Shown here: piece by piece, positions 1 through 64,000 of the stretch | Layout: each line of letters begins with the position of its first letter | How positions within the stretch are numbered: position 1 is the first letter of the stretch | Source: an uncultured Candidatus Saccharibacteria bacterium | Lineage (GTDB): Bacteria > Patescibacteriota > Doudnabacteria > UBA920 | Length of the DNA stretch: 64,000 bases | Reading direction: 5' to 3' | Assembly: GCA_964474825.1 (NCBI GenBank) | Contig: CAYYWQ010000001.1 | Location: 229,609 to 293,608, forward strand | The notes under the pieces: model-generated | What the model saw: only the letters and a program-made list of their open reading frames with translations | What the model was told of the DNA's origin: nothing | Databases searched by the model: none | Position numbers and translations under genes: made by a program

Positions 1-795
1 GTTATTAACGAGCCGCCGCGAGGGATTGGGGACAAGTCTTACATGATTATCCGCGATTTTATTTTAGACAGGCGCATGGAAAAGCCTGACAAGGACGAAA
101 GCGTGGAAGTTCGCCTTGCGGATTTCCGTAAAGATTTAGCTGAAATCAAGCTCTCTCCTAAGCAATGGAAAAGCGCGCAGGATTTTTTTGCCTTGCTTGA
201 TTCACTGGGTACCACGCCGGAAAATACCGCCCTGCCCCAATTAATAAAGAAAATTACCAAAAATGCCGGTTACGAAACTTTTTTACGCGACGGCACGGAG
301 CTTGGGGAGACCCGCTGGGAAAACGTGGAGGAATTAATGACAGTGGCCGCCAAGTTCAGCCACTTGCCCTGGCGGGAAGCTGCAACCTCGCTTTTGGAGG
401 AAGTAGCCCTGCTTTCGGAAATTGATCAGAAGGACGAAACCCGGGATAGCGTAACTTTAATGACCCTTCATAGCGCCAAAGGCCTTGAGTTCGACAATGT
501 TTTTTTTGTGGGTTTGGAAGAGGGGATTTTGCCACACTCCCGTTCGCTTTTAGACCCTTCCGAGATGGCCGAAGAAATCCGGCTGGCTTATGTTGGCTTA
601 ACTCGCGCCCGCAAAAGGCTGTTTTTGGTTTATGCCGCGTCCCGTCGTCTTTATGGCGACTTCCGCGTTAGTCAGCCTTCGCGTATTTTAAAAGTTTTAC
701 CAAAAGCGGCCGTGCATGCCATTAATGTATCTAAGAGTTTTTTAGCTGAAGATCAAGTCGCAGGAGAACTAGTGGTAGAGGAACTGGATTTTTGA
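1..795 (+). CDS. UvrD/PcrA/Rep-family DNA helicase, C-terminal part (5' end outside window; frame open from base 1)
   Basis: C-terminal helicase motifs TLMTLHSAKGLEFDNVFFVGLEEGILPHSRS and AYVGLTRARKRLFLVY (motif VI region); no stop in frame 1 from position 1. Confidence 0.8.
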   Translation, partial: VINEPPRGIGDKSYMIIRDFILDRRMEKPDKDESVEVRLADFRKDLAEIKLSPKQWKSAQDFFALLDSLGTTPENTALPQLIKKITKNAGYETFLRDGTELGETRWENVEELMTVAAKFSHLPWREAATSLLEEVALLSEIDQKDETRDSVTLMTLHSAKGLEFDNVFFVGLEEGILPHSRSLLDPSEMAEEIRLAYVGLTRARKRLFLVYAASRRLYGDFRVSQPSRILKVLPKAAVHAINVSKSFLAEDQVAGELVVEELDF

Positions 796-877
796 TGTAT
801 TATGTATAATGTATTTTGTATATGGTATGGGGGGCAAAATACAAAATATTATATACTAAATACAAAGTGGAATAATT

Positions 878-1711
878 ATGAATACTGAACAACTTAAAAA
901 TTTACTCCGCAGTAACGGCCTTAAGCCTAATTTTACTTATGGGCAGAATTTTTTAGTGGACGATATTGCTTTGGAAGACATCGTGGACGCGGCCGATGTT
1001 AGCGCTGACGATTACGTTATGGAAATAGGTCCCGGTATAGGCAATCTGACACAGAGGTTAATAGAGCGGGCAAAATTTGTTTTAAGCATAGAAAAGGACC
1101 CAAAGTTCCAGCAGCTGCTCCATGGCCTTAAAAAAGACAATCGTGACAGGTTTCGTTTTGAAATCGCGGACGCTTTGGAATACGATTTTCAAAAGTTTTT
1201 TAAAGAGCAAGGCGCGCAAAGTTACAAAGTAGTTGCCAACATCCCGTATTTTATAACGGGCAAAATTTTGCAAATGTTTATGACCGCGGAATTTAAACCG
1301 ACGTCAATTGTAATACTGACCCAAAAAGAAGTGGCACAGAACGTTACAGCTAAAGTAGGGGACTTGAGCATCCTTGCAATTTCAGTTCAGCTTTATGGCG
1401 AGCCGGAATTAGTCCGGATTGTTCCAAGGGAAAGTTTTCATCCTGCCCCAAAAGTTAACAGCGCGGTTTTAAAAATAAAGTTATACGACAAACCTAAGTA
1501 TGACATTGGCGACGAAAAAAAGTTTTTTAAAATTGTTAAAGCCTGTTTTGCCGGGAAAAGAAAACAGCTTCACAATACACTTGTTAACAATTTAGGTTTG
1601 GAAAAAAACAGGGTAACGGAAATATTAAACGAACTAAAAATAAATCCCACGGTCAGGCCGCAGGAGTTGTCTATTGAACAGTGGGTGGAGTTGTCAAAAC
1701 TTATAGCATAG
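878..1711 (+). CDS. rsmA: 16S rRNA (adenine1518/1519-N6)-dimethyltransferase RsmA/KsgA
   Basis: GQNFLVD, SAM motif MEIGPGIGNLT, VANIPYFITGKIL; 277 aa typical length. Confidence 0.9.
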   Translation: MNTEQLKNLLRSNGLKPNFTYGQNFLVDDIALEDIVDAADVSADDYVMEIGPGIGNLTQRLIERAKFVLSIEKDPKFQQLLHGLKKDNRDRFRFEIADALEYDFQKFFKEQGAQSYKVVANIPYFITGKILQMFMTAEFKPTSIVILTQKEVAQNVTAKVGDLSILAISVQLYGEPELVRIVPRESFHPAPKVNSAVLKIKLYDKPKYDIGDEKKFFKIVKACFAGKRKQLHNTLVNNLGLEKNRVTEILNELKINPTVRPQELSIEQWVELSKLIA

Positions 1712-1761
1712 AACAAGTAACAGGTAATGGTTAACAAGTATCGGTTACTTGTTATAAATTA

Positions 1762-2256
1762 TTAATTACCTGTTTTTAAAATTACTTCGTCGCCAATGCG
1801 CACGGAGTTTTTTTCTGCCCAGCCGGCATTAACTTCCAAGACCTGGGCAACAGGTTGAGGTGGGTAGTAAAGAGGCAGTTTTTCTCCTGAAAATTTTGGA
1901 GCCGGGACTTTAGGGGTTATGGCAATAATTTTTTGGTCCGCTATCCAAATAAAATCCAAGTCAAACAGCATGTCCTTCATCCAAAATCCGGGCTTAATAT
2001 TTTTTACAAAATCAAAAAGCATTCCCTCATTGTCTTTTAGTGGTTCTCTGTTTGAAAGTCCCTGAGCCATGTCCGCTGTGGTTGTTGCAATTTGAACATC
2101 TAATTTTTTATTCCCGACCAGGAGGGTGGTATTGTAAGGTGATGTTGTCTTGGTAGTCGTTACCTTGGCCGCAGAAGGGGATTTGTAATTGCACCCCAAT
2201 GATAAAAGCATTGCGGCGGCCAAAACAAAATAAATTTTTGAATTTTTGTAAGGCAT
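1762..2256 (-). CDS. DUF192-family secreted lipoprotein
   Basis: N-terminal lipobox-like LSLGC after signal peptide; DUF192-like core MLFDF...FWMKDMLFDLDFIWI. Confidence 0.55.
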   Translation of the reverse strand: MPYKNSKIYFVLAAAMLLSLGCNYKSPSAAKVTTTKTTSPYNTTLLVGNKKLDVQIATTTADMAQGLSNREPLKDNEGMLFDFVKNIKPGFWMKDMLFDLDFIWIADQKIIAITPKVPAPKFSGEKLPLYYPPQPVAQVLEVNAGWAEKNSVRIGDEVILKTGN

Positions 2257-2431
2257 AATCTAAATACATAATACAACAGTCTTCTTCTATTGCAAAATTT
2301 TTCCAGATGTGCTATAATATAAGTACAAGTTAAGAAAAAAGCAGCAAGAAACCAAAACAAAATTTAATTGCAGAAAATTCATTTGAAATTGTCTGTTTCA
2401 CAACAGGCTAATTTAGTTATTTTAAAGTAAA

Positions 2432-3436
2432 ATGCCTTTAAAAATAAGAATAATTGGGCTTCATGGTTTAATAGCAATAACTGCTCTGTTTTTTGTTTTC
2501 GGGCTCACTGAAATCTTTCATGCTGCTGTTGCGGCGCAGGATTTTGGATACCAAGCGGTCAAGACAGCGGGGGATTCCACAGTTTATTTACTGTCGCCTT
2601 CGCTTTATAAAATGCCTGTGCCATCAATGTTAGCTTTAAAATCTTATGGCGTCACGGCTGACAAAATTCAGGTTGTGCCCCAAAATTTTTTAGATCTTTA
2701 TAGCAGTCCCCGCTACATGGCGCAGGTGGGAAGCGCAAATATTTATTTATTTGAAAACGGCCAGCGCCGTTATTTGAATGAGGGATTTAAAAAAGTAATA
2801 GGACCAAAAGGAATATTTTTAGTCAGCGCGGTACATTTAAAATCTGTTAGTTTGGGTAAGCCGGTTAATTTAGCGGAAGCCCAAATTTTAGCCAGGGAGC
2901 AAGTTGCCGCAGCGGTTAGTGATCCTTCAACTGTTCCGCAGTGCAATCCTGACCCCAGTGTTGGGGGAGAAGACGGCTGTATTATTTATGAGGCAATTAG
3001 AAATAAAAACCCTCAGGAATGTTACGCGGTAAAAGATCCAAAATGGCAGTTAACATGCTGGCTGTCATTTGAAGCCCCTCAGAACGATCCGCTTTTGTAC
3101 TGCAGAAATGTCCCGTCAAATTTTTTGGACAACTGTATTTCCAACGTCGCGGTTAAAATAAAAAATAATTCTTTGTGTAATCAAATTACAGCATCAATTT
3201 TAAAAACAGAATGTCAGGCTAATGTGGGAGTTGTAAACGGCGATCTTGCGGGTTGTAATAAATTACCGGCCTATAGCAGCAACCAAACTGTTGAAAGTAA
3301 AGACGCTTGCTTGTATGCCTATGCTTTGCTAAAAGGTAAGCCTGAAGCCTGCGCGCAAATTGACCAAAAATCACCTTATTATAATTCTTGCGGGGAACTT
3401 GCGGAGCAGTTAAATAAAATTTGGGAGAATAATTAA
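2432..3436 (+). CDS. hypothetical membrane-anchored secreted protein, Cys-rich C-terminal half
   Basis: N-terminal TM helix; >12 Cys in last 150 aa; no recognisable family. Confidence 0.5.
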   Translation: MPLKIRIIGLHGLIAITALFFVFGLTEIFHAAVAAQDFGYQAVKTAGDSTVYLLSPSLYKMPVPSMLALKSYGVTADKIQVVPQNFLDLYSSPRYMAQVGSANIYLFENGQRRYLNEGFKKVIGPKGIFLVSAVHLKSVSLGKPVNLAEAQILAREQVAAAVSDPSTVPQCNPDPSVGGEDGCIIYEAIRNKNPQECYAVKDPKWQLTCWLSFEAPQNDPLLYCRNVPSNFLDNCISNVAVKIKNNSLCNQITASILKTECQANVGVVNGDLAGCNKLPAYSSNQTVESKDACLYAYALLKGKPEACAQIDQKSPYYNSCGELAEQLNKIWENN

Positions 3437-3437
3437 T

Positions 3438-3812
3438 ATGCGGTCCATGCCGTTTGCCTTAAAATTATTATTTTTTGTTGGAGTCCTTGCCCAGATAATT
3501 GCCGGCTATTCTGTTTTTTCCAGCAAGCCGCAAATTGCGCGGGCCCAGTCAGGCATTCCCATTGGCGGATTTTTTGCACCTGGAGTTTTTGATATTTTTA
3601 ATGTTGTTCCTTTTTGCGGATTAACGGTTACTGTTGTTGGGCCCAATCCCGGAGTCTTTGTTTTTATGCCGGTCTTGGGAGTGTATAATTACTTTCCCGA
3701 AACATTTTCTCATGTTGCGGTAAATACAGTGGGTCTTGGAGAGCCGGCGTCCAGTTGCGGACTGCCAACAATGGTTATGCTTGGTTCCAGTTTACTTCCT
3801 GGCCCCCAATAA
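3438..3812 (+). CDS. hypothetical small secreted protein
   Basis: signal peptide MRSMPFALKLLFFVGVLAQIIAG; starts 2 nt after previous stop. Confidence 0.35.
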   Translation: MRSMPFALKLLFFVGVLAQIIAGYSVFSSKPQIARAQSGIPIGGFFAPGVFDIFNVVPFCGLTVTVVGPNPGVFVFMPVLGVYNYFPETFSHVAVNTVGLGEPASSCGLPTMVMLGSSLLPGPQ

Positions 3813-3833
3813 ACAAAAATTAAAATTGTATTT

Positions 3834-4673
3834 ATGGAAACACAAACAACAACACAAACTTCTGAGGGTCATTTACATTTTGGCCATTTTGGCTTAATTG
3901 CGCTTACGGCAATTTTTCTGGTTGGTGTTTCTTATATGAAAAACCCAGACATGTTTAATTTGCATCCGGCTAGTTTAGTAGTTGATCCTTCTTTAGTGCC
4001 TAGGTATTACGCTTACGTTACCCCTGAGGAATTCCAGCAGCCCTTAGTGGCCGGTGCAAGTACCGAGGGGCCCGGGGTAAGCATTATTAATGAAGACGGC
4101 AGCGTTACCCCGGTAGATACAGGCGAAGTTTTGGGCATGTCTACCCAGGACGTACAATTGTCCTTAGACCAAATTAGTGTAAATGAGATTTCTGACAGCG
4201 ATGCGGCAATAAAAGCCTATTTCGCTCAGGCCGAAACAGCAGAAAGTGGTTATATTAATAATGCCGATTTTCAAACAGCTTTAATTTCCGCCAACCAAAA
4301 TCAAATTAATAATCAGGCAGAAAAACTTGAGGCGATAATAACCAGCCTGCAAAAACTTTCAGTGCCCCAATCCTTGGTTCGCTTGCAAAAATTAAAGATT
4401 GCACAATACCAAGCGGGTATTGGGTTGCTGCATAATTTTACCCAGGCAGACAGCAACCCGCTTTTAGTGGGGCAGTACCTAGACCAGTTTTTAAAATCCC
4501 AACAGGATATGGACAACGAAATGTTGGCCGCTCAGCAAAAATATGGAATAGATTTAGGAATTAGCTTAGCGGGATCTAGCTTGAATACTTTGCCCCAAGA
4601 AGGCAATCAAACCGGAGCCGACGAAACTTATATGTTTGACCAAACTTTAACTGACTTAAATGCACAGCAATAA
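3834..4673 (+). CDS. hypothetical membrane-anchored protein
   Basis: single N-terminal TM (GLIALTAIFLVGVSY), Q/N-rich extracytoplasmic part. Confidence 0.45.
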   Translation: METQTTTQTSEGHLHFGHFGLIALTAIFLVGVSYMKNPDMFNLHPASLVVDPSLVPRYYAYVTPEEFQQPLVAGASTEGPGVSIINEDGSVTPVDTGEVLGMSTQDVQLSLDQISVNEISDSDAAIKAYFAQAETAESGYINNADFQTALISANQNQINNQAEKLEAIITSLQKLSVPQSLVRLQKLKIAQYQAGIGLLHNFTQADSNPLLVGQYLDQFLKSQQDMDNEMLAAQQKYGIDLGISLAGSSLNTLPQEGNQTGADETYMFDQTLTDLNAQQ

Positions 4674-6630
4674 ACTTCAAAAATTAGTCGCTTGTTCTTT
4701 ACTCGCCATACAACTTTTAATGTTGCCTGGTTTGGCTTTGGCCCAAATAGGGGACGTGCCTACGAGCAACAGCGCTTTGGGTCTTGGGGGTATTGGGGGT
4801 TACACCGCAAATAGCTTAGCGACAGGCATCCTGGAAGGCGCTAATAAATCCAACTCTGCTTGCCTGGTGCCGGAGAAAGCTTTTTTTGCCGGAGATAAAG
4901 GGGTTTCAATAGGCATGGGAGGACTGGCCCTTATTAGCGGAGGCGCGAGCGTTCAAGAACAGTTAATTGCAAAAATTACCAAAATAGAAGGGTTTAAAGG
5001 TTGCCATGGAGCGCAATTGGAAATAGTTAAAGCTGTTCTTGCGCCTAATACTTTTATTTCCAACAGGAAGCAATTGTTAATTGACGAAATTACCAAGCAA
5101 ATTATGAGCCTGGAGGCCCGGGAAGAACCGCTTCTAAATCAGCTTAAGGTTGCGCAGCAGGGTTTTTGGAAAACTTTGGTTTGGAATGTTTTAATAAAAA
5201 CCACCAAAACCATTTCCATTAACATGGTTAATAAAATGGTAAAAAATTATAAAATAAATAATTTTTCCAAATATGCGGACGCAGTTGCCACCCAGGTTTA
5301 TGACAGCGAATTTATTTTAGACAACTTTAGCGGCGCTAAAGCCGACCAAATGCTTGTCAGATCATTTTTGGCAAACCCAGCCCTTCAGGGACAAATGTCA
5401 CCCTCGGTACTTCGCTATACCAACAACGCTTTGGGTTTTGACCCTAAACAGCTTAATACAAATGACCCGAATTTTTACCAGAAAATGTATTCAGCAGGCA
5501 CCGGCGGAAGTAATCCTTTTGTCCAGCAAATTGCTTTTGCCAATTCCGCTCAAATGATCCATTCCAAGTCTTTAGTCACTGCCCAGGCGGAAATTGCCCA
5601 AAGCAGCGGTCTTAAGACTCCTCGCAACTGCCAAGGGGTAATGTCCCAACAAAAATCTTTGGACCAGTCATATAAATTGGTAGACAACCAATTGGCCAAC
5701 CGCCAGGCTTTGTTTGATGATTTAGTTAACGCTAAAAAAATGGGTTATCCGGTAACCGACAGCGACCTGTCCAAAGCGCAAACTGATTTGGCTAAAGCCC
5801 AGAACCAATGGGACGCTTTGCCTAATTCCGTGGAAAGCCCTATTGTAAAAATTTGTGAAGGCATTGTTTCTCCTCCAAGTTTAATTAACAAAGGCATTGA
5901 CCAGGCCTTTAACGCCCTTGGACAGAATGTAGGCACTTACAATAATAATAACTTACCATTCTTTATAACCTTTATTACTGACGTAGCCAATAAAATTACC
6001 AATGACATGATTTTTGGCGGCGGCGTTAGCGGTTCCAGTATTTTGCAGGAAAACATTGGCAACCTTTCCCGGGCAACCAGCTTGGTAACCAGTGGGGTTC
6101 AGGCCAATTTGGAAGTTACTCAAGGTAAAAATATTACAATAACATCAAGTTTGGACGATGTAAGCAGCGACGGCAAGTCCGCTACCTTTAGCCTGCAGTG
6201 GGATGCCAGCGGCGTTGGAAACGCTACAGCCATTTCTATTAGCGGACCCGGTGTCCCGGCAAATATCAACGGAGCCATGCAGCCAAAGTTAAGTGGGGCT
6301 GTGGCAATAACTGTCGCGGTGGGAGCACAGTATACTTATACTGTGACTGCCTACGGCAAAAGTAAAGCCGATGTTTTGGCAACTTTAACCAAGAAAGTGG
6401 ACGCTACCCGCACTGCCGTAACACCTCCACCTCCGGTGACAACTCCTCCTGCCGCCGCAACGGTTCAGTGTGAGGAAGAGTACGGCAGTCTAGATGCTTG
6501 CATAGAGCATCCCGGTAACGACCCAGCTTGGTGTGCTTCTATTTGCGGCAGCGTTAACGGCGCATTCATTTCCAAAGCGCCGTTAAGCACCCGAGGTCCT
6601 ATGTCAGAGCTCCATCCAAGAGGGGAGTAA
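4660..6630 (+). CDS. hypothetical large secreted protein (656 aa)
   Basis: clear signal peptide ...LLMLPGLALAQ; overlaps upstream gene by 14 nt; Pro-rich segment then Cys-containing C-terminal tail. Confidence 0.55.
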   Translation: MHSNKLQKLVACSLLAIQLLMLPGLALAQIGDVPTSNSALGLGGIGGYTANSLATGILEGANKSNSACLVPEKAFFAGDKGVSIGMGGLALISGGASVQEQLIAKITKIEGFKGCHGAQLEIVKAVLAPNTFISNRKQLLIDEITKQIMSLEAREEPLLNQLKVAQQGFWKTLVWNVLIKTTKTISINMVNKMVKNYKINNFSKYADAVATQVYDSEFILDNFSGAKADQMLVRSFLANPALQGQMSPSVLRYTNNALGFDPKQLNTNDPNFYQKMYSAGTGGSNPFVQQIAFANSAQMIHSKSLVTAQAEIAQSSGLKTPRNCQGVMSQQKSLDQSYKLVDNQLANRQALFDDLVNAKKMGYPVTDSDLSKAQTDLAKAQNQWDALPNSVESPIVKICEGIVSPPSLINKGIDQAFNALGQNVGTYNNNNLPFFITFITDVANKITNDMIFGGGVSGSSILQENIGNLSRATSLVTSGVQANLEVTQGKNITITSSLDDVSSDGKSATFSLQWDASGVGNATAISISGPGVPANINGAMQPKLSGAVAITVAVGAQYTYTVTAYGKSKADVLATLTKKVDATRTAVTPPPPVTTPPAAATVQCEEEYGSLDACIEHPGNDPAWCASICGSVNGAFISKAPLSTRGPMSELHPRGE

Positions 6631-6654
6631 AAATAAATATAAGAATAGTTAAAC

Positions 6655-6685
6655 AAAAATCGGCGTTGTCGCCGATTTTTGTTTT
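6655..6685 (+). terminator. rho-independent terminator after 656-aa gene
   Basis: aaaaatcggcg-ttgt-cgccgattttt hairpin followed by T-run. Confidence 0.6.
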
Positions 6686-6767
6686 ATGCAAATTTTCGTA
6701 TAAGAAAAGCTAGTTTAAAAAATTATAATAATTAGCAATGAACTTTAAAAATTTTTGTAACTATGCT

Positions 6768-6805
6768 ATCCTTACATAACTGACGGCCGTCAGTTATGTA
6801 AGGAT
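6768..6805. promoter_or_regulatory. 38-bp perfect palindrome (candidate operator) upstream of PaaX-like gene
   Basis: atccttacataactgacgg|ccgtcagttatgtaaggat is exactly self-complementary; shares 18-bp core aactgacggccgtcagtt with the palindrome at 7365-7388. Confidence 0.55.
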
Positions 6806-6825
6806 GTGAATTAACGTAAAAGTTT

Positions 6826-7350
6826 ATGTCAAAAAAATACGGAACCCTGTCGGGAGAATTTTTAAAAATTTTGGGTAAGGCGACCGGATTTTTTACCTGG
6901 CCCATTGAAGGGACTGAAGGTTGGCGCTACGAACAACTATATGGTTCCAGAAGGAATTTTTTGAACACAGTCTCGCATTTAAAAAAGCGAGGGATGGTTA
7001 AATCAGTCAGCCGTCAAGGTAAAAATTTTTTGGAATTAACTTCCAAAGGACAATTGGAACTTCTTTTGCAAAAAGCTGTTGTTAAAACAGTGGCTAAGTG
7101 GGACGGTAAATGGAGAATGGTTATTTTTGACATTCCCGAAGATGCCAGGGACAAAAGGGATACCTTAAGGAGACTTTTAAAAACCAATCAATTTGTAATG
7201 TTGCAGGCCAGCGTGTTTGTTAGTCCCTTTCCTCTTAACAGGGAAGCCGTGGATTATTTAAAGCAAACAGGGCTAATTGCTTTTATAAGATTTGGAAAAA
7301 TTGAAGAACTTGATGATGATCGTGATTTAAGGAAAAAATTCAAGTTGTAA
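6826..7350 (+). CDS. PaaX-like (PaaX_C-type) small transcriptional regulator
   Basis: WDGKWRMVIFDIPEDARDKRDTLRRLLKTNQFVMLQASVFVSPFP resembles PaaX family central/C-terminal region; 174 aa. Confidence 0.45.
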   Translation: MSKKYGTLSGEFLKILGKATGFFTWPIEGTEGWRYEQLYGSRRNFLNTVSHLKKRGMVKSVSRQGKNFLELTSKGQLELLLQKAVVKTVAKWDGKWRMVIFDIPEDARDKRDTLRRLLKTNQFVMLQASVFVSPFPLNREAVDYLKQTGLIAFIRFGKIEELDDDRDLRKKFKL

Positions 7351-7364
7351 ATATTAAGTCATAG

Positions 7365-7388
7365 CCAAACTGACGGCCGTCAGTTTGG
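7365..7388. promoter_or_regulatory. 24-bp perfect palindrome downstream of PaaX-like gene / upstream of VirB6-like operon
   Basis: ccaaactgacgg|ccgtcagtttgg; same 18-bp core as 6768-6805. Confidence 0.55.
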
Positions 7389-7500
7389 TGAGGATGATTG
7401 CGGATTTTAGAATTGTTGGCACTTGGGGAAAAGTGGTAAAATTGACTTTAATCAAAATAAAGCCTGTCAATCACAGGATTTTGTGTTTTATAAATATTTG

Positions 7501-7509
7501 TGGTATAAT
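7501..7509 (+). promoter_or_regulatory. extended -10 promoter element (TGgTATAAT) upstream of 7631 gene
   Basis: tggtataat about 120 nt upstream of the TTG start. Confidence 0.3.
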
Positions 7510-7630
7510 TTTAACATTAGTTGAGGGTAAAAGTACTGTATTTGCTGAAGTTTTAAAACAAGGATTAAGCACTGCAAATACCAAAGAAATTTGTAAAATA
7601 CCACTCTTTTCTTAAACAAATTCCACATTC

Positions 7631-10600
7631 TTGCGGAAATTAAAACAAAAATTTAAAACTTCTGTTTTTAGCCTGGTTTTGATTATCATCCTGCTTTCCG
7701 GTCTTGGTGGTTTTTTTGTTTATCCCAAAACTGCAAAAGCCGCAGGGAATGTTTATAATTTCAGCGATATTGTGCTTACAGAAACTGTTGAGGTTTCCAA
7801 TAACCAAAACGGACCTTGGAATAACGTAAATTTTGTACGGGTAGGAAAAGACTCTAATTTTTACGTGAAAGTTACAATTCAGGTGGCTTCTTTGAAGAAT
7901 ACAAACAATCAGGTTGTAACCAGCTTTGATACAAAAAATGACTCGGTGTTTAATCCCGGTTGGTACAACACCAATTTTTCGATTAGTGGAGTAGGGTCAA
8001 GTTTTGTGGCTAAGGTTACCCAGGAACAAGCCGCGGCAATTAAGCAAAAAATAGAAGCAGGAGCTGATCCTAAAACCGTTGGGGGAATCCCTTGTTTTAA
8101 AGAAAGTATGACCAGCGGTGGAGGGGCGGCTTTAAACGGTGTGGTAATTGTAGGGGCGAGTGCGGCGGTGGCCTTGACTGGTGGGGCGGCTTTAAGCGCC
8201 GGAGCCCTGGCTGTTGGAGGTAGTGCTGTTGGTACTGCTGCAGGTGCTGCTGTGCAGAATGTGGCACTTTTTATAGCTATAAACGGCAGTACAGTTGCTG
8301 GCGGCAGTACAGCAGCAACGCTTGCTACTTTTAGGCCTGCTGCGGCATCCGATTATATAAAGTGCGACGGCCCAATTGGAGGCAGTAATCAACCCGGACC
8401 TCAAAGTCCGGGTGCTGTTCCGGTCGGTGGCACTTTATTTTCTAGCACTGTTACCGTTCCCGCGACTGCGTATGCGAATTTGGGACTTTCACAGCAGGCG
8501 GACGCAACAAAAGAATCCAGCACTCAGCCGGTGAATGAATTTTTTGTGGTACCGAACGTTTATTTTTCATCCTGGTTGGGGGTGAGGAATGACTTTATGT
8601 CAACCATTGGAGCAGGGAAGAGTATTTACGTCCAGCTTTATGATACTCAGGAGAATGCGAATAAACACGCAAGCGAAGCAGTGCCGTCTTCGGTTCCAAA
8701 TAACGGGAGCAACACCGGAAGCGGTACTAATCTTGGCGATGGAGGAAGCGGACTTCTTGGTTTGATTAACAAAATTATTGGAATTATTGTTGGTATTCTT
8801 TCTGAGCTGGCCTACTTAATATTTTACACACTGCTGGCGCCAATGATCCAGGCCATGCTTTCCATTCATACATACTCCGACACTTTTGTCGGGGTAATTT
8901 ATCCTGCCTGGATTGTAGTGCGCAATGTTTGCAATATTATTTTTATTGTCGCCATTATTGCCATAGCCATGGGTACGCTTTTCCGCGTGGAAAGTTACCA
9001 GTATAAGCACCTGTTAGTGCAGTTAATTATTGCCGCCCTGCTTGTGAATTTTAGTTTGGTTATTGGCCAGGCGATTTTAGGGATTGCGGACACCGCGCAG
9101 AACCAGTTTTTACCCAACAATGTGGAAGTTGTTCGCTCCCTTGGAAAGAATTTAATGGTGCAGTATCGCCCCGACGTCTGGAATATGGATTTCGCCGGGC
9201 ACGGTTATTTTAGCGACACTGTAAAGCAGTTGTTCTTTTTAGCTATGTCCTTGGGAAGCTTGGCGGTGTTTGCGGCCATAGCGGTATTTTTGGTTATTAG
9301 GATTGTGGCCTTGTGGATATTCCTTATGATTTCCCCCATAGCTTACGTGGCAGGAGTATTGCCCACTACCGCCAAATATAGGTCTGAATGGTGGAGTAAT
9401 TTTATTAAGTATGCTTTTTTTACGCCCATTATGGCGTTCATGCTTAACATTGCAGCTTACATTGCCAATATGCAGACCAACAATGGCGTGCTTAATTATC
9501 TTAAGGTGGACCCGAGTACTTTAGGCGGTAGTAATTTTGCCTCTTTTGTGGTACAAATTTCCAGTAATGTAATTTTATTGGTCTTCCTCTTTGCCGCCAC
9601 AATGGTAGCGGAAAAAATGGGCATCTACGGCGGCGACATAGTCTCTAAAGTTGGCAAACAAGGTTTGCTTGCGCCTTTTGCTGGCGCCAAGTTTTTGACT
9701 AAAGACGTTGCTGGGGGATGGGTAAAGAAGCATTACGATAAAAAGACTGAAGGTCTCGCAAGCGGGAAAATATTACCAGGACTTTTTGGAGACAAAGGAG
9801 GTCAGTGGCTTTCCCGACAGCTTTTTAAAGTTGCTCACCCTATTACCACTGTTGGAAAAATAAGGGAAGAAAGCAAGGAAGAGAGAGAGTTATATAAAGC
9901 ACGCGTGGAGGCAGCGGCAGTAAAAGTTGCCAGAAAACAGTTTGGTTGGAGAAGAATGACAGAAGACCCGATGTATCTTTTTGATGAACATAAAGGAAAG
10001 GAACTTTATGAAAAAGAAGAAGGTCAATGGTCGCCTAATGAACAAGTCAATGTGGGTAAAATAAATAGGCTGGCCGAAGAATCTAAAAAAGGGGACTTAC
10101 GTGCTCGTGTAAAGCTTAAATTTGCCTTGGCAGAAGCTTTTAGAAACAGGAACCTGAACGAAGTTATGGGAGGGGAGAATGGATTAGCTGCTAGGAATCC
10201 AGAATTATTTGGAGGCCCTCTTAATTATAATGCAGACAATATAAGGTTTTTTTTCCAGCAAATGACCGAAGGCGGTTATTTAGACGAAGATTTTACAAGG
10301 GAATTTTTAAAAGACATCGGTAGAGATGCATATGAGAAAGGTGACTTCAATGGAGCCGAGCTCGTTTACAGCGACCCAAAAACAGGCCATCCTCATATGA
10401 TTCACATGGCTCCGCGGGACGAGGAGGGAAATTCTTTACCTGTCGGCTGGAATGATTATGTACAAAAAAGAGAAGAATTTATTAGAGATGCTGATGCGAT
10501 CGGTAAACGAAATGCTGTTACCGTAGGTAAAGCAAAAGCTGTCACAAAAGCCACTAAAAATCTTGGTCCTGGGGCAACTCCAGCCCAAATTGCCGCAGAA

Positions 10601-11260
10601 GCTGCAATTCTTGAAGCAGACGAAATAGAAAGAGCGACGGGTCCGGAAATAGCAAAAGCACTTAAGGCCTTGGAAGATCCGTACGCTGAAAGTAATCATG
10701 ATTATGCGAATTCAATGCATGCGGAACGTGGTAGGAATTATATGAAGATTAACCTGTCAAAGAAAAAAGGTGGTCAGCAAATGGATATGTTCCATGACTC
10801 TCTTATTAACGTTGGAGTAGAAGATGGAGAAGCTGTTTTAAGTGATGCGGGTACCCAAGCATTAGGTAAAATTGACGAGCAGTCAATCTACGCTTTGCTT
10901 AGGGACAACATGGCTCCCAAAACTAAAGATAAGTTTAAGCTTTATACCAAAGGGATTGCAGTCAATGAGGCAAAAACTATTGCAAAAATTCAAAATCAGT
11001 TAACTAAGGTGGTAAGAGATGAGAACCGCGAAAAAGGAGTATTTATGACAGACCCCGAGATTGCCAAGCAGGTGGAATCAAGAACAAATTTATGGCTTGC
11101 TGCTTCGGCAGGTTTGGCTTCTGGTGAGCAGGCTCAAACTGTCATGCGAGCATTTGAACTTAAAACAGATCCTAATACTAATATTACAGAAACTTTAGCA
11201 GAAAGGGATTTAAGAGTTAGGGCAGAGTTGATTAAAAAGATTAAAGACAGTCAAAAGTAA
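7631..11260 (+). CDS. VirB6/TrbL-like polytopic membrane protein with Gly/Ala-rich extracytoplasmic region and ~500-aa charged C-terminal domain
   Basis: TTG start; signal/TM; 6-7 TM helices between aa ~380-690; organisation resembles VirB6/TrbL giant variants. Confidence 0.5.
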   Translation: MRKLKQKFKTSVFSLVLIIILLSGLGGFFVYPKTAKAAGNVYNFSDIVLTETVEVSNNQNGPWNNVNFVRVGKDSNFYVKVTIQVASLKNTNNQVVTSFDTKNDSVFNPGWYNTNFSISGVGSSFVAKVTQEQAAAIKQKIEAGADPKTVGGIPCFKESMTSGGGAALNGVVIVGASAAVALTGGAALSAGALAVGGSAVGTAAGAAVQNVALFIAINGSTVAGGSTAATLATFRPAAASDYIKCDGPIGGSNQPGPQSPGAVPVGGTLFSSTVTVPATAYANLGLSQQADATKESSTQPVNEFFVVPNVYFSSWLGVRNDFMSTIGAGKSIYVQLYDTQENANKHASEAVPSSVPNNGSNTGSGTNLGDGGSGLLGLINKIIGIIVGILSELAYLIFYTLLAPMIQAMLSIHTYSDTFVGVIYPAWIVVRNVCNIIFIVAIIAIAMGTLFRVESYQYKHLLVQLIIAALLVNFSLVIGQAILGIADTAQNQFLPNNVEVVRSLGKNLMVQYRPDVWNMDFAGHGYFSDTVKQLFFLAMSLGSLAVFAAIAVFLVIRIVALWIFLMISPIAYVAGVLPTTAKYRSEWWSNFIKYAFFTPIMAFMLNIAAYIANMQTNNGVLNYLKVDPSTLGGSNFASFVVQISSNVILLVFLFAATMVAEKMGIYGGDIVSKVGKQGLLAPFAGAKFLTKDVAGGWVKKHYDKKTEGLASGKILPGLFGDKGGQWLSRQLFKVAHPITTVGKIREESKEERELYKARVEAAAVKVARKQFGWRRMTEDPMYLFDEHKGKELYEKEEGQWSPNEQVNVGKINRLAEESKKGDLRARVKLKFALAEAFRNRNLNEVMGGENGLAARNPELFGGPLNYNADNIRFFFQQMTEGGYLDEDFTREFLKDIGRDAYEKGDFNGAELVYSDPKTGHPHMIHMAPRDEEGNSLPVGWNDYVQKREEFIRDADAIGKRNAVTVGKAKAVTKATKNLGPGATPAQIAAEAAILEADEIERATGPEIAKALKALEDPYAESNHDYANSMHAERGRNYMKINLSKKKGGQQMDMFHDSLINVGVEDGEAVLSDAGTQALGKIDEQSIYALLRDNMAPKTKDKFKLYTKGIAVNEAKTIAKIQNQLTKVVRDENREKGVFMTDPEIAKQVESRTNLWLAASAGLASGEQAQTVMRAFELKTDPNTNITETLAERDLRVRAELIKKIKDSQK

Positions 11261-11289
11261 AAATAAAAAGTTTTTAAATTTTAGTTAAA

Positions 11290-12447
11290 ATGACCCTTGA
11301 AGAAGTAAAAGAAATAATAACCAATTCCAAATTTAATCCTGATTTAAAGCAGAGGATGGTTTTATTTTTGCCCAGGCTAGGTAAAAATTCTTTAGAGAGT
11401 TTAGGAAAGGAAGTGAGTAGGGGAGATTCGGTAATAATTGCGGAATATTTAACATCTTTATGGGAAAGCTTTGCGAATTTTTTGGACGGGCTTAAAAATA
11501 AAGACCAGAATGCGTTAAGAGACCTGTCGGAATTCTTTGCAAAAAGACTCTCAAGATTTAATGACGAAGATGAATTTTACACATTAGGCTTTGTGTTGGA
11601 CGTACGCGCTATTGGCCGAAGAGCTCAGACTCAGCTTAGCGCTGAGCAAAATAAGAAGTTGCTTGATTTTGAAATCAGAATGTTTTGGGATTTACCCAAA
11701 GAAGAGGTGCTTTATTTGCTGCGTAATAATATTTTGTATTTACTGGAAAAAATTAATCTTTTAGAGTATACCCGGGCAGCAATTTATAAAAATAATTGGG
11801 ATGAGGGTGATACGTTCAATCAACTATTCCTAGACGCATTGCTACAGAATAAAGAAATGCTAGGGAGCGGGGAATCCAAACCTGTTGGGGTATGGATTAA
11901 GGATTTTTTAAGTTTTTCTGTGCCCACACATTCTCAAGCCAGCACTTTTGGGGTTGCCGAGTTTTTGTTAAGAGGTCCTTCAATCAAAGAGCTTTCTAAA
12001 ATCGAAAAAGAAGGGTTGGCGGAAATTTTAAATTTATTTGTTTGGCTAACAGAGCCAATTATAGTTGTAGACGAAGTTCGCAAATTTATTGAAAAAACCA
12101 AAGAAGCACAGTCTGAGGAAGTGACGCCGAGTAGCTTTCAGAATACCCAAAGGTTTACTTTGCCACCCGAACTTTTAAATGCTAGTAAGCCTATTGTAAA
12201 ACCAGCAGCTCCTCCTTTAGTGCCCGCGCCGGGTAACCAGCCGGTGGCAAAAAAAGTGCAAATGGGGGAGATATCACAGCCGCAACAGATGGTCCAGCCT
12301 GAGAGGCCAACCAAAACAACAGTAAACTATATTACCCAGAAGCCCACGCAAAACCAGCAGCCAACTAAGGCTGAAAAGTATTTACAGCAGGAAATAGACA
12401 GGAAGCTACATAAACTAGAAGAAAAAACAAAGGGGAGTAAGAAGTAG
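11290..12447 (+). CDS. hypothetical protein (385 aa), P/Q-rich C-terminus
   Basis: ORF in tight operon spacing (29 nt gap); no TM; no recognisable family. Confidence 0.5.
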   Translation: MTLEEVKEIITNSKFNPDLKQRMVLFLPRLGKNSLESLGKEVSRGDSVIIAEYLTSLWESFANFLDGLKNKDQNALRDLSEFFAKRLSRFNDEDEFYTLGFVLDVRAIGRRAQTQLSAEQNKKLLDFEIRMFWDLPKEEVLYLLRNNILYLLEKINLLEYTRAAIYKNNWDEGDTFNQLFLDALLQNKEMLGSGESKPVGVWIKDFLSFSVPTHSQASTFGVAEFLLRGPSIKELSKIEKEGLAEILNLFVWLTEPIIVVDEVRKFIEKTKEAQSEEVTPSSFQNTQRFTLPPELLNASKPIVKPAAPPLVPAPGNQPVAKKVQMGEISQPQQMVQPERPTKTTVNYITQKPTQNQQPTKAEKYLQQEIDRKLHKLEEKTKGSKK

Positions 12448-12470
12448 ATAGTAGCTAGAATAAAGAGAAT

Positions 12471-13898
12471 ATGGAAAACGAACATCAACAAAAAATTCAA
12501 AATTTGGTTAAGGTCTCCTCTATATTAGTAGAGGCGGAAAAGAATGAGTGGTTGGAGTTAATGGATTTAATGAATGACCGCCAGCTTTTGGAATTGGAAA
12601 GAATTTTGCAGGATTCGGGCAACAACCAAAAAGCCGTGGTTGCAAAAGAAGGGGAAAAGCCCTCCCAGGTGCAATCTTTGAAAAGCAAGCCCATAGAAAC
12701 CCAACCAGTTAAAAATCCTGCCACCTCCCCTTTTAGCCATATTTTAAATTTCCCCAAAGCTCCGGGCGCGCAGCCTCTTCCTCCAATAAAGCCTTTGCCA
12801 ATAGTCCAGGCTAAGGTGGAGAGCAGGATTGTTGAGCCCAAAAAACAGTCGCCATTTTTGGCAAAACTAAAAAATATTTTTACGGAAAAAGAGTTGCCGG
12901 CTCCGCACCAGGGCGCTTTGTCAGACCATAGTGTGGTTAAGGATTTACCGGTTAAAGCTAAGCCTGTTCCGCCAAAGCCGCAGCCACATCATTTAAAACT
13001 GAAAGAACAGCTAAAGAAGCCGGTGGAGGAAGCTCCAAAGCCAAAATTGCCTGAGCCTGTCAAAAAGCCGGTAGAAGAACCTGTTTTGCCAAAAGCACCC
13101 CAGCAGCCCGAGCCAAAAAAACCGGAAAATGTAACCATAAATGTTTTTCTTAATGACCAAACAAAACAAGGGCAGGGTTTGGGCGTTGCCCAGGCCCAAA
13201 GCGCGCTAGAGCAAGTGTCTGCCGCCGGTCTGCCTACGGGCGGGAAGCCGGATGAGCTTAGCCAGCAAATTGCCGAGTCTATGTCCGCGGCGGTTCCACC
13301 CCAGGCAAAACAAAGTGTTCCTTCAAAGTCTACTCCGGCTCGTCCGTCCGATCCTGAGGTTGCCAATAATCACGCTAAAAGCGGTTGGGGACAAACAGAA
13401 GAAGGTCTAATAAATTCAAACCGCAATAAAGAAAATGTTAAAGCGGCTGTGGCTGCCGCTGTTAGCACAGTAGCTTATGGCTTAAATTTTCCTGAAGGTT
13501 CCAGTGCCGAAGCTTTAAAAAGCAGGTTAACAGGTACGAGTCAGCAATCTATTGGCGGCAAGGCTGCCCCGGCCCCTGCAGGGACAAAAATTGTGCTCCA
13601 AGAAAAGCCCGGAGACAATATAAAGCTTGAGACTTTGGCAGATATAGATGTTTTAAAGCCTGACGACCTCAAACAACACGCTACCGGCACAATGTTCCGC
13701 AAGCTCCAAAAGCTTGTGTCGGTGAACGGCCTGCACGAAGTGGTGCGCCATATGGAAATTAGTCCTTTGTACAAAGCCTATATAGAAACCGGGGTCGCGT
13801 TATTAAAAGAAGATGCCAACCGTAAGTCCGCGCCTCTTACCAGCAGCGATTTTGAACGCTTTGTAGACCTTCTTATTATGATGAGATCTAAATCTTAA
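12471..13898 (+). CDS. hypothetical protein with proline-rich KKPVEE(A/P)... repeats
   Basis: internal repeats KKPVEEAPKPKLPEP / KKPVEEPVLPKAP; 23 nt gap from upstream gene. Confidence 0.5.
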   Translation: MENEHQQKIQNLVKVSSILVEAEKNEWLELMDLMNDRQLLELERILQDSGNNQKAVVAKEGEKPSQVQSLKSKPIETQPVKNPATSPFSHILNFPKAPGAQPLPPIKPLPIVQAKVESRIVEPKKQSPFLAKLKNIFTEKELPAPHQGALSDHSVVKDLPVKAKPVPPKPQPHHLKLKEQLKKPVEEAPKPKLPEPVKKPVEEPVLPKAPQQPEPKKPENVTINVFLNDQTKQGQGLGVAQAQSALEQVSAAGLPTGGKPDELSQQIAESMSAAVPPQAKQSVPSKSTPARPSDPEVANNHAKSGWGQTEEGLINSNRNKENVKAAVAAAVSTVAYGLNFPEGSSAEALKSRLTGTSQQSIGGKAAPAPAGTKIVLQEKPGDNIKLETLADIDVLKPDDLKQHATGTMFRKLQKLVSVNGLHEVVRHMEISPLYKAYIETGVALLKEDANRKSAPLTSSDFERFVDLLIMMRSKS

Positions 13899-13926
13899 GG
13901 TTTCTATGGTATAATTAATCTATTAT

Positions 13927-14367
13927 ATGCAATTTTCCGTACCACAATTTACTGAGGTAGAAGATAAAATAATTGGCCCGCTGACTATTAAGCAGTTTGG
14001 TATTATTTTTGGCGGCGGAGTTTTCGTGTTTATTGCTTTCACTCTTACAAAGAGCATGGCAGTCTTAATTATTTCCGGTTTGTTTTTTGGCTTGCCTACC
14101 TTAGGCTTAGCTTTTGGCAAACTAAACGGCAGGCCGATTTATAACATGCTAGGTAATTTGTTGGCATTTATTACCAGTCCTAAGGTTTTAATTTTCCATA
14201 AACAGGGAGTGCTAGCATCAGACAATAAGCAGAAAGACGAGGCGCTGGGAGCAAAAACAGCTGCCGATGTTAACATGAGCACTGCCGCCACCTCGCGTCA
14301 AAGACTTACCGAAGTCAATAAACTATTAGAAAAACAGGCGGCTGAGGAGAGGGAATTATTGAAATGA
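13927..14367 (+). CDS. VirB3/PrgI-like small two-TM membrane protein
   Basis: 146 aa, two adjacent TM helices (GIIFGGGVFVFIAFTL / AVLIISGLFFGLPTLGLAF); position just upstream of VirB4. Confidence 0.4.
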   Translation: MQFSVPQFTEVEDKIIGPLTIKQFGIIFGGGVFVFIAFTLTKSMAVLIISGLFFGLPTLGLAFGKLNGRPIYNMLGNLLAFITSPKVLIFHKQGVLASDNKQKDEALGAKTAADVNMSTAATSRQRLTEVNKLLEKQAAEERELLK

Positions 14368-14452
14368 GCATTTAGTAGTTAGTATATAGCAGTTAGGTTT
14401 GTTAATCCCTACCTGCTAAATGCTATTTGCTACAAGCTAAGAGCTAATACCT

Positions 14453-15136
14453 ATGAAATTAGAAATGCAGGAAAAATCCACAACAACGGCAAAGTCCACA
14501 CAAAGCTTTTTGCCTATTAGTGAAATAAAAAATGACGTGGTCGTTTTAAACAACGGCACTTTGCGCGCGATTTTGGCGGTATCCAGCACTAATTTTGACT
14601 TAAAAAGTCAGGATGAACAAAATGCCATTATTTATAATTTCCAGCGTTTTTTGAATTCTTTGGAATTTTCAGTGCAAATTTTAATGCAAAGCCGGAAAAT
14701 GGAAATTGGCACTTATTTGGAAAAGCTAAAAGGGATTGCCGAAAAACAGACAAATGAGCTGCTTAGGGTCCAGACTTTGGAATATGTGGAATTTATTAGC
14801 CGGCTTATAGAAAACGCCAGTATTATGAACAAGAATTTTTACGTTATTGTCCCGTTAGACGAAAGTATAACGCCCCAGGCGGCCGGATTTTTTAGCCGGA
14901 TTTTTGGGGGAGGTAAAACCAAGGAATTAAAGCAAAAAGTTGAAAATTTTGAAAAACTTAAAGAGAAGCTCGATAACCGGATTTCTGCGGTTAGTTCCAA
15001 TCTTTCCAGTATTGGCCTGCAATCTTCGCCGCTTAAAACAGAGGCTATTATTCAGCTCTATTACAACTCCTACAATTTTGACGCCGCTCCAACACTAGAC
15101 CCGAATAAATTAAAAGAAATGAAAATAGCGCAGTAA
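14453..15136 (+). CDS. VirB4/TrbE N-terminal domain-like protein (possible detached N-terminal part of VirB4)
   Basis: LNNGTLRAILAVSSTNFDLKSQDEQNAIIYNFQRFLNSLEFSVQI matches the CagE/TrbE/VirB4 N-terminal pattern; in frame with the next ORF, separated only by TAA TAA TTT. Confidence 0.45.
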   Translation: MKLEMQEKSTTTAKSTQSFLPISEIKNDVVVLNNGTLRAILAVSSTNFDLKSQDEQNAIIYNFQRFLNSLEFSVQILMQSRKMEIGTYLEKLKGIAEKQTNELLRVQTLEYVEFISRLIENASIMNKNFYVIVPLDESITPQAAGFFSRIFGGGKTKELKQKVENFEKLKEKLDNRISAVSSNLSSIGLQSSPLKTEAIIQLYYNSYNFDAAPTLDPNKLKEMKIAQ

Positions 15137-15142
15137 TAATTT

Positions 15143-16987
15143 ATGTCAATTTTTAAAATAAAAACCGAAAAAGAACTGGAAGAAAAAAAATCCATGCTCC
15201 AGGAGGCGGAGCAGGAGCGTGATTTAAGCAAGAAAATTACCGATGTTGAAAAGACTTACCGTGAGGGTCTTACAACCTTGAAAGATTTAATTGCCCCGGC
15301 GAGTCTGAAGTTTGAAAGCTCTTATTTTGAATTAAACGGCAAGTTTGCACGAAGCTTCTTTGTTTTGGCATACCCCAGGTTCCTTTCCAGTAACTGGCTG
15401 TCTTTTATTATACAGGCCGAAGGCGCTCTGGATTTGTCCATGTATATTTATCCAATAGACTCCGAAACAATTTTAAAAAAGTTAAAATCTAAAGTCGGGG
15501 AGCTGGGCAGCCAAATGTCCATTAACCAGGAAAAAGGTGGCGTACGTGACCCAATGCTGGAAACGGCCTATAAAGACGTGGAAGGTTTACGGGACCAGCT
15601 TATGCAAGGTACTGAGCGTTATTTCCGTTTTGCCCTGTATTTTACTATTTACGCGGACGACTTAAAGGAATTAGACAAGAACTCTTCCACTTTGGAATCC
15701 GCTTTGGGCGCTAAACTTATTGTTACCAAGCGGGCAATAATGCAGACCCAGCAGGGTTTTAATTCCACTTTGCCTTTTGGTAAAGACGAGCTGGATGTTG
15801 GTAACAACATGAACACCAGTCCGCTGTCTACATGTTTTCCTTTTGTTTCCTCTGACTTAACGGGTAACGATGGTATTTTATATGGCATTAACCGCCACAA
15901 CAACAGTTTAATTCTGTTTGACAGGTTTGCCATGGAAAATGCCAACTCCGTAATTTTTGCCAAATCCGGCGCCGGGAAATCTTACGCGGTTAAACTGGAA
16001 GTACTGCGGCATTTAATGATAGGCACGGACGTGGTAATTATAGACCCGGAAAACGAATACAAACATTTGGCCGATGCCGTGGGTGGCACGTACTTGAGCG
16101 TTTCGTTAAATTCCAATTCCCGTATTAACCCGTTCGATTTGCCCGTTGCAATAGAAGGGGAAGACAATGCTGATGTTTTGCGCTCGTCGGTAGTTAACTT
16201 GCTTGGTTTGTTCAGTTTAATGCTCGGCAAGTTAAACCCAACGGAAGAAGCTTTAATGGACAAGGCCATTTGGCAGACTTATGCCAAAAAAGACATTACC
16301 GCGCAATCGGATTTTAAAACCGTAGAATATCCGACAATGAACGATTTAATAGAAATCCTGCATGGTATGGTGGGCGCGGAAAGTTTGGCTCAAAGGTTGA
16401 CTAAATATACCGAAGGAACTTTTGCCGGGTTATTTAACCAGCCAACCAATGTGGTTTTAAATAATCAGTTGGTGGTTTTTTCCATCCGAGATTTGGAAGA
16501 TGAATTGCGGCCCATTGCAATGTATATTATTTTAAACCATATTTGGAACATTGTGCGCAGTGAGCTAAAAAAACGCATTTTGGTGGTTGACGAAGCCTGG
16601 ATTATGATGCAGCACGAAGACAGCGCGCGGTTTTTATTTGGTATTGCCAAACGCGGGCGCAAGTATTATTTAGGTCTTACCACGGTAACCCAGGACGTTG
16701 CCGACTTTATGGCCAGTCCATACGGCAAGCCTATTGTAACCAACTCTTCCATCCAGCTGTTGTTAAAACAATCGCCGGCGGCTATAAATATTATTGCCGA
16801 CACCTTTTTCTTAACAGAAGGTGAAAAATATTTGCTTTTGGAAAGCGAAGTTGGGGAAGGTATTTTTTTTGCCGGGCTTAAGCACGCGGCAATTAAAATA
16901 TATGCATCTTATGTGGAAGACCAAATTATTACCACCGACCCAAAACAGCTTTTGGAAATTCAGGAAAGCCAGGAAAAATTAAGCTAA
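15143..16987 (+). CDS. VirB4/TrbE/CagE-family T4SS ATPase
   Basis: Walker A FAKSGAGKSYAV, Walker B ILVVDEAWIMM, conserved RKYYLGLTTVTQDVADF block. Confidence 0.85.
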   Translation: MSIFKIKTEKELEEKKSMLQEAEQERDLSKKITDVEKTYREGLTTLKDLIAPASLKFESSYFELNGKFARSFFVLAYPRFLSSNWLSFIIQAEGALDLSMYIYPIDSETILKKLKSKVGELGSQMSINQEKGGVRDPMLETAYKDVEGLRDQLMQGTERYFRFALYFTIYADDLKELDKNSSTLESALGAKLIVTKRAIMQTQQGFNSTLPFGKDELDVGNNMNTSPLSTCFPFVSSDLTGNDGILYGINRHNNSLILFDRFAMENANSVIFAKSGAGKSYAVKLEVLRHLMIGTDVVIIDPENEYKHLADAVGGTYLSVSLNSNSRINPFDLPVAIEGEDNADVLRSSVVNLLGLFSLMLGKLNPTEEALMDKAIWQTYAKKDITAQSDFKTVEYPTMNDLIEILHGMVGAESLAQRLTKYTEGTFAGLFNQPTNVVLNNQLVVFSIRDLEDELRPIAMYIILNHIWNIVRSELKKRILVVDEAWIMMQHEDSARFLFGIAKRGRKYYLGLTTVTQDVADFMASPYGKPIVTNSSIQLLLKQSPAAINIIADTFFLTEGEKYLLLESEVGEGIFFAGLKHAAIKIYASYVEDQIITTDPKQLLEIQESQEKLS

Positions 16988-17070
16988 CGATTAACGATTG
17001 ACAATTAACAATTAACTTCTGATTTTGGGGTTAAACGTTAATCGTGAATTGTTAATTGTTTTTTTATTTT
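16988..17070 (+). terminator. hairpin/heptad-repeat structure with T-run after VirB4
   Basis: AACGATT/AACAATT heptad repeats and inverted GTTAATC/GTTAATT copies followed by ttttttatttt. Confidence 0.4.
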
Positions 17071-19641
17071 ATGGCGGACGATAATAAAAATTCGACGGCA
17101 GCTTCCGCTGATCCCACGGCGAGTACGGGAAGCAGTAGTGATACCAGGCCGAGGGGTGTAACTAACGGCATAAATTTGCCCGCCAGGTTTGATGTTAGGG
17201 GCCGTAACGTATCCATAAATACAGCCCACATTAACCGTGTTTTTGTTAATGTAAGACAAAGCTCTCTTTCCATAAGAACCAATGACCAAGTTTCTTTTGA
17301 AGGAATTGGTTTGCGGCCTTATACACACATAGTTTTCGCAACAAAATCCGAAGGGCAGCCCCTTATTCCCCCTGTTCAAAAAAGCTCCGAGAGCAGCGAT
17401 GTTCAGCTGATTTTTGAAATTCCGAAAATAAATTACGATGGTCTAATAGAAATAGAAATTATCAGCAATTCTGATTCGGATTACGATAAGGCAATTAACA
17501 GCCCTTCTTTTGCTTATTTTAATAACGAGGAAGAGGATGAAAAAAATAAATCTAAAACTTCAAAGGAGACTGAAGAGGAAAGAATAAGAAGCGAAAATGA
17601 AAAGTCCCATCTTATTTCCGATTTGGTTAATGCGCCTTTGGGAGTTATTGGGGCGGCGTTTGGGGGCGCAAAAGGAACAGGCTCAAGCGCTCAGACGGGA
17701 AATAAAAAACCAGCGACTGCATCCGCTGTAACGCCCGTTAAACAGGAGGCTAATGAAGATTTTGATACGCAAGAAGAGTCCCAGGTACAAACATCCAGTG
17801 TTGTTTTAACGGAAAATGAACAACAGGCCGCGGAACTGGTTGGTGAATATATAGACAAAAATCCTGAAGTAATTAGTGACGTTAGAATTCGCAATGAAAT
17901 TTTAGGGACTTTGGGGAGCGGCCAGCAAGGCCAGGTGGATTTGTCACAACTTAGCGGAGAGGCGCGGCAAACTCTGCAGACAACAGTCGCGCAGTCTGTA
18001 AAATCTCAAACCGGCCAGGGAGCACAAAGGCTTCAGGAGGCTTATGGGCAACTGGAACAAAAAATCCAAGTTCAAGGCGGAGGCGGCGGAGGTTCTGTTA
18101 CTGCCAGCACGCAGGTGCAAGCGCAAGGCGGAGGCAGCGGGCAGGTAAGTGGAGAAGTCAAAGCTGAATCAAAGTCGGCCGCAGAAATAAAAGCTAAAAC
18201 ATCGACAGAGGCTAAAGTTTCTGGGCAAATGCAAGGACAGGCGCAAGCCTCTTTCGGTGGCGTTGCCCCTTCAGCTGCCACGGCTGAGGTTTCCGCCCAA
18301 GGGACGCAGCCGGCAAAAACCAGCCCTGTCCAGCGGCAAAATATGGAAGTGGTGGGGGAGTATTTAGACAAAAATCCAAATAAAATTTCAAGTGCAGATT
18401 CAGGGACAAGGAACAGGATTATACAGGCCTTGGCTTCGGGAAATACCGACAGCTTAAATAAAAACGACCAAGAAGTTTTAAAGAAAACTTTAAATGCGCT
18501 GGGCCAAGACAGTTTGGCTCCGGCTGCTGTTAGATTGGCCGCAGATAATTTATCTGAAGGCGAAAAGCAGCCCTCTACCGAGCCTGTAAAAACCGCTACG
18601 GGTTCACAGCAGGAAAATCTTGCCGGAGGCGCTGGTAAGCCTTTGGATTCTGCCGGTCCAAAAAATGAAGCGGAAGAAGTGGGGCGGCCCCCTAAGGAAG
18701 CTTTAGAAATATTAAACAGACTAAAAAAAGAAGAAAAACCTTTGCCTCCGGGCGTGGTTGCTCCTCCAAAGCGTGGGGCTTCCGCAATTTCCGACCGGGC
18801 AGGGTTGGGAGGGCCATTAAAAAATGGCAGTGATATTAATGGACAGACGGAAGGGGTGTCGCCAGCTAAAAATTTGCCTGCTGTTACGGAGCCTAGAACA
18901 GGAGCCGGGGAAGGCGGGGAGCCTACAAGCAATGTTAATTCCACTCAGCTGCCTAAGTCTACAGAGCAAAATCCACCAACCGAACGGCCTAATGAGGAGG
19001 CTCCGGAAGGCGGTGCGCCGGACTCAGGAATGCCTCCCGTAAACCCGAAGGCCAGCCCAACTGCGCCGGTTTCTGATCCCACCAAAACAGATGAGCCGGA
19101 ATCTGATTCTTCCACACCCGCGCTCCCTGCCGCGGCCGCAACCGGGGCTGCAAATACCGCATTAGGCAATAAAATCTATAAAGAGGTAGGTGAAGTTGCT
19201 TCCAGTCAAATTTGGTATTTTGGTTTTTCAAGCTCCTGTCTTACGCTTTTTTCCGGCTTTGATTTTATGCTTGGCGGCATTGTAATGGCGGCGTATTGGA
19301 TTTTTGGGCACAGGAAAAATAAAGAACTGTTTCCATTAAAACGGTGGCAAAAAGCCGTAACCATTTTAGCCTTTATTTTACCAATTGTGTATTTGGTTGT
19401 TACAATAGAATTAATTATTTACGTTGGCTGCAATAGCCCCGTAGAATATAATGCAATCAGTAAATACAAACTTACGTATATTGGTTCTGTGTATCCGGAT
19501 GTTTGCGAAAGTATGGGGGCGGCTACGAATACAGGGGTCGGCGCCGGTGGGGGTACTCCAACTTTAAATCCCTCGGCCCCTCCAGCCGCTGCTCCGGCTG
19601 TCCCTCCTGCAGCCCTACAACCGCGTGGCTCCAGCCAGTAA
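17071..19641 (+). CDS. hypothetical large Q/G/A-rich protein with C-terminal TM segments and Pro/Ala tail
   Basis: ATG at 17071 (ORF track uses TTG 17056); internal repeat VGEYIDKNPEVIS / VGEYLDKNPNKIS; two hydrophobic helices near C-terminus. Confidence 0.5.
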   Translation: MADDNKNSTAASADPTASTGSSSDTRPRGVTNGINLPARFDVRGRNVSINTAHINRVFVNVRQSSLSIRTNDQVSFEGIGLRPYTHIVFATKSEGQPLIPPVQKSSESSDVQLIFEIPKINYDGLIEIEIISNSDSDYDKAINSPSFAYFNNEEEDEKNKSKTSKETEEERIRSENEKSHLISDLVNAPLGVIGAAFGGAKGTGSSAQTGNKKPATASAVTPVKQEANEDFDTQEESQVQTSSVVLTENEQQAAELVGEYIDKNPEVISDVRIRNEILGTLGSGQQGQVDLSQLSGEARQTLQTTVAQSVKSQTGQGAQRLQEAYGQLEQKIQVQGGGGGGSVTASTQVQAQGGGSGQVSGEVKAESKSAAEIKAKTSTEAKVSGQMQGQAQASFGGVAPSAATAEVSAQGTQPAKTSPVQRQNMEVVGEYLDKNPNKISSADSGTRNRIIQALASGNTDSLNKNDQEVLKKTLNALGQDSLAPAAVRLAADNLSEGEKQPSTEPVKTATGSQQENLAGGAGKPLDSAGPKNEAEEVGRPPKEALEILNRLKKEEKPLPPGVVAPPKRGASAISDRAGLGGPLKNGSDINGQTEGVSPAKNLPAVTEPRTGAGEGGEPTSNVNSTQLPKSTEQNPPTERPNEEAPEGGAPDSGMPPVNPKASPTAPVSDPTKTDEPESDSSTPALPAAAATGAANTALGNKIYKEVGEVASSQIWYFGFSSSCLTLFSGFDFMLGGIVMAAYWIFGHRKNKELFPLKRWQKAVTILAFILPIVYLVVTIELIIYVGCNSPVEYNAISKYKLTYIGSVYPDVCESMGAATNTGVGAGGGTPTLNPSAPPAAAPAVPPAALQPRGSSQ

Positions 19642-19721
19642 GGCCTCAATTTTGAGCCCTGAAATTTTTATGCTATAATAAATCCATATAAAAAAGTTTA
19701 GGGAAACCAAAACAAATATTT

Positions 19722-20864
19722 ATGAATAAAAAAGCTATTGCTATTTTGGGCGCCATTTTTCTCTTAATTGTGGGGACACTGGGATTTTTAATATACTCCA
19801 AATATGGAACTAAAAAAACACCCGAAGTTGTTGTGAATGTACCAAACAACGGCGGTGGTGATCCAACGCCCTCTGTAACTCCTACTCCTGAGCCAACAGT
19901 TGCGGCTTCGGGGGCTAATAAATTATTAGACGGCCCAATAGTATCTCCGGCTTTGTTTTATAACGGTCAGGGAGTCACATATTTTGACGCAGCCGGCCAG
20001 CTCTACCAGGTTAATATTCAGCAGGGGAATGGACAACCCCAGGCGTCTTCACCGCAGCCTTTAGGTATTCAAACCAAAGCAAATATTACCAAGGTTATTT
20101 GGCCCCCCCTTGGAGATGATTTTATTACTGAGTCCGTTAGCGGTTCTCAGAAATCCTGGAGTTTTTATAACAGCAAGTCCAGAATTTACCAGGACATACC
20201 AAGCCAGGTTGTGGCTTTTGACTGGCTTCCTTCGGGACAGCAGGTTTATTATATTTGGGTGGAAAACGGCAAGGCGGCTTTAAATGTAGGTGATCCCAAC
20301 ACTCAAAATTGGAAATACATTGCTGATATGTGGGAGACAGACGATGTAATTAGTGTTTCCCCTGACGGGAAAAACATCCTTTATTATGAACAGAATACAG
20401 CTACCAGCACTAACCCAATTAACTGGTTAACTTCGGACGGGAAGCTCTGGAAAACTTTGGTTAGCACGGGAATAAATTATGGCGTACTATGGAGCCCGGA
20501 CAGCCAGAAGTTTTTGTTTGGTAAAAAAGATTCCACGGGGACCACTTACCAATTGTGGTTTTATAATTTACTGACCGGAGAAGTAGGGAATACAAAACTA
20601 AACGCGACCGTGGAGAAGGCGGTGTGGAGCAAGGACAGCCAGACAATTTATGCGGCAGTGCCAAATAGCGGCGATGCCGGAAACGGTGGCCTGACAGCTG
20701 ACATGTTTAATAAATTTAACATTGCCACCGGAGACAAAAAACAATATGACGCCGGTGCCCAGGTAATTGACGGTGAAAATTTGTTTTTAAGCAGTGATGA
20801 ATCCCTATTGTTGTTTAAAAATGCCCAGGATGGTGGTTTGTACTATTTGAACTTAAACCAGTAA
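19722..20864 (+). CDS. membrane-anchored TolB-like / PD40 beta-propeller protein
   Basis: N-terminal TM; repeated SPDGK / WSPDSQ / WSKDSQ beta-propeller motifs. Confidence 0.5.
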   Translation: MNKKAIAILGAIFLLIVGTLGFLIYSKYGTKKTPEVVVNVPNNGGGDPTPSVTPTPEPTVAASGANKLLDGPIVSPALFYNGQGVTYFDAAGQLYQVNIQQGNGQPQASSPQPLGIQTKANITKVIWPPLGDDFITESVSGSQKSWSFYNSKSRIYQDIPSQVVAFDWLPSGQQVYYIWVENGKAALNVGDPNTQNWKYIADMWETDDVISVSPDGKNILYYEQNTATSTNPINWLTSDGKLWKTLVSTGINYGVLWSPDSQKFLFGKKDSTGTTYQLWFYNLLTGEVGNTKLNATVEKAVWSKDSQTIYAAVPNSGDAGNGGLTADMFNKFNIATGDKKQYDAGAQVIDGENLFLSSDESLLLFKNAQDGGLYYLNLNQ

Positions 20865-20942
20865 AAGTATATAGTAGTTAGTAGATAGCCTATTGTGGTT
20901 AGATTTTCTAACTACTATTTGCTAAATACTAACTACTTTTTT

Positions 20943-22274
20943 ATGCCTAAATTATCTGTAATTTTTGTTTGTACTAATTGCGGGTACCGTACTCCCCGTT
21001 GGCAAGGTAAATGCCAGCAGTGCGGGCAATGGAACACTTTGGAAGAAAAGCAGGAAATTAGAAGCGGGAAACAAGGTGCCTTAAGGGCCGCTTCTGAACC
21101 TGTTAATTTACAGGGAGTGCAAATTTCTGACCGGCAGCGTTTTGTAACCGGCATAGGGGAGTTCGACGAGGTTATTGGCAGCGGTATAGTGCCGGGCAGT
21201 TTGATTCTTCTTGGTGGAGATCCTGGTATTGGTAAATCCACTTTAGCTCTTCAGCTAAGCATGAAAATGCCGGACGGAGACGTTCTTTATGTTAGCGGCG
21301 AGGAATCTGTCCACCAAATTAAACTCCGTGCCAGCCGTATAAACCAAAAACATGAGTTGGATGTTTTAGCGGAAACAGACTTAGAAACAGTTTTGTCTAC
21401 CGTGGAAAGCCAAACACCCAAATTGGTAATTATAGATTCCGTGCAGACAATGTACAGCGAATCAGCCAGCGGCGTAGCGGGCGGAGTTGCGCAGGTGACA
21501 AACGCTGTGCAGCGCATTATGCGCACGGCTAAACAAAACCACATATCGTTCATTTTAATAGGACATGTTACCAAAGAAGGCTACTTAGCTGGTCCAAAAA
21601 CTTTGGAACATATGGTAGACACGGTTTTGTATTTGGAAGGGGAGCGGTTTGCGAGTTTCCGCATTTTGCGATGCGTTAAAAACCGTTTTGGCACTACTAA
21701 CGAAGTCGGCGTGTTTGAAATGCAAGGGGAAGGTTTAGTAGAAGTTAAAAATCCGTCGCAATTATTTTTGGGCGAAGAAAGCATAAAAGCTTCGGGCAAC
21801 GTGGTTACTTCTATTTTAGAAGGCAGCCGCGCGTTACTTTTAGAAATTCAGGCGCTTACATCGGCCTCTAACTTTGGTTATCCTAAGCGCACTACCGCTG
21901 GATTTGATGCTAACCGTTTACAATTACTTACCGCAATTTTAAGCAAACGAGCGGGCCTTAATTTGTCCAACCAGGACATTTACATAAATGTTGTAGGCGG
22001 AATAAAAATAGACGAACCTGCCGCGGACTTGGCTGTTGCTATGGCCATAATTTCTTCTTTAAAAGATATTGTTATTGAAAAAACAGTTATTATTGGTGAA
22101 CTAGGACTCTCGGGTGAAGTCCGTTTTGTGCCGCAACTGGAAAAAAGGATTAAAGAAGCGCAAAAATTAGGTTTTGAAAAAATAATCTGCCCCAAAACAA
22201 AAATCGCCGGCAAATTCGGCGACGTAGAAATAATTGGTGTTAGGACACTTGGGGAAGCTATAAAAAGTTTGTAG
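20943..22274 (+). CDS. radA: DNA repair protein RadA/Sms
   Basis: N-terminal C4 zinc finger CTNCGY...CQQCGQW, Walker A GGDPGIGKSTLALQ, Lon-like C-terminal domain; ATG at 20943 preferred over upstream ORF start. Confidence 0.9.
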   Translation: MPKLSVIFVCTNCGYRTPRWQGKCQQCGQWNTLEEKQEIRSGKQGALRAASEPVNLQGVQISDRQRFVTGIGEFDEVIGSGIVPGSLILLGGDPGIGKSTLALQLSMKMPDGDVLYVSGEESVHQIKLRASRINQKHELDVLAETDLETVLSTVESQTPKLVIIDSVQTMYSESASGVAGGVAQVTNAVQRIMRTAKQNHISFILIGHVTKEGYLAGPKTLEHMVDTVLYLEGERFASFRILRCVKNRFGTTNEVGVFEMQGEGLVEVKNPSQLFLGEESIKASGNVVTSILEGSRALLLEIQALTSASNFGYPKRTTAGFDANRLQLLTAILSKRAGLNLSNQDIYINVVGGIKIDEPAADLAVAMAIISSLKDIVIEKTVIIGELGLSGEVRFVPQLEKRIKEAQKLGFEKIICPKTKIAGKFGDVEIIGVRTLGEAIKSL

Positions 22275-22464
22275 AAATGGATCAGGGGTCAATCTTGGCG
22301 CGTATCCACCTTGACTGACCCCTGTGCTTTGGATTTGGTGATCTCCCGAACACCGTGTCCTTAGCAATAGTGGGCTTCAAAGCGCCCAAGTAAGATTATA
22401 CGCTGACAAGACAATGTCAGGCCGGCGGGAGAACCGACAAACTTACTTTGACACATTGAGCTTT

Positions 22465-22842
22465 TTAAGCGAAGGCAGTCTGAGAGAAGTCCTGGTTTGT
22501 TGCCGCGTCGGCATTTTCTTGGCAGGGAGTACAATGCTTCGCCCAAGGAATTGCATTCAACCTCTTGGTGCTGATGTCCTTGCCACAGTGGACACAGACA
22601 CCAAAGCCTCCTACCTCCATGCGAGTTTTGGCCGCCCGTACCTCTCTTAGGGTTTTTGATGCCTCATTCAGGTTTCGGATTTCCAGATCTCGCTCAGTGC
22701 TTTCACGTGCTGTGTCTTCATCGGGAGGGTGTCTGCCGTCGTCAGGGACTGTAATTCCCTCCCTATTTCGGACTGCCCGAGTCAGCTCTTGTTCTTTTGC
22801 GTCAAGAGCTTTTGCAAAGTTCTTCAACTCCGTACTTGTCAC
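22465..22842 (-). CDS. DksA/TraR-family C4 zinc-finger protein (in higher-GC island)
   Basis: C-terminal CVHCGKDISTKRLNAIPWAKHCTPCQE (CxxC-N17-CxxC); AAAGGGA RBS upstream on minus strand. Confidence 0.6.
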   Translation of the reverse strand: MTSTELKNFAKALDAKEQELTRAVRNREGITVPDDGRHPPDEDTARESTERDLEIRNLNEASKTLREVRAAKTRMEVGGFGVCVHCGKDISTKRLNAIPWAKHCTPCQENADAATNQDFSQTAFA

Positions 22843-23012
22843 TTTTCAAATCCCTTTCTAGAGAATTTTTCTGGGAGAATCGCACAACGAAAGAGGGCTA
22901 TTGCTAGCTTAAGCCCTCCTTAAGATTGGCGTTATTATAGTGAAAAAAATGGTAAAAGTCAATTAAAAATAGCTTATGTGTCTAACCTAAGCTATTTTTA
23001 ATTTAATTAGAA

Positions 23013-25100
23013 TTATTCAAAATGTATGACCTTGTCTTTTATTTTTTCTTTTAAGAGCGGGTAGTTATTCAATTCCAAATCACCTTTTAATATTTTTAAA
23101 GCTTCTTTGCGGGCTGGCTCAATTAACGAAGTGTAGGCCGGGGAAAAATATTTAAAGTTCCAACCGGATTGGGAGGAGCCGTAAATTTCGCCAAAGCCTC
23201 TTTGTTTTAAATCTAGTTCTGCCAGTTCAAAGCCGTCTGTAGTTTTTGTAAAATTTTCCAGGCGGTTTAGGGTTTCTTTTTGGGCATCTGTAAGAGGCAT
23301 GGCAACCGCCGTAGGCTCACTTGGCGCGGTAGGAAACAGGAAACAATAGCTTTGGTGCTCAGCACGCCCAACGCGCCCGCGGAATTGGTGTAATTGGGCC
23401 AGGCCAAACCGCTCCGCGCCTTCTATTAGCATAACCGAAGCATTTGGCACGTCTACGCCGACTTCTACCACAGATGTAGAAACCAAAATTTGGATTTTAT
23501 TTTCCAAAAATTCTTTCATTACATCTTCTTTTTCTTTGCCTTTTAAGCGCCCATGCATTAGGCCAATTTTGAATTGCGGAAAAAGTTTTTGTAAAATTTC
23601 AACTTCAGTTTTGGCGGCCTTTATGCCTAACTTATCACTTTCTTCAATTAAGGGGGTAATTACAAATACCTGCCTGCCTAATAAAATTTGCTCCTTAATA
23701 AATTTGTAAGCCTTTGCCCTGTCCTCGGCTTTTACTAATTTGGTAATTATGGCCTTGCGCCCCAGAGGCTTACTTTTAATTTGGGAAATTTCCAGTTCGC
23801 CATAATATGCCAACTGCAAAGTGCGGGGGATTGGAGTCGCGCTTAAAGAAAGCAAATGGGGGACCTTCCCTTTTCGGTTCATTAGTTCAGCCCGTTGCTC
23901 CACGCCAAAGCGGTGCTGCTCGTCAATAATTACCAAGGCCAGATTTTTAAATTTTACTTTTTTTTGCAAAAGCGCGTGTGTACCAATATATAGCCCGGGC
24001 ATTCCGTCTTGAATTAAGGCCTGAAGTTTAGGTTTACTAATTTCCTCACTGTTTATTTTAGAATAGGAATTGGTAATCAGCCCGATTTTTAATTTAGCAT
24101 TGGCAGATTTTAAAAATTTTGAGGCAGTTTGGAAATGCTGGTTGGCTAAAATTTCAGTTGGGGCCAAAAGTGCCACTTGGTATTCGCTAGTAATTGCCTG
24201 CAGTGCCGCCATAAGGGCCACTAAAGTTTTGCCACTGCCAACATCGCCTTCCAGCAGCCTGTTCATTGGTTCCGGTTTTTCCAAGTCCTGTAAAATTTCC
24301 CAGGCGGCCTTTTTTTGCCAGGAAGTTAATTGAAACGGCAGGGAATCCACAAAAGTTTTTATAAGTTCCTGGTCAAATTTTACGGCAAAAGATTTTTTAG
24401 CCTTAAGCTTTAACTTGTATTGCTGGGCTAATAGCTGGTTATAAAATATTTCTTCAAAAGCCAGTCGTTTTTTTGCTTCTTCTACGTCATTATTACTTTT
24501 TGGGAAATGTGAAAATTCCGCGGTCTGCTCTAAATTTAAGATTTTTTGGTTTTTTATAATAGTTTCGGGTAAAGTATCTACCAGCTGTGTTAAAGCGGGT
24601 AAAGCCGAAGCCACTAAATTGCGGAAAGTTTTAGGGTAGATTTTTTGGGAAAGATGGTATAACGGCACCAACCGGGCGGTGTGGACAGGGAAGTCTGAAA
24701 CTTTTTCGTACAGCGGATTTGTCAGCTGTAAAGTGTTTTTGTAATAGTCAGGAGCGCCGGCAAGGAAAACCTCGTCGCTCACTTGTAAATTGTTGGCAAT
24801 ATAGGCCTGGTTAAACCAGGTTACTTTAAGCGAACCGGTTTCGTCAGACACCACGGCTTCCGCAAGCGACATTCTGCTCCTAAAAGAAAACCGGCTGGAA
24901 ATATTTTTTATAGTTACGTGTAAAGAAATATTTTCACCCGCAACAATGTCTTTTATTTCTACCACTTTGGAAAAATCCAGGTAGCGGTAGGGGAAATGTA
25001 AAAGCAAATCCCGGACCGTTTTGATTCCAAGGTTTTTTAAAGCCGCAATAAGCGGCTTTTGGGTTTTGGGTAAATTTTCTATCGGGTCTTGGAGCAGCAT
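23013..25100 (-). CDS. recG: ATP-dependent DNA helicase RecG
   Basis: Walker A GDVGSGKTLVA, DEQHRFG (DEQH box), wedge/OB N-terminal domain. Confidence 0.9.
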   Translation of the reverse strand: MLLQDPIENLPKTQKPLIAALKNLGIKTVRDLLLHFPYRYLDFSKVVEIKDIVAGENISLHVTIKNISSRFSFRSRMSLAEAVVSDETGSLKVTWFNQAYIANNLQVSDEVFLAGAPDYYKNTLQLTNPLYEKVSDFPVHTARLVPLYHLSQKIYPKTFRNLVASALPALTQLVDTLPETIIKNQKILNLEQTAEFSHFPKSNNDVEEAKKRLAFEEIFYNQLLAQQYKLKLKAKKSFAVKFDQELIKTFVDSLPFQLTSWQKKAAWEILQDLEKPEPMNRLLEGDVGSGKTLVALMAALQAITSEYQVALLAPTEILANQHFQTASKFLKSANAKLKIGLITNSYSKINSEEISKPKLQALIQDGMPGLYIGTHALLQKKVKFKNLALVIIDEQHRFGVEQRAELMNRKGKVPHLLSLSATPIPRTLQLAYYGELEISQIKSKPLGRKAIITKLVKAEDRAKAYKFIKEQILLGRQVFVITPLIEESDKLGIKAAKTEVEILQKLFPQFKIGLMHGRLKGKEKEDVMKEFLENKIQILVSTSVVEVGVDVPNASVMLIEGAERFGLAQLHQFRGRVGRAEHQSYCFLFPTAPSEPTAVAMPLTDAQKETLNRLENFTKTTDGFELAELDLKQRGFGEIYGSSQSGWNFKYFSPAYTSLIEPARKEALKILKGDLELNNYPLLKEKIKDKVIHFE

Positions 25101-25105
25101 ATGAA

Positions 25106-25182
25106 TGGTGCACCCGGCAGGGATCGAACCTGCGACCTTTCCCTTCGGAGGGGAACGCTCTTATCCACTGAGCTACGGATGC
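25106..25182 (-). tRNA. tRNA-Arg (anticodon CCG), CCA encoded
   Basis: minus-strand sequence GCATCCGTAGCTCAGTGGATAGAGCG-TTCCC-CTCCGAA-GGGAA-...GGTTCGATCC...GGGTGCACCA folds as cloverleaf, 7-bp acceptor stem. Confidence 0.85.
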
Positions 25183-25216
25183 CGGTAGGGTGGCAGGTGG
25201 TCAAGATAGGATATAT

Positions 25217-25690
25217 TTAAAATTTAAACCTGTGGGTAATCCTTTGTATTGGGGTTTCCCGGCTTTCCTCATGTTCAGGCAAGTGCTTTATTAAAAACAT
25301 CCGGACAACTTCGGGATCTTGGTCTTCTAGTTCCAGTATCATTATGTTGTTAAGTAAAGCGGTGGTGTGTAAATTTAAAGTCTTATGGTTTTCGTTATGG
25401 ACAACCCAGAAGTGCTTGATTTGTTTGTAAGGAAACCGCAGGTTTCCAAAATGAACGCCTCTATTATTTAGTTCAATAGGAACTATTTCCGGTGTTTGGC
25501 GGGCGAAGAAAAAAACAAATCCCGAAATTATGGCCAAACTAACAGCGGCAAAAAAATCCCGCTGAATAATGAAAAATACAACTACCATTAGGCTAATACA
25601 TGTTAGAGTAATGTACCAGCCCGGATTTTTAGGATAATGCCTAAATTCCGGAGCCTCCCATGAAATTGTTGTTTGGTTTTCTGAGTCCAT
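25217..25690 (-). CDS. hypothetical two-TM membrane protein (PH/YdbT-like?)
   Basis: start at MDSENQ (25690) because the longer ORF would overlap tRNA-Ser; two TM helices near N-terminus. Confidence 0.45.
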   Translation of the reverse strand: MDSENQTTISWEAPEFRHYPKNPGWYITLTCISLMVVVFFIIQRDFFAAVSLAIISGFVFFFARQTPEIVPIELNNRGVHFGNLRFPYKQIKHFWVVHNENHKTLNLHTTALLNNIMILELEDQDPEVVRMFLIKHLPEHEESRETPIQRITHRFKF

Positions 25691-25714
25691 AAGTTTGAAA
25701 GACCTTGATTTTTT

Positions 25715-25804
25715 TGGCGGAGGCGAGAGGATTCGAACCTCTGAAGGACGTGAGCCCTTAACGGTTTTCAAGACCGTCCCGATAGACCGCTCCGGCACGC
25801 CTCC
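25715..25804 (-). tRNA. tRNA-Ser (anticodon TGA), long variable arm, CCA encoded
   Basis: GGAGGCGTGCCGGAGCGGTCTATCGGGA-CGGTC-TTGAAAA-CCG...long extra arm...AGGTTCGAATCCTCTCGCCTCCGCCA. Confidence 0.85.
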
Positions 25805-25929
25805 AAAGTATCTTTAATTTATTATAACACTTTATGCATCGTGTGACAAAATTTTTTACCTATCCTCCTTCGCTAAGGCTTCGGAGGATTGCTCTCTATG
25901 TTTATTATTTAATGTGGGCAACAAAAACA

Positions 25930-25958
25930 GTCCACCTCTAGAATGGACTGTTTTATAT
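25930..25958 (-). terminator. rho-independent terminator downstream of sigma/anti-sigma pair (minus strand)
   Basis: aacagtcca-cctctagaa-tggactgtt hairpin followed by T-run on minus strand. Confidence 0.5.
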
Positions 25959-26045
25959 ATGGGTTTCAAAGCTTCCGTGGACTGTCATCCTGATTTAAAG
26001 AAATAAAGAGGGTCTTTATTTCTTTGGTCAAAATATCAGTAGTTG

Positions 26046-27251
26046 TTAGTTCCCGCAGGAGTTGTTAGGGCATTGAGGCGTGGGATCTTCTATAATTAGC
26101 CCGCCCACTGCGGCGTTAGGGTCTGGAAGTATTATTAAAGTCTGAGGGCTGCTGCTTTCTAAGGTTGAAGAGGCGGAAGGTTTTTTGTCTGTTGCTACAG
26201 TGGAGGTGGAGCTAACGGCCACAGAGGTTCCTTTGACTTCCCCGTCCAAATTCGTCTGGGCCGCTAAGCTGACTTGGCGAAGTAAAAAGCCGGTATCGGT
26301 CTTGTCTCCCAAAATAGTTACGTTTTGGTTAATTTTTAAGTCACGGGAATTTATTACAGCATCCTCGTCGTTTTTGATTAAAGTAGCCTTGGTAAATGTA
26401 TAAATTTGTCCGTTAACAGTAAGAGTGTTGTAAGTTAACTGGGTGATTTTACCTGAAATAACCACGGCCGAAGGGTTGGAATTTAAAGCCGCAAGCGCTT
26501 GGTCGTTGCTTGCCGCGCCTAAATACTCGTCTATAACAGCTAACTTGGTCGCATTTTCTTTAGCTGCTGAAAGCACGGTTTTGTCTACGCTTGAGTCTTT
26601 ATTGGTTTCTAGTTTTTTAAGCAATGCCTGTTGTTTGGAAGTAATGGTTTGCAGGGAAGCAATGAGCGGATGGTCTTGGTTTATAGCATGTGTTTCTGTT
26701 TCGTTGGCTTTGTTTAAGGCGTTAATGGTATTTTGGGTTTCCGCGCCGAGTTCATTTAAAGCCGCTACTTGTTTTTCTGGATCATTTTGGGAATTTTCCA
26801 AAGCCGCCTGCACGTCGTCAATGCGTTTTTGGGCAATGGCGATTTGTAGGTTTATTTTTTCCTGCGGACTGGATGCTAACTGTAGTTGAGCATGTTCCGC
26901 GGCCTTTTTAAGACTAAAAAAAGTATCACCCGGCCTGCTGGAAGATGCCGCGAAACCGGCGCTTACTCCGGCTATTATAAAAATAAAAACAGAAGCGCCC
27001 ACCACAGCCAAGCGGGAAAAACGTATCCAATGGAGGAAAAGCGATTTGGCCGGGGCAAAAACATATTTTCTTTGCATGGCCGGTTCCGGTACTGCTTTTT
27101 TTGGTAAAGTCTTAAGCAGGTTTGCTATTTGGAGCAGGGGACTGAGTTCTTTGGAATGCAGCGGCCACTTTGAAAGTATTTCGGCCTGGGATTTTCCCTG
27201 GTCGAGTTGCTCAACAGCTTTATTTAATATTTCGTCAAAATTTTCGTTCAT
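26046..27251 (-). CDS. putative anti-sigma factor (cytoplasmic N-domain, single TM, extracytoplasmic coiled-coil domain)
   Basis: overlaps and immediately follows ECF sigma gene; single TM AVVGASVFIFIIAGVSAGFAA. Confidence 0.4.
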   Translation of the reverse strand: MNENFDEILNKAVEQLDQGKSQAEILSKWPLHSKELSPLLQIANLLKTLPKKAVPEPAMQRKYVFAPAKSLFLHWIRFSRLAVVGASVFIFIIAGVSAGFAASSSRPGDTFFSLKKAAEHAQLQLASSPQEKINLQIAIAQKRIDDVQAALENSQNDPEKQVAALNELGAETQNTINALNKANETETHAINQDHPLIASLQTITSKQQALLKKLETNKDSSVDKTVLSAAKENATKLAVIDEYLGAASNDQALAALNSNPSAVVISGKITQLTYNTLTVNGQIYTFTKATLIKNDEDAVINSRDLKINQNVTILGDKTDTGFLLRQVSLAAQTNLDGEVKGTSVAVSSTSTVATDKKPSASSTLESSSPQTLIILPDPNAAVGGLIIEDPTPQCPNNSCGN

Positions 27252-27834
27252 TGTCTAAATGTTGTTTAACTAGTTCTTGCAGTTTAGTTATGGCGCGGTG
27301 TTGTATGACTCTTATTGCGCCTTCGGTTTTATGCAATAATTCTGAGATTGTTGCGTTTTCTAAATCTTCAATAAATTTTAATTTAACAACCATTTGCTGT
27401 TCGCTGGTTAGTTGTTTTAACAGCTTAAGCATTAATTGCTGGTCTTGTTTTAAATCCACCGACTCAACAATATTAGATTCGTATTCCAGGGTGTTTTCGA
27501 TTTCATCTAAAGCAACATCTACCTTTTTTTCACGGTAGTAATCTATAACCATGTTTCGCGCTATCTGGTAAAGCCAGCCTTCAAACGAATCGCCGCCTCT
27601 GGCAGAGCCAATTTTTCCAAAAACTTTTAAAAACACTTCTTCCGCCAAGTCTTCGGCCACTTGCTTGTGGCTTACGCGGAAGTAAATAAAACGGTAAATT
27701 TTTTGGAAATAAAGATTGTAAATTTGCCCAAAAGCCACTTGGTCGCCGCTCTTGGCCTTGTCAAAAACCTCATCAGAAACCCTTGAATTGGGTTCTTTTA
27801 AAGCGCTAAATATAAAGACGGAATTTAAGTCCAT
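27235..27834 (-). CDS. ECF-type RNA polymerase sigma factor (sigma-70 family)
   Basis: region 2 EEVFLKVFGKI...WLYQIARNMVIDYYR and region 4 helix-turn-helix ISELLHKTEGAIRVIQHRAITKL. Confidence 0.8.
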   Translation of the reverse strand: MDLNSVFIFSALKEPNSRVSDEVFDKAKSGDQVAFGQIYNLYFQKIYRFIYFRVSHKQVAEDLAEEVFLKVFGKIGSARGGDSFEGWLYQIARNMVIDYYREKKVDVALDEIENTLEYESNIVESVDLKQDQQLMLKLLKQLTSEQQMVVKLKFIEDLENATISELLHKTEGAIRVIQHRAITKLQELVKQHLDNERKF

Positions 27835-28090
27835 TTGTTACAAAGAAAAGGTTTATTAAACAATAAAACGGCAAATTGTCAAAATTGATTAAAATATCGC
27901 CGCAAAGACGGCGATATTATTCTAACATATTTTAAATAATTCTAAGTGATTTTTCTAAAGGTAAAGCTTTTAAACTATCTGCCCCTCGACTTCGCTCGGG
28001 ACACTCGACTCGCTTCAATTATAGGATGGTTGAGGCCTTTTAAGGGCCGAAACCACGAGCAAGCTTTGATGTTAGTCAAAGCGAGTCGAG

Positions 28091-28182
28091 TGGCGGAGAG
28101 GGGGGGATTCGAACCCCCGAAAGGTTTTGACACCTTTACCGGTTTAGCAAACCAGCGCACTAGGCCTCTATGCGACCTCTCC
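28091..28182 (-). tRNA. tRNA-Ser (anticodon GCT), long variable arm, CCA encoded
   Basis: GGAGAGGTCGCATAGAGGCCTAGTGCG-CTGGT-TTGCTAA-ACCGG...extra arm...GGGGGTTCGAATCCCCCCCTCTCCGCCA. Confidence 0.85.
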
Positions 28183-28381
28183 GGGTGAATGTAATATTTA
28201 AGAATTGCTTTGTCATTTTAACAAAGTTTGGAATTTCTGACAATGCTCCTTTGTTTGAAATAAATCACCCCGCGAAGCCTACACATGCTTTGTGTAAACT
28301 TCGCGGGGCTGTCGTTTTGCGTTAACGATAACGTTGCCTGCCTAGCCGGCAGGGAGTATGCGATTAACGTACGTCGGAGGA

Positions 28382-29623
28382 CTAGACCGAGTAGGTCCGG
28401 CCGCGGTGCTGTCCGAGAAGGATTTGCACCAGCCGGTGGGCGATCAGTTCGTGGAGCGTGAGCAGTTCACGGTTGGCCGCGGTAACGGCTTCGGCATCGT
28501 GCGGATCGGTAACGCCGGCGCCGCCGGCCTTCAGGGCGTCGGTGGCTTCCTTGATGATCGGGTCAGAGATGACTTCGCCTGCCATCTCCCATAGCGTGAT
28601 GAAGCGGTCCACGGCGCTCGGAAAGCTGACCTTGAAGACGCCGTAGTTGCTGGTGGTGCGTGGCGGTTTGAAATCGAGGTTGAACGGGCCGTTGTAGCCG
28701 TGGCTGCGCAGCAGCACCAGCACGTTCAGCCAGTCGAGCGGATTCACCAGCCCTACCGCGATATCCACATCGTGCTTCAGGCGGTAGCCGTCGTTGATGT
28801 CGAAGTGCCACAGCTTGCCGCACAGGAGTGCGCGAGCCAGCGATGCCCGGGGCGCGGCGCCCCACATCAACTCATGCAGGTACTCGGGGTTGAGCCCTAC
28901 CATCTCCGGATGCGTCAGCAGGCCTGAGGAAATGAAGGCCAGCATCGCGTCGCTGGTCGGAAGCAGGATCTCGGCCTGCGGTTCGAACGGCTTGGCCTCC
29001 ATACAGTGCTTCAGGGTGGGGTTGCCCTTTTCCTTTGCAATCTGGATATCGGCCTCGCAGGCGTGGTTCAGGGCGTCGGCGTACCAGCGAAGGGTCTGTG
29101 TCTCGTCGATCGCGCCCTGGACGTAGTAGCCGAGGGAACCGGGCCAGTAGACGGCGAACTGCGCGCCGAGCTCGTGCCCGATGTGAACCGTATTGGCCAG
29201 CCGGAACTTAGCGTACTCCCTTACATCTGGAGCTTCCGCCGCCGGACTGCCGGCGAACACCGCGTGATAGAACGTGTCCGTGGTGACCATCGAGCACTTG
29301 ACGTCGTGCTTCTTGAGGCATGTCTTGATGTGCTCAATCGCCATCCACTGCCACTCTTTTCCCAGGTGCTCGGTGGGGATAACGTCCGTGTCATGAGTGG
29401 TCCAGTAGCCGATTCCGATTTCGCCGAAATTGCGGATAGCCTCCTCAAATCCCACGGGTCCGCGGGTGGGGGCGTGGAATAGGGCGTCGCCTTCGTAAGC
29501 AGCGGCCCATTGGGGCCCGGAGATAAAGTATTTCCGGCGCGTTTCGGGGGAATAACCACCCCCGCACGCTTCCATGAGCCGATTAATCAGGGATTGCTGT
29601 TCGTTCACAGGGACTGGTTGCAT
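28382..29623 (-). CDS. xylA: xylose isomerase, class I (actinobacterial/Thermus type), in ~62% GC island
   Basis: long collinear similarity to class-I XylA: FHDTDVIP, AIEPKP-like EAKPFEPQ, ILLPT, GLNPE, HFDINDG, exact DFKPPRT; codon GC3 very high against AT-rich flanks. Confidence 0.85.
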   Translation of the reverse strand: MQPVPVNEQQSLINRLMEACGGGYSPETRRKYFISGPQWAAAYEGDALFHAPTRGPVGFEEAIRNFGEIGIGYWTTHDTDVIPTEHLGKEWQWMAIEHIKTCLKKHDVKCSMVTTDTFYHAVFAGSPAAEAPDVREYAKFRLANTVHIGHELGAQFAVYWPGSLGYYVQGAIDETQTLRWYADALNHACEADIQIAKEKGNPTLKHCMEAKPFEPQAEILLPTSDAMLAFISSGLLTHPEMVGLNPEYLHELMWGAAPRASLARALLCGKLWHFDINDGYRLKHDVDIAVGLVNPLDWLNVLVLLRSHGYNGPFNLDFKPPRTTSNYGVFKVSFPSAVDRFITLWEMAGEVISDPIIKEATDALKAGGAGVTDPHDAEAVTAANRELLTLHELIAHRLVQILLGQHRGRTYSV

Positions 29624-29815
29624 TTTCTTTTTCTTTCTCCTAAATGAAAAACCTCCTTTGAGCCTATATATCCGGCCTTCAAAAGAGGTTCGGCCAAGAA
29701 AACAATCTTGGCGGATTTATTAGTTTACAATTAAAAAAGCCTTTTGTCAAAGGCCAAAATTGGTTCAAATTAATAAAACTCATACTTAAATACTTGAGAA
29801 TGTAAGGATGAGTTT

Positions 29816-30580
29816 TTAATCCCTTGCAATGGTAAGGCACCAGACGCTTTTGGCACCGTTGCGCTTTAAGACTTTTGCGGCTTCCAGTAAAGTTGATCCT
29901 GTCGTGGTTACGTCGTCCACTAAAATAAGATTTTGATTATGGACATCAGCATCTTTTTTTAAAGAAAAGGCGTTAGCCACGTTTTTTATGCGTTGGTCTT
30001 TTTTTAAATCTTTTTGGGTTTTAGTAACCTTGTTTCTCGTAAGCGCATCAAGCATACCCAGATTCAATTCTTTGCTAAGTGTGTGGCATAGAATTTCCGC
30101 TTGGTTAAAACCGCGCCAGCGTTTGCGGCGGGGGTGGAGGGGGAGGGGAATTAATATAGGCTTCTGATTATTATCATGGTTGAATAAAAAAGAATAGTCA
30201 GCTTCAATTTTTTTGGCCAAAAGATTCCCCAAGACTTCAAAAGTTCCTGGAAGGAAATGGTACTTTCCCTTAATAACTATTTCCGCCACATTTTCATCGC
30301 GATAATTTAATACGGAAATTAAACCGTCCGCCGTATGCGGGGTTAGGCAACCCGGATGTGTAAAGCCGGAAATAGAAGGCTTTTGGCAAATAATGCAGTG
30401 TTGGTAATCCAGCCTTGCCAAAAGTGCTAAGCAATCGGTGCAAATAAAACTACCCTCCTTTTCGCACACAAGGCAGCGAATAGGAAAAATCGTGTCTAAA
30501 ACAAAAGTTTTAACATCTTTAGAAAAAGGTTTTATAAAAGTTTTATACATTAATTTAATTTTAACATAAAAACCCCGCAA
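29816..30580 (-). CDS. comF: ComF-family protein (competence protein F, PRTase fold)
   Basis: N-terminal Cys4 zinc finger (CLVCE...CTDC / CIICQ), PRTase motif LILVDDVTTTGSTL. Confidence 0.75.
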   Translation of the reverse strand: MRGFYVKIKLMYKTFIKPFSKDVKTFVLDTIFPIRCLVCEKEGSFICTDCLALLARLDYQHCIICQKPSISGFTHPGCLTPHTADGLISVLNYRDENVAEIVIKGKYHFLPGTFEVLGNLLAKKIEADYSFLFNHDNNQKPILIPLPLHPRRKRWRGFNQAEILCHTLSKELNLGMLDALTRNKVTKTQKDLKKDQRIKNVANAFSLKKDADVHNQNLILVDDVTTTGSTLLEAAKVLKRNGAKSVWCLTIARD

Positions 30581-30606
30581 GAGGCGGGGTTTAAATATTT
30601 ATAAGC

Positions 30607-33150
30607 TTAAGCCAGAACGGGGATGGGTTCTTGTTTTTGTATGGTAAAGACCACCTGGTCTTTTTTAACATCTGCGGTAATTTTGGCGCCTTCGCTGGTT
30701 TTGCCGGAAATTATTTTTTCTGCCAACGGGTCCTCCAGTAATTGCTGAATGTTCCTGCGGACAAAACGCGCGCCTTGGGCGGGGTCAAAACTTTTTTCGG
30801 AAATAAACTTTACAACGGCCGGGGAAATTTTAAGGCTGACGTTTTGCTCTAGCAGGCGGTTTTGCAAAAGCGCTATTTGCAATTGGGTAATTTTTTGTAG
30901 TTGGGTAAAGCCCAGGGGTTTGTATACAATAATTTTGTCTATGCGGTTTAAGAATTCTGGCCTGAACTGCTGTTTTAGGTTGTCTGTAACGCCGTCCTTA
31001 ATGCGTAAATAGTCAGCTTCCAGCTTTTCCTGTTTGGTTTGGGATTCGTTTTCACGTTCCGCAAAACCAATTTTAACCGCAGCAGTGGTCAGTTCCTGCA
31101 TGCCCAGGTTAGAAGTCATAATAATTACAGTATTGCGGAAGTTAACTTTTTTGCCTGCCGCGTCTGTAAGTTGACCGTCTTCTAAAATTTGCAGCAAAAT
31201 GTTAAACACGTCCGGGTTGGCTTTTTCTATTTCATCAAAAAGTACAACGCAATATGGCTTGCGGCGCACAGCTTCGGTTAAACGGCCGCCTTCTTCGTAT
31301 CCTACATAGCCGGCGGGAGCGCCAATTAAACGCGCTACATTGTGGCGTTCCATAAACTCGCTCATGTCCACGCGAATTAGCGCGTCCTCGTCTTCAAATA
31401 CTTCCGCGGCTAAGACTTTAGCAGTCTCGGTTTTGCCGACTCCTGTTGGTCCTAAAAATATGAATGATCCCAAAGGTCTGGCCGGGTCTGTAATCCCGGC
31501 GCGGCTCCTGCGTATGGATTTAGCAATTTCTGAAACAGCTTCGTCTTGTCCGACAATCCGACTTTTTAAGATTTTTTCCAAATTAGTTAAGCGCGACATT
31601 TCTGTCTTGGCTAAACGGGCCAAAGGAATTTTGGTCATCATAGAAACAGTGTGGGCAATGTCTTCCGCGCCAATAACATGCTTGGGTGTTTGCTGCTCCA
31701 GTGCCAGACTCCGGGACAGTTCAGTTTTTTGTCTTAGCAGTTTTTCTTCTTGCGCGCGCAAATGAAGGGCAGTTGTAAAATCCTGGGCCAAAACAGCTTT
31801 GGTTTTTTCTTCTTCCAACGCTGCTAAATCGCTCTCTATTTTTTTAGTGGCTCTTAGCAGCTTGCTGTTGCTGCTTATTGTTCTTAAAAACGCAGCGGTT
31901 TCGTCTATCAAGTCTACAGCTTTGTCAGGCAAAAATCGGTCTTGAATGTAACGGTCAGACAAATCTACCGCGGCTTTTACTGCTTCTTCTGTAATAGTAA
32001 CGTTATGATGTTTTTCGTAATTAGGACGCAGACCACGCAAAATCTCCACAGCTTCTTCTTTGCTGGGTTCTTCCACTAAAATTGGCTGAAAACGCCTTTC
32101 CAGTGCCGCGTCTTTTTCAATGTGCTGTTTGTATTCGGTTAAGGTGGTGGCGCCAATGGCCCGCAGTTCGCCGCGCGCCAGTGCCGGTTTTAAAATATTA
32201 GCAGCATCCAAAGAGCCTGTGGTAGCGCCGGCGCCAACCATGGTGTGCAGCTCGTCTATAAATAGAATAATGTTTTTGTTTTCTTTAACCTCGTCAATAA
32301 TCTGTTTTAAACGGTTTTCAAATTCACCGCGGAACATGGAGCCGGCTACAATTAAAGCCAAGTCTAAACTTAATATTTTCTTGTCGAGAAGGGAGTCGGG
32401 GACTTCGCGGTTGGCCATGGCTAAGGCCAAGCCTTCTACAATTGCGGTTTTACCTACACCGGCTTCGCCAATTAAAATTGGATTATTTTTTGTGCGACGG
32501 TTTAGAATAGAAACCAAGCGTTCAATTTCATTTTTGCGTCCGACAACTGGGTCTACCAAGCCGTCTTTAGCCTTTTTGGTTAGGTCGGTAGTAAAGTAGT
32601 CCAGCAAATTCTGTTTTTTGCTGTCTTTTTGTGGGCTGTGGTTGTGCATATCGGGTTGCTGCATTCCGGGTTCTCCGGCTGGAACTTCGGGGAATTTAGA
32701 AATATTTTCAAATACTGCCTGGAGGTTTTGCTCCAGTTCCGCAATATCTACACCTAACTTGTTTAAAATTACTTTGGCTTTGTTGCCCTGGACCGAAAGC
32801 ATGCCGGACAAAAAATGTTCGGTGCCAATAAACTGGTAGCCATATTGGCTGGCCACAATGGCAGATTTTTCTATAACCAGCTTTAAGTTTTCGGAAAGTA
32901 TGGGTTTCCAAACCGGGGAAGTGTTGTTGCTGTTAACTAAAATAAGTTCCTGTTTAATTATTTCGGGAGTTAATTTGGTCTTAGTTAAAATTTCCGCGGC
33001 AAACGAACTCTTTTCGGAAATTACTCCATATAAAAGATGCTCCGTGCCAATGTGGTCGTGTTTTAATTCCTCGGAAACCAGCTGCGCCATAATAAGGGCG
33101 TTTTTGGCTCTGGAGGAAAGTCTCTCTAGAATGTAAGTGAAATTTGTCAT
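30607..33150 (-). CDS. clpC: Clp ATPase ClpC-type (two Clp_N repeats, two AAA+ modules, short UVR-like linker)
   Basis: GEAGVGKTAIVEGLA (AAA1 Walker A), GPTGVGKTETAKVLA (AAA2), two N-terminal Clp_N repeats, 847 aa. Confidence 0.85.
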   Translation of the reverse strand: MTNFTYILERLSSRAKNALIMAQLVSEELKHDHIGTEHLLYGVISEKSSFAAEILTKTKLTPEIIKQELILVNSNNTSPVWKPILSENLKLVIEKSAIVASQYGYQFIGTEHFLSGMLSVQGNKAKVILNKLGVDIAELEQNLQAVFENISKFPEVPAGEPGMQQPDMHNHSPQKDSKKQNLLDYFTTDLTKKAKDGLVDPVVGRKNEIERLVSILNRRTKNNPILIGEAGVGKTAIVEGLALAMANREVPDSLLDKKILSLDLALIVAGSMFRGEFENRLKQIIDEVKENKNIILFIDELHTMVGAGATTGSLDAANILKPALARGELRAIGATTLTEYKQHIEKDAALERRFQPILVEEPSKEEAVEILRGLRPNYEKHHNVTITEEAVKAAVDLSDRYIQDRFLPDKAVDLIDETAAFLRTISSNSKLLRATKKIESDLAALEEEKTKAVLAQDFTTALHLRAQEEKLLRQKTELSRSLALEQQTPKHVIGAEDIAHTVSMMTKIPLARLAKTEMSRLTNLEKILKSRIVGQDEAVSEIAKSIRRSRAGITDPARPLGSFIFLGPTGVGKTETAKVLAAEVFEDEDALIRVDMSEFMERHNVARLIGAPAGYVGYEEGGRLTEAVRRKPYCVVLFDEIEKANPDVFNILLQILEDGQLTDAAGKKVNFRNTVIIMTSNLGMQELTTAAVKIGFAERENESQTKQEKLEADYLRIKDGVTDNLKQQFRPEFLNRIDKIIVYKPLGFTQLQKITQLQIALLQNRLLEQNVSLKISPAVVKFISEKSFDPAQGARFVRRNIQQLLEDPLAEKIISGKTSEGAKITADVKKDQVVFTIQKQEPIPVLA

Positions 33151-33258
33151 ATAGGTTTATACGATGTTTGGTGTCAAAAGGTTACAAAGAGTATAATTAA
33201 ATTATCTCATATATGTTGATTATATCAAAGTTATCACTCATGTCAAGGGAGTGATAAC

Positions 33259-33353
33259 TACAGAAGGCTACGGAAAAATGCACTACAGATGCCTACAGAA
33301 CCTGACATTTTTTCTGTAGGCATCTGTAGTGGGCCTTCTCTATAGTTCTGTAG
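33259..33353. promoter_or_regulatory. symmetric array of six CTACAG half-sites including 20-bp perfect inverted repeat (candidate operator) between clpC and recX
   Basis: cactacagatgcctacagaa (33281-33300) / ttctgtaggcatctgtagtg (33312-33331) perfect IR with 11-nt spacer; outer ctacagaa (33260) / ttctgtag (33346). Confidence 0.5.
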
Positions 33354-33357
33354 TTTT

Positions 33358-33876
33358 ATGTGGAAACCCCAAAGCAAAACCAAAGAACCTGACAATATAG
33401 AAAAAGCATACGAGTATGCCGTGTTTTTGCTGTCCCTGAAGCTACGAACCATTGGGGAAGTTTTAACTAAGATGAAAGGCAGGGGATACGGCGAGGCCGT
33501 TATTTCAGAAATTATTGAGAGATTAAAAAGCCAGCACTATTTGGACGACCAAAGATACGCGGAAATTTATTTGGAAAACTTAAAAATTTATAAAACCTTT
33601 GGCTATTACGGCATTAAGAAAATGTTTATGGAGAAAAAGTTGCCACAGGAGCTTATTGAAAATATTTTAACCGAAGGACTTAGTCTTTCTGAAGAAACAA
33701 AAATTGCCAAAAGATTTTTGCAAAAACAAGGGATTATGCCTAAAGAAAAATCAGATAGTGATGAAATGCAATATCGAACCTTTGATGAAGAAGCCTCAAA
33801 AGCCAAACAAAAACTCGCCCAAAAATTAAAGGCGAGAGGGTTTAGGGGAGACGTAATAAGTAAGTTATTGTTTTAG
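33358..33876 (+). CDS. recX: RecX-family regulatory protein
   Basis: AYEYAVFLLSLKLRTIGEVLTKMKG...LDDQRYAEIYLE three-helix repeat pattern of RecX. Confidence 0.65.
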   Translation: MWKPQSKTKEPDNIEKAYEYAVFLLSLKLRTIGEVLTKMKGRGYGEAVISEIIERLKSQHYLDDQRYAEIYLENLKIYKTFGYYGIKKMFMEKKLPQELIENILTEGLSLSEETKIAKRFLQKQGIMPKEKSDSDEMQYRTFDEEASKAKQKLAQKLKARGFRGDVISKLLF

Positions 33877-33913
33877 AATCTGCGTAATCAATACTTATCC
33901 GCGTATCAGCGGT

Positions 33914-34888
33914 CTATAAATTCATCTCTCGAAGTCTTTTAACCCTGTCCTGTATTGGCGGGTGGGTGTTAAACATTTTGGCAAACCAGCCTTGGCCGCT
34001 TTGCTTTTTTGAGTCAGCATTCATAACACTGTCCTCATGAAAGGGGTTGACTATATACAAATGCGCGGTGGCTTTGTTGGCGGCTTCTAAGGGTTCGCGG
34101 TCGGTGGAAATTTTTTCTAGGGCCCGTGCCAAGCCTTCTGGGTAGCGCGTTAACAGAGCGCCAGAAGCGTCTGCCAAATATTCTCGTTGGCGGGAAACCG
34201 CCAACTTTATTAAAGTTGCAATAATAGGGGAGAGAATAGCTAAAATAATTCCGGCAATGACTAAAATTGCTTGCAGTTGTCCGCCGCCTTCGCTGTTGCT
34301 TTTTTTGCGTCCGCCAAAAAAGCTGGCACGCAAAAACCAGTCGGCCAATAAAGTAATTGTTCCAACCAGGACTACCACTAAAGTCATAACGCGAATATCG
34401 TAATTTCCAATATGCGAAAGTTCGTGGGCAATAACGCCTTCCAGCTCGCTTTTTTCCAGTTTTTGCAATATGCCAGTGGTAACACAAACCACGGCGTGCT
34501 GTGGGTCGCGCCCTGTGGCAAAGGCGTTAGGTGCTGTGTCTTCTATAATATAGATTCTTGGAGTAGGCAGACCGGCGGCAATGCATAAATTTTCCACAAT
34601 TCTATAGAGTTCCTGGTTCGACTGCCTGTCTATTTGTTTTGCCTGGGAAAGCGCCAGCGTTATGGAGTCGGAAAAGTAATAAGAAATTAAAGATGAAAAA
34701 ACAGAAAAACCTACGGCAAAATATAAAATTTCGGGAGTGTTGTAGGCCTGCGAAAAAACAAAACCAAGCAGGGAAATAATGACCAAAAAGCTGAATATTA
34801 AAATCCAGCTTTCGCGTTTATTCTTGTTTATGAGATCGTAGGTTAGCATGGGAATAGTAAGTAGTAAGTAGCTGGTAGTATGTAGCAA
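33914..34888 (-). CDS. htpX: HtpX-like M48 zinc metalloprotease
   Basis: HELSHIGNYD (HExxH), four TM helices, C-terminal NPFHEDS... typical of HtpX. Confidence 0.85.
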   Translation of the reverse strand: MLHTTSYLLLTIPMLTYDLINKNKRESWILIFSFLVIISLLGFVFSQAYNTPEILYFAVGFSVFSSLISYYFSDSITLALSQAKQIDRQSNQELYRIVENLCIAAGLPTPRIYIIEDTAPNAFATGRDPQHAVVCVTTGILQKLEKSELEGVIAHELSHIGNYDIRVMTLVVVLVGTITLLADWFLRASFFGGRKKSNSEGGGQLQAILVIAGIILAILSPIIATLIKLAVSRQREYLADASGALLTRYPEGLARALEKISTDREPLEAANKATAHLYIVNPFHEDSVMNADSKKQSGQGWFAKMFNTHPPIQDRVKRLREMNL

Positions 34889-34931
34889 AACCTTTTGGCT
34901 ACTAACTACTCACTACTAGCTACACGCTAGA

Positions 34932-35477
34932 CTAGAACTGAACTTTGACCGCTTGTCCCTCTACGCCTTTTTCGTCTATATCAAAGAAGTCGCGTTTGGT
35001 AAAACCAAACATTGAGGCGAATAGGTTAGTGGGGAAGACTTGAAGTTTGGTGTTGTAGTCGCGGACATTGCCGTTGTAAAAGCGGCGTGCGGCCTGGATT
35101 TTGTCTTCCGTGTCCGTTAAGTCGCTTTGCATTTGCATAAAGTTTTGGTTGCTCTTTAAATCCGGGTAAGCTTCGGAGACCGCAAACAAACTTTTTAAAG
35201 CACCGGATAGCATGTTTTCGTCTTTCAGTTTTTCCTGCATTGTGCCCGCGCCCATTGCCGCGGTTCTGGCTTTGGTAACATTTTCCAAAACAGAAGATTC
35301 TTGTTTGGCGTAGCCTTTTACGGTTTCCACCAAATTGGGAATGAGGTCGTATCTTCTTTTTAGTTGTACCTCTATGTCCGACCAGGCTTCGTCTACCCGG
35401 TTTTTGGCGCTTACCAGGGAGTTATAGAGGAAGGCCAATATAATTACAATGGCCAGAATTATCCAAATTGCTATCAT
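34932..35477 (-). CDS. lemA: LemA-family protein
   Basis: N-terminal TM + LYNSLVSAKNRVDEAWSDIEVQLKRRYDLIPNLV LemA signature; LemA-HtpX pairing. Confidence 0.8.
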   Translation of the reverse strand: MIAIWIILAIVIILAFLYNSLVSAKNRVDEAWSDIEVQLKRRYDLIPNLVETVKGYAKQESSVLENVTKARTAAMGAGTMQEKLKDENMLSGALKSLFAVSEAYPDLKSNQNFMQMQSDLTDTEDKIQAARRFYNGNVRDYNTKLQVFPTNLFASMFGFTKRDFFDIDEKGVEGQAVKVQF

Positions 35478-35680
35478 TTTATTATTCCTTTTATTTCATC
35501 CCGGCTGCTTTTATGGCCTTTCGGGAATGATTAAGATTGTATATTTATTATAGCACTTTTTAGTCTAAGTGGGTCAATAGTAAAATTGGCTTGACATGAT
35601 TTTAAACATTTGTTAAACTACAAATACCGCTTTAGTTAACTAAAGCGGTCAAAGTAAAGTTATAGTGTTAGGAATTTTTT

Positions 35681-36007
35681 ATGGCAGTAACTTGGGACAA
35701 TAAAAAAACTGAAAATTTGCTGCAGGCAGTTTTGTTGCTTGAAAGCTTGGAAGAAGCCAAGCGTTTTTTTCGCGACCTTTTAACAGAAGCCGAGCTGGAA
35801 GAATTTGGTAACCGCTGGCTGGCCGCGCAAATGCTTACGGCCAAAGAGTCTTACACAATAATTCGGGGCAAAACAGGGCTTTCTACAACTACCATTGCGC
35901 GTATTTCTAAATGGCTGCAAAAAGGACGCGGCGGCTACAAGTTGATTTTAAAAAGATTAGGCCAGCATCATACCAACTCCATTCCTATTGGGAAAGGGTT
36001 GCGTTGA
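35681..36007 (+). CDS. TrpR-like / YerC-YecD family DNA-binding protein
   Basis: LTEAELEEFGNRWLAAQML...ESYTIIRGKTGLSTTTIARISKWL helix-turn-helix pattern of TrpR-related family. Confidence 0.5.
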   Translation: MAVTWDNKKTENLLQAVLLLESLEEAKRFFRDLLTEAELEEFGNRWLAAQMLTAKESYTIIRGKTGLSTTTIARISKWLQKGRGGYKLILKRLGQHHTNSIPIGKGLR

Positions 36008-36149
36008 TAATGTTATGGTCCTTATGCTTTAATGCACTAGTGCAGTAATGCAAAGGGCCGAATAAATTTATCCACTTTGCCCGTTCCCAAGAGGAATGGG
36101 TTTTTTGTTTTTCTTGGGACAAATCCAATTACAACTAGGAGAAGGGAAA

Positions 36150-37217
36150 ATGAAAGTTTTATGGCCCAACTTTAAAAAAGGCAATGGACTCATTGTTGCA
36201 ATAGCGCAAGATGCCCGGACTAAAGAAATTCTTATGCAGGGCTTTGCCAGCGAAGAGGCGTTTCGTCTGGCGTTGGCTACCGGCTTCGCGACTTATTTCA
36301 GCAGATCCCGGAATGAGCTTTGGATGAAAGGAGAAACAACCGGCAATAGGCTTAAGCTTGTTGGTCCGCCACTGATTGATTGCGACGGCGACTCAATCAT
36401 TTATTTGGTGGAGCCTCAAGGGCCTCCTTGCCACACGAACCAGAGAAGCTGTTTCTATCGCAATGTGCTTGAAACGGAAAAGGCTTCGTTCTCATCCCCG
36501 GATGAGACGTTGCCAATATTGGAATGTGAAGTCAGCCTGAAAAGGAGCATAGAAATGAGTAAAAGAAAGTTGCAGATTGGAGTAATGGGTAGCGCGTCAG
36601 ACTTGGAGTATAGCGAAGAAGTCGCGCGTTTAGCCGAAGAAGTGGGCAAAGAAGTCGCGCTGGCCGGATGTGTTCTGGTCTTTGGTGCCGAGAAGGACTA
36701 CGACTCTCTTTCGACTGCCGCGGGACGCGGAGCGAGGAGCGTTGGGGGTCTTACCGCGGGAGTGACTTATGGCAAAGGCATAGACGTTTTTGAACAAGCC
36801 GATGTCATTATTACCTGCGGTGCGGAACGCGGCGGACCAAGGGAATCGGCGCTTGTGCTTTCCTGCGATGCCATAATTTGCATTTCAGGCGGCAGCGGCA
36901 CGCTCACGGAAATGCTGGTGGCCTACCAAGCCAATATCCCAATTGTTGCCCTGGTGGGCACCGGCGGCTGGAGCGATAAAATGGCGGGTTCTTATTTTGA
37001 CAAACGCGAGCGCGTCAAAGTAGAGCCGGCAGCCACTGCGAAGGAAGCGGTGGATATTGCCCGGAGGTTGGTTCATCAAAACCAATGTAAACACGAAAAC
37101 GCAGAACAGGTAGAGTTCCTGCGCCGGAGTCAGGTTGGAATGCATCAATTGAGTGAAGTATGGGAAGTTCGCTGCCCTGATTGCGGCAAGCAATATCAGG
37201 ATGCCTTTATAGGGTAG
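36150..37217 (+). CDS. hisI: phosphoribosyl-AMP cyclohydrolase (HisI) domain fused in frame to LOG/TIGR00725-like Rossmann domain; higher-GC island
   Basis: HisI: LIVAIAQD...FSRSRNELWMKGETTGN...DCDGDSIIYLVEPQGPPCHT..SCF; LOG-like: IGVMGSAS...ISGGSGTLTEM; internal strong RBS aaaggag before MSKRKLQ but no stop between domains. Confidence 0.7.
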   Translation: MKVLWPNFKKGNGLIVAIAQDARTKEILMQGFASEEAFRLALATGFATYFSRSRNELWMKGETTGNRLKLVGPPLIDCDGDSIIYLVEPQGPPCHTNQRSCFYRNVLETEKASFSSPDETLPILECEVSLKRSIEMSKRKLQIGVMGSASDLEYSEEVARLAEEVGKEVALAGCVLVFGAEKDYDSLSTAAGRGARSVGGLTAGVTYGKGIDVFEQADVIITCGAERGGPRESALVLSCDAIICISGGSGTLTEMLVAYQANIPIVALVGTGGWSDKMAGSYFDKRERVKVEPAATAKEAVDIARRLVHQNQCKHENAEQVEFLRRSQVGMHQLSEVWEVRCPDCGKQYQDAFIG

Positions 37218-37224
37218 CGAGAGA

Positions 37225-37503
37225 ATGAGCAAAGCAAGGCTCGTGTGGAAAGGCGGGAAAAACGGCGGGCGCTGGATGCGCCCGCTGGGACCGCCGTTTT
37301 GGGACGGTGGCACATGTAAATTTGCCGGGGAAGTTTTGGGGTATACCAGCTTGCCCGGCACGGCAAAAGTTGAAGGAGGTCGGGTGCTTTTTAAAGGGCA
37401 CCTAGATGTTGGGTTTCAAATATTATGTCCATTTGACGAAGTAGCGGCAGTCTTTAATGAAGACGGCAGGCAAATTTATCACTTGGAGCCGGCGGACGAA
37501 TAG
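37225..37503 (+). CDS. hypothetical small protein within higher-GC island
   Basis: ORF only; Gly-rich; no family recognised. Confidence 0.2.
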   Translation: MSKARLVWKGGKNGGRWMRPLGPPFWDGGTCKFAGEVLGYTSLPGTAKVEGGRVLFKGHLDVGFQILCPFDEVAAVFNEDGRQIYHLEPADE

Positions 37504-37614
37504 TCTGCCGGTTTTTATTTTTGTCGAAATTGTGTTATAATTAATTGGTAAAAATATCGAACAGAAATAAAAATTTCATCTTTCGTTTAAAAGTCTGGCG
37601 AAGGAAATCTTGTT

Positions 37615-39972
37615 ATGGGATTTGTAGAAAAATTAAAAGACGGGGTCAATAGGTTTATTGACCAAATGGAAATTAACGATCTGGATTATAGGGTCCAGTT
37701 GGTTTTGCGCGAGCGCGAGGAGTTAAAAACCTGGACAGACCAGGAATTAAAATTATCCACACTCGCTTTTAAAGACGATTTAAAAAAAGGAAAACGTTTG
37801 GACAGTTTACTTGTGCAGGCTTTTGCGGTTGTTAACGAAGCGGCGCGGCGGGTGTACAAAAAATCTCCTTTTCCGGTGCAAATCTTAGCAGGGATGGTTA
37901 TTCATAAAGGAAGAGTGGTGGAAATGAAGGCCGGTGAAGGCAAGACTTTAATGGTCACTATGCCTGTGTATTTAAACGCACTTTTGGGAAAAGGCGTGCA
38001 TCTCGTAACCACGAACGATTATTTAGCCGAACGCGACGCCACACAAATGGGCAAGCTCTACAATTTTTTAGGGCTAACCGTCGCTCACGTAACTTCGGAA
38101 ATGAAGCCGGACGAACACCGGAAAGCTTATGCAGCGGATATAACTTATGTTTCTAACCAAGAAATCGGGTTTGATTATTTGAGAGATAATTTAGTTTTCC
38201 GTAAAGCCGACCGCGTTCTTAGGCAAGAGCATCCTTTATTTTTTGGAATTGTAGACGAAATTGACAGCATTTTAATAGACGAGTCGCGGACCCCTTTAAT
38301 TATTGCCGAGGCGGTAAAAGAGGAAAGGAATTTTTACGACCAGTTTACCGAAATTGTTACTAAGTTAGAGGAAGAAAAAGATTATGTGGTAGATTACGTC
38401 CATAAAACAGTGGCAATGACAGACGCGGGCTTAAACAATGTGGAGAATCTTTTGGGCAGCAAAGTTTTTGACCAAGACAACCCAATGTACGTGTTTTATT
38501 TGGACGTATGCTTGCGGGCCAAGGTTTTGTTTGAAAAAGACCGGGACTATATTATAACTTCCGAGGGAGTGGAAATTGTAGACGAATTTACCGGCCGCGT
38601 CCTGCCCGGCCGCAGGTTTACAGACGGCGTTCACCAGGCCATTGAGGCCAAGGAACAAATTAAAATAAAAGACTCCGACCGCACTTCCGCTGCCATTACT
38701 TTCCAGAATTTTTTTCCGCTTTATGAAAAGCTTTCAGGCATGAGCGGCACGGTCATGCGTTCGCGCGACGAGTTTAACCGGGTTTATAAACTGGACGTAA
38801 TCCGCGTGCCTACCAACCGTCCGGTTGTCCGCGTTGATCATAATAATTTGTTTTTCAAAACCCAAAAAGGTAAATTTTTGGGATTGGTAAAAAAAATAAA
38901 ACAAATCCATGGGCGGGGACAGCCTTTGCTAATTGGCGCTCGTAACGTGGAAACCGCTCATGTGGTGGCAAAAATTTTAGAAGCGGAAAATTTACCCTAC
39001 CAATTACTTACGGCAGCGGACCACAAGGCCGAAGCAGAAAAAGTTGAACGCGGCGGGCAGTCGGGGATGATCACCGTAGCCACAAATATGGCGGGGCGGG
39101 GGACAGACATTTTGCTTGGTCAGGGCGTGGAGCAAAGCGGAGGGCTTTTTGTGCTTGGAACTGAAAGGCATGAATCAAGAAGGATCGATGATCAGCTTAT
39201 TGGCCGCTCAGGCCGCCAGGGTGAACCCGGCGAGTCGCAGTTCTTAATTAGTATGGAAGACGAAATTATGCAGTTGTTCGGCAGCGAAAGCATTATTGAC
39301 GCCATGGAGCAGCTAGATATGGCCGAAGACGAATACATTTCGGGTAAAGGGCTGGACGAAGCTTTTGAACGGGCCCAAACTTTTGTGGATAGCCGTAATT
39401 TTGACTCGCGTATTTATTTATACAAATATGACAGCGTAACCAGTTTCCAGCGCAAGGCTATTTATAGTTTGCGGAATTCGCTTTTGGAAAATGCATCCGG
39501 CTTTGAGGATTTTTTGCAGACTGCCGTGGCTTCAGAAATTGAAAGGATTTTAGCTATTGGCAACGCAAAATTAATAACCGCGGAATTTTTAAAAATATTT
39601 TTTGTTGAAGTGGACGAACAAGAATTGGGAGGATTGCTTAAATCGCCAAATAAAAAAGGCGAGGGAATAGACCTTATAAAAAATCGCCTCGGCGGCTATT
39701 TGCTCGACAGGGCTAAAAAAATCCAGGCCCAAGGGCAGGATTTTATAACAGCCCAAAGCCTGGTCCTGCAAATAATAGACAACAACTGGAGCAATCAACT
39801 GGAATTAATGGACGTGCTAAAAGAGGAGGCGTCGCTTTTTTCCTACGCCTCGCAAGATCCGCTTATAGATTATATTTTGGAAGCCAATAAACTCTTTGAC
39901 CACATGCAGCAGGACATTAAGACCCAATTGGTTAAAGCAATTTTTATTTATTTGAACCAGCATGGGCTGTAA
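37615..39972 (+). CDS. secA: preprotein translocase ATPase SecA
   Basis: MKAGEGKTLMVTMPVYLNALLGKGVHLVTTNDYLAERDA (Walker A/DEAD motor), 785 aa. Confidence 0.9.
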   Translation: MGFVEKLKDGVNRFIDQMEINDLDYRVQLVLREREELKTWTDQELKLSTLAFKDDLKKGKRLDSLLVQAFAVVNEAARRVYKKSPFPVQILAGMVIHKGRVVEMKAGEGKTLMVTMPVYLNALLGKGVHLVTTNDYLAERDATQMGKLYNFLGLTVAHVTSEMKPDEHRKAYAADITYVSNQEIGFDYLRDNLVFRKADRVLRQEHPLFFGIVDEIDSILIDESRTPLIIAEAVKEERNFYDQFTEIVTKLEEEKDYVVDYVHKTVAMTDAGLNNVENLLGSKVFDQDNPMYVFYLDVCLRAKVLFEKDRDYIITSEGVEIVDEFTGRVLPGRRFTDGVHQAIEAKEQIKIKDSDRTSAAITFQNFFPLYEKLSGMSGTVMRSRDEFNRVYKLDVIRVPTNRPVVRVDHNNLFFKTQKGKFLGLVKKIKQIHGRGQPLLIGARNVETAHVVAKILEAENLPYQLLTAADHKAEAEKVERGGQSGMITVATNMAGRGTDILLGQGVEQSGGLFVLGTERHESRRIDDQLIGRSGRQGEPGESQFLISMEDEIMQLFGSESIIDAMEQLDMAEDEYISGKGLDEAFERAQTFVDSRNFDSRIYLYKYDSVTSFQRKAIYSLRNSLLENASGFEDFLQTAVASEIERILAIGNAKLITAEFLKIFFVEVDEQELGGLLKSPNKKGEGIDLIKNRLGGYLLDRAKKIQAQGQDFITAQSLVLQIIDNNWSNQLELMDVLKEEASLFSYASQDPLIDYILEANKLFDHMQQDIKTQLVKAIFIYLNQHGL

Positions 39973-40010
39973 CGCACGGAAGCGGGGGACTACACAAACC
40001 TATATAACTT

Positions 40011-40019
40011 TGGTATAAT
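40011..40019 (+). promoter_or_regulatory. extended -10 promoter (TGGTATAAT) placing TSS at or next to the gatC ATG (leaderless)
   Basis: tggtataat ends 6 nt before ATG 40026; no SD sequence possible. Confidence 0.35.
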
Positions 40020-40025
40020 TTGGTC

Positions 40026-40307
40026 ATGTTGACCACGGAAGAAGTCAAAAAAATCGCGCTTTTGGCGCGAATTGAATTAACAGAAGCCGAGGTGGAAAAG
40101 TTCCGTAAGGACCTTTCCACTGTTTTAGATTACGTAGACGAGTTAAAAAAAGTAAATGTAGAAGGCTTGGAAGAAGTGTCGCAAGTGACCGGATTGGTTA
40201 ACGTGCAAAGGGATGACAAGCCTGTAGTTGCAAGCAACCGCGAAGAAATATTTTCTCAAGCCCCAGAAATGAAAGATGGGTTTTATAAAGTGAAATCGAT
40301 TCTTTAG
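40026..40307 (+). CDS. gatC: Asp/Glu-tRNA amidotransferase subunit C
   Basis: MLTTEEVKKIALLARIELTEAEVEKF typical GatC N-terminus. Confidence 0.8.
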   Translation: MLTTEEVKKIALLARIELTEAEVEKFRKDLSTVLDYVDELKKVNVEGLEEVSQVTGLVNVQRDDKPVVASNREEIFSQAPEMKDGFYKVKSIL

Positions 40308-40313
40308 CTAAAT

Positions 40314-41795
40314 ATGGAATTCACACATTTATCTTTAACAGAATTAAGAAAACTCCTTGACGACAAAAAAGTTTCGTCTGTTGAATTGACGAAGTATTTT
40401 TTGTCGCGTATAAAACAGCACGACAAAGACCTTAATTCTTTTATTACAGTCTCAGAGGAAGAAGCTTTAAAGCAGGCTCAGGAAGCAGACAATTACATGG
40501 CGAGTGGCGGTGAGAACCCATTACTGTGCGGTATTCCATACGCGGCCAAAGACATGTTTTTAACTAAAGGAATCCGCACTACCGCAGGCAGCAAAATTTT
40601 GGACAATTATATTCCGCCTTACGACTCCACAATCATTTCCAAATTAAAAGACCAAAAAGCTGTCCTACTTGGCAAAACCAACCAAGACCAATTCGCCCAC
40701 GGCAGCAGCGGGGAAAGCTCAGCTTATGGTTTTACTTTTAACCCATGGGACAAAACTAGAATGCCTGCCGGGTCTTCTTCGGGCAGCGGCGCGGCAGCTG
40801 CAGCTGGGTTGGCTCCTTATGCATTAGGGACCGACACTGGCGGAAGCATTCGCGGGCCGGCCAGTATGTGCGGCATTACCGGATTCAAACCAACATATGG
40901 CCGTACCAGCCGGTACGGCGTAATTTCTATGGCATCCAGCATGGACACCCAGGGCTTTTTATGCGGCTCGGCTGAGGAAGCGGCGCAGTTGGCAGAAGTA
41001 ATTTCCGGTTATGACCCAAAAGATTCCTCCACCGGGAATGTTGAAGTGCCAAATTATTCTAAAAATTTAAACAAAGACCTTAAGGGTGTTAAAGTCGGAA
41101 TTCCAAAAGAATATTTTGTGAAAGGTATGGAGCCGGGAGTGGAAGCACGGGTGCGAGAGGCTATTAAGGAAATAGAAAAGTTAGGCGCGGAAATTGTGGA
41201 GGTAAGTTTACCACATACACATTACGGACAAATGGTTTACGCAATAATTTGTCCTTCAGAAGTTTCCTCTAACCTTGCCAAGTACGACGGTATTCGTTTT
41301 GGCCACTCAACCAAAAATGCAAAAGATTTAATGGAAGTTTATACCAAAAGTCGCGCCGAAGGTTTTGGCGACGAAGCCAAGCGTAGAATTATGACCGGGA
41401 CTTATGTTTTAAGCGCCGGCTATTACGATGCGTATTACAAACGGGCGCAAAAAATTAGGCGCCTAATTATAAATGACTTCGAGGAAGTTTTTAAAAAGGT
41501 AGATGTATTGCTTACGCCAACCCAGCCTAACGTGGCGCCTAAATCTGGCATTGCCCAGAATGACCCAATTTTTGCTTACATTGCCGACCAGCTTGTTGTA
41601 AACTGCAACTTAGCGGGCATCCCGGCTTTGTCTGTGCCATGCGGCTTTAGCAAAGCTACAGACGGAGACGTAGAACTGCCCGTGGGCTTACAAATAATTG
41701 GCCCGCAATGGGGTGAGCAAAAGATTTTTAATGTGGGTTATGCATATCAGCAGGCCACAGATTGGCACAAAAAACATCCTAATATTATTACTTAA
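40314..41795 (+). CDS. gatA: Asp/Glu-tRNA amidotransferase subunit A
   Basis: amidase signature AGSSSGSGAAAAAGLAPYALGTDTGGSIRGPAS. Confidence 0.9.
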   Translation: MEFTHLSLTELRKLLDDKKVSSVELTKYFLSRIKQHDKDLNSFITVSEEEALKQAQEADNYMASGGENPLLCGIPYAAKDMFLTKGIRTTAGSKILDNYIPPYDSTIISKLKDQKAVLLGKTNQDQFAHGSSGESSAYGFTFNPWDKTRMPAGSSSGSGAAAAAGLAPYALGTDTGGSIRGPASMCGITGFKPTYGRTSRYGVISMASSMDTQGFLCGSAEEAAQLAEVISGYDPKDSSTGNVEVPNYSKNLNKDLKGVKVGIPKEYFVKGMEPGVEARVREAIKEIEKLGAEIVEVSLPHTHYGQMVYAIICPSEVSSNLAKYDGIRFGHSTKNAKDLMEVYTKSRAEGFGDEAKRRIMTGTYVLSAGYYDAYYKRAQKIRRLIINDFEEVFKKVDVLLTPTQPNVAPKSGIAQNDPIFAYIADQLVVNCNLAGIPALSVPCGFSKATDGDVELPVGLQIIGPQWGEQKIFNVGYAYQQATDWHKKHPNIIT

Positions 41796-41798
41796 ACA

Positions 41799-42176
41799 AT
41801 GACTTATTTTACAAAATATTCTTATCTTTCAGCCCGACTTTATTCGACGTTTGAAGAATTATACAAATATAATCCCAATAGCGGCGGCGATTTTATTGGT
41901 TATTCTCAAGCAAGGGGAAAATTTATACTTTATTACGGATCCTTATTTATATTTATAATTCTTTTGCTCAGCAAAATTATTTGGGATAGCAGAATAAATC
42001 ACGGCTTGTTTATTGTGTTTTCAGTTTTAACTTTTGGAACTATAATAGGTTTTATTTCTGATTTAGTGAGAATCCGTATATTTAAAAAAAGGAGCCTCCG
42101 CGAAGGAAATTTAGTGTATGAGTCAGGTTTGTTAATTTTGGGAAATAAAAAGTATTCATTGGAACATTTAGAATAA
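41799..42176 (+). CDS. hypothetical small membrane protein inserted between gatA and gatB
   Basis: two TM helices; 125 aa. Confidence 0.45.
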   Translation: MTYFTKYSYLSARLYSTFEELYKYNPNSGGDFIGYSQARGKFILYYGSLFIFIILLLSKIIWDSRINHGLFIVFSVLTFGTIIGFISDLVRIRIFKKRSLREGNLVYESGLLILGNKKYSLEHLE

Positions 42177-42178
42177 AA

Positions 42179-43672
42179 ATGAAAGAATTTCCATCTTCAA
42201 CTGAATATCAGCCGGTAATTGGGTTTGAAATCCATATTCAGCTTGCTACTAAGAGCAAGATGTTTAGTGCTGCGCCAAATAATCCGGACCAGGCAGTTCC
42301 TAATACTAATATAGACGAGGTGGTAACTGCCCAGCCCGGAACTTTGCCAGTGGCTAATAAAGAGGCTATAAAATTAGCAGCAATGGTTGGCTTGGCTTTA
42401 AATTGCACTATAGACGAGTGGAGCAAGTTTGACCGTAAGCATTATTTTTATCCGGACTTGCCCAAGGGCTATCAAATTTCCCAGTATGATCAGCCAATTG
42501 CCAAGAATGGTTATTTGGACGTGGTAGTCGCCGGAAAAACTAGGCGCATAAATATTACGCGTGCTCATTTGGAGGAAGACGCAGGTAAAAACATTCATCC
42601 CGAAGGTTTGCCCTATTCTTTGGTGGACTATAACAGGGCCGGCTGTGCGCTCTTGGAAATTGTTTCTGAGCCCGACATAGAAAGTGGCGCCGAAGGCAGG
42701 GCATATTTGGAAGAAATTAGGAATATTGTGCGCTATTTGGGAGTGTCTTCGGCGGATATGGAAAAAGGTTTAATGCGCTGCGAGCCAAGTATTAGCGTAA
42801 GAAAACCCGGGGAGACAACTTTGCCAAAATATAAAGTGGAAGTTAAAAATATTAACAGCATTAGTTTTGCCGAGGCTGCTATAAATTACGAAATCGCCCG
42901 CCAAACAGAAATTTTAAAAGAAGGCGGCACGCCCAAACAGGTTACTATGGGTTGGAACGAAAAGCAGGGGATTACTGTAGAACAAAGAAGTAAAGAAGAG
43001 GCGAACGACTATCGCTACTTTCCGGAACCGGACTTACCTGTGTTACAATTTACTCAGGAATATTTAAACGACCTACGGGCGCATATGCCAGAACTTCCCG
43101 AGCAAAAAAGAAAGCGGTTTTTGGAAGAATATAATTTACCAGCCGCAGACGTAGCGAATTTAATAAACTGGAAAGACTTGGCCAACTATTTTGAAGATGT
43201 GGTAAGTGAAATAGATGCCTGGATGGAAGAAGAGAAAGGCCTAGACCGCAACGCTTTAATTAAACAAGCAACCAACTGGTGCTTGCAAGATTTTTCCGCT
43301 GCGTTAAATGCAAAGTTAATGAAGCCGCAAGACTCTACAGTAACGCCCGAAAATTTTGCGGAATTAATTAAATTAATGGCCCAAGGAAAAATTTCCGGCA
43401 GCGCGGCTAAAACTGTATTTAAAGTTATGTTTGAAAAAGGCGGCGACCCTTCTAATATAGTGGAAGATATGGGTCTTCACCAGGTAAGCGACGAATCTGC
43501 AATAGCCGAAGCCTTAGACAAAGTTATATCCGCCAACGCAAAAGCAGTAACAGACTACAAATCCGGCGAACAAAAAAGTTTTGGTTTTCTGGTTGGTCAA
43601 ACCATGAAAGAGTTAAAAGGCAAAGGAAACCCACAAGTTATAAACGAGTTATTGAAAAAGAAATTATTGTAG
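42179..43672 (+). CDS. gatB: Asp/Glu-tRNA amidotransferase subunit B
   Basis: YQPVIGFEIHIQL N-terminus, C-terminal GatB/YqeY domain GFLVGQTMKELKGKGNP. Confidence 0.9.
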   Translation: MKEFPSSTEYQPVIGFEIHIQLATKSKMFSAAPNNPDQAVPNTNIDEVVTAQPGTLPVANKEAIKLAAMVGLALNCTIDEWSKFDRKHYFYPDLPKGYQISQYDQPIAKNGYLDVVVAGKTRRINITRAHLEEDAGKNIHPEGLPYSLVDYNRAGCALLEIVSEPDIESGAEGRAYLEEIRNIVRYLGVSSADMEKGLMRCEPSISVRKPGETTLPKYKVEVKNINSISFAEAAINYEIARQTEILKEGGTPKQVTMGWNEKQGITVEQRSKEEANDYRYFPEPDLPVLQFTQEYLNDLRAHMPELPEQKRKRFLEEYNLPAADVANLINWKDLANYFEDVVSEIDAWMEEEKGLDRNALIKQATNWCLQDFSAALNAKLMKPQDSTVTPENFAELIKLMAQGKISGSAAKTVFKVMFEKGGDPSNIVEDMGLHQVSDESAIAEALDKVISANAKAVTDYKSGEQKSFGFLVGQTMKELKGKGNPQVINELLKKKLL

Positions 43673-43757
43673 TATTTTTATCAAATTTAAAGGCGGGGGG
43701 AACTTTGACATTCCGTACCCGCCTTTGAGCTTGTTGAGCATTTTTTTGCCGACTGCT

Positions 43758-43781
43758 AGCGCCTCTGTGGGCGCTTTTTTG
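43758..43781 (+). terminator. rho-independent terminator after gatB
   Basis: agcgcc-tctgtgg-gcgct hairpin followed by tttttt. Confidence 0.5.
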
Positions 43782-43788
43782 ACAGTGG

Positions 43789-44397
43789 TTACGCCTTACG
43801 CCGCCGCAGCCACAGCAAGCAGCTCGCCCCGCTGCCCATCAGAAGGAGCGAGGACGGCTCGGGCGTTAGCGTTGTTGCCCTTTGCTGGCCTATATAGGGC
43901 AACACATCACCGTTGACGTCGGTGATATTAAGGACGCTAAAAAAAAGCTCGTCCCCAACGTCGTGGTGGGAGGTGCCGGTCCAAAATAGAAAATCTCCCA
44001 AGTTCGGTACCCAGGGGGTAACGATCACCGGCCCAAAGGTTGGACCGTTAAAACCGCCTCCGGAGCTGGTAAGCTCCGCCCAGGGGCCCGGTATTGGAGA
44101 CGTCATTTCAAAATCTGTCTCATACCAGAGCCCGCCCGGCCTGACACCGAACGAACCCACGCCGTAGCCGGTTGGTGTCGGGCCCGTGCCGTCCCAGCCT
44201 TCTTCGATGTAGACCGATCCGAAGATCAGCCAGTCAATCGAAGCCCCGTCCGGCATGCCGTTATTGGTGAGTTTAAAGCTGTAAGAGAACAGTCCTCCGG
44301 CTTGGGGTGTTACGGAGTACTCCAAGGTTAGGGGTTCCGCCCCGGCAAACATCGCCATGGCGAAAATCAGAAAAGCAAGCGCGAGAATGCGCGACAT
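43789..44397 (-). CDS. PEP-CTERM sorting-domain secreted protein (high-GC island)
   Basis: signal peptide; C-terminal TPEP + hydrophobic SSLLLMGSGASCLLWL + RRRKA = PEP-CTERM tripartite motif. Confidence 0.6.
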   Translation of the reverse strand: MSRILALAFLIFAMAMFAGAEPLTLEYSVTPQAGGLFSYSFKLTNNGMPDGASIDWLIFGSVYIEEGWDGTGPTPTGYGVGSFGVRPGGLWYETDFEMTSPIPGPWAELTSSGGGFNGPTFGPVIVTPWVPNLGDFLFWTGTSHHDVGDELFFSVLNITDVNGDVLPYIGQQRATTLTPEPSSLLLMGSGASCLLWLRRRKA

Positions 44398-44549
44398 GAT
44401 TTAGGTCTCCTTGTGGTTTTCGATTGTTGATCAGAAGGTTTTTTGTACACTCGAGACGTACAAAAATTACTACTGCTGATCTCAGTAGATAACCGCATAG
44501 TATATCAAAAAACCCTTGAAATGTCAAGGGTTTTTGTAAATACAATAAG

Positions 44550-45461
44550 CTATTTTAAGTATTTTGAAACAACGTGTGCTGCTTTTTTAGGTTCTTTTAA
44601 CCAAATAATTTCTTTGTTCCTTTTCCACCAAGTCATTTGTCTTTTACTATAGTGTTTTATTGCGTATGAAAGTTGCACGAACATTTCATCTTCCGTAAGT
44701 TTTTTTTGTAAATACTGGGAGACAAATTTGTATTCCAAACCAAAAGATTCCAGTTTTTTCCAGGACAAACCAACTTTATGGAGTTTTTGAACTTCTTTAA
44801 TCATTCCGGCTTTGAGGCGCTGTTTTAACCGCACGTCTATTTTTTTGTATAAAGTTTTTTGGTCAACATTAATTCCCAGCCACAGAGCCTTGCCGTTAAA
44901 TGATTTTAAAATTGGAATCGGTTTTCCAGTTGCTAGAATAATTTCCAAAGCACGAATAAGACGGCGTTTGTTGTGGCGGTCAATGTTTTTGGCGCGGGTG
45001 GGGTCTAGTTTTTGAAGGCGCTTAAATAAAATATATGCGTTTTGTTTTTCCAGTTTTAGTCTAAGCCTAAGATTAGGTTTGATATTTGGAATTTCTTGAT
45101 TATAAACTACTGCGTCTATCCATTGTGCTGTTCCGCCGCACAAAATGGGAAGTTTACCGCGCTTGGTAACATCAGCAATAACTTTTTTGGCCTCTTTCTG
45201 AAACTCTGCAACTGAATATTGTTTTTTGGGATTTATAAAATCTATAAGGTGGTGGGGGATTTCTTTATAAAAATATTGTAATCCCTCGCGGCCACGATTT
45301 ATTACAATTTCCCACTTTCCTTCTACTTTGCCTGTTCCCAAATCCATTCCTTTATAAATTTGCCGGCTGTCAGCGGAAATTATTTCACCTTTAAAGCGCT
45401 TTGCGAGCTGGACTGCCAGTTCAGATTTTCCGGAGCTTGTCGACCCTACTATTGCAATCAT
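44550..45461 (-). CDS. miaA: tRNA dimethylallyltransferase MiaA
   Basis: P-loop IAIVGSTSSGKSELAVQLA, ISADSRQIYKGMDLGTGK; internal Met chosen as start. Confidence 0.85.
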   Translation of the reverse strand: MIAIVGSTSSGKSELAVQLAKRFKGEIISADSRQIYKGMDLGTGKVEGKWEIVINRGREGLQYFYKEIPHHLIDFINPKKQYSVAEFQKEAKKVIADVTKRGKLPILCGGTAQWIDAVVYNQEIPNIKPNLRLRLKLEKQNAYILFKRLQKLDPTRAKNIDRHNKRRLIRALEIILATGKPIPILKSFNGKALWLGINVDQKTLYKKIDVRLKQRLKAGMIKEVQKLHKVGLSWKKLESFGLEYKFVSQYLQKKLTEDEMFVQLSYAIKHYSKRQMTWWKRNKEIIWLKEPKKAAHVVSKYLK

Positions 45462-45503
45462 TTTGTTAAAAATGTATAATTTGTCCATTAAAGGGAGGAA
45501 TTA

Positions 45504-45803
45504 GTGTTAGAAGAAATGTTAAAAAGGAACGGTGGAGTCTTGGAGTTTGACTCCGCACGGTTTTCCTTCTCGGATTCGAAGAAGGACGACTCAGAGTTTT
45601 TTGCCCAGCTTGCTGAGTTAATTGAGCGGGGGAATGCAATTGCGGTAACACTCGTTCGCTACCAGGTCATGCTTCCGGCCTGTCAGATAATTTGTTTGGT
45701 TCTGCGTTCCCACGAACTGTTCGACCAGGTAATGGCGGAGTCCGAGGCTGGAAAGCTATGGTTTGACATACTGAGGAATCGCAAGGGCAGGCCCTGCGAA
45801 TAA
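45504..45803 (+). CDS. hypothetical small protein in ~50% GC patch with own terminator
   Basis: ORF followed by hairpin + T-run at ~45866-45897. Confidence 0.25.
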   Translation: MLEEMLKRNGGVLEFDSARFSFSDSKKDDSEFFAQLAELIERGNAIAVTLVRYQVMLPACQIICLVLRSHELFDQVMAESEAGKLWFDILRNRKGRPCE

Positions 45804-45990
45804 CTCAGCCCTTGACCAGCTTGCCGCCATTTCCTTTGCCACTGGCTCCACTTCGAAGCCCGGCCCCGTGCAGTTTCATGCGGGGTCGGTTTTTTACTTC
45901 CCGTTTTTTCCCCTTAGTTACGACTTCGTCAAAAATTTTCTTGCGCATAAGTTTATTGAGTAATATAATATTATTATAGCATTTTTATTT

Positions 45991-46521
45991 ATGGCTAACT
46001 CTAAACTTATGGGTAAAAAGATTTTAGCAATAGTTATTTTTTTGTTGGCTGTTTCGGGGGTGTTTTTCTTCCTATACCGCGGCTCGGTAAAACCTGCTGA
46101 GGCGCCTAACCAAGAAGAGGAAAGCGCCCTGCCGGGCAGTCAAAACATCCAAGCTCCTACGTCAAACCAAACGCCAACTCCGGTGCCGACTGAGGTGAAA
46201 ATAGATGTTAACGGTAAAGAGTTAAAAGGCACTTTTAGCGCCGGGGAAGATATGCCCGACGGGTCCAGTATTTCGGTGCTGCAAGTGGACTTTGACGGCA
46301 AGCAATTTACTCCGGCATCCATAGATATTAAAGTTAACGACTGGATATTCTTTAAAAATAACAGTGAGAGTGAATTACATCTGGTTTCCTCAGTTTTCCC
46401 GCAGGCCCAAACCATAGCCCCAACAAAGCAATATAAATTCCAGTTTACTAAGGCTGGTAAATTTACTTACGAAAATTCTTTGCAAAGTTTCATGCAGGGG
46501 GTAGTTAACGTTAGTCAATAA
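45991..46521 (+). CDS. hypothetical membrane-anchored secreted protein
   Basis: N-terminal TM; followed by terminator accctcgtttgagggtttttt at 46537-46558. Confidence 0.5.
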   Translation: MANSKLMGKKILAIVIFLLAVSGVFFFLYRGSVKPAEAPNQEEESALPGSQNIQAPTSNQTPTPVPTEVKIDVNGKELKGTFSAGEDMPDGSSISVLQVDFDGKQFTPASIDIKVNDWIFFKNNSESELHLVSSVFPQAQTIAPTKQYKFQFTKAGKFTYENSLQSFMQGVVNVSQ

Positions 46522-46592
46522 TCGGCAAAACCACCTAACCCTCGTTTGAGGGTTTTTTGCTGATTGGGAGGGAAAATGATATAATCTTTGAT

Positions 46593-47426
46593 ATGAACTG
46601 GAAGACTTTTGGGCATATTGATACAAAAAATATTCTGGAAAAACAATTGCAGTTAGGGCTTTTGCCTCATGCTTATTTGTTTTCCGGACCCTCTGGTATA
46701 GGAAAAAAAGCCCTGGCCCAAGAGTTAGCCCAAAAGATTTTATGCACAGAGAGGCTAGATAGTCATCCTGATTTTTTTATTTTAGACCAAAGCGAAGTAA
46801 TTAGCGTAGAACAAATTCGCGAGGTAATTTCACGTTTAAGTTTAAAGCCGTTGGCCGGGCCAAAAAAAGTGGCTATTATTAACAATGCTGAACTGTTAAA
46901 CCAGCAGAGCGGCAACGCTTTACTTAAAACTTTGGAAGAGCCTTCCGGCAGTACAATAATAATTTTAGTAGGCGACAGCCAAAGAATTTTGCCTACACTG
47001 CGTTCCCGCTGCTTGGTTTTAAATATGCAAATGTTTAGCCGCCAGCAATTAAAGGATTTTGCATTATCGGGTAACTTGGAAGTTAACGAAGAGCTTGTAG
47101 ATTTAAGCTTTGGTTCTCCTGCTGAATTTTTAAAGTTGTCGTCCGGTAAAACATTGGCAGAAGCAAGTAGGCAGGAACAACAGCGCTGGCAGGAGTTAAA
47201 AAAACTTCCTCTGGGCGAGAGAATTTTGGCAATTGCTGATTTGGCAGAAATGGAAAACGAACAATTGAGTAATTTATTAACTGCGTGGCTGCTCGGCCAA
47301 CGGCAGGATTTAGCCGGGAATCCAAAAAGTTTTGGCAGTTTGGGCGCTCTGCAGGAAGCGGTTGTGGCGCTAAGGAGTAATCAAAATAAAAAAAGTATTT
47401 TACAAAGCCTAATGTTAAAAGTATAA
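46593..47426 (+). CDS. holB: DNA polymerase III delta' subunit
   Basis: LPHAYLFSGPSGIGKKALAQELAQKILC (P-loop/zinc module), SRC motif LRSRC. Confidence 0.75.
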   Translation: MNWKTFGHIDTKNILEKQLQLGLLPHAYLFSGPSGIGKKALAQELAQKILCTERLDSHPDFFILDQSEVISVEQIREVISRLSLKPLAGPKKVAIINNAELLNQQSGNALLKTLEEPSGSTIIILVGDSQRILPTLRSRCLVLNMQMFSRQQLKDFALSGNLEVNEELVDLSFGSPAEFLKLSSGKTLAEASRQEQQRWQELKKLPLGERILAIADLAEMENEQLSNLLTAWLLGQRQDLAGNPKSFGSLGALQEAVVALRSNQNKKSILQSLMLKV

Positions 47427-47439
47427 ATCTTTTTCACAA

Positions 47440-48495
47440 ATGAAAAAAAACAAAATCATTGTGCTTGTGCTAGCTTTAAGTTTACTAGCCGTGGGTTGTG
47501 ACCCGTTCAGCTCTCCGGTGTCTGCCGGAGTTGTTAAAACAGTCAATGGCGGCTCGGACTGGCAATTTAGCAACCTCTTAAAAGGCGGTGGTGGAAATTT
47601 GAGCCAATCCAATATTACCAAACTGGCTTTTGACCCCCAAAACCGCGAAGTCGTGTATGCTGGAAGCAGTACAGACGGACTTTTTAAATCGGAAGACTCT
47701 GGCGCCAGCTGGACGAGGGTGCTTTCCAAAATTTCTGTTAATGATTTTGTGGTTAGTCCCACGGATTCCAAAACAATTTTTGTTGCCGGAATTTTTAGCG
47801 GCCAAGGCAAGGTTTTAAAAACAACGGACGGCGGTGCCAGCTGGCAGGAAGTTTACAACGAAGCAACGGCAAGCAACGCCGTGCGCGCCATAGACATTAA
47901 CCCTGCTTCCGTAACGCAGGTTATAATTGGCACGGCGTCTGGTAACTTAATTAAAAGCGCGGATGGCGGGCTAAGTTGGCAACTGGCGGTAAATTTTAAC
48001 GACCAAATTAACCAAATAATATGGCGTCCGAGCGGAATTTACATTTTACTTAACACCAAAGGCTTACAGCGGGGCACAAACGCCGCAACAGATTTTCAGG
48101 TACTTACGGCCAACGCGATAAAAGCCCCGGCAGAGTTTGTTTGGAATACCCCGCCGGCTACTTTTAACCAGGCTTATGTGGATTCCGTGTCTTCCAGCTT
48201 GTTCTATGTTACTACCAACCGCGGGCTTTATAAGAGCACGGACGGCGGTAAAACTTGGGTGGATTTGCCCCTGCCAATAAAACAAATTGACAGCAACCCC
48301 AGGCCCATAAGCGTTGCCCAAACTAGCAGTAATGTGGTATTTACCGCAGTTGGCGCGGTAATTTACAAGTCCACTAACGGCGGCAGTACCTGGCAAACCC
48401 AGACTGTTGCCACGACCGGCTTTATAGACTATATTTTAATAGACCCGCAGTTGCCGCAAATAGACTACGCGGGAACTTATATGCCGGCGCAATAG
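47440..48495 (+). CDS. BNR/Ycf48-like repeat lipoprotein
   Basis: lipobox LLAVGC; repeated S-x-D-G-G-x-S/T-W BNR motifs (TDGGASWQE, ADGGLSWQL, TDGGKTWVD, TNGGSTWQT). Confidence 0.65.
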   Translation: MKKNKIIVLVLALSLLAVGCDPFSSPVSAGVVKTVNGGSDWQFSNLLKGGGGNLSQSNITKLAFDPQNREVVYAGSSTDGLFKSEDSGASWTRVLSKISVNDFVVSPTDSKTIFVAGIFSGQGKVLKTTDGGASWQEVYNEATASNAVRAIDINPASVTQVIIGTASGNLIKSADGGLSWQLAVNFNDQINQIIWRPSGIYILLNTKGLQRGTNAATDFQVLTANAIKAPAEFVWNTPPATFNQAYVDSVSSSLFYVTTNRGLYKSTDGGKTWVDLPLPIKQIDSNPRPISVAQTSSNVVFTAVGAVIYKSTNGGSTWQTQTVATTGFIDYILIDPQLPQIDYAGTYMPAQ

Positions 48496-48572
48496 TAATT
48501 TTATCTACTAAATACGCTACAGTCATGCGATGTGGCGTACTGTCGGATGACAGGACAAAAGTAATTAAAAAT

Positions 48573-49130
48573 ATGATCGATCAAATCCTCAACATACACA
48601 AACCAAATTTTGAAAAGGCACTAGAACATTTTTTACACGAACTTTCCGGGGTGCGCACCGGCCGGGCCAACCCGGCGCTTTTAAATACCGTAACTGTGGA
48701 AAGTTACGGCAGTAAAATGCCAATTGAACATGTTGCCTCTGTTACTGTGAGCGATGCCAAAACTTTGGTAATTTCACCCTGGGACAAAAGCCAAATGCAG
48801 GCCATTGAAAAAGGCATCCAGGCCGCGAATTTGGGTTTTAACCCTTCAAGTGACGGGAATGTCATTCGCATTATTTTGCCTTCGCTCAACGAAGAGCGCA
48901 GAAAAGAAATGGTTAAGCTGGTTGGGCAAATAGCGGAGAACGGAAAAATCGGCATCCGCAACGCGCGGGAAACAACCCATAAAGAAATGAAGAAAGCAGA
49001 GGCCGATGGAAAAATAAGTAAAGATGATTTACAAGTCGGACAAAAAAAGCTCCAGGAAGTGGTAGATAAATACAACGAAGAAATTAAGAAGCATGCGGAA
49101 GCAAAAGAGAAAGAAGTGATGACAGTCTAG
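48573..49130 (+). CDS. frr: ribosome recycling factor
   Basis: LSGVRTGRANPALLNTVTVESYGS and full-length collinearity with RRF. Confidence 0.9.
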   Translation: MIDQILNIHKPNFEKALEHFLHELSGVRTGRANPALLNTVTVESYGSKMPIEHVASVTVSDAKTLVISPWDKSQMQAIEKGIQAANLGFNPSSDGNVIRIILPSLNEERRKEMVKLVGQIAENGKIGIRNARETTHKEMKKAEADGKISKDDLQVGQKKLQEVVDKYNEEIKKHAEAKEKEVMTV

Positions 49131-49139
49131 TAATTTACT

Positions 49140-49874
49140 ATGAGCATTCCTTTTGGAGAAAAATTATTCGGGAAATATGGCGAGCCGCCAGGACGGGAAA
49201 AGAGGATGTTTTTGAACGCAATTGCGTCGGAAAATTCAGATTCCGATGCTAAAGTTAACCTTATGGCCGCGTATTGGTATACAGTGGATTCGTTGAGGGC
49301 TTTTAACGAAGTTTTCTCCGACAATGACAAGGCTGCAAAATTTAAACAATTGGAAATTTTGGGCGCTGAATTGGAAAAAAAAGGATCTAAGCCTTTTTCA
49401 GAAAACGAAAGGGATGCGATCATTCTTTTGTTGGAAAAAATTGAAAGTGATTTTTTTAAGGTCTTCATGGGAATTAAGAACCTTGTAGAAGCATGGACAA
49501 AAAATCAAGACACTCAGCCCATATCTTTTCAAGAGTTTATTCAAAAAAACGACCAGATAAAAGAATTGGTCAATTCTTTAGCGGCGAAGTTAGCTAGAAT
49601 AGAGGGTTACGGAAAGTATTTAGATGCCATTCGCAATAACTTTGAGCTTTTAGACCAGGCTTTAAATACTGTCCCCCCAAATTACGATGAAATTTTAAAA
49701 CATAAAATTGTGATGAACAAGACTTCTCCCGGAGGAGAATCATATAACAGGCAGCAAAATAAGATAAAAGAAGCAGGGTCTGTTTATTTTAAAGGTATTC
49801 CGGAAGCAACTTTAAAACTGGCTGACAGTCTCGCAGAACTTCGTTTTGTACTACGAATTGGAGAAGAAAGGTAA
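49140..49874 (+). CDS. hypothetical cytoplasmic protein
   Basis: ORF with good coding periodicity, no motif recognised. Confidence 0.5.
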   Translation: MSIPFGEKLFGKYGEPPGREKRMFLNAIASENSDSDAKVNLMAAYWYTVDSLRAFNEVFSDNDKAAKFKQLEILGAELEKKGSKPFSENERDAIILLLEKIESDFFKVFMGIKNLVEAWTKNQDTQPISFQEFIQKNDQIKELVNSLAAKLARIEGYGKYLDAIRNNFELLDQALNTVPPNYDEILKHKIVMNKTSPGGESYNRQQNKIKEAGSVYFKGIPEATLKLADSLAELRFVLRIGEER

Positions 49875-49879
49875 AATAA

Positions 49880-51007
49880 ATGATACTAACAATAATAACT
49901 TTTTTAATAATTTTAGGCCTGCTTGTGTTCGTGCACGAGCTGGGGCATTTTGTTGTGGCTAAGAAAAGCGGAATGAAAGTGGACGAGTTTGGGTTTGGTT
50001 TTCCTCCCAGAATGTTTGGCTTGCAGAAAATAGAAGGGAAGTGGAAAATTGTTTGGGGTCATAAGCCACCGTTGGACACTGAAAAGACGGTTTATTCTAT
50101 AAACTGGATCCCTTTAGGCGGATTTGTAAAAATAGTCGGGGAAAATAACGAACAACAAGACGACCCGCGCTCATTCATCAATCGTCCATTTTGGGGCAGG
50201 TTTGCAACTTTGGTGGCCGGTGTTGTCATGAATTTTATTCTAGCCTGGGTGCTTTTATCTGCCGGTTTGGTGAGCGGTTTGCCCGTTGCCATAAATGAGC
50301 TAAGTGATTTGCCGGCGCACGCTCAGTTTAAAGATCCTCACGTTGCCATTTTGGAAGTTTTAGACGACCAGCCCGCGGCTAAAGCCGGGCTAATGCCCGG
50401 GGACACCATATTAACTATTGACGGCCAATTTTTTCCTATAAGCAGCCAGGCCAGTGATTACATTAAGGAGCATAAGGGCAGTAATTTTGTTTTCGAAGTT
50501 CAGCGGGGCGGTAAAAAACTTTCTGTAAGCGTGCAGTCCAACGCAAACCCTGGTCCCGACCAAGGACCCACGGGCATTGCGCTAGCCAGCGTAGGCAAGC
50601 TTTCTTACCCTTGGTACAGGGTCCCTTATGAAGGACTTAAGGCCACTTTTATTGAAGTCGAAAATATTGGCTCCGGCTTGGTTCAGTTATTTAGCGGACA
50701 CGTTAGCGTAAAAAATTTGGGCGGGCCTGTAAAAATTGCCCAGTTAACCGGCGAAGTCAGACAAATGGGGGTAATTTATTTACTCCAGTTTACCGCCTTT
50801 TTGAGCATAAATTTAGCAATACTAAATATTTTACCGTTCCCGGCCTTAGACGGCGGCCGCGTACTATTTTTAATAATAGAAAAAGTCCGCGGCAAGCGTA
50901 ACAACCAAAAAGTTGAACAGTGGTTTAACGCAATTGGCTTTGTGCTGTTAATTTTGTTAATGGTTTTTGTTACTGCTCACGACATATTTAATATTTTTCA
51001 TAAGTAA
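49880..51007 (+). CDS. rseP: RseP-type site-2 protease (M50 family)
   Basis: HELGHFVVAK (HExxH) in first TM, PDZ domain, C-terminal LDGG motif ALDGGRVLF. Confidence 0.85.
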   Translation: MILTIITFLIILGLLVFVHELGHFVVAKKSGMKVDEFGFGFPPRMFGLQKIEGKWKIVWGHKPPLDTEKTVYSINWIPLGGFVKIVGENNEQQDDPRSFINRPFWGRFATLVAGVVMNFILAWVLLSAGLVSGLPVAINELSDLPAHAQFKDPHVAILEVLDDQPAAKAGLMPGDTILTIDGQFFPISSQASDYIKEHKGSNFVFEVQRGGKKLSVSVQSNANPGPDQGPTGIALASVGKLSYPWYRVPYEGLKATFIEVENIGSGLVQLFSGHVSVKNLGGPVKIAQLTGEVRQMGVIYLLQFTAFLSINLAILNILPFPALDGGRVLFLIIEKVRGKRNNQKVEQWFNAIGFVLLILLMVFVTAHDIFNIFHK

Positions 51008-51017
51008 TAATAAAAAA

Positions 51018-51431
51018 ATGTTACGGGGACGCGAGTCGCGGTTTGAGGGTATTCCAGGAAACAGTATATATGGAGCGGCGAAGGAATTAAGACAAGCAGG
51101 AAAAAGTGTGGATTTGAATGTGGGGGCAAAGGACATGTACGAGGCAGCACAAATTTTGACACCCCTTTGTTCTTCGGTCCTATTTGACCGTAACGTCAGC
51201 GAAGAAATTTTATATGATTCTTTAGGAGTGACAGGGGCTTGGGATTTAAAGCCAGAAGAATTATTGGTAGTAATTGTTACTTTAACCAAGAGTGATGATA
51301 AGTGGAAAGTAAAAGTTGTCAGAACAAATAAGGAGACGAAGGATTTTGTTTCCTTGAAGTTTGTTGGTAAAATGAATTTGGAAAACGCAAAACCTTTTAT
51401 TGCCCCTGAAGATTTAAATGAAAAAATTTAA
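51018..51431 (+). CDS. hypothetical protein
   Basis: ATG at 51018 preferred because longer ORF overlaps rseP. Confidence 0.4.
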   Translation: MLRGRESRFEGIPGNSIYGAAKELRQAGKSVDLNVGAKDMYEAAQILTPLCSSVLFDRNVSEEILYDSLGVTGAWDLKPEELLVVIVTLTKSDDKWKVKVVRTNKETKDFVSLKFVGKMNLENAKPFIAPEDLNEKI

Positions 51432-51434
51432 TTT

Positions 51435-52667
51435 ATGAAACAATCGCAATATTTTTTAAAAACTTCCAAGTCCGCTCCGGCGGACGACATTTCGGTTAAT
51501 GCCAAATTTTTGGAACAGGGCGGGTTTGTTTATAAAAATTCCGCGGGAATTTATACTCACTTGCCTTTGGGCTGGCGGGTAATGCAAAAAATCGCGCAAA
51601 TTATCCGCGAAGAAATGAACGCCATTTCCGGGCAGGAAATGTTTATGCCTGCAATGCACGACAAGCATTACCTAAAAGCCAGTGGCCGCTGGGACGTAGA
51701 CGTGGTCTTTAAAGTTTTTGAAGGAGCGGGCAAAGATCCGCAGTTTAACATTAGCTGGACGCATGAGGAAATTATTGCGGAAATTGCTTCCAAGTCCGTT
51801 AACTCCTATAAAGATTTGCCTTTTGCAATTTATCAAATTCAGACCAAGTTCCGCAACGAACCAAGGGCAAAGTCGGGCTTACTCCGCGGCCGTGAATTTA
51901 TGATGAAAGATTTATACAGCTTCCATGCCAGCGAAGAAGATTTATGGAAGTATTACGCGCAGGTAGGGGAGGCATACACAAAAGTTTTTGAACGCTGCGG
52001 CCTTAAGGCATATTACACCCTGGCTCCGGGCGGCGAATTTACCGTAAGCAACACGCACGAGTTTCAGGTAGTATCAGACGTCGGTGAAGACACGATTTTG
52101 GTCTGTGAAAAATGCGGTTATGCTGAAAACACGGAAGTCTCTAAGTTAAAAGCAGGGGACAAGTGTCCAAAATGCGAAGGTGTTATTTCAGAAAAAAAAT
52201 CAATAGAAGTTGGCAATATTTTTCCGCTGGGAACCAAATATTCCGAAGCCTTTAACTTAAAATTCACTGACGACAAAGGCGAAAAGCATTTTGTGGTTAT
52301 GGGTTCTTACGGTATTGGGTTGGGTCGCGTTATGGGAACAGCCGTGGAAGTCTATCATGACGACAAAGGTATTATTTGGCCGGAATCCATAGCTCCCTTT
52401 AAAGTTCATTTACTTTCTTTAAAAGGCGGAGAAGAGAAAGCCGAGGAAATTTATAAACAATTGCTTGATAGCGGTGTTGAAGTGCTGTATGATGACAGAG
52501 AAGCAAGCGCAGGAGTAAAATTTGCAGACAGCGATTTAATAGGAATTCCCTGGAGAATTCTTGTCTCCTCAAAAACTTTGGCTCAGGACAGCGTGGAAGT
52601 AAAAAAACGATCAGAAACAGAAGCAAAATTAGTTAAAATTTCAGATTTAACTAGACATCTATCTTAA
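51435..52667 (+). CDS. proS: prolyl-tRNA synthetase, short form lacking INS editing domain, with Cys4 zinc-ribbon insert
   Basis: class II motifs; QIQTKFRNEPRAKSGLLRGREFMMKD (motif 2), CEKCGYAE...CPKCEG insert, C-terminal anticodon-binding domain. Confidence 0.8.
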   Translation: MKQSQYFLKTSKSAPADDISVNAKFLEQGGFVYKNSAGIYTHLPLGWRVMQKIAQIIREEMNAISGQEMFMPAMHDKHYLKASGRWDVDVVFKVFEGAGKDPQFNISWTHEEIIAEIASKSVNSYKDLPFAIYQIQTKFRNEPRAKSGLLRGREFMMKDLYSFHASEEDLWKYYAQVGEAYTKVFERCGLKAYYTLAPGGEFTVSNTHEFQVVSDVGEDTILVCEKCGYAENTEVSKLKAGDKCPKCEGVISEKKSIEVGNIFPLGTKYSEAFNLKFTDDKGEKHFVVMGSYGIGLGRVMGTAVEVYHDDKGIIWPESIAPFKVHLLSLKGGEEKAEEIYKQLLDSGVEVLYDDREASAGVKFADSDLIGIPWRILVSSKTLAQDSVEVKKRSETEAKLVKISDLTRHLS

Positions 52668-52712
52668 TTTTTGCCAGCTAAAATCAAAAGGGTTAAAACA
52701 AACAATATCCTA

Positions 52713-52784
52713 ATATCAATAAATATCACAATATCTTAAAATGATATTGATAGATGTTGAGATATTAGGATATTTTCTACAAAA
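52713..52784. repeat. 72-bp AT-rich imperfect palindrome upstream of mreB
   Basis: aatatcctaatatc (52713-52726) / gatattaggatatt (52771-52784) plus nested atcaata/tattgat and aatatca/tgatatt arms. Confidence 0.45.
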
Positions 52785-52799
52785 CAAATTAGTACTTTC

Positions 52800-53852
52800 A
52801 TGTTTAGAAAATTTTATCAAAAGTTCAGTAAAGACATCGGCATAGATTTAGGAACAGCCAACACCTTGGTGTATGTTAAAGGCAAAGGTATTGCCATTAA
52901 CGAACCGAGTGTGGTGGCTATTAACCAACGCACCAAACAAATTTTGGCAATTGGGAGTGAAGCCCGTAAAATGGTGGGGCGTACGCCGCCACATATTGTG
53001 GCAACAAGGCCTTTGGTGGACGGCGTTATTTCTGACTTTGAGGTCACTGAAGCAATGCTTCGGTATTTTATAGACAAAGTTCATGTGCAGACCATGGCGT
53101 TTTTGCGGCGTCCCCGCGTAGTTATTGGTATACCCTCCGGAGTTACGGAAGTGGAAAAACGCGCTGTTGTGGACGCGGCTTTAAACGCCGGGGCCAGCGA
53201 AGCTTATTTAATTGAGGAGCCTATGGCCGCTGCTATTGGCGCGAGATTGCCTGTGCAGGAAGCAGCGGGCAGTATGATAGTAGACATAGGGGGCGGTACC
53301 GCGGAAATAGCGGTTATTTCTTTGGGCGGTATTGTGATTTCCAAATCTTTGCGTGTTGCCGGCGATGAAATGAACCAGAATATTATGCAATACGCCCGCG
53401 ACAATTTTAATTTGCTGTTGGGTGAGCGCACTGCCGAAGAAGTAAAAATTAAAATCGGCAGCGCATACGAACTGGAGCAGCCTCTTTACGCCCAAATGCG
53501 GGGACGCGATTTAGTTACGGGGCTTCCAAAGGAAGTAACTATTTCCGACACCCAAGTGCGGGAAGCTCTAATGCAAAGCCTTCGGCTCATTGTAAACAAT
53601 ATAAAAAATGTTATAGAAGAAATTCCACCGGAATTAATTTCCGACATTTTAGACAAGGGGATAATTTTAGCGGGTGGGGGAGCGCTGCTGCGCGGTTTGG
53701 ACAAGCTGGTTAAAGAAGCTACCAAAATGCCCGTGCATGTGGCTGAAGACCCGTTAACCTGTGTGGTCCGCGGTACAGGTATTGTGGTGGAAGATTTGGA
53801 AATTTTGCGCGATGTTTTGGTGCCTACGGAGTTTGGGAGAATCCCAAAATAA
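52800..53852 (+). CDS. mreB: rod shape-determining protein MreB
   Basis: DIGIDLGTANTLVYV phosphate-1, actin-fold motifs throughout. Confidence 0.9.
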   Translation: MFRKFYQKFSKDIGIDLGTANTLVYVKGKGIAINEPSVVAINQRTKQILAIGSEARKMVGRTPPHIVATRPLVDGVISDFEVTEAMLRYFIDKVHVQTMAFLRRPRVVIGIPSGVTEVEKRAVVDAALNAGASEAYLIEEPMAAAIGARLPVQEAAGSMIVDIGGGTAEIAVISLGGIVISKSLRVAGDEMNQNIMQYARDNFNLLLGERTAEEVKIKIGSAYELEQPLYAQMRGRDLVTGLPKEVTISDTQVREALMQSLRLIVNNIKNVIEEIPPELISDILDKGIILAGGGALLRGLDKLVKEATKMPVHVAEDPLTCVVRGTGIVVEDLEILRDVLVPTEFGRIPK

Positions 53853-53892
53853 ACATCTGGTCAGCTTATAAGCTTATCAGCCGATCAGCTTT

Positions 53893-54693
53893 ATGAGATT
53901 TATTTATACAAAAACTTTTGCAGCCTTTGCGGCTAGTTTGACAATTATTGTCTTACTGGCTTTTATGCAATCTAAGGGCTGGCTTAACACGGTGGAACAG
54001 GGGTTTTTGCAGGCGCCCCGACCTGTCGCCGCTTTTAGTCGCGCCTTGGCTCGTCCTTTTAAGAATTTTTTTACAACGATTTATGATTTAAGAAAAATTT
54101 CCAAGGACAATAAAGCTTTAAACGACCGGCTTGTGGAGTTGTCGCAGCAAACAGCCGACTATGACCAGCTTAAACGGGAAAACCAGGCACTCCGTCAGGA
54201 GTTGGGTTTTATAGAAACAGTAAAATTTTCTTTAGTTCCGTGTACTGTATTGTCACAAAACCCTTTTGGTTTAACCGACACTTTGGTGCTTAATTGCGGC
54301 AAAAATCAGGGAATTAAAGAGGGGCAGGCGGTCTTGTCACAGGGGTACTTGGTGGCAAAAATTGTCTTTGTCGGCAAAGACAACAGCACTGCGCTTTTAG
54401 CCACTGATTCCAAATTTTCCGCCGACGCCCAGCTGAGTAAAACCGGGGCCACCGGTTTGGTTAACGGCTCTTTTGGTTCCGGGTTGGTCCTGGACAGGCT
54501 GTCTCAGAATGATCAGATCGACAAAGGCTGGCAGGTTATTACCGCCGGTATTAATGATTTGATCCCAAAAGGAATTTTAATCGGCCAAGTTGGGGATGTA
54601 ATTTCTTCGGGTAATGATTTATTTAAAAAAACCACACTTTTAACTCCCGTGGACTTTTCCGACATAAATTTTGTTTTCGTGGCAAAGCAGTAA
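53893..54693 (+). CDS. mreC: rod shape-determining protein MreC
   Basis: N-terminal TM, coiled coil (LNDRLVELSQQTADYDQLKRENQALRQEL), C-terminal beta domain. Confidence 0.75.
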   Translation: MRFIYTKTFAAFAASLTIIVLLAFMQSKGWLNTVEQGFLQAPRPVAAFSRALARPFKNFFTTIYDLRKISKDNKALNDRLVELSQQTADYDQLKRENQALRQELGFIETVKFSLVPCTVLSQNPFGLTDTLVLNCGKNQGIKEGQAVLSQGYLVAKIVFVGKDNSTALLATDSKFSADAQLSKTGATGLVNGSFGSGLVLDRLSQNDQIDKGWQVITAGINDLIPKGILIGQVGDVISSGNDLFKKTTLLTPVDFSDINFVFVAKQ

Positions 54694-54738
54694 TACATCT
54701 TTGACTTTTGACATGTGACAGTTGACGTTTGCAGTTCC

Positions 54739-54783
54739 GTCAATTGTTAAATGTCAATTGTTAAATGTCAATTGTTAAATGTC
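54739..54783. repeat. 3.2 tandem copies of 14-bp unit GTCAATTGTTAAAT between mreC and mreD
   Basis: perfect copies at 54739-54752, 54753-54766, 54767-54780; upstream TTGAC x3 in inverse orientation. Confidence 0.7.
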
Positions 54784-54788
54784 CTCAA

Positions 54789-55322
54789 ATGAAGTATTTA
54801 ATTTACCTTTTGCTTATTATTGTACTCTGCGGAGTGTCAGTTGGGCTTTCGCCGCTTATAAACATACGCGGCCAAGTTCCGCAGCTGCTTTTTTTACTGG
54901 CCTTTATTTGGTCTTTGGACCGAGCCGGCTGGGATTTTTTATTTGTGGCTTTTATATCGGGTTTATTTTTGGATTTTTATACAGGCAGTTTTGTTGGGAC
55001 GTTTTCCATGCCATTAATAACGGTCTGCTTGGTATTCCATTTTATAATTGAAAATTTTTTGGCTTTGGAATTAAGCCCTAAATTTTTGGCCGCGCTTTTA
55101 CTCCCGGCGCAAATTCTATTTGGTACGGTTTACTTTTTTTACTCCTGGTTGCTTTACAAAATGCATTTATGGCCCATCCTTCCGGACGCTAAAATTTTAG
55201 CGGAAGGCTTTATTATTTCTTTTTTTTATAACCTACTTTTCCTTTATCCTATTTTTTCTCTTACAGATTATGTTCGAATGCTGGTAAGGCGCTATTTTGA
55301 GCGTGAATTTAAAGTTCGCTAA
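54789..55322 (+). CDS. mreD: MreD-like polytopic membrane protein
   Basis: position after mreC, 5 TM helices, ~178 aa. Confidence 0.5.
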   Translation: MKYLIYLLLIIVLCGVSVGLSPLINIRGQVPQLLFLLAFIWSLDRAGWDFLFVAFISGLFLDFYTGSFVGTFSMPLITVCLVFHFIIENFLALELSPKFLAALLLPAQILFGTVYFFYSWLLYKMHLWPILPDAKILAEGFIISFFYNLLFLYPIFSLTDYVRMLVRRYFEREFKVR

Positions 55323-55328
55323 ACTTAT

Positions 55329-57281
55329 ATGATTAAGAGAGACCCATTTGAAGTTTATAATTCGTTGAGCGGTAGCGATAAAAGGCGTCCGCTGGATTGG
55401 GATGAGTCAGCCGCGGATTCGACTTCCGCGGTGGAGGATGTTTACGACAGCGACCGACGCCCCCCTTCCTTGGTTTGGTTGGCCACGGTATTGCTTGGTG
55501 TTTTTGTCGTGCTTGGGGCGCGCCTGTTTTATTTACAAATTATTCAGGGGCAGAGGTTTTATTCGCTGGCGGAGAACAATCGCATAAGGCGCCAAACCAT
55601 TTTAGCGCCACGGGGAAAAATTTTGGACAGCCACGGCAAGGTTTTGGCTGAAAACCGCGCCAATTTTAATTTAGTGGCCGTGCCTTTTGATTTACCCAAA
55701 CAAGGCCTGGAACCGGAAATTACGGAACTTAGTTCCCGGTTTGGGCTTGACGAAAACGCGCTGAGGAAAACTCTTGCGGCGGCGCCAAAGAATTCTCTTG
55801 AGCCAATAATTATAAAATCAAACATGAGCCAGGACGAAAGTTTGTTGTTTGAAACTTTGGCCCAGCAATTTGTTGGTTTTTCTACGCAAAAAATTCCTGT
55901 GCGCGACTACGCTAATGCCGCGGCTTTCTCCCATGTTTTAGGCTATACCGGGCTGGTCGCTACAGGGGATTTAGAAGATATAGATTCTTCTGTCTATGCC
56001 AGCGAGGATTTTATTGGCAAGTTGGGTATTGAGAAGCAATATGAAAAGTATTTGCACGGGGAAAATGGGGAAAATTTGGTGGAAGTTAACGCCTCCGGAA
56101 AAATTTTGGACATTTTAGGGGAAGATCCTTCCGGCCCCGGTAATATTTTGGTTTTAAATATAGACAAAGATTTGCAGGAAATCCTCTACAAGGGTTTGCA
56201 GGAAAACATTGGGTCCAAACGCGGAGCGGCAATTGCCATGGATCCCAGGAACGGAAAAATTTTAGCCTTGGTAAGCAGCCCGGGATTTGACACTAATTTA
56301 TTCGCGCCGGGTATTAGCCAGGCGGATTACCAGGCTTTGCTTTCCGACAAAAACCAACCGTTATTTAACCGCGCGGTTTCCGGCACCTATCCGCCCGGAT
56401 CTACTTCCAAATTAATTACAGCCACGGCCGGGCTTGAGGTGGGAATAATTAATGACAAAACCGTAATAGTGGACAATGGAGTTATTACAGTCCCAAACCA
56501 ATTTGGCGGTCCCAGCTACCAGTTTCGCGGCTGGAAATTAAGTGGCCTGGGACCCATGACTGTGCGCAGCGCAATTGCCCAGAGCAGCGACATATTTTTT
56601 TATGAGGTGGCCGGCGGTCCCCCTAATGGCGCTTGGCCCGGCCTTGGGCCCGACAGGTTGGCGGATTTTTTTAGGAAATTCGGTTTAGGGAAACCTTTGG
56701 GTATAGACGTAGGCGGAGAAAAACCGGGACTGGTCCCGGACCCGGCCTGGAAAATGGAATATTTCAAAAACGATCCTTTAGCCGGCAAATGGTATTTGGG
56801 AGACACTTACCATATTGGTATTGGCCAGGGGGACTTGTTGGTCACGCCGCTGCAGGTGGCACAATGGACTGCCGTGGTTGCCAACGGGGGAATTGGTTTT
56901 GTTCCTCAAATCGGCCAAAAGGTTATGGACCAAAATGGCAAAGTCTTGTGGGAAAGCCAGCCAAAAGTTTTGCTTAAAGACATAGCCTCGCCGGCCAACA
57001 TTAAAATTGTCCAGGAAGGCATGCGCCAAACAGTTTTAAGCGGAACCGCCAGGGCTTTGAACAAACTTAATATTTCTTCGGCAGGTAAAACCGGAACTTC
57101 ACAATTTGACGGCAGTAATCCGCTGCGCACCCACGCCTGGTTTACGGCCTATTCGCCGTACGAAGATCCGCAAATTGTCATTACTGTTCTTGTGGAAGCC
57201 GGCGGTGAAGGTAATGCCGCGGCTGAACCCATTGCCGAAAAAGCTTTAAAGTGGTGGGCGGAAAACAGGTATAACAAATAG
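55329..57281 (+). CDS. mrdA: penicillin-binding protein 2 (peptidoglycan D,D-transpeptidase)
   Basis: SxxK GSTSK, SxN SSD, KTG KTGTSQ; N-terminal TM + dimerisation domain. Confidence 0.85.
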   Translation: MIKRDPFEVYNSLSGSDKRRPLDWDESAADSTSAVEDVYDSDRRPPSLVWLATVLLGVFVVLGARLFYLQIIQGQRFYSLAENNRIRRQTILAPRGKILDSHGKVLAENRANFNLVAVPFDLPKQGLEPEITELSSRFGLDENALRKTLAAAPKNSLEPIIIKSNMSQDESLLFETLAQQFVGFSTQKIPVRDYANAAAFSHVLGYTGLVATGDLEDIDSSVYASEDFIGKLGIEKQYEKYLHGENGENLVEVNASGKILDILGEDPSGPGNILVLNIDKDLQEILYKGLQENIGSKRGAAIAMDPRNGKILALVSSPGFDTNLFAPGISQADYQALLSDKNQPLFNRAVSGTYPPGSTSKLITATAGLEVGIINDKTVIVDNGVITVPNQFGGPSYQFRGWKLSGLGPMTVRSAIAQSSDIFFYEVAGGPPNGAWPGLGPDRLADFFRKFGLGKPLGIDVGGEKPGLVPDPAWKMEYFKNDPLAGKWYLGDTYHIGIGQGDLLVTPLQVAQWTAVVANGGIGFVPQIGQKVMDQNGKVLWESQPKVLLKDIASPANIKIVQEGMRQTVLSGTARALNKLNISSAGKTGTSQFDGSNPLRTHAWFTAYSPYEDPQIVITVLVEAGGEGNAAAEPIAEKALKWWAENRYNK

Positions 57282-57353
57282 CAAAAATTTTTGTATTGTG
57301 TTCGTATTTGTGCGCACAATGCCAAATGCGTTATACTAAATACACAATACCCT

Positions 57354-58184
57354 ATGAATATTATTGACGGTAAGAAAATTGCCACCGAAGTTTTAAGCCA
57401 GTTAAAAACAGAAGTGAGCGCTCTTCCTTTCCAGCCGGTGTTTTGTGACGTACTAGTTGGCAATGACAAGGTTTCCGCCCAGTATGTGGCAATGAAGGCC
57501 AAGACCGCTGAAAAAATAGGGATAAAATTTAGGGCGGCCGTTTTTCCGGACAATGTCCCAAAACAGGAACTTATAGACGAAATAAAAAAAATCTGCCAAG
57601 AGCCGAATATGCGCGGACTTATTGTCCAGCTGCCTCTGCCTGCTAATTTGCCCAAACAGGAAATTTTAGACGCCATTAACCCTGACATAGACGTGGACTG
57701 CATGGGCAGCTTGAATTTGGATAATTTTTACAAAGGCCATATACGTTTTATTCCGCCGACAGCTGCGGCCATTATGGCAATTTTAGAAAATTTGAAAATA
57801 GATTTGCTCAGCAAGCAAATTTTAGTGGTGGGACAAGGGGAGCTCGTGGGCAGGCCGGTTACGTTTTTGCTAAAGCAAAAAGGCCTTTTGGTAAATATTG
57901 CGGACATAAATACAAAAAATACGGCTGAGCTTTTAAAACAGGCGGACGTAATAATTTCCGCTGCGGGCAAGGCTTATTTAATAACCGGAGAAAAAATTAA
58001 ACAGGGCGCAGTGGTGATAGACGCGGGAACTTCTGAATCCGGCGGAGGCATTGTGGGTGACGTAGATTTTAACTCTGTTTCCCAAGTGGCCTCGGCAATT
58101 TCGCCCGTGCCCGGCGGCGTTGGCCCAATGACAGTCGCAATGCTGTTAAATAACGTTGTTAAAGCGGCAAAAGAAAACAATTAA
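57354..58184 (+). CDS. folD: bifunctional methylenetetrahydrofolate dehydrogenase/cyclohydrolase
   Basis: MNIIDGKKIA start, Rossmann GxGxxVGRP (VVGQGELVGRPV), PVPGGVGPMTVAML. Confidence 0.9.
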   Translation: MNIIDGKKIATEVLSQLKTEVSALPFQPVFCDVLVGNDKVSAQYVAMKAKTAEKIGIKFRAAVFPDNVPKQELIDEIKKICQEPNMRGLIVQLPLPANLPKQEILDAINPDIDVDCMGSLNLDNFYKGHIRFIPPTAAAIMAILENLKIDLLSKQILVVGQGELVGRPVTFLLKQKGLLVNIADINTKNTAELLKQADVIISAAGKAYLITGEKIKQGAVVIDAGTSESGGGIVGDVDFNSVSQVASAISPVPGGVGPMTVAMLLNNVVKAAKENN

Positions 58185-58186
58185 AT

Positions 58187-59038
58187 ATGTCCAATTTTTT
58201 TATTTATTTAAACAACTTAGTTTACCGTTTGCTCAATGCCTGCGGATTGCGGCACCAAAACCGGCGCTGGGGAATTATTTATGACAGCGTAAACAAGCAG
58301 CCGCTTGACCCTGTTATTGTGAAATTAATAGACGCCCAAAGCGGCAAGGTCAGTCAAACTTGTGTTACTGACCTGGACGGACGTTATAATTTTTTGGCCT
58401 ACCCCGGGAAATTTAAAATTTTGGTAAAAAAAAGCAATTATGTTTTTCCTTCCATTATGTCAGCAGGGGAGAAGGACGAGATTTATAACAATCTTTATCA
58501 TGGAGAATTTTTTGAACTGCGCGGTAGCAGCGATGTTATTCCCTTCAATATTCCCATGGACCCGGAAGCAAAAGACTGGAACCAGGGAGCAAAAGAAAAA
58601 ATGGTGGACTTTCACCCTTATGCCGAAAACTTGCTCAATCGTTTTATTGCAGTATTATTTTGGTTTGTTTTAATTTTAGCCCTGCTTGCCTGGTATACCC
58701 AGCCTTCAACTTTAAGTTATGTGGTCTTGGGTTTTTATTTGTTTATATTTTTGTTGTTATTATTGCCGCGGCCGAGGTGGTGGGGGAGGGTAAGGTTTAA
58801 AAGCAGCGGGGCTCCGGCCAAAGGGTTGGTTTTAGAGTTGAGTTATTTTCAAATGCCCCAAGTTATTGTGGCCAGGGCAAATATTTATGAAGATGGTAAG
58901 TTTTTTTTACGAATAGATCCGGGTAAATATTTTATGCAAATAAAACGCTACTCAGAAACTAATGCTCCGGTTGTGGTGTACGAAAAAGCGGTCCGTGTTG
59001 GCTCTGAGCATGTTATTAACCGTAACTTTGCGATTTAA
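58187..59038 (+). CDS. hypothetical membrane protein with carboxypeptidase-regulatory-like beta domain
   Basis: VTDLDGRYNFLAYPGKFKILVKKSNY motif; central TM helices. Confidence 0.45.
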   Translation: MSNFFIYLNNLVYRLLNACGLRHQNRRWGIIYDSVNKQPLDPVIVKLIDAQSGKVSQTCVTDLDGRYNFLAYPGKFKILVKKSNYVFPSIMSAGEKDEIYNNLYHGEFFELRGSSDVIPFNIPMDPEAKDWNQGAKEKMVDFHPYAENLLNRFIAVLFWFVLILALLAWYTQPSTLSYVVLGFYLFIFLLLLLPRPRWWGRVRFKSSGAPAKGLVLELSYFQMPQVIVARANIYEDGKFFLRIDPGKYFMQIKRYSETNAPVVVYEKAVRVGSEHVINRNFAI

Positions 59039-59061
59039 AATTTTGTTGCTATAATCATTGC

Positions 59062-59454
59062 ATGACTGACAGAAAGAAAATTTTACTTGTTGAAGACGAC
59101 AAGTCTTTGCTAGACACCTTTAAGTCCAGCCTTTCCAGCCACTATCAAGTTTTTGAGGCTGAAGACGGGGAGCAGGCTGTGTCCCAATGCCTGGACCATA
59201 AGCCTGACTTAATTTTATTGGACTTACTGTTACCCAAGCTGGACGGTTTTAAAGTTTTGGAAAGAATCCGAAAGTATCCGGACGCTGTAATATCCCAAAC
59301 CCCGGTTATTATTTTAAGCAACCTTTTTAGTGAAAAAGATATTCTCCAGGCTAAGGGTTTAAAAATAGACGAGTATTTTGTTAAGGCCCACACCAAAACC
59401 GAAGAGGTTTTGTCCAGAATAAACAAGGTTTTTAGTGAGGCAAAACCTGCTTAA
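59062..59454 (+). CDS. stand-alone response-regulator receiver domain protein (CheY-like)
   Basis: ILLVEDD, phospho-acceptor LLDLLLPKLDG, conserved ...SNL...K. Confidence 0.75.
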   Translation: MTDRKKILLVEDDKSLLDTFKSSLSSHYQVFEAEDGEQAVSQCLDHKPDLILLDLLLPKLDGFKVLERIRKYPDAVISQTPVIILSNLFSEKDILQAKGLKIDEYFVKAHTKTEEVLSRINKVFSEAKPA

Positions 59455-59462
59455 ATGCTAAT

Positions 59463-59492
59463 TTGACAGTATTTTAATCGTTATGGTATAAT
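59463..59492 (+). promoter_or_regulatory. sigma70-type promoter (TTGACA-18-TGgTATAAT) upstream of secE
   Basis: ttgaca at 59463-59468, tataat at 59487-59492 with TG extension. Confidence 0.5.
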
Positions 59493-59536
59493 CTTAAACA
59501 CAAAGGCCTCCGGGCCTTTTAAAAAAGGGAAAAAAT

Positions 59537-59713
59537 ATGCTTCAATTTTTCGTAGAAGTAAAAAATGAATTAGCTAAAGTTGTCTGGCCTACCAGGTCGG
59601 AGACTGTGAAGTACACTGTGACAGTTATTGTGTTTAGTATTCTTATTGCGGGTATTTTAGGAGCTTTTGACTTCGGTCTCACCAAGTTAATAGGCGCAAT
59701 ACTGACTAAATAA
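59537..59713 (+). CDS. secE: preprotein translocase subunit SecE (58 aa, missed by ORF track)
   Basis: MLQFFVEVKNELAKVVWPTRSETVKYTVTVIVFSILIAGILGAFDFGL; KxELxKVxWP motif and single TM; AAGGGA RBS. Confidence 0.7.
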   Translation: MLQFFVEVKNELAKVVWPTRSETVKYTVTVIVFSILIAGILGAFDFGLTKLIGAILTK

Positions 59714-59715
59714 CA

Positions 59716-60264
59716 ATGCTGCCCACAGGACATGTTGCCGCGGGTTTTTTGACCGCCGAGGTACTTTTAAAAATTGCAAAACCGGATTTACCCACGGGCC
59801 AAATTCAGCAACTGCTTTGGTGGGGAGTATTTTTTGGCTTTGCCCCGGACTTAGATGTTTTCTACTTTTTTCTAAAGCATAAAACATTATTGGTTTCCCC
59901 CAGCAATGTAGGGGAAGACAATCACCGGAAATTTTGGAGCCACGCGCCATTTTACTGGTTAGTTGCCGGACTGTTAATTTTTCTTTTAAGTGGTTCTCTT
60001 TATTGGAAATATGTCGGCTTGCTTTTGTGGCTAGGTTCCTGGAGTCATTTCCTTCTGGACAGTATTGAATACGGTATTCCTTGGTTAAGCCCGTTTTCCC
60101 AAAAGCTATTTGCCTTAAAAAACCAGGGTATTAAACTCGTAATCTCGGAAAGCAATTTTTTCAGGCACTCCTTAGGTTTTTTAAAACTCTACAGCAAGCG
60201 CCTAAGTTTTTATTTAGAAGTATTAATAATTTTATCTGCAATTTTTGTCTTTTTAAAATACTAA
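59716..60264 (+). CDS. YdjM/DUF457-like membrane-bound metal-dependent hydrolase
   Basis: MLPTGHVAAG...PDLD...SHFLLD His/Asp pattern on 4-5 TM scaffold. Confidence 0.5.
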   Translation: MLPTGHVAAGFLTAEVLLKIAKPDLPTGQIQQLLWWGVFFGFAPDLDVFYFFLKHKTLLVSPSNVGEDNHRKFWSHAPFYWLVAGLLIFLLSGSLYWKYVGLLLWLGSWSHFLLDSIEYGIPWLSPFSQKLFALKNQGIKLVISESNFFRHSLGFLKLYSKRLSFYLEVLIILSAIFVFLKY

Positions 60265-60281
60265 TCACTACCAACTAATTT

Positions 60282-60827
60282 ATGGCCAGACAACAAGTTA
60301 CAGGCGAACGTCATTGGTACGTTTTGCACACATACAGCGGATACGAAGACAGCGTTGCGTTTAACTTAAAGCAAAGAATTGAGTCCATGAATATGCAGGA
60401 CACAATTTTTGACGCGCTCGTACCTAAAGAGAAAAAAATTAAGATTAAAGACGGCAAGAGAATTACGGTCGAAGAAAAAATCTTCCCAGGTTATGTTTTG
60501 GTAGATATGGTTGTAACAGATGACTCCTGGTATGTAGTGCGTAATACCCCTAATGTAACCGGTTTCGTCGGTAGTGGTACTATTCCTTCTCCGATTGATG
60601 AAGAAGAATTGGCCTACTTAAAAAAGCGCATGGGCGCTGACGAACCCAAGTTTAAAGTGGAATTTGCTATTGGTGATTTGGTTAAGATTAACGACGGTCC
60701 GTTTAAAGATTACGAAGGCAAAGTCGGTAATTTGGACGAGCAACACGGCAAAGTTAAAGTCATGGTTACCATTTTCGGCCGCGAAACCCCAGTTGAGTTA
60801 GATTTTTTGCAAGTAAAGAAAATTTAA
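60282..60827 (+). CDS. nusG: transcription termination/antitermination factor NusG
   Basis: NGN domain HWYVLHTYSGYE, KOW FAIGDLVKINDGPFKDYEGKV. Confidence 0.9.
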   Translation: MARQQVTGERHWYVLHTYSGYEDSVAFNLKQRIESMNMQDTIFDALVPKEKKIKIKDGKRITVEEKIFPGYVLVDMVVTDDSWYVVRNTPNVTGFVGSGTIPSPIDEEELAYLKKRMGADEPKFKVEFAIGDLVKINDGPFKDYEGKVGNLDEQHGKVKVMVTIFGRETPVELDFLQVKKI

Positions 60828-60828
60828 A

Positions 60829-61071
60829 ATGTTTAAAAAGATAGGGCTACTTTGTTTGGTATTAATAGGGGCCGTAATAGTCGCAGGTTTGGCAAGTAGT
60901 TCCGCTAAACCTTGTGAGCCCGGTCTAGGATCCTGGTGTAATAATAATCAGGCCAACGTGTGGTTAGTATTATATTTTGTGGTTACTGGAATATTATATG
61001 CCGTGTGGTTGTGGAGACAGAGAGTAAAGGGCTCGAATGGGAAAGATGAAAATCAAGATAAATTGAAATAA
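60829..61071 (+). CDS. hypothetical small two-TM membrane protein between nusG and rplK
   Basis: 80 aa, two hydrophobic helices, Cys pair. Confidence 0.4.
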   Translation: MFKKIGLLCLVLIGAVIVAGLASSSAKPCEPGLGSWCNNNQANVWLVLYFVVTGILYAVWLWRQRVKGSNGKDENQDKLK

Positions 61072-61161
61072 TTTTGTTCCTAATTCATACTTCGCGCTTC
61101 TCGAATTATGAGTTTAGAATGAAAACCTAATCACTAACAACTAATCACTACTTACTAATTT

Positions 61162-61587
61162 ATGGCTAAGAAAGTAAAAGTTCAGCTTAAGCTGCAGTTG
61201 CCGGCCGGTAAGGCCACTCCTGCGCCTCCCGTTGGAACCGCGCTCGGTCCCCACGGTATTAACCTTGGCGCGTTCGTTAAAGAATTTAACGACAAAACCG
61301 CCGCCATGGGCGACACCGTTGTCCCTATAGTAATGACCATCTTTGAAGACAGGTCATTTAGTTTTATTTTAAAAACTCCTCCTGCTTCAAACCTAATAAT
61401 GAAAGCCATTGGCTTGGCTAAAGGATCGGCGAATCCTCTTACGACAAAGGTCGGCAAGATTTCCGCCAAACAAATTAAGGAAATCGCGGAAAAGAAAATG
61501 GTGGACTTAAATGCTAACGATTTGGCCGCGGCGGAAAAAACAATCCGTGGTACGGCAAGAAGCATGGGTGTTGAAGTAATTGATTAA
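61162..61587 (+). CDS. rplK: 50S ribosomal protein L11
   Basis: [34 protein letters not shown] canonical L11. Confidence 0.95.
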
Positions 61588-61604
61588 TCCTTTAAATTAA
61601 ATTT

Positions 61605-62369
61605 ATGGATATCTTACTTTGGTTGGTTCTTATTGCTTTTATTTTTATAGTTCTACCTGGTTTTCGTGTAGTCCAGCAATACGAAAAAGGCGCGGTATTT
61701 TTCTTTGGGAAAATTACTGCCATTAAAGACCCTGGGTTGTGCTGGATAATCCCGTATTTTTCCTGGATGCGCAAAGTGGATTTGCGTACCATTACAATGC
61801 CAATCCCGCCGCAGAGGATTATTACTAAAGATAACGTCTCTGTTGATGTTTCCGCGGTAGCCTATTATAAAGTTGTGGACGTTACCAAAAGCATTGTTGC
61901 CATTGAAAACGTTATGTCAGCCATAAACCAGCTTTCGCAAACAACAATGCGTAACATTGTGGGCAAGTTCCAGCTAGACGAAATCCTTTCTGAGCGCGAC
62001 ACTATTAACGCTGAAATCCGCACAGTACTTGACCAGCGGACAGAAGAGTGGGGTGTAATTGTTTCCGCAGTTGAAATTAAAGACATTGAACTGCCGGAAA
62101 ATATGCAGCGCGCCATGGCTAAGCAGGCCGAGGCAGAACGCGAAAAGCGCGCCAAAATTATTGCGGCTGAAGGTGAATTCCTTTCCGCCCAAAAATTGGC
62201 CGACGCCGCCGACGTTATTGAGCAGCATCCAATTGCGCTTCAGCTCCGTAACTTACAGACAATGGCCGAAATTGCCGTTGAGAAAAATTCAACCATCATC
62301 TTCCCGGCGCAGTTTATGGGCACGTTAACTGACATTAAGAAATTTATTGCTGACGAGAAAGTTAAATAA
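61605..62369 (+). CDS. SPFH/band-7 (stomatin/prohibitin-like) membrane protein inserted between rplK and rplA
   Basis: N-terminal TM, SPFH core YFFGKITAIKDPGLCWIIPYF...RDTINAEIR, coiled-coil AEAEREKRAKIIAAEGE. Confidence 0.8.
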   Translation: MDILLWLVLIAFIFIVLPGFRVVQQYEKGAVFFFGKITAIKDPGLCWIIPYFSWMRKVDLRTITMPIPPQRIITKDNVSVDVSAVAYYKVVDVTKSIVAIENVMSAINQLSQTTMRNIVGKFQLDEILSERDTINAEIRTVLDQRTEEWGVIVSAVEIKDIELPENMQRAMAKQAEAEREKRAKIIAAEGEFLSAQKLADAADVIEQHPIALQLRNLQTMAEIAVEKNSTIIFPAQFMGTLTDIKKFIADEKVK

Positions 62370-62429
62370 TATTATTTATTAATTTGTGGGAGATCTAATA
62401 GATCGCTTACCACGAAAGGAACAAAGCAT

Positions 62430-63113
62430 ATGCCAAAAATGGCAAAGAGAGTTAAAGCCAACCATGAGTTGGTGGACGTAAACAAAGTTTACAGTCCGGA
62501 AGAAGCTATTGAGTTAGCTAAAAAGACCGCCAATACCAAATTTGTCGGCTCTATTGAAGTGCACATTAAAACCATGATAGACGCCAAAAAGACTGACCAG
62601 GCCGTCCGTGGTTTGGTTAGCTTGCCTCATGGTACCGGCAAAACCAAGAAGGTTGTGGCTTTCGTTAGCGAAGCTAAGGAAAAGGAAGCCAAGGAAGCCG
62701 GCGCTTTTATGGTTGGCGGCGAAGACTTAATTAAAAAGATTAAAGAGTCGGAAAAGACAGATTTTGACATTGCTGTTGCAGAACCCTCTCTAATGCCAAA
62801 ATTGGCCCAAATTGCGAAGATTATGGGTCCTAGGGGCCTTATGCCTAACCCTAAAACCGGAACTGTTTCCACGGATATTGGCAAGATTATCCGTGAAATA
62901 GCCGGCGGTAAGGTAGACTATAAGAATGACGACAGTGGTAACATTCACCAAATTATTGGCAAGAGCAATTTTGATTCCGCCAAGCTTTTGGAAAACTTTA
63001 AAGCTTTGGTCGACAGCATCCGCGCTGCCAAGCCCGCCGCAGTAAAAAGCCAATATTTGTCCACGGTGACCATTAACGCCACCATGGGACCCGGAATAAG
63101 AGTTAAGTTATAA
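62430..63113 (+). CDS. rplA: 50S ribosomal protein L1
   Basis: KFVGSIEVHIKTMIDAKKTDQAVRGLVSLPHGTGK canonical L1. Confidence 0.95.
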   Translation: MPKMAKRVKANHELVDVNKVYSPEEAIELAKKTANTKFVGSIEVHIKTMIDAKKTDQAVRGLVSLPHGTGKTKKVVAFVSEAKEKEAKEAGAFMVGGEDLIKKIKESEKTDFDIAVAEPSLMPKLAQIAKIMGPRGLMPNPKTGTVSTDIGKIIREIAGGKVDYKNDDSGNIHQIIGKSNFDSAKLLENFKALVDSIRAAKPAAVKSQYLSTVTINATMGPGIRVKL

Positions 63114-63148
63114 GGTTCTTAAAGTTTATAAAGTTATAAAGTAGACAG

Positions 63149-63176
63149 CCCCGATTTACCTCGGGGTTGTTTTTTG
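63149..63176 (+). terminator. rho-independent terminator after rplA
   Basis: ccccgatttacctcgggg hairpin + ttgttttttg. Confidence 0.55.
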
Positions 63177-63240
63177 ATATAGTTACAGAGACTACGGTTT
63201 ACTTTATAAACTTTATAACCTTCAACTTTACAACTTTTCC

Positions 63241-63666
63241 ATGTATGACGATTTAGGTAAAAAGATTTTGGTAATAGAAGACGATGTTGACTTTCGTAAA
63301 TCACTCTACGATCTGCTCGGCCACGAGTTTACTTTTATTGCGGCCGACGACGGCGAACAGGGGATAGAGCGCCTGCTAGTCCACCGTCCGGACTTAATAA
63401 TTTTAGATTTGCTCCTTCCTCGCATGGACGGTTTCGAGGTGCTAAAAAGAATTCGCGAGTATCCGGACGAAAAAATTAAAAATACCCCGGTAATTGTATT
63501 AAGCAACCTTTCTGACAACGAGGATTTTGTTAAAGCTCAAAACTGGAAAGTGGAAGCTTACTTTGTTAAGGCTCATACCACATTGGCTGACGTAAAAACC
63601 AAAGCAAAGGAAGTTATTTATAAAGGTAAGGGTGGTCCCAAAGTTGAAATTATGGATTTTAGGTAA
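63241..63666 (+). CDS. second stand-alone receiver-domain protein (paralog of 59062-59454)
   Basis: ILVIEDD, LLDLLLPRMDG, ~55-60% identity by eye to first receiver. Confidence 0.75.
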   Translation: MYDDLGKKILVIEDDVDFRKSLYDLLGHEFTFIAADDGEQGIERLLVHRPDLIILDLLLPRMDGFEVLKRIREYPDEKIKNTPVIVLSNLSDNEDFVKAQNWKVEAYFVKAHTTLADVKTKAKEVIYKGKGGPKVEIMDFR

Positions 63667-63696
63667 AGGGAAAGTTAGTTATAAAGTTATAAAGTA

Positions 63697-63769
63697 CAGC
63701 GGCCGCATAAGCGGCCGCTGTTTAAATTTAAAAGAGAAAAGCCGGCGTCGTTGGTTGCGACGCCGGCTG
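63697..63769. terminator. back-to-back terminators: + strand hairpin (63697-63720, cagcggccgc-ataa-gcggccgctg) and - strand hairpin (63741-63769) for convergent gene
   Basis: two GC-rich perfect hairpins each followed by T-run on their respective strand. Confidence 0.5.
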
Positions 63770-63795
63770 TAGAGTAACTGGCCCAAGAGGTTGCC

Positions 63796-64000
63796 TTAGG
63801 CAGTTTGTAGGAAAGTGCGCTCGCTGTTGCTCGCGTAACCGACTACCAGCCAGGTATTTTGATCATCTCGCTTTTGTTGAGTGAGGATCGTAACCCTGAC
63901 AAGGGCCTGGTCTTTGTTTTCGGGATCCATCACTGCGATGGTGTCGCCGTTGGAGAATAGTTCCGCTGACGAGGTCTGGATTACCCCATAGCCGGATGCC
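63796..64000 (-). CDS. 3' end of unidentified minus-strand gene (higher GC), continues beyond window
   Basis: open frame ...GVIQTSSAELFSNGDTIAVMDPENKDQALVRVTILTQQKRDDQNTWLVVGYASNSERTFLQTA* ending TAA at 63796-63798. Confidence 0.3.
   Translation of the reverse strand, partial: ASGYGVIQTSSAELFSNGDTIAVMDPENKDQALVRVTILTQQKRDDQNTWLVVGYASNSERTFLQTA

Follow-up and report, generated by a model that had tools for sequence, protein, structure and literature searches.

Probable single-gene transfers into a syntenic chromosome stretch of a Candidatus Doudnabacteria genome

The window analyzed here, a stretch of 64,000 nucleotides with a mean GC of 0.433, comes from a Candidatus Doudnabacteria (CPR/Patescibacteria) genome of 43% GC, where it lies on a contig of 1.21 Mb; the host is a tiny, probably symbiotic bacterium. 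The explanation that we consider likely as a whole is that the window is a strongly syntenic chromosome stretch in which a few intergenic junctions act as accessory-gene slots, and that it gained genes by normal single-gene horizontal transfer: a xylose-isomerase-like (XI) gene from soil Acidobacteria and, probably, a PEP-CTERM gene from another bacterium. Three further units, namely the DksA-like gene, the HisI-SLOG module linked to TrpR, and orf45, represent accessory genes of the lineage or orphans.

The conserved backbone and the composition of the five units

The relatives identified through SecA and RecG are Doudnabacteria MAGs. The order ComF-ClpC-RecX-HtpX-LemA-(TrpR)-SecA-GatCAB-MiaA-cupredoxin-HolB is kept in relatives, as is the RadA/RecG-sigma order, and the segment ComF-ClpC-RecX-HtpX-LemA was found in more than 20 Doudnabacteria loci. 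The relatives are distant (SecA identity about 75% at the nearest), so the absence of a gene from them does not date its insertion. The initial annotation had linked a series of high-GC units to the neighbouring ComF, RadA, RecG and RecX genes. These belong to the backbone and occur in the same order in relatives without the islands; thus, their proximity reflects conserved synteny and is not evidence for transformation.

The five units concerned are the following:

22465..22842, minus strand: DksA/TraR-type zinc-finger gene (PF01258) at the convergent RadA/RecG junction
28268..29623, minus strand: foreign unit 1, the XI-like gene with a GC-rich 3' UTR (GC 0.62, GC3 0.80; change-point 28268-29582)
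36150..37503, plus strand: HisI (PRA-CH)-SLOG fusion (PF01502 + PF18306) and orf37, located 3' of TrpR (35681-36007)
43789..44397, minus strand: probable foreign unit 2, encoding a 202-aa secreted beta-sandwich protein with a PEP-CTERM anchor (GC 0.580, GC3 0.680)
45504..45889, plus strand: orf45 (99 aa) and its terminator, an orphan between MiaA and the cupredoxin gene

The coordinates and GC values originally given for these units proved accurate when GC was recomputed per gene: 0.516 for the DksA-like gene (22465-22842), 0.617 for the XI-like gene (28382-29623), 0.508 for HisI-SLOG (36096-37217), 0.580 for the PEP-CTERM gene (43789-44397) and 0.497 for orf45 (45504-45803). Each unit indeed holds one gene or two, bordered by sites resembling promoters and terminators. 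To say that they interrupt native operons is an overstatement, since all five occupy gaps that separate conserved genes, and not a single gene is disrupted.

Outside the five islands, 400-bp windows had a mean GC of 0.425 (SD 0.044) with a maximum of 0.555, and 12 further regions, all within conserved genes, also reached 0.50-0.555. The sliding-window check that had been proposed placed the peaks of XI (0.642) and PEP-CTERM (0.603) above this native maximum; the peak values for HisI-SLOG, DksA and orf45 were 0.562, 0.522 and 0.515, respectively. In a two-state change-point analysis, the 2dLL was 155.5 at 28268-29582 (XI) and 76.7 at 43692-44394 (PEP-CTERM), against a maximum of 47.3 among 15 native control stretches. 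The score of HisI-SLOG was borderline (53.8) and that of orf45 fell within the controls (27.2), as did that of DksA, where the best segment was not high-GC. The GC3 z-scores were +4.6 for XI and +3.2 for PEP-CTERM, with the other three units between +0.9 and +2.0; when native and acidobacterial codon usage were compared by a per-codon likelihood ratio, the z-scores were -8.3, -4.9 and about -2.5, respectively. The sharp boundaries described earlier were confirmed for XI and PEP-CTERM, where high GC extends from the start codon to the stop codon or about 110 bp beyond. Instead of at least five recurrent inserts, two of the five units, the XI-like and PEP-CTERM genes, are true compositional outliers exceeding native variation, while the DksA-like gene, HisI-SLOG and orf45 (GC 0.50-0.52) are at or inside it, with HisI-SLOG borderline above.

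The xylose-isomerase-like gene and its place in the chromosome

The XI insert lies between two native neighbours, and its site can be given exactly:

28091..28182, minus strand: tRNA-Ser(GCT) (ARAGORN and Rfam), native left neighbour of the insert
28215-28243: promoter-like site of tRNA-Ser(GCT)
28267-28309: terminator of the XI unit, with a U-tailed 19-bp stem
28382-29623, minus strand: class-I xylose-isomerase-like TIM-barrel ORF, 413 aa (Pfam PF01261)
29624..29815, minus strand: AT-rich spacer 5' of the XI-like gene, carrying a Shine-Dalgarno-like GGAG
29722-29750: promoter-like site in this spacer
29738-29755: ComF terminator hairpin in this spacer
29816..30580, minus strand: ComF-type phosphoribosyltransferase (Pfam PF00156 + PF18912), native right neighbour of the insert

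The distance from tRNA-Ser(GCT) to the ComF stop codon is 1634 bp here versus 64-280 bp in relatives (L055, L048, L023, L044), and the XI-like gene was not found in any relative examined, including every relative covering the ComF/tRNA-Ser gap. The name xylA, under which the gene was first described, is approximate. The product is class-I xylose-isomerase-like and keeps all catalytic and metal residues of that class, but it is a paralogue that falls below the NCBI equivalog cut-off.

The ancestry of the gene is foreign. Among 2078 homologues of the protein, the best ones are annotated as Bryobacteraceae, Solibacter or Acidobacteriota (80-84% identity), and the closest one sampled, P0121, was 89% identical. 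In Bryobacteraceae/Acidobacteriota genomes the homologue sits within an ordinary chromosomal context of 65% GC, and DNA homology to a Bryobacteraceae locus is limited to the XI ORF (77.6%). The GC3 of 0.795 compares with 0.80-0.91 in the acidobacterial copies and 0.43 in the host, and there was no signal of amelioration beyond that in a real acidobacterial lineage; the base composition is of the donor type, with little amelioration. The dS between the gene and sequenced copies is about 1, and its dN/dS of 0.09-0.13 equals that among the acidobacterial copies, showing that it is intact under purifying selection. A single-gene transfer, with a Bryobacteraceae-like member of the Acidobacteriota as the putative donor, is well supported by these sequence comparisons.

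A similar picture could arise from an assembly chimera or contamination, in which high-GC segments of other genomes were wrongly joined to the Doudnabacteria contig. The donor-like composition, in XI even without measurable amelioration, would fit such an error, as would the findings that the full-length XI protein was recorded from the NCBI contig only and not from the Logan assemblies, and that Logan contigs end at 28007 and 29163. However, Logan short-read contigs from three separate runs (SRR14271372, SRR14271365 and SRR14271366) were 100% identical to the window and spanned nine of the ten unit junctions. Both junctions were contained in Logan contigs for DksA (L003, L004), HisI-SLOG (L001), PEP-CTERM (L001, L002) and orf45 (L002), and contig L005 (window 29163-31661, 100% identity) connects ClpC, ComF and the spacer with the initial 460 bp of XI and so links this gene to the chromosome. 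No Logan contig contained the interval 28007-29163, which comprises the tRNA-side junction and the distal 1.15 kb of XI. Acidobacterial homologues, even at 77% identity, share exact 31-38-mers with XI that would branch the k=31 graph, which would account for the breaks inside the gene. In addition, the XI edges coincide with the start codon, a native-type promoter and Shine-Dalgarno sequence, and the terminator, and the insert is positioned precisely between a gene terminator and the tRNA promoter. The chimeric or engineered assembly that the initial annotation had offered as an alternative is therefore essentially excluded.

The PEP-CTERM gene and the GatB/MiaA slot

The second outlier scores above the cut-offs of both PF07589 and TIGR02595 and occupies a variable junction:

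43673..44549, no strand: GatB/MiaA intergenic slot, a hypervariable site in an otherwise syntenic backbone
44499-44527: promoter-like site of the PEP-CTERM gene

Homologues of the PEP-CTERM protein are at most 47% identical. Fimbriimonas has a family member, and others were found on contigs of 5.6 Mb and 423 kb, the latter a diderm contig of native composition; in large diderm genomes the family shows native composition. The unrelated, CPR-like contig L109 (35-38% GC) carries a homologue of 44% identity, which likewise stands out as a single gene of high GC with sharp edges. The AF2 model of the protein had a pLDDT of 90 and gave no significant fold match. Taken together, the gene is probably foreign and derived from a GC-richer diderm bacterium.

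The variability of the slot itself has to be weighed against this. In relatives the GatB/MiaA gap measures 70 bp to 2.3 kb and its contents differ. Secreted or PEP-CTERM proteins occupy it in at least five other Doudnabacteria: L023 and L039 have PEP-CTERM proteins there, L033 has one close by, and L016 and L044 share a secreted protein of 347 aa. Six of the seven substantial occupants are GC3-enriched, by 0.07-0.25 above the backbone. High GC3 at this site may thus be a property of the locus and not proof of recent import. The PEP-CTERM gene could then have resided, and evolved rapidly, in a hypervariable locus for surface proteins whose GC3 is intrinsically high, e.g., through GC-biased gene conversion at a recombination hotspot. 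The occupants shared by L016/L044 and by L023/L039/L033 are homologous yet only 25-44% identical across lineages, compared with 64-87% for backbone proteins, which fits old residents retaining high GC3, and the window's gene has a codon usage that is intermediate, not donor-like. On the other hand, its N-terminal domain had no detectable homologue in any of the Doudnabacteria loci compared, its homologues in large-genome diderms have native composition, and the other secreted proteins of the window show ordinary GC3. We consider a resident gene possible but unlikely, and favour import of the PEP-CTERM gene.

Accessory genes, route of entry and parallels in Patescibacteria

The remaining units, and the window edge, contain these further features:

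36150-37217, plus strand: HisI-SLOG fusion gene (longest ORF from 36096)
37225-37503, plus strand: orf37
37485-37515: terminator of HisI-SLOG/orf37
45452-45480: promoter-like site of orf45
45860-45889: terminator of orf45
last 400 bp of the window (3' edge), GC 0.48: two terminator hairpins followed, by eye, by the 3' end of a putative minus-strand gene that continues past the window

The DksA-like protein scored 64 bits against TIGR02420 (cut-off 115.5), and a close homologue was found nowhere. Syntenic homologues of 34-44% identity are present in L048, L051 and L052, while the gene is absent in L047, L049, L050 and L055. With a GC3 of 0.50 (z +0.9), it is a lineage accessory gene and not a compositional outlier. 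The site between TrpR and SecA is occupied in L017 (full fusion, 63%), L019, L022, L024 and L044, and orf37 homologues were found in L012, L015 and L022. HisI-SLOG (GC3 0.52, z +1.1) and orf37 are a native, positionally conserved accessory module of Doudnabacteria. For orf45 (GC3 0.59), there was no match in Pfam, NCBIfam, PHROG or Rfam, no homologue in relatives, and its protein cluster is a singleton.

It is very unlikely that all five units are independent recent foreign captures by natural transformation. Their codon usage is indeed the least native-like in the window (z -2.4 to -8.3), each is self-contained with a promoter-like site and, in all except DksA, its own terminator-like site, and DksA and orf45 lack a close homologue anywhere. 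Nevertheless, the comparison with relatives that had been called for showed the XI and PEP-CTERM genes to be absent, whereas the DksA-like gene and HisI-SLOG/orf37 sit at the same positions in several related Doudnabacteria. The GC3 z-scores of these two are small, the change-point scores of DksA and orf45 lie inside the controls, and the 12 native intragenic regions match the local GC. Moreover, a low-GC gene between gatA and gatB keeps its position in about 17 of 25 relatives, which shows that the intrinsic composition of genes differs widely in this lineage even in the absence of transfer.

The view that gene-sized foreign DNA entered without phage or ICE hallmarks was borne out by the acidobacterial XI gene and the probably foreign PEP-CTERM gene. 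Delivery by a site-specific mobile element, i.e., a tRNA-targeting integrase island, an integron cassette or a phage remnant, is extremely unlikely. The XI unit adjoins a tRNA gene, the two outlier units superficially look like cassettes, being the size of an ORF and structured at the 3' end, and DksA/TraR-type zinc-finger proteins are known in phages (phrog_54). However, integrase, transposase and phage structural genes are absent in or beside every unit, and the units have no flanking or mutually shared direct or inverted repeats. The XI insert lies 5' of the tRNA, whose 3' segment is not duplicated, and the 3' hairpin of the insert is an ordinary terminator.

Transformation-type capture is plausible as the route, by inference. 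DNA from lysed or attached neighbours would enter the cell through a competence-type or chromosomal type IV secretion-like system. Illegitimate or microhomology recombination could integrate it at sites that tolerate insertions, and a bias towards deletions may later trim the insert to a single useful ORF. The units showed no signature of microhomology, repeats or a recombinase.

Single-gene transfer into Patescibacteria is already documented. Individually transferred genes from diverse donors have been described in this group, with competence, conjugation and transduction as the proposed routes (PMC12455944), and the cyo operon is reported to have been transferred laterally into soil CPR bacteria including Doudnabacteria (PMC8407418).

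Backbone, composition and assembly of the five units

The proteins of the window are on record from a single NCBI contig (1,211,450 bp), and many of them are found in Logan assemblies of SRA runs as well. Relatives were collected through SecA, which gave 35 loci from species-representative genomes, and through RecG, which gave 60 metagenome loci. Most of them are labelled Candidatus Doudnabacteria or Patescibacteria, with SecA identity reaching about 75% in the nearest. The gene order of the backbone is highly conserved in these relatives, the first part being PD40-RadA / RecG-tRNA-Arg-hyp-tRNA-Ser(TGA)-DUF5667-sigma-tRNA-Ser(GCT)-ComF-ClpC and the continuation RecX / HtpX-LemA / (TrpR ...) SecA-GatC-GatA-GatB / MiaA / cupredoxin-HolB-BNR-RRF. 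Gene gain and replacement are clustered at a few intergenic sites, namely GatB/MiaA, LemA/SecA, RecG/RadA and ComF/tRNA-Ser. Three tRNA genes are interleaved with the protein genes, and the relatives keep the same arrangement:

25106-25182, minus strand, tRNA-Arg(CCG)
25715-25804, minus strand, tRNA-Ser(TGA)
28091-28182, minus strand, tRNA-Ser(GCT)

The 5' end of a 193-aa ORF at 25217-25798 overlaps tRNA-Ser(TGA), so the true gene is shorter.

Within this backbone the initial annotation had marked five high-GC units as foreign, and its coordinates and GC values were correct on recomputation. All five lie in intergenic gaps with promoter-like and terminator-like sites. Their composition was compared by third-position GC (GC3; per-gene median in the window 0.433, SD 0.078), by a codon log-likelihood ratio (LLR, calculated per codon for native usage against a Bryobacteraceae model), by peak GC in 400-bp windows, and by a two-state change-point model (2dLL).

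The five units and their composition
28268-29623, minus strand, XI-like unit, a 413-aa xylose-isomerase-like TIM barrel (PF01261): GC3 0.795 (z +4.6); codon LLR z -8.3; peak GC 0.642; 2dLL 155.5 (28268-29582)
43789-44397, minus strand, PEP-CTERM unit, a 202-aa protein with an N-terminal signal-type helix, a beta-sandwich and a C-terminal anchor: GC3 0.680 (z +3.2); codon LLR z -4.9; peak GC 0.603; 2dLL 76.7 (43692-44394)
36150-37217, plus strand, HisI-SLOG, an unusual fusion of a phosphoribosyl-AMP cyclohydrolase (PRA-CH) domain to a SLOG/LOG-like domain (LDcluster4, TIGR00725), in a unit with orf37: GC3 0.52 (z +1.1); codon LLR z about -2.5; peak GC 0.562; 2dLL 53.8
orf45, an orphan of 99 aa with a promoter-like site and a terminator of its own: GC3 0.59 (z +2.0); codon LLR z about -2.5; peak GC 0.515; 2dLL 27.2
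DksA/TraR-type gene: GC3 0.50 (z +0.9); codon LLR z about -2.5; peak GC 0.522; the change-point optimum is not a high-GC segment

The next native gene has a codon LLR z of -2.1, and 15 native control stretches reached a maximum 2dLL of 47.3. The 400-bp windows outside the five units have a mean GC of 0.425 (SD 0.044) with a maximum of 0.555, and twelve further regions at GC 0.50-0.555 all lie within conserved genes. Only the XI and PEP-CTERM units are singled out by the four measures, HisI-SLOG being borderline, so that the observation of five outlying units is confirmed for two of them. XI in particular has a GC of 0.617 compared with the host median of 0.433 (z +3.7).

Structured RNA was rejected as the cause of the high GC, as an Rfam gathering scan of the window returned the three tRNAs only. 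When 45.3-46.1 kb and 63.5-64 kb were scanned against Rfam by E-value, and the loci of seven relatives with the gathering thresholds, nothing credible came up. At its 3' edge, the window has two terminator hairpins followed by the apparent end, read by eye, of a convergent gene leaving the window.

The lineage also has genes of deviating composition in the opposite direction. A 125-aa predicted membrane protein is encoded between gatA and gatB (41799-42176, plus strand) at a GC of 0.296. A comparable gap, low in GC and 340-450 bp or more in length, is found at this place in approximately 17 of 25 Doudnabacteria loci, with no detectable similarity in sequence. The small gene appears to be lineage-typical, splitting gatCAB. 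Since such a gap is common in relatives, gene-intrinsic composition must vary widely in the lineage without transfer. This calls for caution: patches of 50% GC in a genome of 43% GC (43.3% for the window) are not all foreign, and the majority of the supposed islands are normal genes of the lineage.

A chimeric assembly, which the initial annotation had offered as the alternative, is contradicted by Logan short-read contigs from three runs (SRR14271372, SRR14271365 and SRR14271366) that match the window gaplessly at 100% identity:

18223-24788, contig L003
21968-26736, contig L004
ending at 27947, contig L007
ending at 28007, contigs L006 and L008
29163-31661, contig L005
33789-45076, contig L001
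40885-47826, contig L002

These contigs cross both junctions of the DksA, HisI-SLOG, PEP-CTERM and orf45 units. For XI the ComF-side junction is crossed, together with 460 bp of the gene, by L005 at 100% identity. The exception is 28007-29163 with the tRNA-side junction of XI, which is in no Logan contig, both the full XI protein and a guessed C-terminal k-mer-overlap fragment being unrecorded. XI has exact 31-38-mers in common with even 77%-identical acidobacterial homologues (at 28677-28714 and 28782-28820), and with such homologues co-resident, a k=31 assembly would be expected to break inside XI. An assembly artefact is very improbable for the units.

Two independent Logan contigs stop at 28007 inside a hairpin-rich element of approximately 100 nt (27985-28090), which lies immediately 3' of tRNA-Ser(GCT). 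It contains a 12-nt inverted repeat (28003-28014 with 28079-28090) around a GGCC...GGCC stem and has no match in Rfam.

The xylose-isomerase-like gene between ComF and tRNA-Ser(GCT)

The XI unit holds one ORF only. The search for homologues returned 2078 proteins, the best of them 80-84% identical apart from P0121, a JGI protein with 89% identity. Among the best 120 of the 2078 matches (79-84% identity), all those with a named organism belong to Bryobacteraceae, Candidatus Solibacter or Acidobacteriota, which places the nearest homologues of XI in a distant taxon. In Bryobacteraceae MAGs the homologues have catalase, Fur, signal peptidase and DUF885 genes as neighbours in loci of about 65% GC. 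The nucleotide similarity between XI and these loci is 77.6% and is confined to the ORF. With 0.795, the GC3 of XI is close to the lowest values of the acidobacterial copies (0.80-0.91). Lineage-specific substitutions are biased in XI (60 S>W and 15 W>S), and a similar bias is seen in L107, a genuine acidobacterial copy (47 and 19), which makes the amelioration test on XI uninformative; by these counts, XI could not be shown to have ameliorated any further than a real acidobacterial lineage has. The dN/dS of XI against the acidobacterial copies is 0.09-0.13, equal to the values among those copies. XI is intact and under the same purifying selection as its acidobacterial homologues.

The insertion site was resolved at the level of single bases. 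The distance from ComF to tRNA-Ser(GCT) is 1634 bp in the window as against 64-280 bp in four relatives (L055, L048, L023 and L044), and no XI homologue was found in about 50 Doudnabacteria loci, relatives that are distant at no more than 75% SecA identity. Reading along the minus strand, the ComF stop (29816) is followed by the ComF terminator hairpin and a promoter-like site, TTGACA-17-TAAACT (29722-29755), and then by an AT-rich leader with GGAG and the XI start codon ATG at 29623. On the 3' side are a GC-rich 3' UTR, a nested hairpin and a U-tailed terminator with a 19-bp stem (28267-28309). The stretch between this terminator and tRNA-Ser(GCT) is AT-rich and has a tRNA promoter-like site (28215-28243). 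Sequence comparison thus gives good support to a single-gene transfer of XI from an Acidobacteriota (Bryobacteraceae-like) donor.

XI aligns over its full length with structures of class-I Streptomyces xylose isomerases (E about 1e-42). The motifs THDTD, EAKPFEP, NPEYLHE, HFDIND, KHDVD and NLDFKP correspond, in the same order, to FHDDD, EPKPNEP, NPEVGHE, HIDLN, KYDQD and HFDFKP of Streptomyces. XI retains the His/Asp pair and the Lys of catalysis as well as every metal ligand (Glu/His/Asp). In its full-length alignment and in its catalytic and metal residues, XI is like a class I (actinobacterial-type) D-xylose isomerase. Unlike D-xylose isomerase XylA, it falls far below the equivalog cut-off of TIGR02631 (172.9 bits vs. 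447) and is a member of a large acidobacterial paralogue family of putative isomerases.

XI was also tested against three classes of mobile elements, and the defining features of each were absent. A tRNA-targeted integrative island was rejected: the unit has no integrase, no flanking direct repeat of at least 14 nt and no duplicated tRNA segment, and relative to the minus-strand tRNA-Ser(GCT) it is placed 5', whereas such an island would be expected at the 3' end. An integron cassette was rejected as well, as the 3' end is a terminator and not an attC site (attC was judged by inspection), the units have no repeat in common and the window has no integrase. Flanking repeats, att sites and shared cassette ends were found neither at nor between the units. 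A phage or ICE had been considered less typical of the pattern in the initial annotation, and in agreement with this the islands contain no phage structural or replication, conjugation or relaxase genes; the sole PHROG match is the DksA-like zinc finger. XI is foreign in ancestry, sits precisely between two genes and has an intact coding sequence, and signatures of a mobile element are absent.

The GatB/MiaA slot and the variable genes of the lineage

PEP-CTERM/exosortase is a protein-sorting system of EPS-producing diderm bacteria. The C-terminus of the window protein has a PEP motif, a TM helix and an Arg (basic) cluster, and it passes the cut-offs of PF07589 (25.2 bits; cut-off 20.7) and TIGR02595 (23.9 bits; cut-off 16). 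The structure model (pLDDT 90) has helices at residues 2-16 and 181-201. A fold search with the model gave no PDB match at E ≤ 0.001, only weak resemblances to Ig- and CBM-like beta-sandwiches. A word-seeded homologue search returned the query itself only, and an exhaustive search 143 relatives of the protein, the best with 46-47% identity. Members of the family are found on a 5.6-Mb contig, in a Fimbriimonas MAG, and, with native composition (GC 0.48 in a locus of 0.50), on a 423-kb contig from a bacterium with a secretin. Fimbriimonas is the sole organism to which the cluster look-ups gave a name. A 44%-identical member (L109:179-922) is again a single gene of high GC with sharp boundaries (GC 0.57, GC3 0.63 vs. 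about 0.31) on an unrelated contig of 35-38% GC with CPR-like content (PilB/T2SSE, DHH, TsaE, VanW and RuvB). The native composition in large diderm genomes and the L109 case together favour import from a GC-richer diderm donor.

The GatB/MiaA gap, occupied in the window by the PEP-CTERM gene (43673-44549), ranges from 70 bp to 2.3 kb across Doudnabacteria. No homologue of the window protein was found in the relatives' loci, and other secreted proteins occupy the gap there:

L023:16618-17523, PEP-CTERM protein, GatB/MiaA gap
L039:6997-7791, PEP-CTERM protein, GatB/MiaA gap
L033:17618-18394, PEP-CTERM protein, near the gap
L016:16603-17649 and L044:17876-18919, common 347-aa secreted protein, GatB/MiaA gap

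The four PEP-CTERM ORFs at the slot are the only ones in the 784 kb of Doudnabacteria DNA examined. Slot occupants are 25-44% identical across lineages, compared with 64-87% for backbone proteins, and in six of the seven substantial ones GC3 is 0.07-0.25 above that of their own backbone. As the relatives' occupants are also enriched in GC3, the high GC3 may partly be a property of the locus, for example of frequent recombination, and the window gene could have been resident for longer than its composition implies. A foreign origin of the PEP-CTERM gene is still probable. As to a conserved non-coding element in the relatives' gaps, only short patches near miaA could be aligned.

In the full-text literature search, no paper connected PEP-CTERM or exosortase with CPR-encoded proteins, so the recurrence in one Doudnabacteria slot appears to be undescribed, a modest observation that could be relevant to the way in which the cell surface is constructed. 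A much bolder reading, which we consider rather improbable, would be that Doudnabacteria maintain a dedicated gatB/miaA slot and fill it again and again with secreted surface proteins, often with a PEP-CTERM anchor, from GC-richer diderms. These proteins and the acidobacterial isomerase gene would then point to the physical partners or hosts (e.g., Bryobacteraceae) of the episymbiont, and the monoderm-like CPR cell would use either a sorting signal that to date has been known from exosortase-bearing diderms alone, or host-mimicking surface proteins.

No homologue of XI or of the window PEP-CTERM gene was found in the relatives, and the DksA-like and HisI-SLOG genes are present at the same positions in several. 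DksA/TraR-type homologues (34-44% identity) are located at the same convergent RecG/RadA junction in L048, L051 and L052, and the gene is absent in L047, L049, L050 and L055. In L048 and L051 the homologue likewise has a higher GC than its own backbone. The homologue search returned no close homologue, only the query itself. The protein has the PF01258 zinc finger (37.4 bits), and a TIGR02420 score of 64.2 bits, below the equivalog cut-off of 115.5, rules out an established DksA; it is a member of the DksA/TraR family, and its gene is a variable accessory gene of the lineage. HisI-SLOG and orf37 lie between SecA and a TrpR-family repressor gene (35681-36007) directly upstream. The full fusion is found in L017 (63% identity), SLOG or HisI parts in L019, L022, L024 and L044, and orf37 homologues in L012, L015 and L022, while the LemA/SecA slot ranges from 150 bp to 3.9 kb. 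The pair is a native module in a variable slot. orf45 has no family match in Pfam, NCBIfam or PHROG and no homologue in the relatives.

Possible routes of entry and comparison with known systems

The initial annotation had explained the pattern by repeated uptake of foreign gene-sized fragments. Transfer is supported for XI, and five recurrent captures are not. We infer that DNA from neighbouring or host cells may have entered the Doudnabacterium cell, and that it would have been integrated by illegitimate or microhomology recombination at harmless sites (after terminators, where genes converge, or ahead of a tRNA promoter). A deletion bias in the 1.2-Mb genome could then have pared the insert down to the ORF. 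Possible entry-route genes in the window are a ComF-type gene, RadA and the PrgI/VirB4 genes (13.9-17.0 kb), the last being a conserved chromosomal system outside every island. The proximity of ComF and RadA had been taken as a clue, yet all of these are in the same order in relatives without the inserts, and their closeness to the islands therefore says nothing about the mechanism. The identity of the donor is one of the few handles on the partners of uncultured episymbionts, which makes a Bryobacteraceae-like donor a testable lead for the host or a close neighbour of the Doudnabacterium.

The PrgI/VirB4 genes are part of a chromosomal type IV secretion-like cluster of the Patescibacteria type at 7631-19641 (notably 13927-14367 and 15143-16987). 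It encodes a PrgI/VirB3-family protein and a VirB4/TraG-P-loop ATPase (85-89% identical in relatives), the large flanking proteins (1209, 475 and 861 aa) having no Pfam match, and it agrees with the Patescibacteria system described in PMC12102498. A 174-aa protein with a PaaX central / Cas2-like domain (PF20803, PF09827) is encoded at 6826-7350 (plus strand). It stands alone, and no CRISPR array or further cas genes were noticed in the window.

Classical integration hotspots between core genes usually carry multi-gene islands with mobile-element genes. The Doudnabacteria loci are like hotspots in their syntenic backbone and in the gain and replacement of genes at a few intergenic sites, and unlike the classical ones in that the occupants are one or two genes without mobility genes. 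Similarly, the window PEP-CTERM protein resembles PEP-CTERM/exosortase substrates in its signal-type helix, beta-sandwich and an anchor that passes curated cut-offs; in contrast to the diderm system, it is encoded by a CPR genome, and there is no exosortase within the 64-kb window. CPR genomes are expected to be without an outer membrane.

Hundreds of individually transferred genes as well as islands have been described in Patescibacteria, with competence, conjugation and transduction as the proposed routes (PMC12455944). The aquifer MAG survey in that study (mSystems 2025) considered only donors within its own data set, and its table has no Acidobacteriota donor. XI is like these cases, in which single foreign genes in streamlined CPR genomes come from donors including unrelated phyla and pilus-based DNA uptake was also proposed. 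It differs in the Bryobacteraceae-like Acidobacteriota donor, the Doudnabacterium recipient and the base-resolved site between ComF and tRNA-Ser(GCT). The cytochrome bo3 (cyo) operon, laterally acquired by soil CPR including Doudnabacteria (mSystems 2021; PMC8407418), is likewise a gain of metabolic genes by Doudnabacteria from non-CPR bacteria; cyo is a multi-gene operon whose transfer was deduced from phylogeny, whereas XI is a single sugar-isomerase-like gene with the base composition of its donor. Single-gene transfer into CPR genomes is already established, with soil Doudnabacteria included through cyo (PMC8407418, PMC12455944), and XI is a clean new example of this known phenomenon, with an Acidobacteriota donor lineage and an insertion site resolved to the base.

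Follow-up and report, generated by a model that had tools for sequence, protein, structure and literature searches.

We propose that a single gene was recently transferred from the Acidobacteriota, from a lineage like the Bryobacterales or Terriglobia, into the chromosome of a member of Candidatus Doudnabacteria, where it lies in the spacer between comF and tRNA-Ser(GCT). We consider this explanation likely. The gene is at 28382..29623 of the window (the whole stretch of DNA that we analyzed, 64 kb in length), and it encodes a protein of 413 amino acids with an ATG start and a match to PF01261. We will call it the isomerase-like gene. This gene and the neighboring genes, signals, and hairpins described below are all on the minus strand. 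Three criteria for horizontal acquisition point the same way: the composition of the gene is atypical, the syntenic site is empty in relatives, and in a tree its product is nested within another phylum.

The exact protein is found on a single contig at NCBI (1,211,450 bp). The best matches of the ClpC protein are from Patescibacteria/Ca. Doudnabacteria, which places the host. Related genomes have 41-49% GC, and the background in this host is about 43%. Across the 54 other ORFs in the window, GC content at third codon positions (GC3) has a mean of 0.428, a standard deviation of 0.052, and a maximum of 0.538. The isomerase-like ORF has 61.7% GC and 79.5% GC3 (z = 7.0), and it is the top outlier for codon usage among the ORFs in the window. 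An earlier note on this DNA had described a GC-rich foreign gene in a reduced, low-GC genome, and these values bear that out, as native genes (42.8 ± 5.2% GC3) are not similar to it. The same note had placed a switch in composition at the start codon, and we see one: in 60-nt windows across the ATG, GC goes from 0.52-0.57 to 0.37-0.42. The 192 nt upstream of the ORF (29624-29815) are AT-rich and native-like, again as claimed, with 32% GC and with an AGGAG ribosome-binding site that can be read directly in the sequence (29637..29641, 13 nt 5' of the ATG). The span given previously, 28190-29640, does contain the ORF, and it also takes in the ribosome-binding site and the 3' UTR.

The donor clade could be identified by homology and by phylogeny, as had been anticipated, and it belongs to the Acidobacteriota (Bryobacterales/Terriglobia). 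The isomerase-like protein is 75-89% identical over its full length (residues 1-413) to the members of an acidobacterial family of about 412 amino acids from Bryobacteraceae, Ca. Solibacter, and Terriglobia, and its sequence is typical of that family. The best 120 protein matches are 79-84% identical, and those with names are from Bryobacteraceae, Ca. Solibacter, or Acidobacteriota. The exact donor is not among the sampled sequences: the closest homolog (P0121) is 89% identical as a protein and is not among the metagenome loci; the nearest match at the nucleotide level among the sampled donors is about 79%. Among GTDB representative genomes, 80/80 homologous loci are from Acidobacteriota, and 80/80 homologous loci from metagenomes have 53-66% GC. 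In a midpoint-rooted neighbor-joining tree, the window protein lies eight nodes deep inside the acidobacterial sequences. The family is at home in genomes unlike this one: its acidobacterial background has 53-68% GC, as against about 43% in this Patescibacteria background. The median GC and GC3 of 68 acidobacterial homologs are 0.618 and 0.763. The isomerase-like gene equals them, with no detectable drift towards the host, so the transfer is recent.

These results revise the assignment in the earlier note, which had described the protein as an actinobacterial or Thermus-type XylA. It is only 27-30% identical to class I xylose isomerases of those types, and against the TIGR02631 model (xylA_Arthro) it scores 172.9 bits, as compared to an equivalog cutoff of 447. 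(Models for class II score lower still.) The "identical DFKPPRT block" that had been taken as a sign of XylA is present (LDFKPPRT, residues 316-323), but it reflects a Y318F substitution away from DYKPPRT, which is the consensus in at least 90% of the acidobacterial family. At otherwise invariant columns, the window copy has 2 private substitutions, as compared to 0-3 in other members.

In the donors, the gene does not have a fixed context. Across 68 donor loci there is no conserved neighbor, and the commonest neighboring family is found in 11/68. The earlier note considered a lone xylA to be unexpected, but in the donors, too, the gene stands by itself. (The Fur-catalase neighbors in donor loci L001-L004 represent one species-level arrangement only.) We inspected 12 donor loci more closely. 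Several of these have an upstream motif, CTATCATGGC...GGAGA, and a DUF2905 gene is frequent downstream; both are missing from the window. In NCBI's annotation pipeline (PGAP) the homologs go by the name "TIM barrel protein", and IMG annotates them as xylose isomerase. We found no characterized member of this family in the literature.

The insertion site is flanked by native genes. Upstream is a comF-like gene (29816..30580), which by Pfam has a phosphoribosyltransferase domain and a double zinc ribbon. Downstream is tRNA-Ser(GCT) (28091..28182, identified by ARAGORN and Rfam), whose 5' end is towards the inserted gene, and past the tRNA is a gene for a sigma-70-family factor (27235..27834, by Pfam). 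Three sequencing runs also yielded Logan contigs that encode this exact sigma factor. The synteny of clpC and comF is common to the window and to five related loci (L086 to L090). Two of these, L088 and L089 (GCA_964532425.1 and a Logan contig), have the empty site: tRNA-Ser(GCT) comes 140 nt after comF, without a change of orientation. The intergenic alignments with relatives are too divergent to place the exact breakpoints of the insertion. Similarity to the sampled donors stops exactly at the ends of the coding sequence, so our estimate of the transferred extent is based on composition alone: about 1.25-1.36 kb, comprising the coding sequence and perhaps a 119-nt 3' UTR (28263..28381). By composition and folding, this UTR has 54% GC and two hairpins, and the tRNA and GC-rich hairpins on the 3' side of the gene are as the earlier note reported. 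The origin of the UTR is uncertain. It was possibly transferred together with the gene, and it has no similarity to the DNA downstream of any of the sampled donor homologs. Between the UTR and the tRNA, at 28183-28262, GC drops to 29%.

No FGGY kinase (xylB) or sugar transporter was identified by Pfam among the 57 ORFs in the window, about 12 of which have no Pfam match at all, which agrees with the earlier note's statement that neither is nearby. We also note a second high-GC ORF, at 43789-44397, which encodes a PEP-CTERM protein. PEP-CTERM proteins are typical of Gram-negative bacteria. Searches for homologs of this ORF found no close relatives, and the matches carried almost no taxonomy, so it cannot be demonstrated that it shares a donor with the isomerase-like gene.

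Judging from sequence and predicted structure, the product is an intact aldose-ketose isomerase of the xylose isomerase type. The homology to class I xylose isomerases that the earlier note had recognized holds: at E < 1e-3, the only sequence matches in PDB are chains that are named as xylose or glucose isomerases, and class I enzymes match at E of about 1e-42. In an AlphaFold model (pLDDT 76, pTM 0.79), the protein has the TIM barrel and the C-terminal helical arm, without the N-terminal insert of class II, and the best matches listed by Foldseek against PDB were all class I xylose/glucose isomerases (50/50, TM 0.69-0.77). The protein shares its fold and length class (about 390 amino acids) with the class I enzymes (such as PDB 1clk, 1oad, 8yud, and 1bxb) and is collinear with them over residues 28-365; residues 1-27 form an N-terminal extension, about 27 residues long, that is specific to the family. 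It also shares their two-metal ligands, their catalytic His/Asp pair and lysines, and their aromatic sugar pocket. The equivalents of the metal ligands E181, E217, H220, D245, D255, D257, and D287 of class I are E209, E247, H250, D275, D285, D287, and D317. The catalytic residues H54/D57, K183, and K289 correspond to H77/D80, K211, and K319, and the aromatic residues W39, F49, F118, and W160 of the pocket are conserved. The metal, catalytic, and pocket residues of xylose isomerase are invariant across 44 members of the family. Around these residues, some motifs differ: the window protein has MEAKPFEP instead of [LI]EPKPxxP, THDTD instead of [FL]HDxD, and WPGSLG instead of WGGREG. We take the PROSITE signatures for xylose isomerase to be [LI]-E-P-K-P-x(2)-P and [FL]-H-D-x-D-[LIV]-x-[PD]-x-[GDE]. 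Compared to these patterns, MEAKPFEP has two mismatches and THDTDVIPTE has one, so the protein does not match either signature, but the catalytic positions are retained. We would expect the enzyme to be a TIM barrel that binds two divalent metals and acts by a hydride shift, most likely converting D-xylose to D-xylulose and/or D-glucose to D-fructose.

An AT-rich promoter of the native type probably drives the gene as a single transcription unit, with translation from the AGGAG site. The candidate promoter is sigma-70-like (TTGACA-17-TAAACT, 29722..29750) and lies in AT-rich native-like DNA; a consensus scan gave 10/12 matches. A terminator-like hairpin and T-run are predicted 3' of comF (29738..29755). 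The transcript of the isomerase-like gene probably ends at the gene's own strong hairpin, which resembles an intrinsic terminator (28267..28309; a 19-bp stem, then GATTTATTTC; fold z = -5.9). This would be ahead of the predicted promoter for tRNA-Ser, a promoter-like site in AT-rich native DNA (TTGTCA-17-(TG)TAAAAT, 28215..28243). The promoter and terminator of the isomerase-like gene are predictions from consensus matches only. A search of the UTRs around the gene against Rfam found nothing except the tRNA.

A very sharp boundary in composition might arise if an acidobacterial read or contig fragment was misjoined into the Doudnabacteria contig during assembly or binning, and metagenomes of soil and peat are rich in acidobacterial homologs. 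A chimera was a concern in the earlier note as well. We think that it is very improbable, because a contig from an independent de Bruijn assembly (Logan contig SRR14271365_20691, here L085; 11,522 bp) is identical to 29305-40826 of the window (100% identity) and extends from the native genes across the 5' junction and 318 nt into the foreign gene. This contig ends inside the gene, at 29305, and the full-length product is missing from the Logan assemblies: look-ups of the exact isomerase-like protein, of P0001, and of a guessed partial product (residues 97-413) gave no contig. With queries that included the sigma factor and comF, we found no Logan contig across the 3' junction, between the gene and the tRNA; these queries led either back to L085, with its end at 29305, or to contigs that break off beyond the tRNA, at 28007 or 27947. 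The independent support is thus for the 5' junction. Nevertheless, an artefact would require two chimeric joints within one 140-nt spacer, with exactly one ORF between them, and that ORF would also have to fall in frame after a ribosome-binding site of the native type and a predicted promoter. Furthermore, the acidobacterial DNA that has been sampled reaches a nucleotide identity of about 79% at most. Alternatively, a genomic island, an integrative element, or an integron cassette that targets the tRNA might have delivered it, as the gene adjoins tRNA-Ser(GCT), has hairpins 3' of the ORF, and lies in an interval between comF and the tRNA that varies among three related genomes. The insert is also flanked by a weak, imperfect direct repeat of 16 nt (29660-29645 and 28253-28238, with 13/16 matches), but chance repeats of this size are common (29 families in 2 kb). 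There are 199 nt between the gene and the 5' end of the tRNA, so that the gene is upstream of the tRNA, on its promoter side and not at its 3' end; there is no duplicated fragment of the tRNA and no att repeat around the insert; and by Pfam, no integrase, transposase, or recombinase is among the flanking genes. This is therefore not a classical tRNA-targeted island, and the earlier note's view of the site as an integration hotspot does not hold; we consider delivery by such an element to be very improbable. We dropped the idea of an integron cassette because there is no integrase and because inspection of the 3' UTR by eye did not reveal attC core sites (RYYYAAC...GTTRRRY). We favor the uptake of foreign DNA and illegitimate recombination as the most likely route of entry.

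Two other alternatives accept the transfer and concern what the gene does. The family could consist of isomerases or epimerases from the xylose isomerase superfamily that act on another substrate, so that "xylA" would be a mis-annotation for the entire acidobacterial family. The score far below the TIGR02631 cutoff, PGAP's choice of name, the family-specific N-terminal extension, and the replacement of WGGREG by WPGSLG would all fit with this, and neither xylB nor genes for xylose transport or regulation are linked to the gene in the 64-kb window or conserved beside it in the 68 donor loci. On the other hand, the protein retains all of the metal ligands and the equivalents of the class I pocket (W16, F26', H54, T90/T91, F94, W137, E186, K183, and K289), its only sequence matches in PDB at E < 1e-3 are chains named as xylose or glucose isomerases, and IMG's label is xylose isomerase. 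We view another substrate as somewhat unlikely. Alternatively, the gene might be a recent neutral passenger that has no useful expression and will be lost, with its partner enzymes missing from the host. There has been little time for selection, given that the composition has not drifted towards the host; the window has no xylB or transporter; and only one genome is known to carry the gene. However, the ORF is intact, it encodes all of the catalytic residues, and it does not have an excess of private substitutions. Its leader is AT-rich and carries both a ribosome-binding site and a promoter-like site, and it has a predicted terminator of its own. Also, the GC3 of the first 69 codons is below that of 98% of the donor homologs, which is weak evidence that the 5' end has been adjusted. 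Overall, we doubt that the gene is just a passenger, and we prefer the view that a recently transferred isomerase gene may be expressed and may benefit its new host.

As an inter-phylum transfer, this case is tidy, well bounded, and very recent: the donor clade can be identified, and a relative has the empty site. Cases of this kind can reveal how organisms of the Candidate Phyla Radiation acquire metabolism, and they may hint at which organisms they associate with. The latter would matter because, to our knowledge, the hosts of Doudnabacteria are not known. It is conceivable, but in our view improbable, that the unaltered acidobacterial gene is the trace of a physical association: a Doudnabacterium in peat or soil that lives on Bryobacterales, by attachment or by feeding, and uses its competence machinery to import their DNA. 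The high-GC PEP-CTERM insert at 43789-44397 may belong to this trace as well. A real association would make this gene the first genomic indication of which lineage hosts Doudnabacteria, and it would suggest that a bacterium of the Candidate Phyla Radiation is gaining access to its host's plant-derived pentoses. We found no description in the literature of a transfer between this donor and this recipient (Acidobacteriota to Doudnabacteria), and no literature on xylose isomerase in the Candidate Phyla Radiation or Doudnabacteria or on the acidobacterial family. The analysis also draws attention to an acidobacterial family of very large size, a distant relation of class I xylose isomerase, whose members commonly carry the annotation xylose isomerase yet fall under NCBI's curated cutoff.

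Among known systems, tRNA-associated genomic islands likewise show anomalous composition beside a tRNA, at a locus that varies between relatives. They differ from this locus in that the insert here is a single gene on the 5' side of the tRNA, without an integrase and without duplication of an att site. The transfer of metabolic genes between phyla is well known as a phenomenon, and lateral transfers into genomes of the Candidate Phyla Radiation have been recognized for RuBisCO and other genes, along with host-derived genes in Saccharibacteria. Here, too, an otherwise streamlined genome contains one metabolic gene that comes from an unrelated phylum, so we regard this case as clean and not as unusual. 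Where it differs from those transfers is that its composition has not drifted, which makes the event unusually recent and easy to read.

The strongest codon-usage outlier in the window is the isomerase-like ORF (28382-29623, minus strand; 413 amino acids, with an ATG start). Its GC content is 61.7% and its GC3 is 79.5%, while the window averages 43.3% GC and the GC3 of the 54 other ORFs is 0.428 ± 0.052 (maximum 0.538), which puts this ORF 7 standard deviations off. The 192 nt on its 5' side (29624-29815) are 32% GC; across the ATG, GC falls from 0.52-0.57 to 0.37-0.42 in 60-nt windows. The 119 nt directly 3' of the stop codon (28263-28381) are 54% GC, and the 80 nt after that (28183-28262), which adjoin tRNA-Ser(GCT) (28091-28182, minus strand), are 29% GC. 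The 5' end of the tRNA faces the ORF, 199 nt from the ORF's 3' end. The earlier note's observation of a GC-rich ORF beside tRNA-Ser in low-GC DNA is confirmed, and its interpretation is supported in part.

Flanking the insertion are recG, genes for a sigma factor and a DUF5667 protein, comF, clpC, recX, htpX, and lemA. The best named relatives of ClpC (75-87% identity) are from the Patescibacteria group or Candidatus Doudnabacteria, a single NCBI contig of 1,211,450 bp bears both the exact isomerase-like protein and the exact ClpC, and related contigs are 41-49% GC. The genome is a reduced one of the Candidate Phyla Radiation, in line with the earlier suggestion of a reduced genome. By Pfam content, the 57 ORFs of the window include housekeeping genes, a PrgI/VirB4-like secretion cluster, and cell-shape genes. 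The PrgI-family and VirB4/TraG-type ATPase genes (13927-16987, plus strand) have native composition and form a cluster resembling type IV secretion or conjugation systems.

The insert might be an assembly chimera, but this would require two false joints, both within the same short spacer and enclosing exactly one ORF, and we consider it very improbable. Logan contig SRR14271365_20691 (11,522 bp), assembled independently from the reads of a public run, is 100% identical to 29305-40826. It covers clpC, comF, the AT-rich spacer, and then 318 nt of the GC-rich gene, and so crosses the 5' junction. The sigma-factor region of the host was found in three sequencing runs. At the other junction, Logan contigs from the tRNA side end at 28007 or 27947, before the gene's 3' end, and we found no Logan contig with the remainder of the gene and no run with the full-length product. 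SRR14271365_20691 itself ends inside the gene, at 29305, which could reflect branching of the assembly graph toward acidobacterial homologs, a drop in coverage, or strain heterogeneity.

The 120 best database matches to the protein are 79-84% identical, and the named ones are from Bryobacteraceae, Ca. Solibacter, or Acidobacteriota (annotated as "TIM barrel protein" in NCBI and "xylose isomerase" in IMG). A JGI protein (P0121) is 89% identical. All 80 of the GTDB species-representative loci listed are from Acidobacteriota (Bryobacterales, Terriglobia, Solibacteraceae; 75-82% identity). The 80 metagenome loci listed all have 53-66% GC, with no second low-GC context for the homolog among them. 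A neighbour-joining tree (83 sequences, midpoint-rooted) nests the window protein eight nodes deep, with P0121 as its sister, and the next clade out holds Bryobacteraceae and Bryobacterales genomes from peat and fen metagenomes. The homologs' taxonomy and this nesting show that the donor was acidobacterial, and that the gene is not the actinobacterial or Thermus-type XylA that was first proposed. The donor clade might also indicate which organisms serve the Doudnabacterium as host, but we consider this unlikely.

The transferred gene is intact, and its composition indicates a recent transfer. Its GC (0.617) and GC3 (0.795) lie close to the medians for 68 homologs from donors (0.618 and 0.763, respectively), and there is no measurable shift toward the host's 43% GC. 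E116D and R201N are its only substitutions in columns that are otherwise invariant; other family members have 0-3, so there is no sign of decay. As a weak oddity, GC3 is 0.64 in the first 69 codons and 0.188 higher in the remainder; a drop of that size is seen in only about 2% of donor homologs. A single gene has moved into a Candidate Phyla Radiation genome with its composition unaltered. Such transfers are a known kind of event; we found no description of the Acidobacteriota-to-Doudnabacteria pairing in the literature searched.

Among the window and five loci of related Doudnabacteria-like genomes (L086-L090), the isomerase-like gene occurs in the window only. In two relatives whose ClpC is 82% identical to the window's (L088, from GCA_964532425.1, and L089, a Logan contig), a gene-free 140 nt separates comF from the tRNA-Ser(GCT) that follows it in the same orientation. 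L090 has two extra low-GC genes 3' of comF, together with a tRNA-Ser in inverted orientation (14127-15448). The interval is thus variable in this lineage and looks like a zone of genome plasticity. The contigs of L086 and L087 end just past comF and those of L088 and L089 at or just past tRNA-Ser, all within about 300 nt of comF/tRNA-Ser.

Nucleotide similarity to the sampled donors (75-79%) is confined to the CDS (28374-29627). An upstream motif just before the ATG (CTATCATGGC...GGAGA) is conserved in several of 12 inspected donor loci, and many of them have a DUF2905 gene downstream; neither is found in the window. Among donor loci L011, L019, L021, L063, L095, and L106, several have the motif, and in most a small gene for a DUF2905-like membrane protein starts 10-30 nt past the stop codon. 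The tRNA had been viewed as an integration hotspot, but the gene sits on its promoter side, which rules out classical integration at the tRNA 3' end. Pfam scans of the flanks found no integrase or transposase, and we found no duplicated tRNA-Ser segment. A 16-nt imperfect direct repeat (13/16 matches; 29660-29645 and 28253-28238) brackets the insert, although chance alone often produces repeats of this size. We suggest that the host cell took up foreign DNA, which would then have entered the comF-tRNA-Ser spacer by illegitimate or microhomology-mediated recombination.

Several expression signals are predicted on the minus strand. A terminator-like hairpin 3' of comF (29755-29738) overlaps a promoter-like TTGACA-17-TAAACT (29750-29722), and AGGAG lies 13 nt 5' of the ATG. 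Two hairpins are predicted 3' of the stop codon; a 19-bp stem followed by a T-rich tail is at 28309-28267. A promoter-like TTGTCA-17-TGnTAAAAT (28243-28215) lies 33 nt before tRNA-Ser. The DNA directly 3' of the tRNA (27960-28095, minus strand) can fold into an imperfect, roughly 120-nt-long hairpin (MFE -46 kcal/mol, z = -3.2) with no Rfam match. A perfect 14-nt pairing joins 28002-28015 to 28079-28092, with the 3' arm running into the last tRNA bases; two Logan contigs end inside the hairpin, at 28007.

Another gene in the window is probably foreign. A 202-amino-acid ORF between gatB and miaA (43789-44397, minus strand) has 58% GC and a GC3 of 0.68 (z = 4.8), and the relative L086 has just a 90-amino-acid ORF there. 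The product carries a signal peptide and, at its C-terminus, a PEP-CTERM sorting motif (PF07589) of the kind usually linked to exosortase systems in Gram-negative bacteria. Its homologs are distant (at most 47% identity); one is a PEP-CTERM protein from Fimbriimonas.

Pfam scans of the window's 57 ORFs found no FGGY kinase or sugar transporter, as the earlier note had stated for xylulokinase and transporters. It had considered a lone xylA unexpected, but no neighbouring family is conserved across 68 donor loci (the commonest is in 11 of them). The gene is normally a loner, so its solitude here is no anomaly of the transfer. In one Bryobacteraceae species (L001-L004, 8000-11240), the homolog is directly 3' of genes for a Fur-family regulator and catalase, a linkage that is not general across the 68 loci.

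Pfam places the protein only in PF01261, a broad family of "xylose isomerase-like TIM barrel" proteins. Its best PDB sequence matches are class I xylose/glucose isomerases from Streptomyces, Actinoplanes, Arthrobacter, and Thermus (E ~ 1e-42), with which residues 28-365 are collinear. Among the 50 PDB matches listed for the AlphaFold model (pLDDT 76, pTM 0.79), all are class I xylose isomerases (TM 0.69-0.77, 27-30% identity). A HMMER alignment pairs all metal ligands and catalytic residues of the Streptomyces enzyme with counterparts in the window protein: H54/D57 correspond to H77/D80, E181/K183 to E209/K211, E217/H220 to E247/H250, D245 to D275, D255/D257 to D285/D287, and D287/K289 to D317/K319. 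Counterparts also exist for W16, F26, T90/T91, F94, W137, and E186 of the pocket. All of these are invariant in 44 family members, except that T115 (the counterpart of T91) is at least 90% conserved. The DFKPPRT block that had been called identical is DYKPPRT in the family consensus; Y318F accounts for the difference and is among six positions at which the window copy differs from a family consensus of at least 90%.

Given these conserved residues, the protein very probably retains the two-metal, hydride-shift chemistry of aldose-ketose isomerases, and its substrate would be of the xylose/glucose type. The NCBIfam equivalog for class I xylose isomerase (TIGR02631) scores 172.9 bits against a cutoff of 447, which places the protein outside the curated XylA group and is further reason to set aside the actinobacterial or Thermus-type assignment; class II models match far more weakly. 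Judging by sequence, we place it fully within an acidobacterial sister family, itself uncharacterised. It resembles the class I xylose/glucose isomerases in its predicted mode of action, but it misses that family's curated sequence threshold.

Follow-up and report, generated by a model that had tools for sequence, protein, structure and literature searches.

The question raised by this locus is how a HisI (PRA-CH) domain came to share one reading frame with a LOG-like domain, and what the pair might do in a genome of ~1.2 Mb. In the window, the 64-kb stretch of DNA analysed here, an uninterrupted open reading frame extends from 36096 to 37217 on the forward strand, which carries all the features described below. 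The fusion gene itself occupies 36150-37217 and codes for a 355-aa protein identical to a database entry (P0001, NCBI). The original prediction of an in-frame HisI–LOG-like fusion is borne out, since this single ORF contains no interruption and both domains are found by Pfam when the protein is aligned to profiles, as had been suggested. The product consists of a PRA-CH/HisI domain, a tail of 24 residues, a linker of 5 residues, a SLOG-cluster4/TIGR00725 domain and a Cys/His beta tail. The realistic start of the gene is ATG 36150, which, on sequence inspection, follows a Shine-Dalgarno (SD) motif AGGAG (36137-36141) after an 8-nt spacer, the whole start signal covering 36137-36152. This start matches that of P0001 and that of the PRA-CH gene (MKVL(W/R)PNF) of L012, an unfused locus from “Ca. 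Doudnabacteria”, and the alternative ATG at 36096 falls within a terminator hairpin.

The N-terminal part (aa 1-111, 36150-36482) is a true PRA-CH of the HisI type, as had been proposed. It covers the complete Pfam PRA-CH profile PF01502 (aa 29-103, E = 3e-25, 88.3 bits against a cutoff of 27, profile positions 1-74 of 74), and the solved HisI of M. thermautotrophicus (PDB 1ZPS) aligns end to end with these 111 residues (E = 2e-26). The score with the NCBIfam HisI model (NF000768, 116.0 bits) lies just under the equivalog cutoff of 126, and that with the HisIE model (NF002747, 118.4 bits) is below its cutoff of 187. The DCDGD motif and the Cys/His/Cys metal/catalytic positions, shared with HisI and HisIE proteins, are all intact: C78, D81, C94, H95 and C101 are invariant in an alignment that includes 1ZPS (A3), and D77 and D79 are present. 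Judged by these residues, the domain is catalytically intact. The match to 1ZPS and the conserved HisI motifs exclude a different cyclohydrolase fold. The domain is 59% identical to its unfused orthologue in L012 and 54-60% identical to the ordinary HisI of free-living Verrucomicrobia and Bathyarchaeota. It is followed by a HisI-subfamily C-terminal extension (aa 112-130, ...LPILECEVSL, 36483-36539) that is now part of the inter-domain linker, and matching tails are present in L012 (...LPIVDWEVNL) and in a HisI from Verrucomicrobiae (P0121, ...LPTQECEV). In HisIE and HIS4 the partner is HisE (PRA-PH) or HisD, whereas the fusion protein has no match to the HisE profile PRA-PH (PF01503) and its partner is a SLOG-cluster4 domain (PF18306).

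The origin of the fusion can be read from L012, where HisG is followed by a 130-aa PRA-CH gene and, 12 nt further on, by a separate 196-aa SLOG gene, in the same synteny as in the window (M48-LemA ... SecA-GatC-GatA). Positions 4698-4840 of this locus align to the window with zero gaps at the junction (36540-36554), CTT TAA GGA GAA AAA CAC ATG in L012 corresponding to CTG AAA AGG AGC ATA GAA ATG in the window. The alignment shows the fusion to have arisen by a T-to-A change that turned the TAA stop into AAA (36540-36542), in line with the loss of a stop codon suspected in the original prediction. Because the spacer length (12 nt) is divisible by three, translation continues through the old SD into the SLOG frame, and the former intergenic spacer with its SD AAAGGAG now encodes the linker K-R-S-I-E. 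A strong internal ribosome-binding site had also been reported before the second domain; AAAGGAG at 36541-36547 is indeed followed after 7 nt by ATG 36555, both intact, and the gapless alignment of the L012 stop to AAA identifies it as the old SLOG ribosome-binding site. Besides the 355-aa fusion, the cell may use the internal start to make a SLOG protein of 220 aa. The translational fusion is recent and specific to this lineage; it joins two genes that were adjacent and co-transcribed in the ancestor, and represents the birth of a bifunctional gene, via stop loss and an in-frame spacer, caught in the act. The snapshot is unusually clean, with one stop-codon substitution, a 12-nt in-frame spacer, a fossil ribosome-binding site and an unfused orthologous locus for comparison.

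The fused and unfused states differ by one base, and an artefact, in which the true sequence at 36540-36542 would be TAA and hisI and SLOG would be separate as in L012, has to be considered. The fused allele is known from one organism alone, and the exact junction pattern, with the critical base left free, has no match in JGI metagenome contigs. However, the 1.21-Mb NCBI contig and a separate Logan assembly of SRR14271372 (L004) are 100% identical over 5,068 bp including the junction, consensus substitution errors are rare at normal coverage, and the codons around the junction have diverged normally. We regard such an artefact as highly improbable. The fusion protein forms a single-member cluster, and a search of 1.84e9 proteins gave no other protein combining PRA-CH with SLOG in this way in its 150 best representatives. 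P0008 carries the two domains in the reverse order (SLOG~PRA-CH) and is an independent fusion. The HisI–SLOG fusion is thus a rare variant, with two known. Catalogued his fusions (hisA/F, hisIE, hisHF, hisNB, hisIED, and HisA/F~HisIE in DPANN) likewise bring neighbouring genes into one ORF, but SLOG is no recognised histidine-biosynthesis enzyme, and the HisI–SLOG architecture is absent from both the 2007 catalogue of his fusions (PMC1963479) and the 2024 survey of archaeal fusions (PMC11237513).

The gene had further been described as lying on a higher-GC island preceded by a terminator. Its GC content is indeed raised, though this was slightly overstated: it reaches 51.6% (53.8% for the SLOG part and 47.9% for the PRA-CH part) against an average of 43.3 ± 5.1% for the 55 genes of the window, among which it ranks third. 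However, the relatives share the gene order M48-LemA-YerC-like-[SLOG]-SecA-GatCAB, and in every one of them SLOG and HisG lie 10-19 GC points over their surroundings. As synteny and GC elevation are common to all relatives, the region is not a recent, horizontally acquired island. The terminator is also present (36079-36112 in a terminator scan, with the hairpin at 36079-36101, a 9-bp stem with 5 GC pairs and a T-run), but it does not mark an island boundary. It belongs to the upstream gene (35681-36007), which codes for a 108-aa YerC/YecD-type TrpR-like HTH protein (Pfam Trp_repressor, 2.4e-18; NCBIfam TIGR02531 yecD_yerC, 5e-20, above cutoff), and it is found at the same place in all relatives. 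The reading of an orphan HisI on a GC island is corrected even if the function of the fusion proves ordinary. The idea that the 140-nt leader (36008-36149) holds a riboswitch or an attenuator was considered and rejected: only the terminator hairpin with its T-run is positionally conserved (L005, L006 and L007), the remaining leader is not, and the leaders of L005 and L006 are unrelated. Rfam gave no match on the leader at gathering thresholds, and a relaxed search returned one sub-threshold miRNA model.

The second domain (aa 136-308, 36555-37073) starts at the ancestral ATG 36555, and stand-alone homologues begin with M(S/K)RK(L/I)QIGVMGS exactly at the position of Met136 in the window. Its relationship to LOG, claimed from the motif ISGGSGTLTEM, which is present, holds at the level of the SLOG cluster4/TIGR00725 Rossmannoid family according to Pfam, NCBIfam and Foldseek. 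The Pfam profile PF18306 (LDcluster4/SLOG cluster4) matches aa 140-299 (E = 6e-24, 84.8 bits against 26.3, profile positions 1-149 of 151), and TIGR00725 matches at 71.1 bits, under its cutoff of 106.9. The domain shares with LOG and PpnN/YgdH the Rossmannoid SLOG fold, a GGxGTxxE-type motif and an upstream Arg, but it scores below the thresholds of their profiles (16.8 against 27 for PF03641 and 25.1 against 96 for TIGR00730), obtains 23.7 against a cutoff of 300 with the cytokinin-LOG equivalog, and falls in a separate clade, PF18306. SGGSGTLTE aligns to PGGIGTLEE, with the leading Pro replaced by Ser, and the Arg of ERK in 3QUA and 7W2I is the counterpart of that in GPRE. The positions of the LOG catalytic Arg (GPRE) and Glu (GGSGTLTE) are invariant in alignments A1 and A5; as MoCo carriers keep the same Arg and Glu, these residues do not discriminate between the two and do not establish hydrolase activity. 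The SLOG protein occurs across ultra-small bacteria and archaea (at least 370 reference species), and its Patescibacteria and DPANN versions share 60-80% identity. Behind the domain lies a clade-specific Cys/His-rich tail (aa 309-355 plus stop, HQNQCKH...CPDCGK...FIG, 37074-37217), whose C.H...C..C pattern is found only in the six closest relatives (P0001-P0006). Three beta-strands are predicted in it (residues 184-217 of the SLOG construct, pLDDT 70-80), and the modelled tail may bind zinc.

A HisI without pathway context, as the original prediction described it, is not what the clade as a whole presents, since hisG, hisE and hisA recur beside SLOG in both Patescibacteria and DPANN. Among 83 SLOG loci from these lineages, taken with 8 kb on either side, hisG is found in 10, PRA-CH/hisI in six (in five of them adjacent or fused to SLOG), hisE in four (L017, L074, L026 and L089), and hisA together with hisB (IGPD) in two. 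PRA-CH and SLOG are directly adjacent in L012, L089, L017 and L074, and the contig of P0009, further to these counts, has the order TrpR-like/SLOG/HisG/PRA-CH. Independent fusions also occur, for example PRA-CH~HisG in P0250 and PfkB~SLOG, followed by HisG, in P0005. These loci show that the hisI/SLOG pair belongs to a recurrent Patescibacteria/DPANN neighbourhood linked to hisG, hisE, hisI and sometimes hisA/hisB, in which a gene for a YerC/TrpR-like regulator usually precedes SLOG. A second metagenome scan for module-type PRA-CH gave six short contigs, mostly with ordinary HisI beside HisA/F or HisE. A literature search on TIGR00725, TM1055, SLOG with PRA-CH, and hisG/hisI of Patescibacteria returned nothing relevant, the LDcluster4 contexts of Burroughs et al. 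2015 lying outside its coverage, and no biochemical data on any SLOG-cluster4/TIGR00725 protein were found in it. The his-SLOG module thus appears to be undescribed. This recurrent link of a highly conserved, uncharacterised SLOG-cluster4/TIGR00725 protein with HisG, HisE, HisI and HisA gives a concrete, testable lead to what this protein does, and raises the possibility that PR-ATP, PR-AMP or ProFAR is put to non-canonical use.

One use of such a module would be ordinary histidine biosynthesis, with SLOG serving as an accessory or supplying a missing step in a genuine pathway kept by some Patescibacteria/DPANN. In its favour are two Woesearchaeota loci (L017 and L074), where SLOG-HisA~HisI-HisG~HisE-IGPD are encoded in the same direction, a few nt apart; these clusters with hisA and hisB look like real histidine synthesis. 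HisRS is moreover a frequent neighbour (19 loci), six of the 10 HisG-bearing loci have no HisE nearby, and his genes fuse readily (PMC1963479; PMC11237513). On such a reading, SLOG might replace HisE or a histidinol-phosphate phosphatase, or act as a regulatory or carrier subunit of HisG, and the window fusion would be one more his fusion like HisIE. However, HisE and SLOG occur together in four loci, and SLOG is therefore not simply a HisE substitute. No hisF, hisH, hisC or hisD was found within 8 kb of the loci annotated in detail. About 85% of the SLOG loci have no his gene within the same distance, so the his link cannot be the only role of the family, and they have other partners instead, namely a divergent PRTase, a PfkB kinase, a HAD phosphatase or an aspartoacylase-like (AstE-like) hydrolase. 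Patescibacteria and DPANN are generally described as having given up the synthesis of nucleotides and of amino acids, and the lack of the latter also speaks against this explanation. We consider it unlikely.

The isolation of HisI does seem real in the genome of the window itself. As predicted for the vicinity, tblastn found no other his gene in the 64-kb window, and of the 19 HisG proteins in the clade none comes from the 1,211,450-bp contig, which is a weak negative. hisG thus seems to have been lost from this genome, leaving the HisI domain without an evident substrate source, and the HisI half may use scavenged substrate or be turning redundant. The fusion may be selectively neutral. It could be an accident that tethered two domains without cooperation, the HisI half being a functionless passenger after the loss of hisG, intact because the event is recent, in a cell that relies on SLOG. 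The SLOG protein would then come either from the internal start or from the fusion itself. The singleton status of the fusion, the undetected hisG and the intact internal SD and ATG are consistent with such an accident, as are the sister loci L005 and L006, which have lost hisG and hisI but keep SLOG. However, every catalytic residue of HisI is kept, the 405 nt of this half contain no frameshift or stop, and the dN of PRA-CH in a comparison of the window with L012 (0.31) is only slightly over that of SecA (0.24, as for SLOG). In addition, the same domains are fused in the opposite order in P0008 and adjacent in four other loci, which argues for a functional partnership in the clade. A neutral accident is in our view somewhat unlikely.

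The best explanation, which we hold to be reasonably probable, is a stop-loss fusion of hisI with the SLOG gene of a his-linked module that would have a role in phosphoribosyl-nucleotide metabolism. An AF2 model was built for the SLOG half and tail only (pLDDT 89), because in the combined alignment A4 the sequences with PRA-CH alone were wrongly placed over the SLOG half. Its top Foldseek match is TM1055 of T. maritima (1RCU; TM 0.86, rmsd 2.2 Å), also the best sequence match among solved proteins (E = 4e-13), although the Patescibacteria/DPANN subgroup is only ~26% identical to it and the sub-clade of the window adds the Cys/His beta tail. The MoCo carrier/binding proteins of Rippkaea (6Y01) and Chlamydomonas (MCP, 2IZ5), with which SLOG has a Gly-rich phosphate-binding motif in common, are equally close in fold (TM 0.86-0.87, rmsd ~2.5 Å, 26-30% identity), whereas LOGs reach only TM 0.64-0.71. 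As the MoCo carriers are non-catalytic, this ranking counts against a hydrolase.

It is also evidence for a ligand carrier or sensor, the best structural matches being precisely the MoCo carriers and TM1055 (rmsd 2.2-2.6 Å). The ligand of SLOG would be a labile phosphorylated metabolite (PRPP, PR-ATP, PR-AMP, ProFAR or a nucleotide signal), bound as the carriers bind MoCo, and SLOG would hand it to its partner enzymes or regulate them. Information might also reach the YerC/TrpR-like repressor. In 28 of the 83 loci, SLOG directly follows the gene of this small HTH regulator, and a homolog is also found upstream of the PRA-CH~HisG fusion in L090. SLOG is promiscuously fused to partners of differing chemistry (kinase, hydrolase, phosphatase and cyclohydrolase), and SLOG domains elsewhere are described as nucleotide sensors, e.g. 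in ThsA and TRPM. On the other hand, ~38% of the SLOG positions show no or almost no variation across bacteria and archaea, many of them charged or polar (E46, K47, D48, D50, R92, R96, E97, D105, E119, D149 and R151), which suggests an elaborate catalytic site, and the LOG catalytic dyad is retained. A carrier or sensor is possible but rather doubtful. Binding of MoCo itself finds no echo in the gene neighbourhoods, since the recurrent neighbour clusters of the 83 loci include no MoCo or molybdoenzyme families and, unlike for the MoCo carriers, the partners are phosphoribosyl/nucleotide enzymes.

Under the preferred explanation, the HisI domain would open the N1-C6 bond of N1-(5-phosphoribosyl)-AMP to give ProFAR. 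The likely ligand of the SLOG domain is a product of HisG/E/I, either a phosphoribosylated adenine or an AICAR-type nucleotide, whose N-ribosyl bond the domain probably hydrolyses with release of ribose-5-phosphate. This role, deduced by inference only, would agree with the N-substituted adenine ribotides that are the substrates of LOG, the SLOG ligands being presumed to be similar. The module would then use HisG/E/I chemistry for nucleotide/ribose-phosphate interconversion and not for histidine, for example by turning ATP into R5P and an AICAR/IMP-type product. ProFAR, itself stable, decays to AICAR, and a R5P-releasing enzyme acting on it has been proposed, though none has come to light (PMC3485032). 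A bolder and distinctly unlikely proposal is that SLOG-cluster4 is this postulated hydrolase, acting on the PRPP-derived phosphoribosyl group of ProFAR or of PR-AMP/PR-ATP, and that HisG/HisE/HisI/SLOG form a “histidine-pathway shunt”, of which the Woesearchaeota clusters with hisA and hisB do not look like examples. If it were true, adenine nucleotides would be converted to AICAR/IMP-type purines, ribose-5-phosphate and ammonia, a route of purine interconversion and ribose salvage specific to the ultra-small Patescibacteria/DPANN, which have no de novo purine synthesis. The PfkB, aspartoacylase-like, HAD and PRTase partners could then act on aminoimidazole-carboxamide ribotides (the aspartoacylase-like hydrolase could fit because SAICAR is an N-acyl-aspartate), and the window fusion would be a channelled HisI-hydrolase.

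Downstream, a small ORF with a Gly-rich N-terminus (37225-37503, 92 aa) begins 7 nt past the fusion stop. It has no Pfam or NCBIfam match, and neither the ORF nor the spacer between the fusion and secA is a remnant of HisG, as neither resembles HisG or any protein of the neighbourhood. The small Gly-rich ORF of the original prediction is nevertheless real: a homologue of 84 aa is found in L005, 4 nt past the SLOG stop (tblastx summed E = 3e-23), and the alignment covers the N-terminus KAR(L/V)VWK. A second intrinsic terminator identified in the terminator scan (37485-37515, annotated as far as 37525), with a 13-bp stem and a T-run, closes the unit formed by the fusion gene and the small ORF.

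The two domains are encoded by a single uninterrupted ORF, 36096..37217(+), with PRA-CH and LDcluster4 Pfam matches, in agreement with the original prediction of a HisI domain running in frame, with no intervening stop, into a LOG-like domain. The ATG at 36096 lies inside the terminator hairpin, and the realistic start of the gene is the ATG at 36150, preceded by AGGAG at 36137-36141, which gives a protein of 355 aa. This protein is identical to the database protein P0001, known from an NCBI contig of 1,211,450 bp and also from a Logan assembly. A Logan contig (L004, SRR14271372) matches the window with 100% identity over 5,068 bp, junction included, and an assembly artefact is an unlikely explanation for the fusion. 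The terminator predicted upstream of the gene (36079-36101) and the internal ribosome-binding site predicted before the second domain (AAAGGAG-N7-ATG, 36541-36557) are both present. The gene is also GC-rich as announced, ranking third from the top among the 55 window genes, although the figure first proposed was slightly too high (51.6%, against 43.3 ± 5.1% for the window genes).

The N-terminal domain (Pfam PRA-CH, aa 29-103, E 3e-25; NCBIfam HisI, 116 bits, below the cutoff of 126) aligns full-length with solved HisI proteins (1ZPS, E=2e-26) and keeps all the invariant metal-binding and catalytic positions, namely the DCDGD motif, C94, H95 and C101 (alignment A3). Outside the module it is most closely related to ordinary HisI/HisIE proteins (54-60% identity), the closest of which, P0121, belongs to a normal free-living Verrucomicrobiae genome. 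The sequence thus identifies the domain as a genuine HisI-type cyclohydrolase, as first proposed, and rules out another cyclohydrolase fold. No decay of this half is visible: dN between the window and the Ca. Doudnabacteria locus L012 is 0.31 for PRA-CH, 0.24 for SLOG and 0.24 for SecA, with no frameshifts. The fusion protein lacks the PRA-PH domain and is thus not a HisIE; it qualifies as a member of both PRA-CH (PF01502) and SLOG cluster4 (PF18306).

The C-terminal domain belongs to PF18306 (LDcluster4, aa 140-299, E 6e-24), and the protein scores 71 bits against TIGR00725, below the cutoff of 107. It fails PF03641 and TIGR00730 and is thus not a member of LOG proper. The best solved relatives by sequence are, in order, the functionally unassigned TM1055 (1RCU), the MoCo carrier proteins and the LOG enzymes. 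Residues 136-355 were modelled with AlphaFold from an alignment of 76 family sequences, giving a confident prediction (pLDDT 89), and Foldseek, run on this model, ranks the families in the same order (TM 0.86-0.87 for TM1055 and the MoCo carriers, 0.64-0.71 for LOGs). In alignments with LOG, the enzyme's catalytic Arg falls on the R of GPRE and its catalytic Glu on the E of GGSGTLTE, both invariant in the SLOG-cluster4 family. The MoCo carriers keep the same two residues, and the motif therefore cannot distinguish enzymes from binding proteins. At the C-terminus, 47 residues (HQNQCKH...CPDCGK...FIG) are predicted to fold into three beta-strands, a tail whose CxH...CxxC pattern is limited to the six closest relatives. 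In a comparison of L005-L089 and window positions 36555-37073, SLOG-cluster4 proteins of Patescibacteria and DPANN archaea share 60-80% identity, and their genes lie 10-19 GC points above their own loci (56% vs 37% in L006), which points to very strong constraint or repeated inter-domain transfer.

The closest SLOG homologues share a syntenic locus, M48 peptidase(-)/LemA(-)/YerC-TrpR-like(+)/SLOG(+)/.../SecA/GatC-GatA-GatB, of which only the middle varies. SLOG stands by itself in L005 and L006, a PfkB~SLOG fusion is followed by HisG in L007-L009, SLOG is followed by HisG in L016, and L012 carries HisG, PRA-CH (130 aa) and SLOG (196 aa), the last two being separate genes 12 nt apart. The L012 junction (...CTT TAA GGA GAA AAA CAC ATG...) aligns without gaps to that of the window (...CTG AAA AGG AGC ATA GAA ATG...), so that a single T-to-A change, converting the stop codon TAA to AAA, explains the fusion, just as the suspected joining of two genes by stop loss would have it. 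The old spacer with its Shine-Dalgarno sequence now encodes the linker KRSIE. Several observations together establish the split state as ancestral: stand-alone SLOG proteins start (M(S/K)RK(L/I)QIGVMGS) precisely at Met136 of the window protein, PRA-CH is likewise a gene of its own in L012, L059 and L089, the fused protein cluster has one member, and no second two-domain PRA-CH+SLOG protein was present among the best 150 matches of an exhaustive HMMER search over 1.84 billion representatives. The sole other PRA-CH+SLOG protein found, P0008, has the reversed domain order and therefore arose independently.

Such a stop-codon-loss fusion between known families is ordinary; of more interest is the his-SLOG module to which it leads. 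A scan with the SLOG domain, keeping one genome per species, gave 370 relatives, and 80 loci were kept, almost all from Patescibacteria or DPANN archaea; all neighbouring ORFs were clustered with no preselection, representatives were annotated with Pfam, and neighbours were counted over 83 loci. The most frequent were a very divergent type-I PRTase (39/83, with 26 copies less than 300 bp from SLOG), the YerC/TrpR-like HTH gene (28) and HisRS (19), followed by aspartoacylase/AstE-like (13), HAD (12) and PfkB (11) genes. HisG was found at 10 loci (counting two HisG~HisE fusions), PRA-CH at six (counting the window), five of them directly adjacent or fused to SLOG, HisE at four, and HisA and IGPD at two each; within +/-8 kb, his genes are missing from about 85% of the SLOG loci. 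Two Woesearchaeota have the order SLOG-HisA~HisI-HisG~HisE-IGPD, in which adjacent genes are a few nt apart, L089 (Saccharibacteria UBA1944) has HisG-HisE-(second SLOG paralog)-HisI-SLOG, and one more contig has TrpR-like/SLOG/HisG/PRA-CH. The HisG of this clade forms a small divergent group of 19 proteins, one of which, P0250, is a PRA-CH~HisG fusion, again after a TrpR-like gene. These fusions and adjacencies make up four independent patterns tying SLOG cluster4 to HisG and HisI. Among the best 120 homologues, SLOG is also fused to AstE-like (23), PfkB (4) and HAD (1) partners, so that the domain serves as a hub for enzymes that work on phosphoribosyl compounds and nucleotides.

The compact Ca. 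Woesearchaeota clusters (L017 8552-11189, L074 8549-11170) encode a HisA~PRA-CH of 357 aa and a HisG~PRA-PH of 323-328 aa. The second SLOG-cluster4 paralog of L089 (6814-7566(-), 251 aa) is divergent and falls slightly under the PF18306 gathering score (E=1e-5); the locus also has HisRS, two HAD-like genes and a PRTase-like gene. P0250 (L090 3142-4503) is a 453-aa PRA-CH~HisG~HisG_C protein encoded immediately downstream of a TrpR/YerC-like gene; next come genes for a RibD-like deaminase/reductase and a flavodoxin-like protein, and its 7.5-kb contig carries no SLOG gene. The PRTase-like neighbour (e.g. L042 8537-9601) is uncharacterised and about 320 aa long, with the PRPP-binding loop VVLVDDVIFNGTQ as its sole recognisable feature; it gave weak PRTase-CE/Pribosyltran matches and no solved relative was found. 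In L026 (768-4874), two HisRS-like genes (444 and 481 aa), one of which could be a HisZ-like regulatory paralog, flank HisE-HisG, a block adjoining PRTase-like, SLOG and AstE-like genes.

The catalogued fusions of his genes comprise hisA/F, hisIE, hisHF, hisNB and hisIED (PMC1963479) and, in DPANN, HisA/F~HisIE (PMC11237513), none of them with a SLOG partner; the HisG~HisE fusion of L017 and L074 is likewise absent from the fusion catalogues searched. No link between TIGR00725 or SLOG cluster4 and histidine genes was found in the literature outside the paper defining the SLOG clades, where an earlier mention is possible.

HisG, HisE, HisA and IGPD had no tblastn match in the 64-kb window, bearing out the expectation of no further histidine biosynthesis genes nearby, and neither had the PRTase-like, PfkB, AstE-like, HAD or HisRS genes. 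No member of the HisG clade was traced to the window's genome, though relatives with 49-58% identity were recovered. The window lineage has probably lost hisG, just as both hisG and hisI have been lost from L005 and L006, and probably retains hisI solely as the N-terminal half of the fusion.

We infer that the two halves share one small set of targets, phosphoribosylated adenine/AICAR-type nucleotides. The HisI domain would yield ProFAR, which is chemically stable and releases AICAR slowly, and a hydrolase acting on its PRPP-derived ribose-phosphate has been proposed to exist, though none has ever been identified (PMC3485032). A LOG-like phosphoribohydrolase would be a chemically natural candidate, and the outcome would be a short shunt from ATP to AICAR/IMP and R5P that, if true, would be of use where de novo purine synthesis is lacking. 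Four points count against this shunt: the fold resembles the non-catalytic MoCo carriers more closely than it does the LOG enzymes, the Woesearchaeota clusters contain hisA and IGPD, most SLOG loci have no his genes, and hisG is not detectable in the window's genome. Three other readings therefore stand beside it: the SLOG domain may be a ligand carrier or sensor, the SLOG protein may be an accessory of a genuine histidine pathway, or the fusion may be neutral.

The small ORF predicted after the fusion gene is present at 37225-37503(+), beginning 7 nt after the fusion stop; it encodes 92 aa, is conserved with an 84-aa ORF in L005, had no family assigned in Pfam or NCBIfam, and is followed by a strong terminator. 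No sigma-70-like promoter is predicted at 36102-36149, between the yerC-like terminator and the fusion start, so that the fusion may be transcribed by polymerase that starts at the yerC-like promoter and reads through the terminator; the sole good promoter-like site (35591-35619) lies upstream of the yerC-like gene. Only the hairpin of the fusion leader is conserved, and the leader matched no RNA family. Just upstream of secA lies an AT-rich stretch of about 62 nt (37512-37573), palindromic in part, which includes a TTGTCG...TATAAT-like promoter and is a possible operator; it is 76-81% conserved in L005, L006 and L007 (blastn), unlike the neighbouring intergenic DNA.

Elsewhere in the window, the gene at 28382-29623(-) stands out in composition more than any other of the 55. 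It encodes a 413-aa xylose-isomerase-like TIM-barrel protein (PF01261), has 61.7% GC and 80% GC3, against 43% GC for the window, and is much more plausible as a horizontally acquired gene than the fusion gene is. A 202-aa protein (43789-44397(-), 58% GC) ends in a PEP-CTERM sorting motif, which looks unusual for a Patescibacteria-like genome.
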